From Antedon mediterranea (Eukaryota; Animalia; Echinodermata): 64,000 bases of DNA. Numbering within the stretch: position 1 is the stretch's first letter; the number at the start of each line of letters is the position of its first letter. A program made the position numbers and the translations under genes. The stretch spans positions 13,578,001 to 13,642,000 of the forward strand of contig NC_092674.1 in assembly GCF_964355755.1 (NCBI RefSeq), in the 5' to 3' direction. The notes beneath the pieces were generated by a model that ran no database searches, was not told where the DNA came from, and was given only the letters and a program-made list of their open reading frames with translations. Positions 1 through 64,000 of the stretch are shown here, one piece after another.

Positions 1-900
1 TTGTATCGTTGGATAGATTTAAACTATAAAATTATTTTAACAATAATATTGTTTGTACATTATACGTATGCTGTAGTAATTTTTTGTTTGTCATTGAAAG
101 TAATGGTAAATGTATAATTTGTATAGTGTCCCATATCGTTTATGAACGGGTTATAATTTTAAATCTGTTCTGGTTCGCTATGTGTAAAAGTGAAGATCAA
201 AATAATTAAAATGGTAGAATTAATCGTGATCTTTGAAATTATAATCATGAATATTGTCTCAATGTTAATATTTAAAGTAATCCTTTCTTTACTTTATATG
301 TCGTTTGACGCAAGCCTAAATAATATGAAAGCAATCTTTAGACAATAAATATATAATCCAAATGTGGATATTGGTATATTTATGAATAATTAAATGACTT
401 TCTCTCTGGGCTTCCGATTTAAGTGAAGTAGACATTATTTATTATGACCTACATTAGTAACGTTCGACCGCTATTTTTATTGAAGATAATCATGTTCCTT
501 TATTAAAAAGTGCTCCTAATCACCATCCATAACATCGTTGATAGAGAACCAGATGTAAATAGCAGACGCTTCAGATCCGACGACGAGGAACTCAAACCAT
601 CAACAGAGACGAAGGCGCCCACCAGTCACGTGAATGAACCTGTCATTTCTTCTGAAGGATCTGTCTGAGCAGGACAGTGAAACTGCAAAAAGCAGGTTAG
701 TTTAACTATTTTTTTGTTCGAAAAGAATTAATAATTCACATGCCGTATCGTTACAAAATCTCAGCGAAGCCATAGTAATTATTTCAAAAATCTGAAAAGA
801 GGCCTAGAAATCAGATAGGGGAAGTGGAATGTTACGGGTAGTGAATATAGCCATTATATCGTATTAATCCATTCTGATCACTCTTAAGACTTTTTGACAC
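1..900. repeat. Paralogous intron block (copies near 10724-11136, 18482-19050, 53746-54530)
   Basis: Co-linear near-identity, e.g. gttggatagatttaaactat and gactttctctctgggcttccga. Confidence 0.85.
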
Positions 901-3184
901 CTAATTGTTTACTATACCCCACTTCAAGTATTATTAAATTATAATAATTATGACCTATCCACGTTCTATCACCATATTAAATAATTTGTCATTATGTTTA
1001 AAGAAAACATTAATCATGATGTTTTTAAAGTGTAATCAGTGCTACTAAGCGCCTTTGATGTTTACATTGGTAGTTAACTACTGCAATACAAATAACTACT
1101 TATCAATATAAGTGTATGCAAGTTACTTTTTGGTAACTTAAAATTAATTGTCATAAACAGGTTGTTAAATGATACTGGTATGTACTTTTGTTTCTAATTT
1201 ATCCAAAACAATATTATTTAAATTATAAACTTTTAATATTAAATCATTGGACAGTTTGTGTGATATGTGTAATGTACTTCCTAATTAAAAAAAGTATGAA
1301 AGCAAACATAACAACAGACAATGATACTAGTTTCCCGAATAATTGTTGAATTAAACTAAAATTTGAACTCAACCATCACCGTGATGATATCGGGATATCC
1401 GCGTTAAGCACACAGTGTAACTAACATCTTGAAATACACTCATACTCTATAAACTGAAAACATGTATAGTGCTGAATTATGTCTATTATGTGTCATATGG
1501 TACAGTAATAAGTGCGAATAACCAATAAAGTAGTGGGGTTTTTTTTCGTAAAGAAAACAATTCATTTAATTTGATATTTTTCTTGATAGTATAGGCCTAA
1601 TATTCAATTGTTTGGTGTATATCACTGTTATAAGGTAAGCACAACTGTGACATATATTGTCTATAAACGTCTATAAATTTCAAGTCCTTTATTGTCTGAC
1701 TTCGTTTTGAATGAAGTTATAGGCCTTCAAATTCAAATGTCAAATGAATACTAATATTGGTATCCTTTCTACATGATCTCAAGCTCTTCCGCTAGTCACC
1801 TAATCCACCAAAAATATTGGTATGCATACAGAGAGTCATGTCAGGAATAAACAATGTAAGTCGCTTATTACGAAGATGGACCTATTTCATTATGTAACTG
1901 CTGTTGTCACTATGATGTTATTACGTACATAATTTGTATAATTAATGTTTATCTATTGTGTAATCAGTTATGTTTTCTGATTGAACTTAACTGATTGTCA
2001 GAAACCTTAATGTGTTAATATTTACATAAACAATGGTACGAAGACGTAAACTTACTGTGAGCTTCTGCATTTAATATATACTATTAAGAGGCTAATTATG
2101 CCTATTTCAAATAACAGTTCGGAATAGTTGGATTTTGTTGCTTATGTTCGAAATTGTCTTTTATTTCAAACTCACAAAAACGGGCAATGAAAATTTCGTT
2201 ATTAAAAACATTATTTAAAGCTTATTCAGTATAGTTAAATTATTCAATTATTCATTTATTTATATGTGTTGTTATATTTTTTTTTCTTTTTACTTGGTTA
2301 GATAAAACATGTTAGTGATAAAATGCTAATATTCTAGTTAACATTCTTCATTTAATGATATTCCCACAAATTGCACTGTTTATGTATACTTAAATAGGAC
2401 GGTAGCTCTTTTCGTATATTTGTTGCTGTTAGGATAATAAATATTTCACTTCACAAACTTTCAAAAAATAGTGTTACACAACAATGATAAAGCAAATATT
2501 CAATTCACAGGAATTCAGTAGATTATTGTTTTATATTATTGTAATGCGATGTTTTCTTCATTTTTACTATTAGTAATGCCAATTATTATCCTATTGGAAA
2601 GGGTTTAGTCGAGTCAACTTTAGATCTGCAAGTGACAGAGAAGCTTTTCGCTTGTCCGATGTCAGTTGGTGATTGAACCTGAGTTAAAAGTTTTTAATAA
2701 AGCATTTATTAGATTTTGGTAGTACTTTACGTCACCCTTCATAGGTATTAAATGTGATTTTAATATGCATTTTCGACTTACAGTATATTCAATAATTATT
2801 TCATTCTTGTGTTTGATTTGTTTAGTCTGTAAATCAACAATGTAATTATTATTACTCTGAAAGGTTCTTACGTGACAAGATTTTTTATCTTCTAGTATTG
2901 ATCCTATTATGGTTTCTTTATATCAATTCTATTTTTATCTTTTTACTATTTGTTTGTTATACTGAGCCATTTATGAAATACATGTTGTTGAATTAAATTG
3001 ATTTGAATGAATATTATTATGAATAGTTTGTCTTGAATGAAGTTTAATTTAATTTGAATTGCATGTTTATTGTATTAACATTTGTCTGTAATTGCAGTAT
3101 TACTTTGTTTAAAATGAATCTTACAGAAACAATCGTAATTCTTACTAGTAGTAGGCCTAGTATTGTCGTGGATGCCATTCCATT

Positions 3185-4177
3185 TTAAATAGCTGATAAT
3201 CAAAGATGTGCGTGCGTGCAAATTAACAATAGAAATTAATATTTATTTACTAAAGCTAACATTATGTTTTCTATTCGAAAAACGTTGTTGTTATGGAACA
3301 CAGAAAGTGATTGGTGTAACTTCACACTAACGATATATTGAAACATTATATTAATTAGTCTCCTTTACATAGACCTTGGTCATATGCGATGATTTGAAAT
3401 TCAGATAATTTTAGTATTGATATTATGTTACTGAGGTGTAGTAGTCTGCTACATGCAATGTGGATTGTTAAACATTTTAATTTATTGATGATACAAAGTA
3501 CATTGTTATTGTAATCGAATTAGTCATGATATACGATGAATTTAAATCAGTGTTTGCATAATGTTATGAGGTAGGCCTATAGTGGTATTATATTATTATT
3601 GTAACCGAATTAACATTTTTAATGTTTTATAGAATACAAATACTGGTACGTAATGTCCGACACTCCACACTAAACATGGCCATGCATTTAATACTAAACA
3701 TTGTATTACATTACATGTCAGAATTTTATGATTTACTTTGTATCGAAACTATACTGAATGACCAAAAGAAGACAGACTTTTGTCAAATCATATCCTTTTT
3801 TGTATCGTTTGATAGTTTAGACCCAAACCTAAATAATATGAAAGCAATATTTAGAAAATAAATATTATATATCTATTAACTGAATGTGGATATTGGTATA
3901 ATATGAATAATTAAATAACTTTCTCTCTGGGCTTCCGAAATAAGTGAAGTAGACATTATTTTATTATGACCTACATTAGTAACATTCTACCGCTATTTGT
4001 ATTGAAGATAATCATGTAACTACTAATTACCAGCTGCAAACAAACGCAGCGCATCAGAGGCCATTTGGATCCGACGAAGAGGAACCCAAACCATCAACAG
4101 AGACGAAGGCGCCCATCAGACACGTGAATGAACCTGTCATTTCTTCTGAAGGATCAGTCCGAGCAGGACAGCGAAAC
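3185..4177. repeat. Paralogous intron block, near-identical to 13360-14063 plus 18482-18760 (empty site of the Gypsy insertion)
   Basis: aaatagctgataatcaaagatgtgcg through gagcaggacagcgaaa shared; gaatgtggatattggtataatatgaat is uninterrupted here. Confidence 0.88.
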
Positions 4178-5232
4178 TCTATAATTCTTAAAATCCGTTT
4201 TATGTATGGGAACGATGTTGGCCTGTTTCCAGGCTGATAGAGCTTCTCTAGACAAACTAAAATTGTATAGATCAGACATAATTGGTCACAGGCTGTAAGC
4301 ACATAATCTCAGTATCATATACCAGTAACGCCATCAGACCCAGAAGCTTTGTGTGTAGGCGTTTTAAATATTTTATTTAATATCCGATCAGGATGAATAT
4401 ACAGATCCGCAAGTTTAGGAAAATCTAGACATGGCGACGTGATTTCGTTCGTATTACCATTTTGATCAGTATCGTACGATGCAAACAACGAGTTGAATCC
4501 CTAAGATTTTAATAGGGTCATTACAAACCGAATCATTTAAAAGACAAGTTGTCTACACAGGTTTTCTTTGACTTAATAAAAGACCAAAACTGTTTTAAGT
4601 TATCAGATTTGTTCATTAGATTATACAACGATCGGCTATAAGAACATTCAATTGAATATTTTATTTTATTTCGTAGGCTATTCTCTTGACCGCCCAGTCA
4701 TATCAGCCTTTCCAGTTTGCTTCTGGTCTTTAGTGATTCATGACCTCAATTGACGTTTCCCTCCTATATTATTATACGTTTCATGTAACACATTATCAAT
4801 TCCTTTAACTTTTAAAATTATATTCCTATGATGGATGTGGACAGTGGACATAATCAATGATAAATGTCATTTCGCGTATTATCATATTCATTCTCGGTAA
4901 CAGTGGGTTCAGTTCTGTGGTGGGTCAAATCGCATACAATAAACATTTAATTGCCGGATGGACAAACATTGTAGTTTTATTTTTCCCTGTCCATACCTAT
5001 ATTTTTTTTATTTTTTTTTATTCAGTTGACAACAATTCTCCATCGAAAAACAACAATTTAACTTACTATCAATCAAAACTCCCAAATCCCTTTGAAAATT
5101 AACATAATCTAATTCCTGATCATTTAACTTATATTTGGTTAAAATAGGCTTTCGCTGATTATACTATGCACAAGAAAAACCCGTCGTGTTATTTTAACAT
5201 TCTTACTACATCAAGACATAACTGAGATTTCA

Positions 5233-8138
5233 CAATCAATCAATCAAAGTAACATTTATTTCTCTTGTCTTTCATAGAAAATAAAAATTAACAGTAAAAA
5301 TTATTAAAATAAGAGGGGCAACATTCCTAAAAAGCAAAGCTTGTATAAGGCAGCCCATAGAAAAATGAAAAAAAAAACAGGACAACACGGAAACCGGAAA
5401 CAGGACAAAAACAGTAATGAAGACTTTTAGATTCAGGGTACCGAAAAGACTAAATATCAAAACTACAATGAGTGAAAGGATAATTAAACATAACTAGATA
5501 AGAGGTGCCGTTTCAATTTAAAAGAAAAACTCTTCTTAGACAAAGCACTTTTTATATTAACTGGTACGTTATCCCAAAGTTTAGGACCAGTGAACTTAAT
5601 GCTATGTTTAAAAGAAGTAGTTTTAAAAAAAGGAATACGTATTTGATTTGCGCTCCGAGTACTGTGGTTATGAAAATTAAGATTGAAACTAAATAAATCA
5701 TTAAAGTGTGATGGCAGGATCGAGTTTAGCCATGAATAGAGGAAAACACTTTGTTGAAGATGGTTAATATCCTGAATTTTAAGAAGACCAAATGAAGAAA
5801 ATAAAGGATTGGAATGGGATAAAGGAGGAGCATTTGCTATGTATCTTACGGTTTTCTTTTGGATCAATAACAGTTTGTTTAAGTAGGACGGGTATGTATT
5901 ACCCCAAATAATATTACAGTAAGAGAGGTAAGGGAGGATTAGTGAACAGTAAAGAATCCGGAGTATGTTTTGAGGGATGAAAGATGATAATCTATATATG
6001 ATACCAGAACTTTTGGATATTTTGTTTTCGACTTGAGTAATCTGATGTTTCCAATTTAGCTTACAGTCCAGATAAACACCAAGAAATTTAGTTTTCTCAA
6101 CAATAGGTATTAATTGATCTTTAATTTTTAGTTTAAAAGTACTAGTATTTAGTGGTATTTGTGAATTTTTGAACACCATACAACAGCACTTTTTTAGATT
6201 AACAGAAAGTTTGTTTGCAGAAAAGTATGTTAAAATTTTGGGTAGATTTTCGGTTGATATTTTAAAAAGGGAATCTATATTTTTATCAGTGTAAATAAGG
6301 GTTGTGTCATCAGCATACAGCAGAAAAGAAAACATATTTGAGGCATTATGGATATCATTTATGTATAATAAAAATAATAGAGGCCCAAGCAGGGAACCTT
6401 GAGGGACTCCACAAATAATAGGAAGAAAATCAGAAAGGGTGTGTTTAAATTTAGTGCATTGCTTGCGGTTTGAAAGGTAGCTTTTGAATAAATTATATAC
6501 AGGGCCACGGATTCCATAAGTATGTAACTTATATAATAAAATATCGTGATCAATTGTATCAAAGGCCTTCGAGAGGTCAATGAAAATACCAATGGCAAAT
6601 TCACCCCTCTCGAAAGCCCCAACAATTTCATTTGTTAATTGAAGAAGTGCGGTGGATGTATTATAGTTCTTACGAAAGCCAAATTGTTTATTGTAAAGTA
6701 TACTATTTTTTTGAAGATAATTGTATGTTCGATCATAAATAAGGCGTTCAAGTATTTTGGAAAAGATCGGTAGCACTGATATAGGACGGTAATTACTGGA
6801 ATCAGATTTGTCACCAGTTTTAAAAATAGGAGTTACTTTAGCTAGTTTAAGGGTGTCAGGAAAGGTGCCATTTACAAAACAAAGATTGAAAATGTAGCAG
6901 AGGGGTTCGGAAATAAAAGGGATAAGTTGTTTAATAATAGACGGGTTAATATCATCAATGCCAGGTGCTTTACTATTTTTGAGGCGCATAACAATATCCA
7001 TAATCTCAAAAGCAGTCACAGGATTGAGAAATAAAGAATTTATGGATGGCGGAGGGAGGTAATCTTTAAAATTTGCATTAGATGTGTCTATATTTTTGGC
7101 GAGAGTAGGTCCAATATTAACAAAAAAATTATTTAAATGATTTGAAATTATGTTGGGATCATTCGTTAAGTTTCCTTCGCAATTTATAGTGGACTCTTCG
7201 AAATGCTTACTTTCATTCGTTTTTATGAGACTATTTATAATTGTCCATGTTCCTTTGATATTATCTTTCTGCTGCTTAAACTTTTTTTCATAATAATCGC
7301 GTTTTGTTAATTTTATTAAAGAGTTAAGGGAGTTACGGAATTGCTTATATTCATTTATGTTTTTGTCATTCGGATAGCGGAGGGATTTGGAATACAGTTT
7401 TTGTTTATGCTTTATTGAATTTAAGAGTTCATCCGTCATCCAGGTCTTTATTTTTTTTTTCCCTGCAGACTGCTCTTGAATTGGAAAATGTTTATCATAC
7501 AGTCGTTTGAATTCAGTTTCAAATGAAAGTAAAGCAATATTAGGATCATCCGTACCATAAACACCAGTCCAATTCATGTTAGACAAATCGTTGTTTATGT
7601 TTGAAATATTTGTTTCGTTAAATTTTCTGTAGGTATGATTAGGGCTTACATAGTTTTTGGGACGGTTTGGTATATTTGATAAGGGTGTAATGTTAAAAAT
7701 GGGCAAATGATCACTAATGTCACTATAGAAAAGTCCAGATAGACTTGATGATTCAATTTGATTAGATAATATGTTGTCAATTAATGTTGCTGATGTTCGG
7801 GTAATACGAGTTGGTCTATTGATTAAGGGTAAAAGGAAATTACTAAAGACAGAGTTAACAAAATTGTTGGATTGATTATCGGACTGATGTTTAAGTAGGT
7901 CAATGTTAAAATCACCTAATAAGTAAATTTTTTTGTTGGTTTTTGCTAGATTATTTAACAGGAGATCAAAAGCGTCAATAAAAGCATTCGTATCAAGAGA
8001 TGGTGCCCTATAGATTACACCAACAATAATGTTTTGATTGGATTCAAGTTCAAGTTCAATAAAAAGGGAGTCGCATAGGGAGGGGTCTAGGAAAAGATCC
8101 GTTCTCTCTTTGAACACATTGTTATTTCGAACATTTTT
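5233..8138 (-). mobile_element. 5'-truncated Crack/CR1/L2-group LINE
   Basis: ORF2 with partial APE endonuclease (LGDFN, SDHLP) and RT (NYRPIS, GVPQGS, YADD); 3' UTR, AATAAA at 5255-5260 and (TTGA)n tail; host paralog sequence gtgtgacatcagttgtt resumes at about 8139. Confidence 0.92.
5484..8138 (-). CDS. LINE ORF2 (endonuclease/reverse transcriptase), uninterrupted but lacking its N-terminus
   Basis: 891-aa ORF in track; its first few codons come from host intron sequence. Confidence 0.85.
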   Translation of the reverse strand, partial: KNVRNNNVFKERTDLFLDPSLCDSLFIELELESNQNIIVGVIYRAPSLDTNAFIDAFDLLLNNLAKTNKKIYLLGDFNIDLLKHQSDNQSNNFVNSVFSNFLLPLINRPTRITRTSATLIDNILSNQIESSSLSGLFYSDISDHLPIFNITPLSNIPNRPKNYVSPNHTYRKFNETNISNINNDLSNMNWTGVYGTDDPNIALLSFETEFKRLYDKHFPIQEQSAGKKKIKTWMTDELLNSIKHKQKLYSKSLRYPNDKNINEYKQFRNSLNSLIKLTKRDYYEKKFKQQKDNIKGTWTIINSLIKTNESKHFEESTINCEGNLTNDPNIISNHLNNFFVNIGPTLAKNIDTSNANFKDYLPPPSINSLFLNPVTAFEIMDIVMRLKNSKAPGIDDINPSIIKQLIPFISEPLCYIFNLCFVNGTFPDTLKLAKVTPIFKTGDKSDSSNYRPISVLPIFSKILERLIYDRTYNYLQKNSILYNKQFGFRKNYNTSTALLQLTNEIVGAFERGEFAIGIFIDLSKAFDTIDHDILLYKLHTYGIRGPVYNLFKSYLSNRKQCTKFKHTLSDFLPIICGVPQGSLLGPLLFLLYINDIHNASNMFSFLLYADDTTLIYTDKNIDSLFKISTENLPKILTYFSANKLSVNLKKCCCMVFKNSQIPLNTSTFKLKIKDQLIPIVEKTKFLGVYLDCKLNWKHQITQVENKISKSSGIIYRLSSFIPQNILRILYCSLILPYLSYCNIIWGNTYPSYLNKLLLIQKKTVRYIANAPPLSHSNPLFSSFGLLKIQDINHLQQSVFLYSWLNSILPSHFNDLFSFNLNFHNHSTRSANQIRIPFFKTTSFKHSIKFTGPKLWDNVPVNIKSALSKKSFSFKLKRHLLSSYV

Positions 8139-8421
8139 GTGTGACATCAGTTGTTCCAAAACCTTGATTAATCTGACTTTACAATGTCAAGATTAACCTT
8201 GACGAGGCAGCGGTGTTCCGAACCATGTGAGGGGTACAACCGTGCAGTTCTCAACAATTTAGTCATCCTCGCAAAACAAAATGATCTGTAATATGACCCG
8301 CGATGTTGTTGCTTCATTTAGGTATGTTATTACTGGCACGCCCTTTAAATTGTAAAATTAAACACTCTTTTAATCACACTTAATTATTTAGTAATATTAT
8401 TATTAATTTTGTAACACTTAC

Positions 8422-8520
8422 TTTCTCATAAAGATCCAATTTAGCACCTGCCTTGAGCAAAATAGTGCAAACATCTGTGTGACCGTTTTGTGCAGCCACA
8501 TATAAAGGTGACATTCCATC
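8422..8520 (-). CDS. Ankyrin-repeat exon E5: DGMSPLYVAAQNGHTDVCTILLKAGAKLDLYEK
   Basis: 99 bp, canonical splice sites; lies within ORF 8380..8595. Confidence 0.92.
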
Positions 8521-11136
8521 CTGAAATATTACAAACATTATGTTATAGTATTTTCTCTCTCTAAACAAAGAATTATAATATTGTCCTAAAATCAATACGA
8601 TGTGATCAATTAAAAATGACGTTATAGATTTAAATAATGCTACATTGTTAAATTTAATAAAGAGTATTAAGCCTTTTCTTTAAGATAATGTATTGTATAC
8701 GTATACATTTTTCTTTCTTGTATAACAATGTTTTATAGTGCTTTATAAATGTATAAAACAATTATAAATAAGTGTGTTTTTTTGCCTGAAAAGTAAACAC
8801 TTCATCCGGTATTGCTAACTAGTCCGAGTGTAAATTATGATAAAGTGACCTTTGAACTGGCAGTTACAGTTTAAAATATATCTAGGCTCCAAATTCTGTT
8901 CAGGTAACACATTTTGACTGCTAAATTCTTACTATTGGTTTAATGTTACCGTTACTCTTGGAGGAGATATATGTCTTTTTTAAATGTTTTATAAAATCAA
9001 ATAGTGTCCCATATCGTATCTTTATATCCATTTATTGTATCATTTTGCATAAAATACAGTGTTGCTCTACAGCACAATACAATGCAAAAACAAAAAACTG
9101 AAAAAAACACGACACGTCATTCTCTAACATCCAGTGCCCTAAAGGCATATGGTATTACAATGATGACGGAATCTATTACGAGAGGTGATGGACCTTTTCT
9201 TTGAACGTCAAGATAGTGCATTGGATATGTTGGGTCTTGCAAAATTGAAAGTGTTTTCTCAGTAAAGTCTCTTATAAAAATGAATCAAATTGAGATCTGC
9301 TTAATTATAAGTACTGTAGTCCTATACGTGAAGCATAACTAAACATACGTTCCAGCTAATTCTTACATGTGGTCCGGGTAAACTATAAAACAATGAATAA
9401 TGAGAATTCTTTCAAGGACAGATTTATACAAAAACAAGACGTACATGCCTAATGGGAGGGTTAACTCCAAAATATTTGGATTTTTTACGCAAAGGTAAAG
9501 CCTATTTGATATTAGGTTATTTTTTTTTTCTGGGTTACTGTATGGGTTGAAAATACTGTATGAGTTGAAAATACTGTATGGGTTAAAAAAGGTCGTAAGA
9601 TGTTAGTTTATTAGTATAGAGTACTGCAAACCATAATAGTAGGTAACATTTGTAATTGAGGGCGTTTTATTTGACACGACAAAGCATGTGAACTCCCCAA
9701 AAACGTACCGTATCATAATGTAGTATATTTTAAATTTTGACTAAACATTGAAAGGTCTTTCTAACAGATTTTATTCTCGGGGTACTCGGATGTTGTACTT
9801 AATTATTGTTTTATTTATTGTAATCCGCCATGTTCTTTATATCTTTACATATAGATTGTATATTGCTTTTAATAAGCCGTGCGGAGGATTCAGGTATTTT
9901 CTCTTAGTATTAAAGGGTAACACCGCGGCTTTAAAATGTATATTACTTGTTATAAACTATAAACCTTTTAATCAACATTGGTAATAACCCTGCCTAATTT
10001 TAGACAGCACTCAGGCAAAAGCTAAGTAGCTTCTTTAATAAAAGAAGTTCTATAAGACAATACCACAGTACACGTGTGAAGTTGAACTAATTCGCCTTTA
10101 AAAATATCATAATTTAACTAAACTTTTTAAATATCTGATAATTAGAGCTGTGCGCGCGTGCAAATTAAATGTTTATTTACTAAAGCTAACATTATGTTTC
10201 CTATTCGAGAAACGATGTTGTTATAGGGACCACACTAAGTAGTTTGTGTAACTTCATACTAACGATATGTTGAAACATTATGTTAATTTTTTTTTCTTTT
10301 ACATAGACCTCATATGCGATGATTTGAAATTCAGATAATTTTAGTATTGATATTATGTTACTGAGGTGTAGTAGTATGCTACATACAATGTGGATTGTTG
10401 AACATTTTAATTTATTGATGATGAAAATTATATTATTATTGTAACCGAATTTGTCATGATATACGATGAATTTAAATCAGTTTTTGCATCATGTTATAGT
10501 AGTATTATATTTAATTGTAACTGAATTAACATTGTTAAAGTTTTATAGAATACTGGTAAAATACTGGTAAGTAATGTCCCACACTCCACACTAAACTTGG
10601 CCATGTATTTAGTACTGAACATTGTATTACATTGACAAGTCAGAATGTTATAATGTACTTGGTATGGAAACTATACTAAATGACCAAATAGTGACATACA
10701 CTTTTGTCAAATCATTTCCTGTTTTGAATCGTTGGATAGATTTAAACTATGAAAGTATTTTAACAATAATATTGTTTTTACATTATACGTATGATGTAGT
10801 AATTCTTTGTTTGTCAAGTAATGGTAAATGTATAATTTGTATAGTGTCCCATATCGTATCTTTATGAACGCGTTATAATTTGTATTCTGTTCTGGTTCAC
10901 TATGTGTAAAAGTGAAGATCAAAATAATTAAAATGTTTGACTTAATCGTGATGTTTAAAATTATAATCATGAATAAATTGTCTCAATGATAATATTTAGA
11001 GTAATATTTTCTTTATTTTATATGTCATTTGACCCAAGCCTAAATATGAAAGCATTCTTTAGAAAATAAATAGTAGGCCTACATAATCAGAATTTGGATA
11101 TTGGTATAATAGGAATAATTTAATGACTTTCTCTCT

Positions 11137-12163
11137 TTGAACTGTGGTCATAAATTGCCTATTCTAACAGCGGCGTGTGAAAATAAAGCGGGTATGCCTG
11201 TGTGGAAAGGTTTAGTAGACAATAATATTACCGAAGTTTTGCGTGACTCTGGGTGTAGTAGTGTCGTGGTGAAACGATCCTTTGTGAAATCGGAACAACT
11301 AGCGGGAGAATTTAGTACGTGTGTATTGATAGATGGAACTGTAAGGCGTTTTCCTATAGCTAATATTAATATTAATACTCCATTTTTGTCAGGACCGGTA
11401 AAGGCGAGTTGTATGGAAAACCCTGTGTTTGGATTAATTATTGGAAACGTTACAGGGGTAATGGATCCGAATGATCCTGAAGAAAATTGGGCCCTTAATA
11501 ACGGTAGAAGAAAAGAGAATAAAATGTCGTTAATCAATGATATCGAAAATGCAGAACCATCCGGTGCCATGATGACTAGAAGCCAGCACAATTCCGTGAG
11601 AAAACACCTTAAACAATTAAAAGTAGCTACTCCTATACCAATTGATGTGACTCATGAACGATTAATTGAAGACCAGTATAATGATTTTACATTGGGGAAA
11701 GTTAGAGATTTGGCCAAAAAGGGGAGATAAACAAATGACTAGAAATGGAAATTACTTTTAATACATATTTAGTGACGGAATTTCGTGGAGAGAGTTGTTG
11801 TCTCCTAAGGTGGAATTCGGTAATTTAGTAAGACAAGTAGTTGTTCCTAAAACTCTTAGAGGAGTAGTTTTGCAGTGGGCCCATGAATCTGTATTAGGTG
11901 GTCACCTCGGTGTTAAGAAAATCACTGACAACATTTTAACAATTTTTTTTGGCCTGGGTTGCAATCCGATGTAAGTAGATTTTGCCAGTTGTGCGACATA
12001 TGACAGCAAACCGTATCTAAAGGAAGGGTCCTTAAAGTACCATTGGGCAAAATACCTACAATCGAGGAACCGTTCGAAAGAGTAGGTGTAGATTTAGTAG
12101 GGCCAATTAAACCCATGACAAAAAGGGGACATCGATATATGTTGGTGTTGATAGATTATGCGA
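11137..12163 (+). mobile_element. Degenerate Gypsy fragment with protease directly followed by integrase (Gmr1-like order)
   Basis: LRDSGCSSVVV protease motif, then HESVLGGHLG, FFWPG, PFERVGVDLVGP and LVLIDYAT integrase motifs with stops and frameshifts; no RT between them; no LTRs seen. Confidence 0.78.
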
Positions 12164-14209
12164 CAAAAAAAAACAAACAAAAACAGCTATTTTGTGGAGG
12201 TTTTTTCAATGTAACTTTCTTATAAATTGACCGATTTTTATGGCTGTTTCGACATTGTAATGCCTAATTGAGTACCTACAATGTCATGTTATTTTTAATT
12301 GTTAAAATAACTTTAAACGTCGTCGGCATTGATTTTTAAAGTTAGACGATTTGAAAATTGTGTTAAAGAATAGGCTTGTTTTGTCAATTTGTACATAAAC
12401 GTTTATAACGTTTGACCTAGTTATCCAATGATATTGGCTGTTCCACCATGCAAAAGCTAATCAATCAATCACGAAATGTAAGAGTTATTATCCCTTATTT
12501 TTAATATGTTAAATGTATTTAAGATTAAGGTACAGGATTCTTTATATAAGTAGTTTTAAAACACTTGGTTTATTTGAAAATCACCAGCGTGGCTTTGCCG
12601 TATTGGTGGACTCGTCCATTTTACTAATATGAATAGGATTGTAGCACATTTATATAAAACGTTGAATTTGACCTATACGGTTTCCATTTCTGTTTTCTAA
12701 TGTAAAATTAAAATTATATTATTAGTATCTCTATGTAATATAATCACATTGTACTATACTAGTTAGCATCTACATACCGTTATACTGCACTTTGTTTTGA
12801 TGATTTTTTAATGAAATTGTATACACAGGGAGTTGGTATACCATTGGTTCTACTAAAATTATTATTACTTTTATTTGTTTGTGCAATATTTGAAGATTGC
12901 TACACAAATAGAAATAATTTAAATATAATATATTTAACAGATTAAGTGTACGCACTATGCCTATGGAACAGATTACATATCGGACGTAGTTTAGTATGAC
13001 ACATCTGATATTCTATTATTATAATTATTTTGTTTTATTTATTGTAATGCGCCGTGCTCTTTATATCTTTGATTGTATATTGTTTTTCAATAAGCGTGCG
13101 GAGGATTCAGGTAATTTCTCTTAGTATTAAAGCGTAACACCGCGGCTTTAAAATGTATATTGCTTATTATAAAATATAAACCTTTTAATCAACATTGGTA
13201 TAACCGTCCCTAATTTTAGACAGCACTCAGGCAAAAGTTTAGTAGCTTCTTTAAAAAAAAGTTGTTCTATAAGACAATACTACAGTCTGTACGCGTGTGA
13301 AGTGGAACTAATTCGCCTTTAAATACTAGTTTTAAAATATCATATTTAATTAACCTTTTAAATAGCTGATAATCAAAGATGTGCGCGCGTGCAAATTAAC
13401 AATAGAAATTAATATTTATTTACAGAAGCTAACATTATGTTTTCTATTCAAAAAACGTTGTTGTTATGGAACACAGTAAGTGATGGTGTAACTTCACACT
13501 AACGATATATTGAAACATTATATTAATTAGTCTCCTTTACATAGACCTTGGTCATATGCGATGATTTGAAATTCAGATAATTTTAGTATTGATATTATGT
13601 TACTGAGGTGTAGTAGTCTGCTACATGCAATGTGGATTGTTAAACATTTTAATTTATTGATGATACAAAGTACATTATTATTGTAATCGAATTAGTCATG
13701 ATATACGATGAATTTAAATCAGTGTTTGCATAATGTTATGAGGTATAGTGGTATTATATTATTATTGTAACCGAATTAACATTTTTAATGTTTTATAGAA
13801 TACAAATACTGGTACGTAATGTCCGACACTCCACACTAAACATGACCATGCATTTAATACTAAACATTGTATTACATTACATGTCAGAATGTTATGACTT
13901 ACTTTGTATCGAAACTATACTGAATGACCAAAAGAAGACATAGACTGTTGTCAAATCATATCATTAATCATTATCAATCATATTAGACCCAACCCTAAGT
14001 AATATGAAAGCAATATTTAGAAAATAAATATTATATCTATAATCCGAATGTGGATATTGGTATTGTAATATATTCATATTAGCAATTTAACGACTGGATT
14101 GGAGACTAATAAAGAAGTTCTACAAGATGGCTGAACATTAGCACATGGTCTGATTTCTTAGTGAAATACTTAGTGTAATCATTCATTCCCAGAGCACAAT
14201 ATACAACAT

Positions 14210-14219
14210 TGGCGACGAG
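14210..14219 (+). promoter_or_regulatory. Primer-binding site, complementary to the tRNA-Ser(GCT) 3' end
   Basis: TGGCGACGAG one base after the 5' LTR; tRNA assignment from recalled tRNA-Ser 3' sequence CTCGTCGCCA. Confidence 0.7.
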
Positions 14220-14263
14220 AATTGTGGATAAGTGAACTCCGTGAATATTATAAGTAAGCAATA

Positions 14264-17200
14264 ATGTCTAAATTTGACATATCGGTGGAGTATTTTGATC
14301 CAACCATACAAGAATGGGCGAGATGGATCGCCAGGTTTGATAACTACTTGGTGGCGGCGAACGTGACTGCTGACGTAAGGAAGAGAGCACTACTGCTACA
14401 CTTCATTGGCCCTGGTAACTTTAACACATTTGAAATGCTACCAAATAAAGGTACGACATACGTACAGGCAAAAGAAGCTTTAAAAAATTACTTCTTACCA
14501 TCATCGGACAGTGAATTTGAAAGATCGAAATTTAGAAAGTTACAGCAAAATAAAGGTGAGAGCATTGACGTGTATCACATTAGACTACGTGAACAAGCTA
14601 AGTGTGATTTCCATGATATCAGTGGAGAGATTAAATCACATATTATTCAATCGACAACAGATTCTAAGCTAAGACAATTTGGTTTGAAAACGGGTGGATG
14701 TACATTAGATGAGTTACTTCTACATGGTAGGACAAATGAACTAACAACTAAACAATCTAATGAAATGGAGAACGGTGATAATACTAGTAGTAGTATGCCT
14801 AGTCGTAGTGGCGAGACTAAGGCAGATCATTCAGTTAATAAAATAACTCAAGCGAAGCAATGTAATAAGTGTGGTTCTACACCAGGCCATACCGCTTCAC
14901 AGTGTCCAGCTAGCAATAGAATATGCTATCGTTGTTCAAGAGTAGGACATTACGCAACACAGTGTTATTCAAAGAGTAGGCCTACACACAAGAGAAATTC
15001 TTCACGTGGTAGAAACAACCAGCGACATAACGACCAAAGTTCACGCGGTGGTAATAGAAGACGCGGTAATCAAACAGGAAGAGCACGAGCTAAACGTGTC
15101 AATCAAACAGAACGAGGGTTCTCAGATGATAGCGACAGTGATCATTCAATGTTTGTATTAAGTAATAATAAGATAGATAGAAGTCATTTCAAAACCATTT
15201 TAAACGTAAATGATGTTAATCTTGAAATGCTAATTGATACTCAAGCTGATGATACTATAATGTCTATTGATACCTACAACAAATATTTTAGTCATATTAA
15301 CATTGACCCAGATGTTATTCCTCTTAAAACATACAGTGGTGAGAAACTTAAGTTAATTGGAAAAATTAAGTGTAAAGTTGTTGACAAACAAAATGTCATA
15401 CACTATCTGAGTGCTAACGTAGCTGACTATAAAGCTAAACCGACTTTACTTGGTGTAGATTGGCTTAATGTGGTTAAACTAGACTGGTCAAAAATAACCC
15501 AAAACTTAAATTCCAGAAATGTAAATAGTCTGCAAAAATATAAAGGTGTAAATTTGAGAGATAATTCTCAGTTACAGGCATTGTTAAAAGAACATGCACA
15601 ATTGTTTGAGTCTGATAAGAAAGGTATTACAGGAGAAAAAGTTCATATTAACATGAAACAAAATGTTCAACCCATATATTGTAAAGCTAGATTTGTACCA
15701 TATGCAATGAAATCTAAAGTAGAAAGAGAGTTGGTTAGATTAGAAAATGAACATGTACTAACGAAAGTAGAAAAATCAAATCGGGCATCAACTATAGTAG
15801 TGGTTCCTAAATCCGACGGTACTGTTAGAATTTGTGGGGACTATAGTGTTACCATAAACCAACATGTAACAGATGAAGAATACAGCTTACCCAGTCCTGA
15901 TGATTTGTACTCTGAACTTTCAGGAAAACGTGTATTTACAAAGCTTGACTTATCACATGCGTACACACAGTTGAATATTGACGAAGAGAGTAAAGAGTTT
16001 GTAACTATAAACACACACAAAGGTCTATATACGTTTAACAAACTGCCGTATGGAATTAAACCTGCATCAAAGCTGTTCCAAAAACAAATGGATAAGATGT
16101 TAACAGGGATTGAATGTTGCTTATGCAATCAAGATGATGTTTTGATCCATACGAAAACCGAAGCCGAGAACTTAAGAGTATTAGACACTGTATTTAAACG
16201 TTTCAAAGACAACAATGTAAAACTAAAAACTTCCAAGTGCAAATTTTTGGAAAGCGAAGTAGTGTATTTGGGATTGCGAGTCGATAAACATGGTATATCT
16301 CCGGTTGATAGCAAAATCAAACCGATTAAAGAGGCTCCGCAGCCACAAAACACCAAACAACTAAGATCCTTCCTAGGGATGGTGCAGTTCTATTCGAAAT
16401 TCTTACAGAACTTATCTACAGTGTTGAAACCATTAAATACACTGTTGAAAGATGACGTAGAGTGGGAATGGACAGCGGATCACCAAAACGCATTTGACTG
16501 GTGTAAGAAACAACTAACTTCAGATTTGTGTTTAACACATTATGATGTAAAGCGACCATTAATGTTGTGTACTGATGCTAGTCCTTATGGCATAGGTGCT
16601 GTTATTTCGCACATAATGGATGATAGTACAGAGAGACCCATTCATTACGCATCGCGAACGCTAACAAAGAGTGAACAAGGTTATGCACAGCTCGAGAAGG
16701 AAGCGTTATCAATTATTTATGGAATCAAGCGCTTTAACAAGTATCTTATAGGTCGAAAATTTACGATTCGTACGGACCACAAACCATTAACTAAGATACT
16801 AGGTCCAACCACCGAGGTGCCGGTAGTGGCAGCTAGTAGAATCCAACGGTGGGCGTTACTACTTAACGAATACAACTACGAAATAGAATACATACGTTCA
16901 GAGGATAACGCAGTGGCAGACGCATTATCGCGCTTACCACATAAAGAAGAAACCCAACAACTTGAACATGCGATCTACAGTATCAGTATTGATGAAGACT
17001 TTCCAATCAAAGCAGATGAAATTGAACGAAAGACTATTAAAGATGAAACTTTAAGTAAGGTACTTAATTATATAAAGCAAGGATGGCCTAATGAGTCTGC
17101 ATGTAAATTCTAAGTGAAAATAATAGTTTGAAACCATTTGTACAGAGAAAGCTTGAGCTAACATGTGTTGGAAATTGCCTATTATGGGGTCCTAGAGTTA

Positions 17201-18177
17201 TTATTCCTACTGAATTACGAGATAAAATGCTAACAGAATTACATTGGGAACACCCTGGAATTTGCCAGATGAAGGCAATTGCCCGATCATACCTGTGGTG
17301 GCCTAAGCTTGATCTAGATATTGAGAATATGGTTAAGAGTTGTAATCCATGCCAAAGTGTTAGGAGTAGTTTACCTACCACACCACTTATTCCTTGGAAA
17401 TGGCCAACTAGACCATTCCAGAGAATTCACATTGATTTTTGTGAGAAGGATAAAGATAATTTCTTAGTGTTAATTGATAGTCACTCAAAGTGGTTAGAGG
17501 TAGTTCATATGAAAACAACCACAAGTACTAGAACCATTGAGGAACTAAAACTAATATTTGCACGTTTCGGTTTACCCGAGGAAATTGTTTGTGATAACGG
17601 TCCTCAGTTTGCAAGTACAGACTTTAAAATATTTTGCCAAAATAATGGTATTGCATTAACGTTTTCACCTGTTTATCATGCACCCACAAATGGGGCTGCC
17701 GATAGATCGGTTAGAGTAATTAAAGAGGCGTTAACAAAACAAGTGATTGAAGGCAAAAAGGATAATATCAAAGTTAGACTAGCTAACTTTTTATTCAGAT
17801 ACAGAATGACACCTCATACAACTACTAAGTGTACACCATCTGAATTATTTCTGAAAAGAAATTTAAGAACAAGACTGTCATTAGTAAATCCTAGTTTAGC
17901 AGAACGAATAGAATGTAAACAATATAGCCAAAAACTACATAAAGATCCTAAAACACAATCAGAAAGAATCTTTTCAGTGTCAGACAAGGTAAAAGTGAAA
18001 AACATGAGAACACAAGGTAAAGGACAAGATAAATGGCTAAATGGCATAGTAATAAAGGTATTAGGTCCAAGAAAGTATGAAGTTAAAATAGGACGATTGG
18101 TTAAAATAATACATCCTAATCACATGATGTTGGATACCACATCTGATGTAAAGAGAGAGAAAGAAAAAGGGAAATAA
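14264..18177 (+). pseudogene. Gypsy gag-pol, frameshifted between RNase H and integrase
   Basis: ORFs 14264..17113 and 17128..18177 are in different frames; motifs DTQA, NQDD, TDAS, HWEH..C..C, DNGPQF. Confidence 0.85.
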
Positions 18178-21100
18178 GATGTAATCATTATATAGTTAAT
18201 TTGAATCTAGAAGATATTGTTTTTGGTATATGCATTATGTTTATTGTTACTTAGTTTTAGAATGTTATGTTAGATAGCCATACTATAATCAATACCTGTA
18301 TCACTTGACTCAATTTAAAAGAAGGAAGTAATGTAATATATTCATATTAGCAATTTAACGACTGGATTGGAGACTAATAAAGGAGTTCTACAAGATGGCT
18401 GAACATTAGCACATGGTCTGATTTCTTAGTGAAATACTTAGTGTAATCATTCATTCCCAGAGCACAATATACAACAGGTATAATATGAATAATTAAACGA
18501 CTTTCTCTCTGGGCTTCCGAATTAAGTGAAGTAGACATTATTTTATTATGACGTACATTAGTAACGTTTTACCGCTACTTTTAATGAAGATAATCATGTA
18601 ACTACTAATCACCAGATGTAAACAACAAACGCAGCGCACCAGAGGCCGTTTGGATCCGACGAAGAGGAACCCAACCCATCAACAGAGACGAAGGCGCCCA
18701 TCAGACACGTGAATGAACCTGTCATTTCTTCTGAAAGATCTGTCCGAGCAGGACAGCGAAATTCCCAAGCAGGTTAGTTTCACTAATTGTTTTTTTTTCC
18801 GAAAATAATTAATACATTTCACATGCCGTATCGTTACATAAAATGCAGAGTGTACATAATCTCCGCGAAGCCATATTAGTTATGTCATTAACATGCATAC
18901 TAGTCTAGGACAAATATCTGAAAAGAGGCCTAGAAATCAAGATAATAATAATAATATTAATAAGATAGGGGAAGTGGAATGCTACAGGCAGCCAACATAG
19001 CCAAATATTCTATTTAATCTCTTCTGATCACTCTAAGCTTTGTTGACACAATGTTTTGCCTAGACTATAGTCGTCTTATACTAATACCGGTACGTGTAAT
19101 TTTCACATGATATTACGCTTTTCCGCTAGACAACATCGACCAAAAATCTCATCCCCTCCCCTTAAAACTCATGTCTACTATTCTGTTGTACCATGATACC
19201 ATGATACATTTCAACAAACATTCTTGTTTTGAAGATGTCGATATCTTGTCACCTCTGCTTATCATTACTGTCTCAAAATAATCCACGTCAACATTGGCAA
19301 ATGGTGGGGTACCGCATGTTTTGACTTATTTTTCTCTTTTCCTTTATATTTAACTAGCAATTATACCCGCCCCAAGCCGGGTTTCAAAATTAGTTTAAAG
19401 CCTTCTCTGTACATAACACCCGACGCCAGTATCTCCGTATACGCACCAACCTCCACCCCTTAATAACACCCCACACTCTTTCCAGTGAAGGACAAATTCA
19501 ATTAAACTTTAGCTTCAAATTGAGAGGGCATACATAATAGCTATGATAGGCATATGGCTTAAGTACGTTGTAAACTATGTAAATGAGTAGGTGTTATATT
19601 GGCTGATAATTAAAATATATAATGTTGATACTGCGGTCCCCCGGTCTTCTTTCTCCTCTTACCATCGCAGCCGCAATTAACAAACCTTATCTCCTCCCCT
19701 GGACAGTTCAAATATAGGCCTAGTAAGTTTTCGTAGTACAATTCAATCATATAGGCCTAGGCTACTTCATTACGCCAGTATTTTCGCTCCTCTTCCCAAC
19801 CCACCCCAGAAACCGGGTAATGTTTTTAAGACGGTTCCAGTACAAATTATTTTAGCCATCACACCCAACCCATAATCCCTCAGTGGCAGTTTTCAAATGT
19901 AGTTTAAAACATTCCCAGTTTCGGTCATGGTGATAGGCCAACATCCCCACCCAAAAATCCCAGCCGTTTCCCAGGAATAATTAAATACTGTAACATTTTC
20001 CCTCCACAATTCTGGTCAATTTGATAGGCTACTATTCTTAGCCTAAGCAAAATCCCCACTATCCCCAACGCGATTTTTTTTTCGTACATAAGTTGGGGAC
20101 CCCCTCATGAAACGTCACAATATAAACATGAATAATTCATCAGTTAAATTTTCTTGCTCCGTGTGCACCCAAGCGTATAAAAGAATAGCGGCGTTTTGTG
20201 TGGAATTTTGAAATAATCTGTCATTAGTTTTTTTTTTTTTTTAATAGAATTTATTACTAAAGAATTACGTGTTAAAATTATAGTTTCTATTAATACTATT
20301 AGGCCTAATCATTAGTCTCGAAAATGCCGGTCAGATATACAAAAAAAGTTACAAGGAATAAATTAGCAATTGTCAACTGCATACTCATCCATCAAACTAG
20401 CCGCCATCGAGAAAATATTCAATTCCATGAATCTTATGAGGGTTATTTTTTTAGGAACAATAGTACTTGTTTTATTTGTTTTGGCAATTAATGCAATTAA
20501 AGCGTAATTAATTCGTCTTATTCCATTTGGAATACTACGTCCTGTAAAATGAATGTAGAATGTTCAGATTTGTTAATTTAAAATTATATTATAATACAGA
20601 ATTGTATATTATTTCAAATGTTCTGGTGGCTTCCATGCATGCGGCTTTTAGCCTTAATGGAAGTCCTTTTGTATATATTTTGCTTTGTATTTTTTTTTTA
20701 TGGATGAAATAAACTGACTTGTGTGACTGGTATCTCGCCGCCTTTCCACGTATCATTTTATCGCATTCCATCATATTACTATTGAAACCGAATTTAAACA
20801 TTTTAACAAGCTTTTTGTGATGGTCACAAAATGCTAAGATACATTAAAAGAACGCTCATCGCCAGATCTATGTATAGTAATCAGAAATATTCAAACAAAA
20901 ATGATGTTGTTGTGACGTCGTTGGTGGGTGTTAGTAGGTGTGGCGGCGTTCATTCGGGGAGGCATTTGTTGGTAACATTTTGTAATAAAATAGATTCCCC
21001 TAGATATGAACAAGTACAACACCGTATTTGATATTATCAAGAAGTGATAACAGCTAAAAGTTGTATGAAAATGCTTGGTAAATAAATATGATATAGCAGT

Positions 21101-21509
21101 CAATGAATTATTCAACAAGTATAATTGTGTTTGTTTATAATACAATATTGTGTGCATAAATGTACGGCGGGCCGTTTATTAGAGGGTGGAGGCTTGATAT
21201 TTCAAAGATGTTTTTTTGGGGAGGAGGCGTTTATTCAAATAAATGCGGTAGGCTTAATTGGTATAATCAATACATTATTTAGTTCAAATCAAACACCAAA
21301 TAATGAAAATCATCAGTGAACTGTTTCGGCATAAGGAAAACGTTCTAAACGGCTTGCAACATTGGTTAAACCACTCCGTGTCTCAATGGCGATACAGTAC
21401 ATGCAGAGTATCAGAACGTACCAGTTCCAGAAACGGATGAAATACGAATTTAATTAAGTATTAAAGCAAACATAACAACGGACGATGATTAATTGATAGT
21501 TGTCCCACT

Positions 21510-22130
21510 ACACAAATACAAGGACCTGGAAAATCCAGCAAACTATCGCCCAATTACTCTATTATCCATTTTTTGTTAAAATATTTGAAAGAGATTGGGT
21601 AGAATAAGAGAATGGGTAGAAATGAAACAAATTATATCAGAGGAACAGGCGGGCTTTAGGAAAAAGTATAGTACGATTGATAATGCTTTTATACTTCAAA
21701 CTATAATCAATAAAGCATTACAAAAAAAGAGGAAAACGCTATAGTGTGTTTGTAGATTTTAAACAGGCTTTTGATCGTGTGGATAGATCAATTTTAATAA
21801 ATTAAATAAGTTAAACCTTCTTGTAAACTTAATTGAACTCTTGATATCTATGTACACGAACACTGAAATAAAAATGAAAACGCTGCATGGTTTAACAGAT
21901 GCAATAGAATGTAGTATAGGATTAAAGCAAAGATGTCTCCTCTCTCCACTTCTTTTCACTCTTTTTATATGATTTTAAAGACATTTTAAAGACGAAAAAT
22001 AACCACTACTGTTTAATAGATAACAATGTAATTTCACACTTATTATTTGCAGATGATCTAGTTTTGTTTTCCTATTCTAAAGTTGGTCAACAAAAGCAAA
22101 TAAATTGTCTTGTAAAATATTGCAATGTAA
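21510..22130 (+). mobile_element. Degenerate non-LTR RT fragment (RTE/L2-like)
   Basis: Frameshifted NYRPITLL, EEQAGFRK, VDFKQAFD, LSPLLF and LLFADD motifs. Confidence 0.8.
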
Positions 22131-22316
22131 ATAAGTTTTTTTTTCTCTTTTGTGGCGTTAACCACTATTTTATTCATTTCATTCTCAAATGATCAATACA
22201 ATGATTTTACACTTCATCCAAATATATATTCCCTTGTTATTCTGTTCTGTTATTTTCTTGTACTTTCTTTTATCTTTAGTACGATTTGATCGAAACAATT
22301 CGGTCAAATATATATA

Positions 22317-22790
22317 TCACAGATTTCCTCATCTTTATCGTTTCAAATTAATTAATTAAATTTCAGTATATCACCGGGCGGTTTAGAATTACTGTTCATT
22401 GCCTAATGTGTTTATATATATAAAAGTATCTCTTCGGAGATCCCGCCTCGTGAATAAAAATACTGAAAGATGAGGGCGTATCAATTTGATCTCTGTTGCG
22501 CGTGCGTACAACTGAGGACTAGTGCTGTTCCGCCGTACCACGCCGAGAATGTTAAAGAGTCGCTATCCAATCGAGTTTGAACAATACCATGAAAGCCCCA
22601 GTAGTCTAATGGCTAGGACATCTGCATATCAAGCAGGCGGTCCGAGTTCGAGTCTCGGTTGGGGCGACTTTTTCTCATTCTCACAGATTTCCTCATCTTT
22701 ATCGTTTCAAATTAATTAATTAAATTTCAGTATATCACCGGGCGGTTTCGAATTACTGTTCATTGCCTAATGTGTTTATATATATATATA
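22317..22790. mobile_element. Non-autonomous element with about 105-bp direct repeats in a (TA)n tract, enclosing a tRNA-like gene
   Basis: 22317-22422 and 22681-22786 identical except one base; both ends abut TA microsatellite. Confidence 0.75.
22595..22666 (+). tRNA. tRNA-like gene with complete cloverleaf, anticodon ATC (nominally Asp); probably repeat-borne
   Basis: Acceptor GCCCCAG/TTGGGGC, D stem GTCT/GGAC, anticodon stem TCTGC/GCAGG with loop ATATCAA, T arm CCGAG-TTCGAGT-CTCGG; T5 terminator at 22669-22673. Confidence 0.7.
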
Positions 22791-24083
22791 TTACACAAAA
22801 ATAACATTAATTTCATAATAAAATAAATTCCCCTAGATATGAACAAGTACAACACTGTATTTCGTATTATCAATAAGTGATAACAGTAAACAATTGTATG
22901 AAAATAATTGTTAAATAGATATAACAGTTAATCAATTATTCAACATAATATAATTATATTTGTGTTATAATAATACAGAATTGTGTGTATAAATATATGT
23001 GGGTAGCGTGGCGTTTATTAAAGGGTGGAGGTTGAATATACCAAAGATGTTTTATGGGAGAGAGGGCGTTCGTATCTCGGGTCTCAACGGCGATAAATGC
23101 AGATAGCGCGCAACCTGTTCAAATCTAACATCAACTCAACAACTCGGCTACCATTCGGCTATATCGAGATTTTACCTGATTTAAAATACATATATGATTA
23201 TAGCTATAATCAGTTCTCCTGATGTAGGCATATACCCCGTTTTTGATATTTAAAATTGTATATACTGATTTTAAAATTTACCCGCAATATAATTCGATGA
23301 TGTTTTAAAATAGTTGATCGTTTTTTTGCACAAAAAAAATGTGATGTGCCCATATATGGACATGATGATGTCATATAATTACCAAATTACCACATTTTGG
23401 GCACACTAATGTTATAGTGTAGACAGCTTGGAATGTTACGCGTGGCCGTAAAAAAAGCAAAACAAACATTGGAGGGGAGCAAAAACTCGGAAGTCGCAAA
23501 ATAGTATTAGTGAAATGCGTAATAACAATGCAGTAATATTTATTAATTCATAAAGTTTATGAAATAATCAAACTAAAATAATTATTACAAAGTGCGACAG
23601 ACAGTTATTACAAAGTGCGACAGCTCGATTACTACAAGTGCGACACAGTACAAACGGGGTTTACAGATAGTAATTATATGCGATGTGTCTTTTTTAAGAC
23701 TGTACTTATCAGGAATGGACCCTATTTGTGTCCTTTCTTGCGTTTCGGGATCATTAATTTGAAAATAATATTAAGTTCTGTGGTGAGATCTTACTTGGAG
23801 ATTCAGGGCTTTAAATGACTGCGACTTAAAAACTGTCTTTGATTTATCTTACTTCCCAATGTCAAGATTAACATTGATGAGGCAGCGTTGTTCCGAATTA
23901 CGTGAGGGGTACCGTGCAGTTCTCGACAATACAGTCATCCTCACTACAAAGAGGCCTAAATTGGTTCATTTAGGTATGTTATTACTGATACGCCCTTTAA
24001 AAATTGTAAAATTAGCACTTTGTTTTAATCACACTGAATTATATACTGTAGTACATATTATTATTAATGTTTGTAGCACTTAC

Positions 24084-24182
24084 ATTCGTCTGAAGATCCA
24101 AATTAGCACCTGCCTTGAGCAAAATAGTGCAAACATCCGTTAGCCCGTTTAGTGCAGCCACATATAAAGGTGACGTTCCATT
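24084..24182 (-). CDS. Ankyrin-repeat exon E4: NGTSPLYVAALNGLTDVCTILLKAGANLDLQTN
   Basis: Hand-translated (not in ORF track); 99 bp, cag/gtaagt, open frame. Confidence 0.9.
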
Positions 24183-24964
24183 CTGAAATATTACAAACAT
24201 TATGTTATAGTATTTTTTACTCTAAACAAAGTATTATAATATTGTCCTGCAATCAATACGATGTAATCAATTAAAAATAACGTTATAGATTTAAATAATC
24301 CTAATAATAGAGGGCTAAAATCACGCATTATGGCTATGCACGATATTTTTTGGCGTTCCAGATAATTGTATTTTATTGTTTACGTGTTTTAATATTATTT
24401 ATGATTTTCAGACAAATTTTAAAAGCTTATATGCATGAAAATAGTCATCGTCTAAATCAAATGTCAACTGTATACGTGAAGCATAATTTTATTGGATTGT
24501 TGTATTGTACTGTATTATATTGTTAAAACAATACATTTCAGTTTCAACTTATCCTTACATACATAAACTTGGTTCTTAATTGATATGACAATCCTTATTG
24601 CAGCTTAAAAGAAGCTATACTGGTATTGAGCGCAGTAACATCTGACAAACGGCGGGCTTTGATAACTGCTGTAAAATCAAGAGGGGCTAAATTTGAACCA
24701 GAACACTGGCTTAACCCGATATTAATCACGAAAGATGCCCTGGATTATTTATCATCATGTTTTAAATCAGATGTAATTAGAATTTTATAAACCTCAGCTT
24801 CATCCCTATTTCTAGATAAATGCCATTCATACTCATTGAGAGTTGGCTGGTTTATTTAGCAGAAACCAGATATCCTTTAACTTGCATCAGCTTAAACTTA
24901 TTATAGTTTGACCAAAATTATGCAAAAATCCCTCCTACTCCCCTTGGGAGTTTTCTGCCGCTAG

Positions 24965-25489
24965 TTAGACCTCCTCCAAGGCAATTATTGTTATTGATTA
25001 TACGAATTACGTAATTAGTTAGCTTAGCAATGATCTATGCCTCAAAAGCTCGGACGAGTTAGAATTTTGAGGGGAAAGGTCATAGGTCAATGTCACAACT
25101 AACAAAAAACTATTTTACTGCCTAGAGACCACAGTTGTTATCCAATTCTCACTAAATTTAGCCACAATGATCAATGATTCATCATATAATTGTGGTTAAA
25201 TTTTGAAGAGTCAGGGTCAAAGATCAAGGTCCACAAAAAACAACAAAAAAAGAAATAAAAAAAATAATAAAAAAAAAACCTCGGTGGGACTTCAACTGTG
25301 AGAGGCTGGATACATAATCAATACACCAAACTTTCATCCACAACTTTGCAGTGTGCAGTTAGCCTATTTACACTTAGAACTAATAAAAAAAAATTAAAAA
25401 AAAATATATATATATATTTTCCAGAGACATTTTATGTAGGGGAATGTTACAGTAGGCGGAGGTTTGTACTCTCAGAGTACCCTCTAGTT
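24965..25489 (+). mobile_element. Helentron-type non-autonomous element (HINE/pearl-like); paralogous copy at 30152-30668
   Basis: Subterminal inverted repeat acctcctcc / ggcggaggt, 3' hairpin gtactctcagagtac, ends ctagtt; internal ggtcaaggtca motifs. Confidence 0.6.
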
Positions 25490-25601
25490 GGAACTGTTAT
25501 TTGTAATAGTACAGGCCTAATTTAAATGCAGAAGCTCACATTAAGTTTACGTCGTTGTACCATTGTTTCCTGATAATTGGAATGTAATCAGTTTTTATTA
25601 A

Positions 25602-25649
25602 AGTGATTTCTGATTTGACAAATTAAATTTGTCAAAATCAGAAATCACT
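25602..25649. repeat. Near-perfect palindrome (22-23 bp arms); copy at 30777-30832
   Basis: agtgatttctgatttgacaaat-taa-atttgtcaaaatcagaaatcact. Confidence 0.85.
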
Positions 25650-28600
25650 ATAATGTATGACTGATGAGTTCAAGTTCAATCTGAAAATATCACTGATGAC
25701 ACAAATTATAGCTAAACATTAATTATTATTGTCAACATAATCGAGCTGAGGGTATTGCTGTATATGTACGTAAATATCATAGTATAGCATACTGACAAAA
25801 AACGTTACATAAGGTAATTAGTCTATGTTCGTATACTAAGCGACTTACATTTTCTATACCTGACATAATTATTTGAAGTATGTATATCCCAATATATTTG
25901 GTTGGTGTCATAATAGGCGATTTTAAACTCACATAAACATGAAAAAAATGAAATCCTCGTTATTGAAAAAAAAAATCTATTTATTAATATTAATATATTG
26001 TTTTCTCTTTTTACTTGGTTAGATAAAACATGTTACTGAGAAACGGCAAACATTCTAGTTTAAATGCTTTAAGTACCCACAGATTGCACTATTTTCTGTA
26101 AGCTTAAATAGGTTGTCTTTTCGTTCATGTGTTGGGAATAGAAAATATTTCTCTTCAAACAGTTTCCAAAATATTGGTACACAACAATGAAAAAAAAAGT
26201 GTGTGTTACGTTCTCGGTTACGGTCACTAGAACCATTCTTGCGACTGAGTTGAACTTCGAAAATGCCGGTCAGATATAAAAACAAGTTAAAAAGAATAAA
26301 TTAGCAATTGTCACTGCATACTCATCCTTCAAACTAGCCGCCATCAAGAAAACACTCAATTCACACTCATTCAGATAAACAAAAAAATACACTTATTTTC
26401 GGATGATTTTTTTCTTACTTAATTTGTGTATTGTTTTATATTAATGTACATCGTTTCTTTTACCATTATGATTCCAATTATATATTGGAAATAAGGATTT
26501 AATCGAGTCGACTTTAAATTTGCAAGTAACAGAGAAGCATTTCTCTTGTCCGTTGTCAGATGGTTATTGAATCTTTGTTGTTGATTTCTCTAATACTTAT
26601 ATGTAATTAACCGCTTAACGTCAATCTGTGTAGTAGGTACTAACAATATGTATTAGAACTCTAATAACGGTCCTTTTCTGATATTTATCTTCGACTCAAT
26701 GTATTTCATTTCTAAATATGAACAGTTTATCTTAAATGAAAGTTGAATTGAATTTGAATTGCTTGTTTATTGTATTAACCATTGTATGTAATTTTAGTAT
26801 TAATTTCTTTAAAATGAATCTTATGAGCGTTAGTTTTACACGAACAATAGTACTTTATTTAACATTTTATAATAAAAATAAATTACTCTAGATATGAATA
26901 AGTACAACACCGTGTTTCATATTATCAAGAAGTGATAACAGTAAACAACTGTATGAATATGCTTGATAAATAAATAGACATAGCAGTCAATGAATTATTC
27001 AACAATTAGTATAATTGTGTTTTATAATACAATATTGTGTGTATAAATGTACGTGGCGGAGCGTTTATTAGAGGGTGGAGGTTGGATATTCCAAAGATGT
27101 TTTTTTGGCGAGGTGCGTTTATTCAAATAATTGCGGTAGGCCTAATTTGTATAATCAATACATTATTTAGTTCAAATCAAACACCAAATAATGACAATCA
27201 TCAGTGGGCCGTTAATAAGAAACACGCTCTAAACGGCTTACAACATGGGCCAAAGCCTCCCGGGTCTCAATGGCGATGCAGTACATGCAGATAGCGCGCA
27301 ATCTGTTCAAACCTAACAGCAACTCAACAACTCGGCTACCATTCGGCTATATCGATTTCTGATATATACTGATTTTTACAATTTTCCCTGCAAAATACCT
27401 GATGTTTTAATATGCTGGACTCTTTTTTTTGCAGTATAATTTCATTTTGTTTAAACTACAGGCGTTGCCCGAAAAAAACCCCATGCCGATGAAATTAGAA
27501 ATGTTGTTTTAAAACTTTCTATAATATCTGCCTAAGAGAGAAATATTATAAAATCTACGTTTCGCAGTACATCTGAAAGAGAAAAGTAGGTATGCAAGGT
27601 GGAAATCTCAGAAATAACCATAATTTATATATAGACACGCTAACATTGACCTTGTGGAGCACGTTTAACTCGTAGTATCATACACGTGCACATATAGCTC
27701 ATCGCGTTGGTAAGTCACAAACATATTAGTGATTTTTTTTAAATTATTATAGTATTATGTCAATGAGGCTTAGTAGTAGGCCTATGCCACATGCAATATG
27801 AATTGAGAAAAAGAAAAATAACGACAATTGTATTATTATTGTGACCGAATTAACGCTTTAAAAAAGCCTTATTAAATACACATACCGATAGGTCTATGTG
27901 AACGACCGACACTAACCACGATACATTACTTTTAATTACTCTTTGTAGGTCTACATTTAGTCTTTGATCACTACATTGGATGCGTTATTATGTTGCTAGT
28001 TAACAGTCATTCTACATGCTTTAGATCATAGAAGTAATTACTTTGTTATATTATAATATAGGAGTAACTGTACATTTAATGTACGATAAACAATCGCAAT
28101 TGACATACTACAAATAATGTAAACCAATATTGCTAGAGTTTAATTAAAGCAAAGGTTTCTTTTATGTTTGAATGCAATTATATTTAGCTAGACTTATTGT
28201 TGTATTAATTTAGATACACAAATAAAAATAGGAAATTATAAGAAGAAACATTCGGGAATTACCAATCGTGATCTTAGAAATTATATTCATGACAAATGTG
28301 TCTATTTTAATATTTGAAGTAATCTTTTCTTTATATTATGTCATTTGAACAATTGAATAGAACATGAACTCAGTACTTATGGATTTTAACCCACGAAGCA
28401 TCAACTTTCGCAATCGAACATTTTACCGGCACAAACGAAGCAAATTGAAAAAGTTAACATGTTGCTGATCTGGTAAATACCATTGAAATGTTAGCGAAAC
28501 AATAAGCCATGTGTCTTAGAAAAGATAGTATTAAGGTTTTTTTATTTTCTGATGTCATCGGTAGACTTGTAACGGCGGTAAAGTTACTTCCGAGTTCGTT

Positions 28601-29262
28601 ATCACTTTACAATGTCCGGGTTGCAACTAAAACTTCGTGTGAACGTGACATACATTTGATATACATTTGAGTCAAAATATTCCATATGTTTCTCTTTAAA
28701 CACATTTTTTAAAATTGAACTAATTTATATTAATTATACTGTATATGGTTTGGCTATTTAATATTATTGTAACTCAGACTGTTTAAAACTTAATGAATAA
28801 ATGACTCATAATGTTTAATATGTTATAAATTGTGAATCCACTACGATACGACGTGAAGTTATTATTACAGTGGTAGACTATGTATAAATATTATAATGTA
28901 CCGCGATGGTAAGCCGACTCGCAATAAAATTAATAATATTAAAAGTAATATTTCTTATTAATTTATAAAGATTAAACAAGTTATTACAAAGTGTGACATC
29001 AGTTGTTACAAAACCTTGGTTAATCTGACTTTCCAATTTCAAGATTAACCTTGACGAGGCAGCGTTGTTCCGAACCATGTGAGGGGTACAACCGTGCAGT
29101 TCTCGACAATGTAGTTGCAACAAAATTGATCTGTAACCCGCGATGTGGTTGCTTCATTTAGGTATGTTATTACTGGCACTCTCTTTAAATTGTAAAATTA
29201 AACACTTTTTGAATCACACTGAATTATATAGTAATATTATTATTAATGTGTGTAACACTTAC

Positions 29263-29361
29263 TTTGGCCTGAAGATCAAATTTAGCACCTTCCTTGAGCA
29301 AAATAGTGCAAACATCCGTTTGGCCCTTTAGTGCAGCCAGATATAAAGGTGACGCTCCATT
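29263..29361 (-). CDS. Ankyrin-repeat exon E3: NGASPLYLAALKGQTDVCTILLKEGAKFDLQAK
   Basis: Hand-translated (not in ORF track); 99 bp, cag/gtaagt, open frame. Confidence 0.9.
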
Positions 29362-31384
29362 CTGAAATATTACAAACATTATGTTATAGTATTTTTTACT
29401 CTAAACAAAGTATTATAATATTGTCCTGCAATCAATACGATGTAATCAATTAAAAATAACGTTATAGATTTAAATAATGCTAATAATAGAGGGCTAAAAT
29501 CACGCATTATGGCTATGCACGATATTTTTTGGCGTTCCAGATAATTGTATTTTATTGTTTACGTGTTTTAATATTATTTATGATTTTCAGACAAATTTTA
29601 AAAGCTTATATGCATGAAAATAGTGTAGTTTTCTCATCTTCTAAATCAAATGTCAACTGTATACGTGAAGCATAATTGTATTGGATTGTTATTGTATTGT
29701 ATTATATTGTTAAAACAATACATTTCAGTTCCAACTTATCCTTACGTACATAAACTTGGTTCTTAATTGATATGACAATCCTTATTGCAGCTTAAAAGAA
29801 GCTATACTGGTATTGAGCGCAGTAACATCTGACAAACGGCGGACTTTGATAACTGCTGTAAAATCAACAGGGGCTAAATTTGAACCAGAACACTGGGTTA
29901 ACCCGATATTAATCACGAAAGATGCCCTAGATTAGTTATCATCATGTTTTAAATCAGATGTAATTAGAATTCTATAAACCTCATCTTCATCCCTATTTCT
30001 AGATAACTGCCATTCATACTCATTGAGAGTTGGCTGGTTTATTTAGCAGAAACCAGATATCCTTTAACTTGCATCAGCTTAAACTTATTATAGTTTGACC
30101 AAAATTATGCAAAAATCCCTCCTACTCCACTTGTGAGTTTTCTGCCGCTAGTTAGACCTCCTCCAAGGCAATTATTGTTATTGATTATGATCTATGCCTC
30201 AAAAGCTCGGACGAGTTAGAATTTGAGGGGAAAGGTCATAGGTCAAGGTCACAACTAACAAAAAACTATTTTACTGCCTAGAGACCACAGTTTTTATCCA
30301 ATTCTCACTAAATTTAGCCACAATGATCAATGATTCATCATATAATTGTGGTTAAATTTTGAAGAGTCAGGGTCAAAGATCAAGGTCCACAAAAAACAAA
30401 AAAAAAGAAATAAAAAAAAATAATAAAAAAAAAACCTCGGTGGGACTTCAACCTGCGACCTCAACTGTGAGAGGCTGGATACATAATCATTACACCATTA
30501 AACTTTCATCCACAACTTTGCAGTGTGCAGTTAGGCTATTTACACTTAGAACTAATAAAAAAAATTAAAACAATTTATATGCCTATATATATATATTTTC
30601 CAGAGACATTTTATGTAGGGGAATTTTACAGTAGGCGGAGGTTTGTACTCTCAGAGTACCCTCTAGTTGGAACTGTTATTTGTAATAGTACAGGCCTAAT
30701 TTAAATGCAGAAGCTCACAGTAAGTTTACGTCGTTGTGCCATTGTTTCCTGATAATTGGAATGTAATCAGTTTTTATTATAGTGATTTCTGATTTGACAA
30801 ATTAAATTTGTCAAAACCAGAAATCACTATAATGTATTACTGATGAGTTCAAGTTCAATCTGAAAACATCACTGATGACACAAATTATAGCTAAACATTA
30901 ATTATTATTGTCAACATAATCGAGTTGAAGGTATTGCTGTATATGTACGTAAATATCATAGTATAGCATCCTGACAAAAAACGTTACATAAGGTAATTAA
31001 TCTTTAAATAGAGAGGGAGTGGAGGGAGGGAAGTGAACATTATTTTACTTAGCCAAAAACTGGCGTGGTAATCTGTTGACAGCGTGAGGTGACGAGGATG
31101 AGATGCTCACGCTGCCAAAAGATGATTGCGAGGGCGCCCCGCAATCACGTGATTTTGACACATGTGAGCCCGATAAACAAATACAAGGAAACAAGTATTG
31201 GTTGTAAAGTTATTTAATATGAATGGCAAGTCATCGTTGCAGCATGCACGTAAAAGGAAAACATAAAAAAGGAACATTGGGATGCTCTGAAAGGGCCAAC
31301 ACAGTTGGCAACGAAGGGGCCAACGAAGCAGCCCAAATTAAGTGCAGGTAGAACCGATGACAAGCCATTCAGATGATGGTACAA

Positions 31385-31830
31385 CATATGTTGACACCCA
31401 GAACGTATATAAACTATCTACATAGTCTACCTGGAGCAACATGTGTTGACTCCAGTACCCGGTAGACCATTAGCGCCTGATAGGTGGAGCAACCAAATAT
31501 TGACATCGAAAAACGTGTAGAAACACCTACATTAGTCTACCTGGAGCAACATGTGTTGACTCCAGTACATGTTTAAACATTTTAATTAGGTAGGCAGTGC
31601 AACCAAATGTTGGCACCGAAAAACGTATAGAAACTATCTACATTAGTCTGCCTGGGGCAACATGTGTTGACTCCAGTACGCGTTTGAGAATTGAGTTTAA
31701 TAAACGGTGCAACCATGTTGACACCGAAAACATATAAATAACTTATTAGTCTACCTGGAGCAACGTGTTGACTCCGATTGAACATATGATTATAATTGGC
31801 GGTGCAGCCTATGCTGTCACCGAAAGAAAA
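31385..31830. repeat. About 110-bp tandem repeat (4 units) in the 3' region of the YR element
   Basis: Recurrent tagtctacctggagcaacatgtgttgactccagtac. Confidence 0.8.
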
Positions 31831-34385
31831 CAAAAATGAAATAAGTAAAACGATATACAGAAAAAATAAGTATCAAACTTTGTTTAAGCTTGGCGCTTAA
31901 TACCCAGTCATGCTTAGGAAATATGCCAACCGGCCAGCACCCATATTTACAACGCTGTATTTGACAAAGTTATGTGGTTCGACCATCGTCCAAAAGTCAT
32001 AATGTCTTGGTGAGAGTGTCCAAGTTGGTGAAGGTCGGTAGCTCGACCGATTCTGAAAGAATGAGTGTTAAACTGTGTATGTTCCAGACTAGCATGGCGA
32101 GCTAATTGTTTATAGCATTAGTGTGTGTTCTGCGGCCTTGGAGACTACTGCTTCACTGGCTCTGAGGCATGCGAAGTAACATATTATGAACAATGCTCTG
32201 TTTAGGATGAATTCGTATTTGGATTTCATGCTACCACGCATATGTCCAATTAGCGTTACAAGAATGTCGGAGGTGACCGGCGGTCTGACCGGTTTGGATG
32301 GAGAGTTCGTTTTTTGTTTCGCTACTCCTCTGCATAAATTGCTGGATTTGCGGTAGGGTCTTCCATAAATGATGATAACCCTGTGCACGAATGACACTGC
32401 GCTAAGGTAGTTTCGAATCGTGGAAATCACCAGTGCATTTTTAGTCAGCTTACTTACATAGAGAACAATTGTCTGTGGAGTCGCTGGTAGCGGAAGGCTT
32501 AGTGATTTCCTGAATTGGTTAAAATGGTGCCATTTGCTTTTATAGCTACTAGCGGTTCCTTTGCTTAATGAGTTCCACATTAGCTCTTGTGTGAGGATCT
32601 TGAGTTGTTTAGTGGTTCGAAGTAGATTGGTTGTAAGTGCTTTGGTATCTTTAGCGGTGTGCGGTTCATACTGTGCTCCTCTAGCATGGCCTCCGTTTCT
32701 TGAAAACGAGAAAGAGCGTCACATATCCTGTTTTGCTTACCAGGGATGTGCCTGGCTGTAAACTGAATGTTGTTTAGTAGTAACAAATGGACGATAGCGC
32801 GAACCACTCTCATGACCTTTTCGTGTGATGACGATTTTTTGTTAAGCACATATACATCAGCTAGGTTATCACAGTGGAAAACTACTTGGGTGTTGGCTAG
32901 CTGTTTTGCAAAAATCGAAAGCATGACATAGATGTGGTAAATTTCGAGAACCATGATGTTGAACATTTTCCAAGATTCCGGCCAGCGGCCTTGAATCCAG
33001 AACTTTTGGAAGGTCGCACCAAGTGCGGTTTTTGAGGCATCAGAGGAGAAATGTAAACGCTGCGAGTCAAATTTTTGTGGGGGTGAAAAAATGGTAACGC
33101 CATTGTGTTTGCTAAGAAAGTCGGCCCAAATTTGGAGATACTCCTTTGCTGAGTCAGAAAGGTGAATAGTTGAAAAGGGGTTAGTTAGACCGGCCGTTAG
33201 GGCATAAAGCCTTCTTAGGCACGCCAGTCCAGAGGGTATAACCCAGGTGGCAAATTGTAGCTTTTCAAAGAGATTGGAGGGCTCTCAATGTAGTTGAGTG
33301 AAGTTTTGAACTTTAAAGGGAGTAACGTAATTTTATTATCTCAGATGGAAGCCTGTCTTACATTGTATGTAAATCAAGTTCAATACCCAGGAAGGAAATG
33401 GTGGTGGTGGGTGAAATTGTTTTGTGCGGTGCTAGAGGTATGCCACCGCGGTCAGCAAGCGCCTTGGATATCTTCAAGGAGTTCGCACACAGTTGGTGTG
33501 TGTCTTCAATGACGAGGATTTCGTTATTAGTTATTGGGCTGTTTTAACTTTTTTATAAGGAAAAATTTCACTCCGTCAGAAAACTTATTGAATATTTGAC
33601 ACGAAGATCCGCCGCCTTGGGGAAGCGTTTTATCGTAGTAATACTGGCCTAACCACGTGAAACCTGTGGGGTGATATTGAGTGGGATGTAAATGTATTAG
33701 TCTGTATGCGTCACTGGTGTCCGTCTTAGCCATGAATGCCTGGTGATTGTGTATGTCAATTATGTCTATTGCGTTGGCAATTGTTTCGTAATGAACTGTT
33801 ATGCAAAACCCAGGGATGTTGTGATTGACAGCGTTTGAGTCGTAGGGATAGGAGAGGTTGTGGAGGATACGACATTTTTCAGGTACGGAATTTCCGGAAG
33901 GTTGTTGATGATAGCTTGGGAGTTAGTTGCTGTAAAAGCAGCCCCATGTAAGGTAGAAGCCATGAGCGAAACATTGGGTTAAGTAAGCGTGGTGTTTGTA
34001 ACCAGATAGGAGTGCGCTTATTCTAGTGGGAATTATTGCGATCCCGAGCACTGAAAAACGAGTGGCGATACTGACAGTTTGTCTGGACACTTCTATTGAA
34101 TCTGTTATGGTAGGAGAAGCCAAGTGGACGCTCCACTGTCGGATGGGTTAGAGGTTTATGGTTAGCTCATTGCGTCTAGTGATTATCACGAAAGTAGAAA
34201 GTAGAAGTAGTAGGCCTACAGGATACATGTTGTTACATATACCGTAAAATGATATAACTGTACATCTACTAAAAACTCACAGGTCTATAAGCTTCATATC
34301 TTTTTACATCAGCTGAGTTTTAGGCTCTCGTATTTATTGGTACTATTTACTGATCTCTTCAAACGAACTGTCGAAGCTAGCCCTA

Positions 34386-35219
34386 ATGGCCGCAAACACG
34401 AAGGAAACTCCCGCCGCGACGGGTACAACAACAAGACAATCCAAACAAACCCGTCTGTCAATGTCGGAAGTTATGAATAGTCCAGATATGGTTCTATTCA
34501 TTGAAGATATCATTAAAAAGGCGTTCCAGGGACCAACGATTGCTGATATTATTGGCAAGCTAGTACTGGATTCTTTCTCAAGTAAGAAATTCATGGAGTT
34601 ATTTAATAGAAGTATCATGGTTACCATGGAAACTACCTTAAACAGAATTGATAAGTTAGAAGGCGAATACTACGATCTTGAAAACAAAATTTCAAATATT
34701 GAATCTGAGTCGGAATCTATTAGTTCTTATGTAGACGAAATAAAAACTGTAATACATAAGCAAAATGAATTAATAGATGACCTTGAGCAATACTCTCGAC
34801 GAAACAGCGTCAGAGTTTTTGGAATTCCAGAAACCGATAAAGAAAGCACTGACGAAATCATATGCAAATTAGCCAGCAGTAAGCTTGGAGTCGATGTAAA
34901 CAAACTTGACATCGATCGATCACACCGTACTGGACCACGGAACTCAACTTCACGGCGACCTAGACCCATTCTAGTCAAGTTTACCTCATACAGGACCAGG
35001 AAGAGTGTTTTAATATCACGTAGGAAACTGAAAGGTAGTGGAGTATCTATACAAGAGGATCTGACTCAAGCTAAACGCAATCTACTTGCCCAAGTTAAAC
35101 AGAACTCTAAATCAAACAACGTTTGGTCAATTGATGGGCGTGTATTTGCATCTGTAAACAAGAATGGCCGTGAAGTGGTGGTCAACATATCTTGCCAAGA
35201 CGACATTAAGAAACTCTAA
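34386..35219 (+). CDS. LINE ORF1 (coiled coil plus RRM-like domain)
   Basis: EQYSRRNSVRVFGIPE, IDRSHRTG, PRPILVKF, IQEDLT motifs typical of L1/Crack ORF1. Confidence 0.85.
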   Translation: MAANTKETPAATGTTTRQSKQTRLSMSEVMNSPDMVLFIEDIIKKAFQGPTIADIIGKLVLDSFSSKKFMELFNRSIMVTMETTLNRIDKLEGEYYDLENKISNIESESESISSYVDEIKTVIHKQNELIDDLEQYSRRNSVRVFGIPETDKESTDEIICKLASSKLGVDVNKLDIDRSHRTGPRNSTSRRPRPILVKFTSYRTRKSVLISRRKLKGSGVSIQEDLTQAKRNLLAQVKQNSKSNNVWSIDGRVFASVNKNGREVVVNISCQDDIKKL

Positions 35220-36047
35220 GTTTTTTTCGTTGTTTGTTTTTTCTCATTAATACACGTTTATAAAGTGATGTAATTTATTGTTCCATTAATAATCATTGTT
35301 TATATTTATCATACTTTTGGGTTTTTTTTGGATATTATTGGAGATTATTTATCTACTTCATTTGATATTTGAATGCTATGTGTGTATTTTCAGATACGAA
35401 TGAATATCAGCTTTCGAAAATAATCAATTATGCAAGTAATCGAATTACAAATAATGCATTAATACATATTTACAGTATTTTAATTTAAACTTAGATAATC
35501 AACTCAATTATTGATACAATTTTACCCAACAGCACCATACTACTGTATAAGCTATTTCATGTGATATAATGTGTATATATGTATATATAAGAGAAAAGTT
35601 GCTATTTTCAAATGTTGTTTTTCAAAGTTACTCACTTCTTAATGTTGATAGTTAATAGACTTGTGAGTTATGTTATGTACTGTAATTCAAGCTCTAAGCC
35701 TTTAGTTTTTTATTATTCAAATCTAACTATTTTTATTTGTTTGTTAAAAATATGGAAGCAAAAACCAAAATAATAACCATGACCGACTCTCTAATTTAGT
35801 TTTTAACCCCTCTACACACAGTAGACAATTCGACGATATAGACCCAGATAATTTTTTTAATGACATAAATATCTCAAATTATTACCTGCCAAATGAATTT
35901 AACACTCAGTTTATTGACAAAACCAAATTTAACTTTTCTTGTGTCCATTTTAATGCCAGAAGCCTGCAAACAAATTTTGATTCTATCTATGATTGCATTC
36001 AATCTTTAAACTTTAATTTCAATATTATTTCAATTACAGAAACATGG

Positions 36048-38754
36048 ATGGATCACCCAAGCCCACTTATTCAGATACCCAACTATACATTTCTTTGCAA
36101 TCCTCGTTCATATAAATGTGGAGGAACTGGAATTTTTGTAAATGATAATACACGCTATTCAACCAGAGATGATTTAACTTCTACTCAATACTTCTGTGAA
36201 TCACAATTTATTGAAGTGCATACAGACAAAGAATCTATTCTAATAGGTACTATATATAGACCTCACGAAATTAATATGCCTTTTTTTACAGAACAACTTG
36301 AACTTCTTTTAAAACAAATATCTAGAGAGAAAAAAAAGGTATTTCTTTTAGGTGATTTTAATGTCGATATTTTAAAATTTGATTCAAATAATAATGTAAA
36401 TGATTTTGTCCATTGTCTATTTAACAATTCTTTTTATCCTCTTATCCACAGACCCACAAGAATAACTCCCAGTTCTGCCACTCTTCTTGATAACATTTTC
36501 TCAAACAGTCTAGACTCTTCAATGAGCGGCATTGTCATTAGTGACGCAACTGATCACCTTCCCGTTTTCACTGTGAACATTATTAATTCAAGTAAGTCTA
36601 CAGACAAAGTGAAGCGTAAATTTAGAAAATTTAATGAAAACAATATTCATCACTTTCGAAATGATCTGTCAATAACATCGTGGAATGATGTCTTAGATAA
36701 ATTAGACCCTGACGAAGCGTATGATACTTTTTTCGTAAAGTACAAAGCCCTATATGATAGGAACTTCCCTTTGTTAGATCCACCTAAAACTAAAAAGAAA
36801 TTAAAACCTTGGATGACCAACGGGCTTTTAACCTCCATCTCATACAAACAAAAACTTTATCTCAAGAGCATTCGGCACCATTCCAACGCTAATATATTGA
36901 AATACAAAAAGTATCGTAATAAGTTAAATAATCTTCTAAAAAGTGTTAAAGTGGATTATTATAAAAACTTTTTTAATGAAAACAAATCCAATATTAAAGC
37001 TACTTGGCGTACTATAAACTCTATACTTAAACCATCAAACAACACAATTCCTAACATTGAGATAATGAGTAATGGAAATCTAACAAAAGACCCGAAAATG
37101 GTGTCCAACTTATTAAATAACCATTTTACCAATATAGGGCCTGAATTAGCAAAAGAAATCGACACTAGTTCTATCAAAAGTTTCCGTCACTATCTTAGTC
37201 CTCCTACTCCAAATTCCATTTTTTTATCTCCAGTTTTGGAACATGAGGTTCTTAAAATTGTCAACTCTTTCAAAAACAACAAGGCTGCTGGAATTGATGA
37301 TATATGTGGCAATGTTGTTAAAAAATCAATAGACCTTATTCTTTCTCCACTTACTCATATTTGCAACTTATCTTTATCCACAGGATCCTTCCCTAAAAGC
37401 ATGAAAACAGCAAAGGTCACTCCTATATACAAAAAAGGTAACAAATCCGATCCCAACAATTATCGACCAATTTCTGTTCTTACTTTCTTTTCAAAGATTC
37501 TTGAAAAACTTATCTATGACCGTACGTATGATTTCATTAACCAAAACAACATTCTCTACAATAAACAATACGGTTTCAGACAAAATTATTCCACTTCTTT
37601 TGCTTTAATTGATCTTACCAACAACATTGTGGATGCTATTCATAATAAGTTGTTTTCGTCTGGCCTATTCATAGATCTTTCTAAGGCATTCGATACAATT
37701 GATCACACTATTTTACTTTCAAAACTCTTTAACTATGGTATCCGTGGCATTACTCTTGACCTTTTTAAAGATTATCTGTCCAATCGACTTCAATGCACCT
37801 ATATCAACAATGTTTCTTCCTATTTTAAACCTATTGTTCCTCAAGGGTCTCTATTAGGCCCTCTTCTTTTTTTATTGTATATCAATGATTTACCAAATGC
37901 ATCTGACATCCTTTCTTTTTATCTATATGCTGATGACACAACCATTTTTTATTCACACACTAATTTTGATTTCATTTTCAATACTTTTAATAGGGAATTG
38001 AAGAACGTGAACGATTATTTCAATGCAAACAAACTTTCAATAAATATTAACAAATGCCATTTTATGCTTTTTGGTTTTCGACACCAAGATTTGATTAACG
38101 ACACTCATAATGTTTACCTTGCTGCCCACAAAATTCCTCTTGTTAAGCATACTAAATTTCTTGGAGTAGAAATAGACGAAGCACTAAACTTCAAACATCA
38201 CATTAAAGAAATCGAAACTAAAATTTCGAAAAATATTGGAATTTTATATCGTCTTTCATTTTACTTGCCCAAAGAAGTCCTTCGCATGATTTATTGTTCA
38301 CTTGTTTTACCTTTTATTTCTTACTGTAATATTGTCTGGGCAAACAACTATGTTTCAAACCTCAACAACATTTTTATTCTCCAAAAAAAAAGCTATTCGC
38401 CTCATCTCTGGTGCGTCACGCCTAGATCACACTAGTGAGCTTTTCTCTGACCTTAAATTATTAACTGTCCAAAACATCAATATCCTCCAACAATGCACCT
38501 TCGTCTATGAACATGTCAACTGTCTACTTCCAACCAAACTTTCTTGCAACTTTATAAAAAATAATAGCATTCATACCCATAAAACAAGATCCTCCTGTAA
38601 TCTCCACCCTCCCCTTACCAAATTAACATTAATGCAACATAATATCCGTTATAGTGGCACCAAATTATTTAATGATCTCCCCGACGAAATTAAATTGGCA
38701 CCTTCAAAAAATACATTTTCTTTTAAACTTAAACAAATTCTACTCCATAAATAA
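36048..38754 (+). pseudogene. LINE ORF2 (APE-RT), frameshifted near 38390
   Basis: ORFs 36048..38435 and 38302..38754; LGDFN, NYRPIS, VPQGS (short deletion before it), YADD; endonuclease motifs extend upstream to about 35940 (HFNARSL, ITETW). Confidence 0.88.
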
Positions 38755-39685
38755 CTAATAATAAAACAACATGTTTATTCTGGGTTTTCTGTGCTTCCAT
38801 AGTATTTTATTATTATTAATTTGTCGTTGTCTTGCTTTACATGTTTGTTTGTCTTGTTTTGTTTCTGTTTGTTTAAACTCCAATATGATTACAATTTCTT
38901 AACTGGCTACCCGTCACAAGTTTTTTGGAGGGAAACCTCCAAATGTTATTACTTTCTGGGTGTTGCCTCTTAATTATTTATATTTTAATTGTTATTTTGT
39001 TTACTTTGAAATGATAAGAAATAAATGTTATTATGAGATGAGATGAGATGAGTTTATGCAGGAGGTCGGCTCGAACCGATGACCAAGAGCAAAGTGTGTA
39101 CTCAGTAGCCATTCGAAATTATTAGTCGTAAAAGTACCATTAATTTGGATGACTGCGCATGAGGTATTTAATATACTTAAATAATTTAAGATGTCCTGCG
39201 TATATTTACTTAAATAAAATTGTGGCAAAGTCGTGAAAGGCCTAGTGCCAGTTGTGTTCGTTTAAGATGCGGCATTTGGGCTTAGGCACAAGTTCAAAGG
39301 TACCAGTGAACGTTAGCGTCAAAGCTTCCGCTGCGCTGTTGAAGTCGAGCAGATTGTGCAGCTCGATGAAATTGTGGGAGATTAGTTACCAGGGTTTCGA
39401 CGATATGCCTCATGTCCTTTAATTCTTTATTTATGTCAAATTCAGGTACTGGCACGGTTATTTTTTTTTTCTTTTTTTTTTTGTGTGCCGTATTTTTTAC
39501 CTCTTGTTAGTTATTTTCCGTCCTGACATGGTGTATTGTAAGAAAATCTTTGTGCAATTAAGACGGAAAGAAAAATGTGTGTGGACAGATATCATCAAGT
39601 TGCAGGGGAAAAGGGCCCTGCAACCATGTTTTAAAGGAGTGGAAAAAAAAGATTGGAGACAAAAGTCAGCATTGGGGTAGTGAAT

Positions 39686-40905
39686 GAACCAGCATGAGTC
39701 ATTTAATGAAATGCTGTACTTAGAGGAGGGTGATAAGACACCACCGCCGTATGGGGTGATAGTAGGAGGACCAGCATGAGTCATATAACCAGCATGAGTC
39801 ATATAATGAATGCTGTACTTAAGAGCATGAGTGATAAAACACCGCCGTATGTGGGGGTAGTTAATGAACCAGCATAAGTAATTATGTGGTGGTAGTAGGG
39901 GAACCAGCATGAGTCATATAATGAATGCTGTACTTAAGAGCATGAGTGATAAAACACCGCTGTATGTGGGGGTAGCTAATGAACCAGCAGAAGAAATTAT
40001 ATGGTGGTAGTAGGGAAACCAGCATGAGTCATATAATGAATGCTGTACTTAAGAGCATGAGTAATATAATGAACCAGCATAAGAAATTATGTGGTGGTAG
40101 TAGGGAAACCAGCATGAGTCATATAATGAATTCTGTACTTAAGAGTATGAGTGATAAAGCACCGCCGTATGTGGAGGTAGGTAATGAACCAGCATAAGAA
40201 ATTATGTGGTGGTAGTAGGGAAACCAGCATGAGTCATAATATAATGAATGCTGTACTTAAGAGCATGAGTGATAAAACACCGCCGTATGTGGGGGTAGGT
40301 AATGAACCAGCATAAGAAATTATATGGTGGTAGTAGGGAAACCAGCATGAGTCATATAATGAATGCTGTACTTAAGAGCATGAGTAATATAATGAACCAG
40401 CATAAGAAATTATGTGGTGGTAGTAGGGAAACCAGCATGAGTCATATAATGAATGCTGTACTTAAGAGCATGAGTAATAAAACACCGCCGTATGTGGGGG
40501 TAGTTTATGAACCAGCATAAGTAATTATGTGGTGGTAGTAGGGGAACCAGCATGAGTCATATAAAGAATGCTGTACTTAGGAGCATGAGTGATAAAACAC
40601 CGCCGTATGTGGGGGTAGTTAATGAACCAGCATAAGTAATTTATGTGGTGGTAGTATGGGAACCAGCATGAGTCATATAATGAATGCTGTACTTAAGAGG
40701 ATGAGTGATAAAACACCGGCGTATGTCGGCGTATGAACCAGCATAAGTCAATTATGTGGTGGTAGTATAGGAGCCAGCATCATATCGTCATAATGAATGC
40801 TGTACTTGGGAAACCAGCATGAGTCAAAATGAGTGCTGTACTTGGGAAACCAGCATGAGTCAAAATGAGTGCTGTACTTTGGAAACCAGCATTAGTCGTA
40901 ATATA
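39686..40905. repeat. Compound minisatellite of about 115-bp and 90-bp units inside the YR element
   Basis: Units start gaaccagcataag at about 39866, 39981, 40071, 40186, 40304, 40394, 40509, 40624, 40735. Confidence 0.9.
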
Positions 40906-40910
40906 ATGAA

Positions 40911-41185
40911 TGATTTGATTTGATTTGAATTTATTTGGAAAATCATCATAAGAAATACATACAAAGTGATAACATAAATTACGGACATTACAAATAATAC
41001 ATTTAAAAAGACTTTCCAGGAAAGCCTAAAAAGCTTATCAGCTTATTTCCATTGGGATCCTTTTACAATCTAAAATAAAAAATATAAACATTACAAAGTA
41101 TAGCATTAAACACGTAAATATTACAAAAACAATAATATAAAAAACAAGTTAAATTAAAGACTATGATTGACTTATAGAGTTACTT
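40911..41185 (-). mobile_element. 3' UTR fragment of a CR1/Crack-like LINE
   Basis: (ATCAA)n tail, AATAAA and ggatcccaatggaaataagc...aggctttcctgg hairpin on the minus strand; interrupts the minisatellite, which resumes at about 41186. Confidence 0.6.
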
Positions 41186-42835
41186 TACTTGGGGAACCAG
41201 CATGAGTCATAAGATGAATGCTATACTAACTATAAACCATTCAGATTTGTGCAAAATATTTGCCAGTTTAGCGTAGCATCAAGAAAGAAAAACAACAAGT
41301 TATTATTTATTTCTTTTGGATGTAAAACAATTGGAAAATAATAAATGATGTCAACAGTGTATTGCCTGGCATTTTGTTTTGTTTATTCTGTTTAATTATG
41401 TATTTATTTTCCTCTAAAATCCGGTTCCGGATTGTCCACAGTGACTGCAGTAGTAGTAACAGATAATAAGATTGTTGTTATTTAATGGCATAAGTTGGCA
41501 TAAGAGGCTCCGTGCATGAAAGCAGACCTTACTTTTTAACTAGGTCATTCGATCCGAGGTCGATTATCAAAAATATGGCTTGAATGTTGCCACTTGATTT
41601 ACAAAATTAGTTAGGTCGTTTATCTTTAGGCCGGGCACCCCCCAAAGAACAGTATTATCATAGTGATGACTGATTCGGAAGTCAGGCAAATGTCGATGTG
41701 AACCAAGTATGGAGTCGGACGAATTACCCAAGCCGTGATGGAAAGCGAGGCTTTCGCTCAAACCGGAAACGAATGAGTTGAGCCTAGGACACAAGCAGAC
41801 TACATAATTACAGTAAAGTACGAAAAATCGAACAGAATGGGGGTAAGATAAGGTGTTAGATGAATTCCAGTCAAAGTATATTGTGTGAGTTCACACAGCC
41901 TATAAGTGTATGAGGATAAAATGAACTGGTAAATGTAAAAGTGAAAATTATTTTACTTAGCCAAAAACTGGCGTGGTAATCTGTTGACAGCGTGAGGTGA
42001 AGAGGATGAGATGCTCACGCTGTCAAAAGATGATTGCGAGGGCGCCCCGCAATCACGTGATATTTTCGTATATTAAGCGACTTACATTTTCTATACCTGA
42101 CATAATTATTTGAAGTATTTATATCCCAATATATTTGGTTGGTGTCATAATAGGCGATTTTAAACTCACATAAACATGCGCTGCAATGAAATCATCGTTA
42201 TTGAAAAAAAACAGTATTATTTGATTATCTATTTATTAATATTAATATATTGTTTTCTCTTTTTACTTGGTTAGATAAAACATGTTACTGAGAAACGGCA
42301 AACATTCTAGTTTAAATTCTTTATGTTAAGTACCCACATATTGCACTATTTTCTTTAAGCTTAAATAGGTTCTCTTTTCGTTCATGTGTTGGCAATAGAA
42401 AATATTTCTCTCCAAACATTTTCCAAAATATTGGTACACAACAATGAAAAAAAAATGTGTGTTACGTTCTCGGTTACGTCACTAGAACCATTCTTGCGAC
42501 TGAGTTGAACTTCGAAAATGCCGGTCAGATGTAAAAACGAGTTAAAAAGAATAAATTAGCAATTGTCACTGCATACTCATCCTTCAAACTAGCCGCCATC
42601 AAGCAAACACTGAATTCACACTCATTCAGATAAACAAAAAAATGCACTTATTTTCGGATGATTTTTTTCTTACTTAATTTGTGTATTGTTTGATATTAAT
42701 GTACATCGTTTTTTTTTTTACTATTATGATTCCAATTATATATTGGAAATAAGGATTTGATCGAGTCGACTTCAGATTTGCAAGTAACAGAGAAGCATTT
42801 CTCTTGTCCGTTGTCAGATGGTTATTTGAATCTTT

Positions 42836-43293
42836 AAAGGATATACGGCCATACTGCGTTGAAACACAGGTTCTCGTCAGATCACCGAAGTTAAGCAACG
42901 TTAGGCCCGGTTGCGTTCTGGATGGGAGACCGTCTAGAAATCGCGGCGGGTGCTGTATATACTGGAGAGTGATGGTGTAATTGTAATATCGGACTAGCAT
43001 GTGATAGGCATGGATTCGAGGTTATCTGTACCATACTAATTGCATCCTTAGGCAAGATGCTTTACTCTCATTTGCTCATCCTTCGGATGGGATGTAAAGC
43101 CGTTAGTCCCGTGTACTTAACAGTGCACGTTAAAGAACTTGGTACACTATTCGAAAAGAGTAGGGGATCGTCTCCCGGTGTGCTGATCTGGTAGGCGCTG
43201 CACTGCTGGCTGCCGTGGGTCCGTGGAGGGCCTAATCCGAATTTCATCAGTTTCCAGTTAAGCTTGAGGACAAATATAAATACCTTTACCTTT
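42836..43293 (+). mobile_element. 5S rRNA-headed SINE with tRNA-like segment, CORE/Meta-like hairpin, Deu/Nin domain and (TACCTT)n tail
   Basis: 5S-like 42841-42960; ccttaggcaagatgctttactctc; ggatgggatgtaaagccg...gcacgttaaagaac...cactattcgaaaagagtagggg; absent from paralog gaatctttgttgttgattt at about 26570. Confidence 0.85.
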
Positions 43294-44667
43294 GTTGTTG
43301 ATTTATCTAATACTTATATGTAATTAACCGCTTTACGTCAATCTGTGTAGTAGGTACTAACAATATGTATTTGAACTCTAGTAACCGTCCTTTACTGATA
43401 TCTATCTTCGACTCAATGTATTTCATTGCTTTCATGAATATGAACAGTTTATCTTAAATGAAAGTTGAATTGAATTTGAATTGCTTGTTTATTGTATTAA
43501 CAATTGTATGTAATTTTAGTATTAATTTCTTTAAAATTAATCTTATGAGGGTTAGTCTTACTGGAACAATAGTACTTTTTTTAACATTTTATAATAAATA
43601 TAAATTCCACATGATATGAACAAGTACAACACCGTGTTTGATATTATCAAGAAGTGATAACAGTAAACAATTGTATGAATATGCTTGATAAATAAATAGA
43701 CATAGCAGTCAATGAATTATTCAACAATTAGTATAATTATGTTTGTTTTATAATACAATATTGTGTGTATAGATGTACGTGGCGGAGCGTTTATTAGAGG
43801 GTGGAGGTTGGATATTCCAAAGATGTTTTATTGGGGAGGGGCCTTTATTCAAATAATTGCGGTAGGCCTAGATGGTATAATCAATACATTATTTAGTTTA
43901 AATCAAACACCAAATAATGACAATCATCAGTGGGCCGTCAATAAGAAACACGCTCTAAACGGCTTGCAACATGGGCCAAAGCATCCCTGGTCTCAATGGC
44001 GATACAGTACATACAGATAGCGCGCAGTCTGTTCAAAACATACAGCAACTCAACAACTCGGGTACCATTCGGCTATATCGATTTCTGATATAATTTTATA
44101 TACTGCTTTTACAATTTTCCCTGCAAAATACCTCGATGATGTTTTAATATGCTGGACTTTTTTTGCAGTATACTTTCATTTTGTTTAAACTACAGGCGTT
44201 GCCCGTGAAAAAAAACCTGCCGATGAAATTAGAAATGTTGTTTTAAAACTTTCTATAACATCTGCCTGAGAGAGAAATATTATAAAATCTACGTTTCCTA
44301 CATTTGAAATAGAAAAGGTAGGTATGCAAGGTGGACATCTCAGAAATAACCATAATTTATATATAGACACGCTAACATTGACCTCGTGGAGCACATTTAG
44401 CTCGTAGTATCATGCACGTGCACATATAGCTCATCACGTTGGTAAGTCACAAACATATTGATGATTTTTTTTAATTATTATATTATTATGAAAGCATTAT
44501 TAAATATATACCGGTAGGTCTATGTGAACGGCCGACACTAACCACGATACATTACTTTTAATTACTCTTTGTAGGCCTACATTTAGTCTTTGATCACTAT
44601 ATTGGATGCGTTATTATGTTGCTTGTAAACAGTCATTCTACATGCTTTAGATCATAGAAATAATTAC

Positions 44668-47600
44668 TGTGTTGCTCCTATTTTAGCTGCATCGTTCCTT
44701 TCCGAGAGAGGGCGTATGTAAATAGGATCCATGTTATAAGTTTCGCATTGACTACATGTGTTCTAGAGTTCGGTTTCTAAATGTCTTATTGTGCCGAGAT
44801 AGTGTGTAATTTACTAAACTAGTAGGCCGCACATTGCTTGTAAGTTGTTAGAGTATTATATTACAATAATTAGAATTATATGAACCACAGTAGTGGCCTA
44901 GATTATTAATGCTATACTGCATTGTGGTCGTAGGCCTAGGCCTGCGTAGATTGAATCGTATACGATCGCTCGAACAGCATGGCGATAAACACGAGTCTCC
45001 CTGTAGAGGGCGGTGTTCTATTTTGTATGCCATATCTATAGAAGTAGTCACGTCCGTATGAGGGCGCTGTTGATTATTTGATGACTTTGTTTAATATGTT
45101 CTTTAGGCATGTACACCTCCGTAAGAGGGCGCTACGTTTGATCTGTTTTGCAGATAGTTTTATATTTATGTTATGTATATTATTACTATTTGGAGCTGGA
45201 TTTAAGTATGCTTAATTTCAGTTCACCCTGTTTATGGCTGAATTTGCTGTATTAAAGAGTCAGTCAACAAGTGATTGTGTTGCAGTATTTTTTGTCGTGG
45301 ATTGGGTTTATCTACTGAATAGCGAGTTTGACGGTTCAAGCTCGTGAGGTCAGCACAGTGAAAAGCAATGTCGACTTCTAGTAGAAGACGTGATGGTGCG
45401 AGAGATGATGCAAGGTCAATAGGGTCAAGGAGCCATAGATCGAAGGCATCATCGCAGTCGGTGTCATCATTGGAAGTATCTGCTGCACAAGCTCGTGCTG
45501 ATGCTGCTGTAGCGAAAGCTCGTGTTACATTTGCGAAGAAGAAGTGTGCCGCTAAGTTAGAGGCGTTGAAGGCTGAAATGGAAGCAGCTAAAGCTATGTT
45601 AGACATAGACGAAGTAGAGAAAGAAGAAGAAATGGCTGCAGCACAGGCTAGAGCCAATGTCCTTCAAGCAGAATTGCAACATATGTCTTTTGAAGATATT
45701 GAGGAAGAGCTTTCACAGTTAGAAAGCAATAATCAGATGGAAGAGGTGCAAGGCGCACCCCAAGATGCAGTACCCAGTCAAAGAATGGCAGAGGTGCTTA
45801 ACGAACTTCCAAAGATGGAACCCAGTCAGCGGGTAGAAAATTATCTAAACAATGCTGTAGAGGTACCAACGTCTACTCTTAATCCTGGAGCTAGATCTTA
45901 CGAACCAAATCATATGCAGGAGTACATTCGAATACTGGCACGTCAGCGATTACCCTTGCAAGAACCGGATATTTATTCTGGGGATCCAATAATGTTTCTT
46001 CCGTGGAAAAGATCCTTTGAAGCTATGGTGAAAACAGCCTGTGTGGACACTGTTGAAAAGCTGTCATTCCTGTGCAAATATACTACTGGCGAAGCAAAAG
46101 TTTTGGTTGATCGATTCAGACTAAGGCATGTTGAAGATGTTGACAAGGCCTATCATGAGGCCTGGACTGAGCTAGAAGACAGGTTCGGGAACCAAACCTT
46201 AATATCAGCTGAAATCATCCTGAGACTTACCGAATACAGAAGATTCAAAGCAGGTGATTTGACCGCACTCCAAGAACTGGCTGATTTGTGTGGAGACGCA
46301 GTTGCTCAAATGCAGGAGCTACCCCATCTGATTATGTTAAACACTCCTCATGGTATTAAACCAATTGTAGAGAAGTTACCACACTTCATAATTAATAAAT
46401 GGAGAGAAAAGGTCGCAAAACATAAAAGGAAAATGAAAACGTTCCCGAATTTCAGCATTTTCACAGAGTTTCTAAGTGAGATGGCTCACATCCAACGTGA
46501 TCCTGATGTCCCAAGAGGAATTGTTGATGAGGTCAAAACTGATACACCGGGAAACTACCGTACACAGACAGGTTACCGTCCTAAGACCACGCAACGTTCA
46601 ACTGTAAATGTGAGAATGACTGAGGTGAATAAATCTGAAGGGATGTGTCCGCTACACAATGGTCAGCATCCGTTGGTAGACTGTAGAAACTTTCTGGCCA
46701 AGACTTATGCTGCCAAGAAGTCATTCCTTAAGGAAAACCAAGTATGTTTCCGATGTCTCTCATCTACATCACACATGGCTAGGAATTGTGATAGAAATGT
46801 CAGGTGTGGAGAATGCGGTAGTGATCGTCACCCGACTGCATTCCATGGTGACCGTCCGCAGAAGGCGAATGGCGGGGAACAAGTAAAAGCGGAGCAAAAG
46901 GCAAATGGCGGGGAGCAAGTAAAAATGGAGCAAAATGCGAAAGGTGAGAAGGCAAATGGCGGGGAGCAGGGGACAGAGTCGCAGAAGACGAAGGAAAGAG
47001 ACAAAGTAGTAAGTACTACATGTACGGATGTCTGCGGTGGAATTGGGCTGAGCCGATCGTGTGCTAAAATTTGTTTAGCAAAAATATATTTAGAAGACCA
47101 TCCTAACACTTTCATAAAAACCTACATTATACTAGACGACCAAAGCAATCGCTCGTTGGCCAAGAGTGAGGTATTCGACCTTTTTAACATCAATGCAAGA
47201 CTTACGTCGTATACTTTGAAGACCTGTTCGGGAGCGGCTGAAGTTCAAGGCCGAAAACTGGAGAAGCTAATAATTGAGTCCATGGATGGTAAAACAAGAA
47301 TAGCAGCCCCATCGCTACTTGAATGTAATGACATACCTGGGAACAAGGCAGAAATTTCCACTCCAGAGACAGCCAGCAATTTTCCTCACTTGAAGGATAT
47401 TGCGGACAAGATACCACCCTTGGATGAGAATGCAAATATTACCATACTGCTGGGCCGAGATGCTGCTCAAGCTCATAAAGTCCGAGAAGTACGCAATGGA
47501 CCAAATCACTCTCCATGGGGCCAACGACTTGATCTAGGCTGGATGGTTATTGGCGACGTCTGCTTAAGGGGAGCCCACCAAAAAAATGTTGTCACCGCCA

Positions 47601-50600
47601 ACAGAAACCATATAAAGGTTTTGAGAAATGGTAGGCCATCCGCCATGTTTACAACTTGTAAAGGAATGATCAGTGCGAAGGAAATAACCCTGCAACGCGG
47701 CTGTGACGTACTCGGTGGTAATGTATTCCAACAGAAAGAAGATGACGAGAAGTATGGAATGTCCAAAGAAGATGTGGAGTTCGTGCAACTTATGGGAAAA
47801 GAGATGAAACGAGGTGAACAAGGAAATTGGATAGCCCCACTTCCTTTTCGAGAAGAAAGAAAAAGGTTACCCAACAACAAGCAGCAAGCAATGAATCGTA
47901 TGCAGTCTCTTATTCGCACACTGGATAAGAAGCCAGAGATGAAAGCTCACTACTTAGCGTTCATGGAGAAAGTATTCTCAAAGCAACATGCTGAGCTCGT
48001 CGAAGATGACAGTCATGATGAAGAGTGCTGGTATTTACCACACTTTGGTGTGTACCATCCACAAAAGCCAGGGAAGATCCGGGTGGTTTTTGATTCCAGT
48101 GCGCAATTCCAAGATACATCACTTAACAACGTGTTAATGAGTGGACCAGATCTGGTAAATGGGTTGCTTGGTGTATTGATACGGTTCAGGCAGGATACTG
48201 TGGCGTTTGTAGCAGACATTGAGCAAATGTTCTACTCATTTCAAGTCGTGGAAGAACACAGAGATTATCTTCGGTTCCTGTGGTTCGAAGACAACGACCC
48301 CAGCAAAGTATTGAGAACGTATCGGATGAAAGTTCACATCTTCGGAAACAAACCTTCTCCAGCTGTTGCTACGCTGGGACTGAGAAAGACTGCACAAGAA
48401 GGAGAGAGCGAGTTTGGCGCAGATGCAAGAGAGTTCGTGGAGAAGAATTTTTATGTCGATGATGGGCTGAAGTCTTTAGCTACTTCAGATGAGGCGATCG
48501 ACCTGCTCCAGCGCACACAAGCCATGTTAGCCACAGCTAATTTACGATTACATAAAATTGTCTCAAACGATGCAAAAGTGATAGCGGCTTTCTCACCTCA
48601 AGATGTAGCAAGTAACATGTGCAACCTCGATCTCGGATCTGACGCTCCTCTTACGCAAAGGTCATTAGGGGTACTGTGGGATGTCAAGTCAGATGCCTTT
48701 ACTTTCTCTATTACGGAGGTTAGCAGCAAGGCATTCACTAAGCGAGGAGTGCTGTCAGAAATCAACAGCATATATGACCCAATCGGCTTTGCGTCACCCG
48801 TCATTATAGAGGGAAGAAGGCTGTTAAGGGAAATGACAAAGGATCAATGCATAGATTGGGATGAGCCATTACCGAAACAGCTACATGATTCATGTCAGAA
48901 GTGGCGAAGCTCCATAGTTCAACTGTCAGATGTTCTGATTCCTCGTCCTTATACATCATTTCCATCAAACCAGTCCATCCAGAGAGAACTCCACACATTC
49001 TCCGATGCTTCTAACACAGCCATTGGCGCTGTGTCTTACCTCAGAATTACTGATAAAGTGGGAGAAGTTCACTTAAGTTTTGTTGTTGGAAAGGCAAAGC
49101 TAGCACCTAAAGCTGCGACATCAATACCACGGTTAGAGTTGTGCGGAGCAGTACTTGGCGCAGTAGTTGCAAAATGTGTTAAGACTGAATTGGATTTTAA
49201 GTTGGATGCCACACATTTTTACACCGATAGCAAGGTCGTTCTCGGTTATATCACAAATAAAACCCGTAGGTTCTACATGTACGTGGCAAACAGAGTGGAT
49301 CAGATTCCTCAGTCGACCAAACCAGAACAATGGAAATATGTTAAAACAGACATAAACCCAGCCGATCAAGCTACAAGATCCATCAAGGCTAAAGACTTAC
49401 AGAACTCAGCATGGATTCAAGGACCAAGATTCCTACTTAATAAGAACTCGTGTGAGAGAAACACAACGGTCTGTGACATCAGTGAAATTGAAGAGGATCC
49501 CGAAGTAAGACCTGTCGTAGCTACCAGTGCTACAGAAGTTCAGTCAGCCAAATCACTGGGATCCGAGCGATTTAGCAGATTTTCGAATTGGGGAAATCTT
49601 GTGCGAGCAATTGGAAGTCTTGTGCATATTGCTTGTACATTCACAGAAACCAGGAAAAGAGACTATATCCCTACACTTCAGAACAGAAGCAAGTGGCAAC
49701 ATGAAAAGAGGAATATAAAGGAAGGAGATATTGTTCTTCTAAAGGAGAAAGACACCGTCAGAAATGATTGGCCTTTGGGACGAATCGTTAAAGCAATTGA
49801 CGGATCAGACGGACGAGTTAGGAGAGTGGAAGTGACTGTTTATAGAGGTGGAGAACTGAAAACCTTTGCAAGACCGATTAGTGAATTGGTACTGATAATG
49901 CCGACTCCTGTTACATTGAACATTATTATAATGAATATTATGTCATATTCCTTTGTTATTTGTTTATTTTTTTAACTTTTTGATATGAATGGTATCCTTT
50001 AGATACCAGACGGGGAGTGTGTTGCTCCTATTTTAGCTGCATCGTTCCTTTCCGAGAGAGGGCGTATGTAAATAGGATCCATGTTATAAGTTTCGCATTG
50101 ACTACATGTGTTCTAGAGTTCGGCTTCTAAATGTCTTATTGTGCCGAGATAGTGTGTAATTTACTAAACTAGTAGGCCGCACATTGCTTGTAAGTTGTTA
50201 GAGTATTATATTACAATAATTAGAATTATATGAACCACAGTAGTGGCCTAGATTATTAATGCTATACTGCATTGTGGTTGTAGGCCTAGGCCTGCGTAGA
50301 TTGAATCGTATACGATCGCTCGAACAGCATGGCGATAAACACGAGTCTCCCTGTAGAGGGCGGTGTTCTATTTTGTATGCCATATCTATAGAAGTAGTCA
50401 CGTCCGTATGAGGGCGCTGTTGATTATTTGATGACTTTGTTTAATATGTTCTTTAGGCATGTACACCTCCGTAAGAGGGCGCTACGTTTGATCTGTTTTG
50501 CAGATAGTTTTATATTTCTATTTGGAGCTGGATTTAAGTATGCTTAATTTCAGTTCACCCTGTTTATGGCTGAATTTGCTGTATTAAAGAGTCAGTCAAC

Positions 50601-50689
50601 AAGTGATTGTGTTGCAGTATTTTTTGTCGTGGATTGGGTTTATCTACTGAATAGCGAGTTTGACGGTTCAAGCTCGTGAGGTCAGCACA
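44668..50689 (+). mobile_element. BEL/Pao LTR retrotransposon with integrase core deleted
   Basis: TG..CA LTRs 44668-45357 (690 bp) and 50018-50689 (672 bp), differing by an 18-bp indel and two substitutions seen; ATTAC TSD; PPT agacggggag; empty site at about 28037. Confidence 0.96.
45368..49975 (+). CDS. BEL/Pao polyprotein (gag with three Cys/His knuckles, PR, RT, RNase H, C-terminal tail); integrase missing
   Basis: 1535-aa open frame; LDDQS, WYLPH, KIRVVFD, FYVDD, YDPIG, HTFSDAS, IPRLEL, NPADQATR, WPLGRI. Confidence 0.92.
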   Translation: MSTSSRRRDGARDDARSIGSRSHRSKASSQSVSSLEVSAAQARADAAVAKARVTFAKKKCAAKLEALKAEMEAAKAMLDIDEVEKEEEMAAAQARANVLQAELQHMSFEDIEEELSQLESNNQMEEVQGAPQDAVPSQRMAEVLNELPKMEPSQRVENYLNNAVEVPTSTLNPGARSYEPNHMQEYIRILARQRLPLQEPDIYSGDPIMFLPWKRSFEAMVKTACVDTVEKLSFLCKYTTGEAKVLVDRFRLRHVEDVDKAYHEAWTELEDRFGNQTLISAEIILRLTEYRRFKAGDLTALQELADLCGDAVAQMQELPHLIMLNTPHGIKPIVEKLPHFIINKWREKVAKHKRKMKTFPNFSIFTEFLSEMAHIQRDPDVPRGIVDEVKTDTPGNYRTQTGYRPKTTQRSTVNVRMTEVNKSEGMCPLHNGQHPLVDCRNFLAKTYAAKKSFLKENQVCFRCLSSTSHMARNCDRNVRCGECGSDRHPTAFHGDRPQKANGGEQVKAEQKANGGEQVKMEQNAKGEKANGGEQGTESQKTKERDKVVSTTCTDVCGGIGLSRSCAKICLAKIYLEDHPNTFIKTYIILDDQSNRSLAKSEVFDLFNINARLTSYTLKTCSGAAEVQGRKLEKLIIESMDGKTRIAAPSLLECNDIPGNKAEISTPETASNFPHLKDIADKIPPLDENANITILLGRDAAQAHKVREVRNGPNHSPWGQRLDLGWMVIGDVCLRGAHQKNVVTANRNHIKVLRNGRPSAMFTTCKGMISAKEITLQRGCDVLGGNVFQQKEDDEKYGMSKEDVEFVQLMGKEMKRGEQGNWIAPLPFREERKRLPNNKQQAMNRMQSLIRTLDKKPEMKAHYLAFMEKVFSKQHAELVEDDSHDEECWYLPHFGVYHPQKPGKIRVVFDSSAQFQDTSLNNVLMSGPDLVNGLLGVLIRFRQDTVAFVADIEQMFYSFQVVEEHRDYLRFLWFEDNDPSKVLRTYRMKVHIFGNKPSPAVATLGLRKTAQEGESEFGADAREFVEKNFYVDDGLKSLATSDEAIDLLQRTQAMLATANLRLHKIVSNDAKVIAAFSPQDVASNMCNLDLGSDAPLTQRSLGVLWDVKSDAFTFSITEVSSKAFTKRGVLSEINSIYDPIGFASPVIIEGRRLLREMTKDQCIDWDEPLPKQLHDSCQKWRSSIVQLSDVLIPRPYTSFPSNQSIQRELHTFSDASNTAIGAVSYLRITDKVGEVHLSFVVGKAKLAPKAATSIPRLELCGAVLGAVVAKCVKTELDFKLDATHFYTDSKVVLGYITNKTRRFYMYVANRVDQIPQSTKPEQWKYVKTDINPADQATRSIKAKDLQNSAWIQGPRFLLNKNSCERNTTVCDISEIEEDPEVRPVVATSATEVQSAKSLGSERFSRFSNWGNLVRAIGSLVHIACTFTETRKRDYIPTLQNRSKWQHEKRNIKEGDIVLLKEKDTVRNDWPLGRIVKAIDGSDGRVRRVEVTVYRGGELKTFARPISELVLIMPTPVTLNIIIMNIMSYSFVICLFF

Positions 50690-51932
50690 ATTACTTTTGT
50701 TTAGGAGTAACCGTACATTTAATGTACGATGATACTAAACAATCGCAATTGACATACTACAAATAATGTAAACCAAAATTGCTAGAGTTTAATTAAAGCA
50801 AAGGTTTCTTTTATGTTTGAATGCAATTATAGTTAGCTAGACTTATTGTTGTATTAATTTAGATACACAAATAAAAATATGAAATCATAAGAAGAAACAT
50901 TCGGGAATTACCAATCGTGATCTTAGAAATTATATTCATGACTAATGTGTCTATTTTAATATTTGAAGTAATCTTTTCTTTATATTATGTCATTTGAACA
51001 ATTGAATAGAACATGAAATCAGTACTTATGGATTTTAACCGACGAAGCCTCTACCTTTGCAATCGAACATTTTACCGGCACAAACGAAGCAAATTGAAAA
51101 AGTTTGTTGCTGTTGCTGATCTGGTAGATACCATTGAAATGTTAGCGAAACAATAAGTCATGTGTCTTAGAAAAGATAGTATTAAGGTTTTTTGTTTTCT
51201 GATGTCATCTGTAGACTTTTAACGGCGGTAAAGTTACTTCCGAGTTCGTTATCACTTTGCGATGTCCGGGTTGCAACTACAACTTTGCTGTAGTCACAAT
51301 AAAACCTCTGCACGAAACTCGTGCAGCTGTCCCACATGTGAACTGACATGTACATTTGATATACATTTGAGTAAAAATATTCCTTATTTCTCTCTTTAAA
51401 CAAACTAAAAAAATGAACTAATGTATATTAATTATACTGTATATGGTTTGGCTATTTAATATTATTGTGACTCTGACTGTTTAAAACTTAATGAATAAAT
51501 GGCTCATATGTTTAATATGTTATAAATTGTGTATACACTACGATACGACGTGAAGTTATTATTACAGTTGTAGACTCCGACTCGCAATAAAATTAATAAT
51601 ATTACAGGTAATATTTATTATTAATTTATAAAGATTAAACAAGTTATTACAAAGTGTGACATCAGTTGTTACAAAACCTTGGTTAATCTGACTTTCCAAT
51701 TTCAAGATTAACCTTGACGAGGCAGCAGTGTTCGTAACCATGTGAGGGGTACAACCGTGCAGTCCTCGACAATCTAGTTGCAACAAAAAATGATCTGTAA
51801 AATGACCCGCGATGTGGTTGCTTCATTTAGGTATGCTATTACTGGCACTCCCTTTAAATTGTAAAATTAAACACTTTTTAAATCACACTTAATTATATAG
51901 TAATAATTATTATTAATGTGTGTAACACTTAC

Positions 51933-52031
51933 TTTGGCTTGAAGATCCAATTTAGCACCTTCCTTGAGCAAAATAGTGCAAACATCTGTTTGGCCGTTTT
52001 GTGCAGCCAAATGTAAAGGTGACCACCCATC
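51933..52031 (-). CDS. Ankyrin-repeat exon E2: DGWSPLHLAAQNGQTDVCTILLKEGAKLDLQAK
   Basis: 99 bp, canonical splice sites, ankyrin consensus; lies within ORF 51867..52049. Confidence 0.92.
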
Positions 52032-52799
52032 CTGAAATATTACAAACATTATGTTATAATAATTTTTCTCTAAACAAACTATTATAATATTGTCCTGAAA
52101 TCAATACGATGTGATCAATTAAAAATTACGTTATAGATTTAAATAATGCTAGGCCTACATTATTAAATTAAATACGTATACATTTGTCTTTCTTGTATAA
52201 TATTTTTTTATATAAGTGCTTTATAAATATATAAAACAAATAAGTGGGTTTTTTTGCCTAAAAAGTAAACACTTCATATGATAGTGCTAACTAGTCTTGA
52301 GTGTAAATTATTATAAAGGGGCGTTTGAACTGGCAGTTACAGCTAAAATATCCAGGCTTCAAATTCTGTTCAGGTAACACATTTTGACTGCTAAATTCTT
52401 ACCATTCATGGTTTCATTTTACCGTTACTTGGAGGGGATATGTTTTTTTAAATGTTTTATAAAATCAAATAAAAATCTTGATTCATATCTATTTATTGTA
52501 TCATTTTGCATAAAATACAGTGTTGCTCTACAGTACAATCCAAAAACAGAAAACTGAAAAAAAAAACACGAAATATCATTCTCTAACATCCAGTGCCCTA
52601 AAGGCATATGGTAACAAAGATTACGGAATTTATTACGAGAGGTGATGGACCTTTTCTTTGAACGTCAAAATAGTGCATTGGATAGGTTGGGTCCTCAGTA
52701 AAGTCTCTTATCAAAATGCGTACTGTAGTCCACGTGATGCATAAATAACAATACGTTCCAGCTAATTCATCTACATTTAATTTGGGATATTTTGTTTGC

Positions 52800-53410
52800 G
52801 TTTCTGAGAGATCTACCTGTCGCTTCAGTACGGGTATTGGGGATATACTATAATATTATTATTTTTCATGGACACTCCTCCCAAACTTCAGAACAAGCTG
52901 GAGACGACGGTCACAGAGCCTATCAAGAAAAAATTCCTTTAGGGCTGCAGTGTACGAATATTACCTCCTCCCTAGTACAATTCTTAAAAACCTCTTCTGG
53001 ACCGATTCCAGGTCAAAGCTTAATTCGGAGGTCAGGGAGGAGTGCCAGGTTGGGCAAGCATATTCAATTATGGGCGTATGAAAGATTTATAAATCTTGAT
53101 TAACTGATCTTCTGGTGCGCCAAACCTTTTAAGTACCGACACAATATGCATGGCTTTATTGGCCTTGCTAACGATCTCACCAATGTGTGTATCCCACTTA
53201 AGGTTATCTTGGATAGTTACACCTAAAAGCTTAAATTGCTTAACAGTCTCAACTTGGACTCCATTATTAGTCAGTAAATCATAGTAACCATGAGTTTTAC
53301 AAAAGTTAATCTCCACTGATTTACACTTATTAGGGTTAAGGGCCATTTTATTTATTTTACACCATTCCTCTAAATTACTAAAGTTTGATTGAATAGAGTC
53401 CAGACAGTTA
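52800..53410 (-). mobile_element. CR1-type LINE RT C-terminal fragment
   Basis: MALNPNKCK, FKLLGVTIQDNLKW, IYKSFIRP; boundaries approximate. Confidence 0.78.
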
Positions 53411-54544
53411 ATGTTGTAAATAGAGAGGCATTTTAATTTATTGATGATAAAAAGTGTAGTATTACTGTAACCGAATTAGTCATGATATACGATGAATTTA
53501 AATAAGTTTTTGCATCATGAGGTATAGTATTATTATATTATTATCAATCGAATTAACATTTTTGATGTTTTATAGAATACAAATACTGGTACGTAATGGC
53601 CGAAACTCCACACTAAACATGGCCATGCATTTAATACTAAACATTGTATTACATTGAAATGTCAGAATGTTATAATGTACTTGGTATCAAAACTATACTA
53701 AATGACCAAAAGGTGACATACACTTTTGTCAAATCATCTCCTGTTTTGTATCGTTGGATAGATTTTAACTATGAAACTATTTTAACAATAATATTGTTTG
53801 TACACTATACGTATGATGTAGTAATTTTTTGTTTGTCATTGAAAGTAATGGTAAATGTATAATTTGTATAGTGTCCCATATCGTTTATGAACGCGTTATA
53901 ATTTTGATTCTGTTCTGGTTTTATGTGTAAAAGTGAAAATCAAAATAATTAAAATATTAGAAGTAATCGTGATCTTTGAAATTATAATCATGAATATTGT
54001 CTCCATATTGATAATTTAAAGTAATATTTTTAAATTTTATATGTCATTTGACCCAGGCCTAAATAATATGAAAAAAAAATCTTTTAAAAAACAATAGTAC
54101 ATATATAATCCGAATGTGCATGTATATTGCTATGATATACATAATTAAATGACTTTTTCTCTGGCCTTCCGATTTAGGTGAAGTAGACATTATTTTATTA
54201 TGACATACAGTAGTAACGTTCTACCGATATTTGTTATTGAAGATAATCATGTTCCTTTGTAATCAGTGCTACTAATCACCAACATCATTGATAGAGAACC
54301 AGATGTAAACAACAGACGAATCAGAGGTAATTTAAATCGGACGACGAGGAACCCAAATCATCAACAGAGACAAAGGCGTCCACCAACTCACATTGGCTCC
54401 CTAGAGGTATATCAGTTTAAAAACATATTTTATTCTAATGGAGCTGTCTAAGCAGGACTGCCAAGCAGGTTAGTTTCGCTAATTGTTTTTTTTTTCGAAA
54501 AGAATTAATAATTCACATGTCGTATCGTTACGTAAAATACATCA

Positions 54545-55183
54545 AGTTCACTATGTCTGTCGGTCTGTCGGTCCGGTATCACTATGCGTTTTATCGCTTT
54601 CAGACCTTATCTTGATATCAGTTCAATCTAGCTAGGTCAATTTTTCACAGTATATTCCTTATGGCCAGGAATCGATGTGGTTATGTTTTCACGGTGCGCA
54701 ATAAAAAATTACGCGGTCTACGCACGATTTAACGAAATCACGTTTGTAATCATATCTTCACAACCATGAATCACAATTAAATAAAATTTGGTACTCATAA
54801 ATTTCAGGGCATAAATCATCATATGGCAATACAATTACGCGTTAAATGTTATTGCGCACCCTTTTTGCCCGATTTATGTTTTCTTGACTTACTTTTCAAC
54901 TCGAAATTACGTTATACGAGCACGTCAAAAGTAACAGGCTACGCACGTGGAAATTAAAAAATATAAATGTTTTTAAACATTTCAACATTTTTAAACATGT
55001 TCAATAATTTCGGTCAGTATAGTTCACTATGTCGGTCGGTCGGTCGGTCGGTCTGTCTGTCTGTCTGTCTGTCTGTCGGTCTGTCGGTCTGTCGGTCTGT
55101 CTGTCGGTCGGTCTGTCGGTCTGTCTGGCGGTCCGGTATCACTATGCATTGTAGCACGCGACTTAATGGCTGTTGGCCTTGTT
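54545..55183 (-). mobile_element. DINE-1/HINE-like Helentron-derived element, truncated
   Basis: Reverse complement of the 58797-59609 family with (GACA/GACC)n microsatellite. Confidence 0.75.
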
Positions 55184-56809
55184 TAAATACGATGTATTTA
55201 TAATTATATGGACCTCAACAAAATCCATCTAAAGTACCAGCAGCATTGGTTGACAAACCCTTAATCTTCGATCACATACTGACCGTCATTAAGCTTTATA
55301 ACCAGTCACATCAATGAGGAACTTAATTACACATTGCATTGTTTGCAAACTGATAAGTAATACAACCCAACAACACTGTCATGATGTAATTAGGAAAAGA
55401 AGGAACAAAATGGCTTCTTTCATTGAAACATCAATTTTAATTGATGTTTCAATAAAAATACATACAGGAGCTATTTTGGCTTGGTATTATGTACAAAAGC
55501 CCTAGAAAACATCTTATTTTATTGTTTTAGTTTTCTTCAGAAATATAACTTTTGATTTTAAACACGATATTTGTATTCGAGTATTATAATACAGTATGTA
55601 TAATTTTTCAATAACTGTTACGGAGTCTATTTGTACAAAAGATGGTGGACCGGTAACGTACACCTTAAACACAGAATGGATCTTTTTTTCATTTTGGAGG
55701 AGATGGTATTAACAGTCCGTTGTCGTTTCAGCAAAGATATCTCCGAGTTGGAATAAGAAACAACAAAACATATCCATCTAGTGCACTGTTTTAGGATGAA
55801 GTTATGTGGAGAAACCACTGTGATCTACTGTAGCTAAAGTAACCGATATTAGCTTCGATGGTTCACTATGGCAAGAAGCATTACTGTTTTTGATGATCAA
55901 CTTTAGATAGCATGGTAACCAACGTGGTGATGTTGCAACATGTTAAGATGCATAGCCCTTAATGATTTATATGAAGTAGGATTTTCTAAAAAGAAATACT
56001 TCAATAAAGAGTCATAATACTGTAGGTTGAAGCAAGTACCAACACAAAGCGTTACTGGAATTCATCAAATCCACAAGATATAATAATGTTTGGAGTATCA
56101 ACCTTGACTTCAACTGATGGATGTGCTGTCTATAACGCAAAAGCTAATGAGACCTATCATCCAACGTCATCTCTGAAGTAAAACTATTTGCCAATTATTG
56201 CATTCATAACACAATTCCAAGTACTGAAGACGCTGGAAATTGCAAACAGACTTTGTAAGTGAACGAGAAAAAGGTGTTAAAATGCTACTAAATGCTTCTC
56301 CGTGAGAGTTAAACACAGGGAGACACCAATCACGAACACCATCCTTTCTAGTATTTGAACTCAGTCAAGTTAGATTGGTCAACCCGTATAGCCTAAACCA
56401 AATCACAAATAAAGCAAACAGAATACTAAGATTGCGAAACATAAATCTATATAATACAATTGTAGTAGGAATATTAAACCTATAGCGTCTTATTCGACCT
56501 AAGCTTGAGTAATGTTTTGAGGCTTGGCCAAATCACGAATCGGACATGTACAAGCTATTATTTGCAGCTAAACACATAGCACAATAATACGAGGATGCTT
56601 CGATACAACCATTAGCCTAATTTTTTCGTGATTTTATGGATTTTAGCACCGTGACCTCTGACTACAGTTGATACAAATTGTTGCTCATTGTTTAGGTGGT
56701 TAGATATTATCCTATTATATGCCTAGAAGAATAGGAGTTAGGCCATGTTATTATTATATAGGCCAGGAACTTTGTTAACGTCTATGTTTTGTATGGTAAA
56801 TGCACATAC

Positions 56810-57616
56810 GCCCGTATTCTTAAACCGGACTTTAGTCGTAGCTCGAGCTAAAACTTGATGAATGACATCATTTTAATTCATAAACAAAACTTCAACTAAA
56901 TCGGCGACAAAATCAGGCCAACCTCGGCTAAATCGAGACGGATTTTGATCGATGGCGCAGGCTAAATCGCCGACTAAATGGTATTTAAACGAGGTTTATA
57001 AAAAATATGACAGTCGTTGAGTTGTTATATTGGCCAGATATTGAAGAATGAAATATCTATTTTTATATTAGTTGAATTAAATATGCATTGGTATAATGTT
57101 GATGCTAATCATGTTTATTTACAACCTTATACAAATTACATAAATTTCTTCACGCAAGTCCGCGATGGAACGTTTATAGCGCTTTCTTGTCACACTATGA
57201 TGTACGTGATTCGTCGCGATCATACTTTATTGGAGGCCTATAAAATATGGAAGTTTTTGTTTGTTGTTACTGAAAAGTACTTTACTTTTAAATTAATACT
57301 GATCTTGTTTCTATAATAAACGATTAAGATTATTATTCATGTATAGTCCTGATGCGTAAAAAGTTTTGTTATAACAAAATGGAAAGTGATATTAAATGCG
57401 CAAAATTTCGTTATTTATCATTGGCCAATTTTAATTTATGATATTTATTAAAATAGCCTTTGTTACCCAGACGTGTAAAACTCGATTAAAGCTCGACTTC
57501 ATTAAGTCAAACTGCAAACTTCTTCTATGAATCGAATTTGAAGTATTAGCTCGAACTAGTACTTTTTGAAGTCGAAGTTCGAACTACGACTAAATATCGG
57601 TTTAAGAATAACGGGC
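56810..57616. mobile_element. MITE with imperfect terminal inverted repeats of about 33 bp
   Basis: gcccgtattcttaaaccggactttagtcgtag versus ctacgactaaatatcggtttaagaataacgggc; TSD not clearly resolved. Confidence 0.65.
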
Positions 57617-58796
57617 ATAAATGGCTATTTAAATTATATGGAGTAGGGAAATATATTATAAAGAGCGTTACCTTCGCAATAAGCAATTCAAAGTTTAATA
57701 TTTTAAATGTGAACGTACCCCCCCCCCCTCTCCCCAAATTCATCAAATGTGCCATGACAAGGACAGTAATCGGTGATACCATACAAAACACACATTTGGT
57801 TTTGATTAAATTTAATTCAATAGTTTGGAGTCATTTTATAACAAGTTCCTCTTTCGGATGTAATTTCCAGGGTTCGAATTGTATACGATTAATAATTCAA
57901 CGTGTCTGTATTATTTGTTCATGTAGTCGACATGTATACTGTTGTACACATAGCCTTGCTTACACTTATTTATTTACGCCTAAACTTCACTACAGTAGAA
58001 TAGAACCTCTCTTAATTTTCGAACACCCATATTCAGGGAACGAGAACTCTGACTGCTAAAAGAAACAACACTACAAAAGCAAACAGGGATTAAGAACTAT
58101 AACTGAGAAAGAAACAAAATCATAAAAGCAAATACAAAAAATGACTAAATAATTATATTCATCATTATTAATACAAAACTTCGGTACTTTCTCTGGTTCG
58201 AAATGTGTTATTGGCTAATCGTTGGTTGCTAAATTTCAATTCTTCTAGATTTATTAAGTCAGTCCAGATCAATTATTAGGAGACAATTTTCGAAAGGTGA
58301 GGTTCCAAAGGTGACCTTTTATTAGGTGTTCTTTGTATTCTATAACCATCTGTGGGCGCGACTTAGATGGTACGCGAGCGAATTGAGCAATGCATCTAGT
58401 ATTATTAAATATCATCAACAAAATGATAATGTTACTACTGGACAAGTGGTGGTCAATATAAACATAATAATAACCACCAAATATAATTATTGTTACTCAC
58501 TCTACACAAAGACAATTCCTAAACGAATCGGATAGAGCAAAAGACAAGCAATGCACCAAACGTTGCCACTTTTAAGAATAAATTGAATACCATTAACAAT
58601 TAATTTCGTAAAAGCATATTTTGTCATTAATTATCCTTTTTTTTAATTGTTTGCTCTTTTTGGAAGTCAACAATAATAATACAGATATATGTAACTTGTA
58701 TTATCATATTTTTGTGACGTCGTTTGTGGTACACAATACTTAGTTGCATATTTTCCACCTGTGGGTTGGTTTAAATAGACGAGGTATTTGTAAAAG

Positions 58797-59609
58797 AACA
58801 AGTCCAACAGCCATTAAGTCGCGTGCTACAATGCATAGTGATACCGGACCGACAGACAAACAGACCGACAGACAGACAGACCGACAGACAGACGGACCGA
58901 CCGACATAGTGAACTATACTGACCGAAATTACTGAACATGTTTAAAAATGTTGAAATGTTTAAAAACATTTATATTTTTTTAATTTACACGTGCGTAGCC
59001 TGTCACTTTTGACGTGCTCGTATAACGTAATTTCGAGTTGAAAAGTAAGTCAAGAAAACAGAAATCGGGCAAAAAGAGTGCGCAATAACATTTAACGCGC
59101 AGTGCGCGCGCAAAAATCTGCGCACTCATGGCAATTTTGTAAACGCTTAAAATTGCCTGAAACGTACTCTTATTTCATCGAAAATAAATTTTGAAAATTT
59201 TAGGCGCGCGTACGCATGTGTTACATGCGCTACGCACGTAATTGTATTGCCATATGATGATTTATGCCCTGAAATTTATGAGTACCAAATTTTATTTAAT
59301 TGTGATTCATGGTTGTTAAGATATGATTACAAACGTGATTTCGTTAAATCGTGCGTAGACCGCGTAATTTTTTATTGCGCACCGTGAAATCATAACCACA
59401 TCGATTCCTGGCCATAAGGAATATTCTGTGAAAAATTGATTTAGCTAGATTAAACTGATATCAAGATAAGGTCATAAAGCGATAAAACGCATAGTGATAC
59501 CGGACCGACAGACAGACAGACCGACAGACAGACCGACAGACCGACAGACAGACATACAGACAGACCGACCGACCGACATAGTGAACTATAGAGTCGCTTC
59601 CACGCGACT
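58797..59609 (+). mobile_element. DINE-1/HINE-like Helentron-derived element
   Basis: Subterminal IR agtcgcgtg / cacgcgact, terminal hairpin agtcgcttccacgcgact, (GACA)n microsatellites, inserted in an A-tract. Confidence 0.78.
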
Positions 59610-60835
59610 AAAAAGTTAGGTTGTGCACAACGAATGAATAAAGTGAACGGTACCAAGTAAGATGTGTTGTGTATTTATATTCTAAGCATAACAATATAAG
59701 CACTTTATTACTTGTCTCGCTGTTTGCGTTTTTTCACGTTCGAACACGGTATCGTTGACCTAAACGCAACTCTATTACTGTTCGCCGAGTGTCGCATTGA
59801 TTGCAACACACTGCGTTGATTGCAAGGTAGCGAACGCCGCCAAGATAATGTAATGTATATTTGCGCAAAGTTGATACAAGTCAGTCTGTGGAGCACATGC
59901 CAAGGAAGTTAATAATTAATCTTTTCTTTGTTGTTTTAACCTTTTGAATTTATAAATTACATTCAATTATCGTACGAAGGAAGACAAATTAAATCCACCA
60001 CTTTTAAACAAGCTGATTTGAGCAGAGGCAAATCCTAAATTATCAATTTTTTAGGGAATTAAACCCGACAAATCGTTTTAAAACTGGTGTTTTAACATGT
60101 GTGTGGTTACATTATAAAATGATAGTTGGAATTGAACCGACTACATTTTCGTCGCAACAGTGATTATTCAACTACCGTAATTGTTGTAAAGAGAGAGGGT
60201 GCGAAATTGTTAGATTAGCTTTTTGCACTTGCCATCCTCTCTTCCTTGTTCTTCTAATTCATTTATTCGTTTTAAAAATTAACAAAAAAACATTTTTTGT
60301 TTAGTTCACGCAAGTTTTACCATTGAAATCTTACCTTTTAATGTATATCTCAATTATAACAATTTTATATATGTTTTTTTTTTACAAAATTGCTTCAATC
60401 GAGTTAATTTTTTTACTGAACCTTTTGAATTGGCGAGTTATGAATGTTTGCATACCGTATGTTGTACCGCGATGGTAAGACTCTCATAAAAATTAATAAT
60501 ATTACAAGTAATAAATATTAATTTATAAGGATTAAACAATTTATTACAAAGTGTGACATCAATATTGTTAAAAAACCTTGGTTAATCTGACTTTCCAATG
60601 TCAAGATTAACCATGACGAGGCAGCAGTGTTCCGAACCATGTGAGGGATACAACCGTGCAGTTCTCGACAATTTAGTCATCCTCGCCACAAAAAATGGTC
60701 TGTAATATGACCCGCGATGATCTTGCTTCATTTAAGTATGTTATTATTTGCACGCCCTTTAAATTGCAAAATTAAACACTTTTTTAAATCACACTGAATT
60801 ATATAGCACATATTATTTATGTGTGTAATACTTAC

Positions 60836-60934
60836 TTTGGTCTGAAGATCCAATTTAGCACCTTCCTTGAGCAAAATGGAGCAAACATCTGTGTGGCCGT
60901 TTTCTGCAGCCCCATATAAAGGTGACGCTCCATT
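60836..60934 (-). CDS. Ankyrin-repeat exon E1: NGASPLYGAAENGHTDVCSILLKEGAKLDLQTK
   Basis: 99 bp between cag acceptor and gtaagt donor; matches ankyrin consensus G-x-T/S-P-L-H/Y-x-A-A-x-x-G-H...L-L-x-x-G-A. Confidence 0.92.
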
Positions 60935-61620
60935 CTGAAATATTACAAACATTATGTTATAGTATTTTCTCTCTCTAAACAAAGTATTATAATATTGTCC
61001 TGGAATCAATACGATGTGATTATTTAAAAATGAAGTTATAGATTTAAATAATGCTACATTGTTAAATTCAATAAAAATTATCAACCATTGATGTTTTCTT
61101 TAAGATAATGTATTGTATACGTATACATTTTTCTTTCTTGTATAACATTTTTTATAGTATTTTGTAAATGTAAAACAAATAAGTGTTTTTTTTTCATCCG
61201 CTAGTGCTAACTAGTCTGAGTGTAAATTATGATAAAGTGACGTTTGAACTGGCAGTTACAGCTAATATATGCAGGCTCCAAATTCTGTTCAGGTAACACG
61301 TTTGGACTGCTAAATTCTTACTATTGGTTTAATTTTACCGCTACTTGGAGGGAATATGTTTTTTTTAAAGTGGTTTATAAAATCTCAATTCATATTAATT
61401 TATTGTATCATTTTGCATAAAATACAATTCAAAAACAGAAAACTGAAAAAACCACGACATATCATTCTCTAACATTCAGTGCCCTAAAGGCATAAATGGT
61501 AACAATGATTACGGAATCTTTTACGAGAGGTAATGGACCTTTTCTTTGAACGTTGAGATAGTGCATTGAATATGTTGGGTCTTGCAAAATTTAATGTGTT
61601 TCCTCAGTAAAGTCTCTAAT

Positions 61621-62338
61621 AACAAGGCCATATAGATGGCTGCAGTCGCGTGCTTAGTGTTTACCGACCGACCGACCAACCTACCAACTGACCGAAATTA
61701 CTGAACATGTTTAAAAATGTTGAAATGTTTAAAAACAATTATATTTTTTTAATTTACACGTGCGTAGCCTGTCACTTTTGACGTGCTCGTATAACGTAAT
61801 TTCGAGTTGAAAAGTAAGTCAAGAAAACAGAAATCGGGCAAAAATAGTGCGCAAAGACATTTAACGCGCAGTGCGCGCGCAAAAATTTGCGCACTCATGG
61901 CAATTTTGTAAACGCTTAAAATTGCCTGAAACGTACTCTTATTTCATCGAAAATAAATTTTGAAAATTTTAAGCGCGCGTACGCATGCGTTACATGCGCT
62001 ACGCACGTAATTGTATAGTCATATGATGATTTATACCCTGAAATTTATGAGTACCAAATTTTATTTAATTGTGATTCATGGTTGTGAAGATATGATTACA
62101 AACGTGATTTCGTTAAATCGTGCGTAGACCGCGTACTTTTTTATTGCGCACCGTGAAAACATAACCACATCGATTCCTGGCCATAAGGAATATACTGTGA
62201 AAAATTGACTTAGCTAGATTAAACTGATATCAAGATAAGATCAGAAAGCGATAAAACGCATAGTGATACCGGACCGACAGATCGACAGACCGACCGACCG
62301 ACCGACATAGTGAACTATAGAGTCGCTTCCACGCGACT
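61621..62338 (+). mobile_element. DINE-1/HINE-like element (same family)
   Basis: Same termini; empty site agtctcttataaaaatgaatcaaattgag at about 9266. Confidence 0.8.
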
Positions 62339-63155
62339 AAAAATGAATCAAATTGAGATCTGCTCAATTATAAGTACAGTAGTCTTATACGTGAAGCATA
62401 ACTAACAATACGTTACAGCTAATTCTTACATGTGGTCTCGGTAAACTATAAAACAATGAATAAAGAGAATACTTTCAATTACAGATTTATAACAAAAGAC
62501 GTATGACTAATGGAAGGGTTAACTCCTAAAGATTTGAGTCTCCGCAACAGTAAAGCCTATTTGATACTCTCGGTAATGAGGTCGTGTCATTTAAGATCAC
62601 TAGTGATTTATTTGCAATCTCAACTGCAGAGTGGGTACCGTACCGTATTTAATTTTTTAGGTGATTTTCCTTTTTTGTGGGTTACTGTATGGGTTGATAA
62701 ATAATGTATGAGTCGTAAGATGTTAGTTTATTAGTATAGAGTACTGCAAACCATAATAGTAGGTAACATTTGTAATTGAGGGCGTTTTATTTAACACGAC
62801 AAAGTATCTGAACTCCCCAAAAACGTACCGTATCATAATGTAGTATATTTTAAATGTTGACATGACATAATAAACAATGAAAGTTCTTTCTAACATAATT
62901 TTTTTCTCGGGTTACTCGGATGCCGTATTTTTTTATTTTTTTATTTATTGTAATAATAATATCTTTGATTGTATATTGTTTTTCAATAAGCCGTGCGGAG
63001 GATTCAGGTAATTTCTCTTAGTATTAAAGGGTAACACCGCGGCTTTAAAGTGTATATTGCTTATTATAAAATATAAACCTCTTAATCAACATTGGTAATA
63101 ACCGTGCCTAATTTTAGACAGCACTCAGGCAAAAGTTAAGTCGCTTTAAAAAAAA

Positions 63156-63352
63156 ACAAGGCCAACAGCCATAAGTCGCGTGCTCTCAGAAAAAAATGAA
63201 CTTTCAAAAAGTAATGTACTTTAAAACTTTTCTGTACATCAAAACAGTTCAAAAAGTACAGAAAAGCGATAAAACGCATAGTGATACCGGACCGACAGAC
63301 CGACAGAACGACCGACCGACATAGTGAACTATTGAGTCGCGTCCACGGGACT
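63156..63352 (+). mobile_element. Short DINE-1/HINE-like element (same termini, different core)
   Basis: aacaaggccaacagccataagtcgcgtg ... gagtcgcgtccacgggact; empty site ttaaaaaaaagttgttctat at about 13251. Confidence 0.75.
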
Positions 63353-63585
63353 AAAAAAAGTTGTTCTATAAGACAATACCAAAGTACGCATGTGGTGAGG
63401 TGGAACTAATTCGCCTTAAACATAATAGTTTTAAAATATCATAATTAAACTCAACTATTTAAATAGCTGATAATTAGATATGTGCGCGCGTGCAAATTAA
63501 CAATTTATTTACTAAAGCTAACAGTATATTTTTTGTATTCGAGAAACGTTGTTGTTGGGATCACACTATGTGGTTGGTGTAACTC

Positions 63586-64000
63586 AGGATCGGGCACAGG
63601 GGCTTCCCGGGCGCGATTTTTTTTTTCGTACATAAGTTGGGGACCCCTCATGAAACGTCACAAAATATACATGAATAATTCATCAGTTAAATTTGTTATT
63701 CCGTGTGCACCCAAGCGTATAGCAACAAGTGATTACACGCACAACTGCGATACGATTCTTTCTACAGTAGGCCTAGGATTCTAGGTCAATTCACGTGATT
63801 GCCTTCGCGCACTCTTCTTCACACACACACCACTATGCAAAATGTGTCGAGGCTAATCGACAGCTAGGCAAGACATTAAACTAAGTAGTAATTGGACATA
63901 GCCCAAAGAAAGCTTAGACCCACAAGAATAAAAAATGTGTATAATTTGTGTACTGTAATTTTTTAATTCTGCTATTTTATTATCAAACAATATGCATGTA
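63586..64000. mobile_element. Left end of a probable DNA transposon (CAGG start); internal piece also at 20070-20180
   Basis: Host paralog breaks at gtgtaact|caggatcggg; gcgatttttttttcgtacataagttgggg...gcacccaagcgtata shared with 20070-20180. Confidence 0.45.

Follow-up and report, generated by a model that had tools for sequence, protein, structure and literature searches.

Introduction

Two reports on Ectocarpus and other brown algae (PMC3341825, PMC11378527) describe ROCO (LRR) and NB-ARC-TPR genes in which each repeat is encoded by one phase-0 exon of equal length. The exons recombine, the residues predicted to face the ligand are under diversifying selection, and an immune role is proposed. 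In the fungal NLRs, the ankyrin repeats are near-identical, and positive selection and polymorphism are found on the inner helices and hairpin loops (PMC4986451). In DARPins (PMC8229355, PMC10542815), the framework is constant and the concave-face residues vary. The pattern is already published, in fungal NLR ankyrins and, as one repeat per exon, in brown-algal LRR/TPR genes, which upholds the likeness to fungal sensor repeats and to the exon-shuffled genes of Ectocarpus drawn in an earlier note on this DNA.

Here we analysed a 64-kb stretch of DNA (the window) from the crinoid Antedon mediterranea. We propose, with a probability of roughly 0.55, that its five ankyrin exons are consecutive cassettes of one array that grew by unequal crossing-over, in which the predicted binding face changes fastest, and that they probably form the target-sensing region of an innate-immune protein for intracellular recognition. 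No study of crinoid ankyrin was found in the literature searched, and the titles and abstracts covered (mostly open-access) included no animal one-repeat-per-exon ankyrin array under positive selection.

Five single-repeat ankyrin exons on the minus strand

The five symmetric 99-bp exons initially reported proved to be real, and lie on the minus strand with splice sites and frame intact. In transcript order they are E1 (60836-60934), E2 (51933-52031), the hybrid E3 (29263-29361), E4 (24084-24182) and E5, the last in the window (8422-8520). Each is 99 bp long, in phase 0 on both sides, has an AG acceptor, a GT donor and 0 stops, and encodes one 33-residue ankyrin repeat; all five matched Pfam Ank (PF00023) at 26.5-38.3 bits, above the gathering cut-off of 21.1. 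No sixth or decayed ankyrin exon was found on either strand of the window. It is common for introns to separate ankyrin repeats; human ANK1 is an example.

As in the Ectocarpus type, the exons are equal in length, in phase 0 and carry one repeat each; here, in contrast, the repeat is an ankyrin and the host an animal, and no inverted or dead exons occur within the introns of the window. The mean protein identity of the five repeats is 75%, under the working threshold of 85% used for the fungal NLRs (PMC4986451), and, unlike in those proteins, each repeat is set apart by a long intron. A canonical ankyrin (ANK1-3) or a TRPN/TRPA channel was considered and rejected, the repeats being homogenised at this mean identity. 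Per-repeat scores against ankyrin-1/2 chains reached at most 35 bits, compared to 83-88 bits for the exons themselves.

Duplicated introns and a hybrid exon

The introns of the array are 5-23 kb long, another difference from the Ectocarpus type. Two of them, both on the minus strand, are the copies of a duplicated exon-plus-intron unit: the E3-E4 intron (24183-29262; 5080 nt) is nearly all covered by five collinear blocks that are 87-94% identical to the E2-E3 intron (29362-51932; 22571 nt). The latter is longer by three blocks of about 6.0, 0.45 and 11 kb, which contain transposons, a 5S rRNA copy and satellite. The intron preceding E1 (60935-63584, minus) shows same-order homology to those preceding E2 and E5, and the far upstream intron blocks differ by 8.8-9.4% substitutions in the pairs E1/E2, E1/E5 and E2/E5.

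E3 is a hybrid. Its upstream flank and first codons resemble E4, its 3' part and downstream flank resemble E2, and the mosaic extends into the exon itself. Recombination among exon units can be traced in the duplicated intron and the hybrid E3, a further likeness to the Ectocarpus type. Growth of the array, as read from these units, is by unequal crossing-over. The introns carry a heavy retroelement load, and a transposon within one of them shares 98% identity with a protein of Antedon.

Replacements cluster at DARPin-like positions

The residues originally listed at codons 1, 3, 7-8, 11-12, 14, 24 and 31-33 were correct on recheck. Replacements do cluster there, although scaffold replacements at codons 19 (S/T), 27 (K/N) and 28 (L/F) had been overlooked. 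The six DARPin codons 1, 3, 11, 12, 31 and 33 hold 9 of the 20 extra amino-acid states, a value reached by 0.65% of all six-codon sets. Solved DARPins vary at positions aligned to codons 3, 11, 12 and 24, and for these four the proposed correspondence with DARPin-variable positions agrees with the alignment. Surface mapping of the codons was done by alignment to DARPins because a lone 33-residue repeat does not fold usefully. The Antedon repeats differ from DARPins in being natural and germline-encoded, with binding only predicted, and in varying also at positions 7, 8, 14 and 32, which are fixed in the classic DARPin design. Codon 8, outside the classic DARPin positions, is among the most variable.

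The earlier note had confined silent changes to codons 2, 13 and 15; they are also present within codons 8, 19, 31 and 32. It had also singled out the identity of the scaffold at silent sites, which turned out to be unremarkable, because the flanking intron was duplicated along with the exon: silent divergence equals intron divergence (mean pairwise 0.127, compared to 0.057 for the upstream and 0.127 for the downstream intron), and the ratio of the fitted silent rate to that of the intron is 1.1. The silent invariance of the scaffold reflects recent duplication and no special constraint. Over the whole exon, pN/pS is about 1 (0.133/0.127).

Selection at the predicted binding face

The set tested consisted of the six DARPin positions given above, which had been named beforehand, and the codon model took the intron flanks of the five copies as the neutral rate, with separate 5' and 3' trees. 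As anticipated, dN/dS at these codons was above 1 when run on the five copies, at about 5. Against the intron rate, omega was 5.2 (p = 1.5e-5), and with a free silent rate 4.8 (p = 0.0013), values that come from a small sample of five exons and six codons and that could be inflated by gene conversion confined to the exon, with more distant copies as donors. Outside the ten variable codons, omega is about 0.3, indicating purifying selection on the scaffold. Across the five three-copy subsets, omega lay between 2.9 and 5.5, and p was below 0.05 in all but one of the 10 fits. Removal of any single one of the six codons left p below 0.03, and removal of both codons 3 and 31 gave omega 2.4 (p = 0.11). 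Thus, the likeness to the Ectocarpus type in the selection on ligand-facing residues (omega 4-5 here) is weak without these two codons.

In neutral simulations along the fitted trees, at least 9 extra states arose with a probability of 0.0002; the longer tree raised this to 0.006-0.008, and the longer tree combined with a 1.5-fold rate gave p = 0.05-0.08. Doublet mutations make up ~1% of intron events. In the recent pair E3/E4, 4 of the 5 differences in codons 1-15 are replacements, and these differences compare to 35/1606 in the adjoining intron (p = 0.003). The data support the conclusion that the predicted binding face replaces residues at some four to five times the rate at which the adjacent intron changes. 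This would amount to natural selection on the positions randomised in DARPins, and also on codon 8 and the loop of codons 31-33.

Exon variants and exon joins in public sequencing runs

Further variants at codons 11-12 were present in four public runs, in support of the variability described there. Over codons 8-24, 10 of the 16 possible replacement changes at codons 11-12 were observed, compared to 11/34 silent changes and 10/88 scaffold replacements. The excess at codons 11-12 had p = 0.0007-0.036 in the individual runs and, against silent changes, p = 0.066 when pooled over the runs, which have variants in common and are not independent. More divergent exon subtypes are also present in the runs, as loose contig ends.

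These data bear on an alternative that we consider quite unlikely, namely that there is no positive selection and that the surface codons are unconstrained and receive short conversion tracts from distant copies, with flanks and scaffold homogenised. The whole-exon pN/pS, the mosaic within E3, the divergent subtypes in the runs and the reliance of the signal on codons 3 and 31 are what it would predict; yet conversion should lift neighbouring silent sites, whose rate is 1.1 times that of the intron, and in run X3 only 2/34 silent changes were seen, compared to 8/16 at codons 11-12.

That run X5 is RNA is a guess; among the matching runs listed, none is on record as RNA. One X5 contig corresponds to 60848-60934 of E1 (87 nt, 0 differences) in a second sample (S2), and reads on, upstream of E1, into another exon of ankyrin type that the window lacks. 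The identity over 87 nt fits germline encoding, so that 'variable' in the candidate variable receptor should be understood as evolution between germline-encoded copies; E1 itself did not vary over this length. At another X5 joint (52030->51932, 'goes back 99') two family exons lie end to end. Several exon-exon joins were seen in X5, in frame, with a 99-nt period and linked to other ankyrin exon types, in contigs too short for assignment to genes.

It is highly improbable that no protein is made from these exons and that they are dead copies or are carried along by a repeated element. Every exon does lie inside a repeated unit amid transposons, and no annotated protein with this repeat was found in a collection that includes Antedon proteins. 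However, 5/5 exons and their splice sites are intact, the scaffold is under purifying selection, no exon-internal indel is listed for the 209 run contigs, and the in-frame joins of X5, if this run is RNA, connect the exons to other ankyrin exon types.

A proposed mechanism

In our proposal, the 33-residue repeat corresponds to one phase-0 exon within a duplicated exon-plus-intron unit, as the introns show, and in one case crossing-over within the exon has added a repeat, producing the hybrid E3. In the five copies, with support from the runs, purifying selection acts on the scaffold and the six codons run at omega 4-5. Given the ankyrin fold, these codons are predicted to lie along the tips of the hairpins and the inner helices; a stack of repeats would then form a long groove with a changing surface. 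Molecules of parasites or pathogens may drive this change in an arms race, and the predicted effector or switch domain (STAND/NACHT, ROC, death fold, Macro or kinase) would be located outside the window. In-frame exon skipping could add variety at the transcript level. A crinoid Dscam- or VLR-like repertoire of DARPin-like ankyrin receptors, with dozens of in-frame single-repeat exons of hypervariable surface mixed by skipping or recombination into a set proper to each animal or cell, is very unlikely. If the receptor reading is true, the array would be an animal ankyrin counterpart of the brown-algal exon-shuffled candidate immune receptors.

Relatives and partner domains

We infer the immune role, since the window has no signalling domain and the collections searched yielded no close protein relative. 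Exons for NACHT, ROC, death or TIR domains were looked for in the window and not found, in contrast to the NACHT domain of the fungal NLRs, and 0 of its 11 long ORFs scanned contain a NACHT, NB-ARC or nSTAND NTPase. The brown-algal genes have a ROC-COR or NB-ARC partner; any such partner of the present array would lie outside the window.

In the protein collection, which includes Antedon proteins, no annotated protein with this repeat was found. A search for homologues of 22-72 residues gave none. Among the best 120 of 373 matches of 73-2000 residues, and among the 150 representatives listed of 86,454 matches, none exceeded 21/33 residues; three exact-type repeats would be expected at ~250 bits, the two lists reached down to 209 and 206 bits, and one was limited to proteins of at most 2000 residues. 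An exact DNA scan of metagenome contigs gave 0 matches, and the ESM Atlas nothing beyond generic ankyrin clusters. In a protein-guided scan, the best full-length match among the 80 loci kept of 220 had 64% identity, and a DNA profile of exon plus flank weakly matched 2/80 of these loci, over the exon only.

Among the 21 most homogeneous look-alike arrays there was no close relative (best match 21/33 residues); the 8/21 with STAND/NACHT, ROC or death-fold domains favour the receptor reading, and the 1/21 with a kinase and 12/21 with no detected partner domain speak against it. A possible but unlikely explanation has the same array and selection, but its repeats, instead of sensing a pathogen cue for a signalling receptor, would bind substrates for an adaptor or enzyme (for example a ubiquitin-ligase adaptor, a Macro-domain or a kinase protein) that chases transposon, viral or self/non-self proteins. 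The look-alikes include kinase-ankyrin proteins, Macro-ankyrin proteins from the brittle star Amphiura (P0001, P0131) and many arrays with no detected partner, and the retroelement load of the introns also fits this explanation. The window is, however, without such a domain too, the best Amphiura repeat (18/33) shows no greater similarity than those of other proteins, and the shared cysteine 18 occurs in half or more of the repeats in 24/263 proteins. As a family marker this cysteine was rejected on the same count.

The recognition-protein reading finds its nearest parallels in homogeneous arrays of other marine invertebrates, the nSTAND3-ankyrin proteins of Mytilus and Crassostrea (P0004, P0005, P0008, P0024), with further homogeneous arrays in the Amphiura proteins and in Macrostomum (P0002, P0157). 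These arrays share at best 16-19/33 residues with the Antedon repeat, and are therefore separate expansions. As in Antedon, their scaffold is fixed, and in P0004, P0005 and P0166 variability is greatest at eight positions, 1, 3, 7, 8, 11, 12, 32 and 33, matching those of the Antedon repeat.

The ankyrin exons

The ankyrin cassette array is real and positively selected. It comprises five single-repeat exons of 99 bp each on the minus strand, numbered in transcript order: E1 (60836-60934), E2 (51933-52031), E3 (29263-29361), E4 (24084-24182) and E5 (8422-8520), all located by a six-frame motif scan together with a splice-site scan. The latter gave each of the five an AG acceptor and a GT donor, in phase 0 and without a stop, and all five exceeded the Pfam Ank cut-off. 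We regard it as highly improbable that these exons, open in frame and bordered by splice signals in every case, are dead copies. The residue lists of the earlier note were correct as given but missed the replacements at codons 19, 27 and 28, and its list of silent changes missed those inside codons 8, 19, 31 and 32.

Neither a general ankyrin profile nor a DNA profile of exon plus flanks found a sixth or decayed ankyrin exon on either strand of the window. Note that positions 1-759 and 3183-4179 match intron sequence that precedes E2 and E5 by 1.4-2.6 kb. If this segment is collinear, a sixth exon could lie about 2 kb past the left edge of the window; alternatively, the segment may be a dispersed repeat.

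Selection on the predicted binding face

The earlier note had mapped the replacements onto variable positions of the DARPin consensus. Codons 3, 11, 12 and 24 do align with positions at which solved DARPin repeats differ from one another; codons 1, 31 and 33 follow the DARPin consensus and are positions that we take to be variable in DARPins. Codons 1, 3, 11, 12, 31 and 33, as named in the earlier note, were fixed in advance as the test set. Replacements are indeed concentrated there, with a pairwise replacement divergence of 0.309 compared to 0.035 at the 23 codons that are left when all ten variable ones are excluded. A codon model of the five copies, in which the flanks set the neutral rate on separate 5' and 3' trees and conversion from other copies is not included, gave an omega above 1 at the six codons (5.2, p = 1.5e-5, or 4.8, p = 0.0013, when the silent rate is left free). 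The remaining scaffold has an omega of 0.3 once ten codons, chosen after the fact, are set apart. In five of the 10 possible three-copy subsets, which were those fitted, omega at the DARPin codons was 2.9-5.5 and 9 of the 10 fits reached p < 0.05; in the full set, p stayed below 0.03 when any single DARPin codon was left out.

That neutral change with conversion produced this pattern is unlikely in our judgement. Leaving out codons 3 and 31 together reduced omega to 2.4 (p = 0.11), and neutral simulation on a longer tree at 1.5 x the rate gave P = 0.05-0.08; simulation on the fitted trees gave P = 0.0002, and on the longer tree 0.006-0.008. Doublet mutations, about 1% of intron events, left the simulation outcome unaffected. 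In the youngest pair, E3/E4, the initial 45 bases of the exon contain 5 differences, 4 of them replacements, which is an excess over the adjoining intron (p = 0.003) and over the intron as a whole (p = 0.025). The scaffold is under purifying selection, and replacement is accelerated at the six pre-named codons.

The identity of the scaffold codons at silent sites, to which the earlier note drew attention, is present but not special. Among the five copies, silent exon sites have a mean pairwise divergence of 0.127, equal to that of the downstream flank (0.127) and above that of the upstream flank (0.057), and the fitted silent rate is 1.1 x the intron rate. Thus, these apparently frozen codons reflect recent duplication and homogenisation and no special constraint.

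Growth of the array

An exon plus its intron forms the unit of duplication. Sequence common to all five copies extends for about 120 nt upstream of the exon and 340 nt downstream of it, and E1, E2 and E5 share additional upstream sequence. Intron E3-E4 (24183-29262) matches intron E2-E3 (29362-51932) over nearly its full length in five collinear blocks of 87-94% identity, and the latter exceeds it by three blocks, which contain the transposons. E3 is a hybrid of E4 and E2: its upstream flank differs from that of E4 at 35 of 1606 sites, its downstream flank differs from that of E2 at 55 of 1159, and somewhere between exon bases 32 and 71 its informative sites change from the E4 type to the E2 type. 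A single unequal crossover between E4 and E2 within the exon would be expected to yield such a hybrid. The array of single-repeat phase-0 cassettes grows by unequal crossing-over.

Other sequencing runs

The stretch is present in seven public runs, five from organism A and two from organism B, of which five were compared. Each run has 45-59 contigs that fit a stretch of 116 bases over E2, so the exon family exceeds five copies, although contig depth does not give copy number. Over codons 8-24, to which the variant table was limited, the pooled runs contained 10 of the 16 replacement changes possible at codons 11-12, compared to 11 of the 34 possible silent changes and 10 of the 88 possible replacements in the scaffold. 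Codons 11-12 against silent sites gave a pooled p = 0.066 and per-run values of 0.0007, 0.036, 0.021 and 0.030, which are not independent because the runs share variants. No exon indels were listed for the contigs fitted over the E2 stretch; in a further comparison with 33 indels, the 12 that were listed are all intronic. Loose contig ends added further residues at codons 1, 3, 7, 8 and 31-33.

In run X5, which we guess to be RNA, one contig joins two family exons end to start at a joint that "goes back 99", and there are four further in-frame junctions, which suggests that the cassettes are spliced together. One X5 contig is identical to E1 over 87 nt and continues upstream into a different ankyrin-type exon that is not in the window; in another, a family exon is followed downstream by an ankyrin-type exon of a different kind. 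The homogenised block is therefore likely to be part of a longer ankyrin domain.

Relatives and candidate function

Two collection searches returned no close protein relative (best 21/33 residues among 265 proteins, among the matches listed), and nothing close appeared in a short-protein or a metagenome search. Ankyrin design of this kind is common, since of 267 retrieved proteins (isoforms included) with at least eight repeats, 50 have a mean repeat identity of at least 0.6. Homogeneous arrays whose faces vary are present in P0004, P0005, P0008, P0024 and P0121, a set of nSTAND3-ankyrin proteins from mussel and oyster plus a mosquito protein of 53 repeats. The most variable positions in two Mytilus nSTAND3 proteins and in P0166, another look-alike, are 1, 3, 7, 8, 11, 12, 32 and 33. 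The resemblance of such arrays to E1-E5 is one of analogy, not homology.

In fungal NLRs, the ankyrin repeats are described as nearly identical, with the sites under selection located on inner helices and hairpins, and highly conserved repeats are put at 0.8% of metazoan ANK, TPR and WD repeats (PMC4986451). Lineage-specific expansions joining ankyrins with death-fold and STAND domains are reported from sessile marine animals (PMC8195603), and metazoan ankyrin repeat number is reported to change readily (PMC5100051). Our literature search found no published account of a one-repeat-per-exon ankyrin array under positive selection in an animal. The array combines an exon design of the brown-algal type with the repeat type of fungal NLRs, in an echinoderm.

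We favour the array as a candidate immune sensor, at a probability of roughly 0.55. The six codons would line one binding groove, conflict with foreign molecules would be the driver, and a switch or effector domain would sit outside the window; a receptor function is plausible. A non-receptor adaptor or enzyme is less likely. Among the 21 look-alike arrays with a mean repeat identity of at least 0.70, 12 have nothing credible beyond ankyrin and one has a kinase domain, compared to eight with NACHT, nSTAND, ROC or death-fold domains.

Transposons and other intron content

The introns contain retroelement ORFs of LINE, Gypsy, BEL/Pao and presumably DIRS-like type, the last label being drawn from weak matches, and these elements occupy much of the introns. 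They include a minus-strand LINE ORF (5484-8186), a Gypsy element with short matching terminal pieces (14060-18476), DIRS-like fragments (32110-33922) and a LINE with ORF1 and ORF2 (34317-38754). Between the paired LTRs of the BEL/Pao LTR retrotransposon in intron E2-E3 (44668-50689) there are 2 substitutions and a single gap of 18 nt, and the element has a 5-bp target duplication on both sides; its insertion is therefore recent and younger than the intron duplication. Over 1037 residues, the product of this ORF shares 98% identity with a protein recorded under the name Antedon mediterranea, a name carried by all 7 members of the matching cluster; the next named match is from another crinoid (57%). 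The host is thus probably a feather star, either Antedon or something close to it.

A full-length 5S rRNA match (42841-42961, 71.3 bits) lies within a 450-bp block of intron E2-E3 that is absent from the sister intron E3-E4, and this copy is perhaps retroposed or mobile. A tRNA-like gene with anticodon atc (22595-22666) is flanked by two 106-bp direct repeats, 99% identical (22317-22422 and 22681-22786), and the whole (22317-22786) may be an insertion derived from a tRNA, its duplication being unusually long. Positions 39686-40912 hold a complex satellite in which periods of about 35, 90, 115, 205 and 323 bp are nested. An element of about 650 bp with GACA microsatellite ends is present in three copies (54555-55183, 58797-59538 and 61663-62307), one of them inverted, with 95-97% identity in the best blocks.
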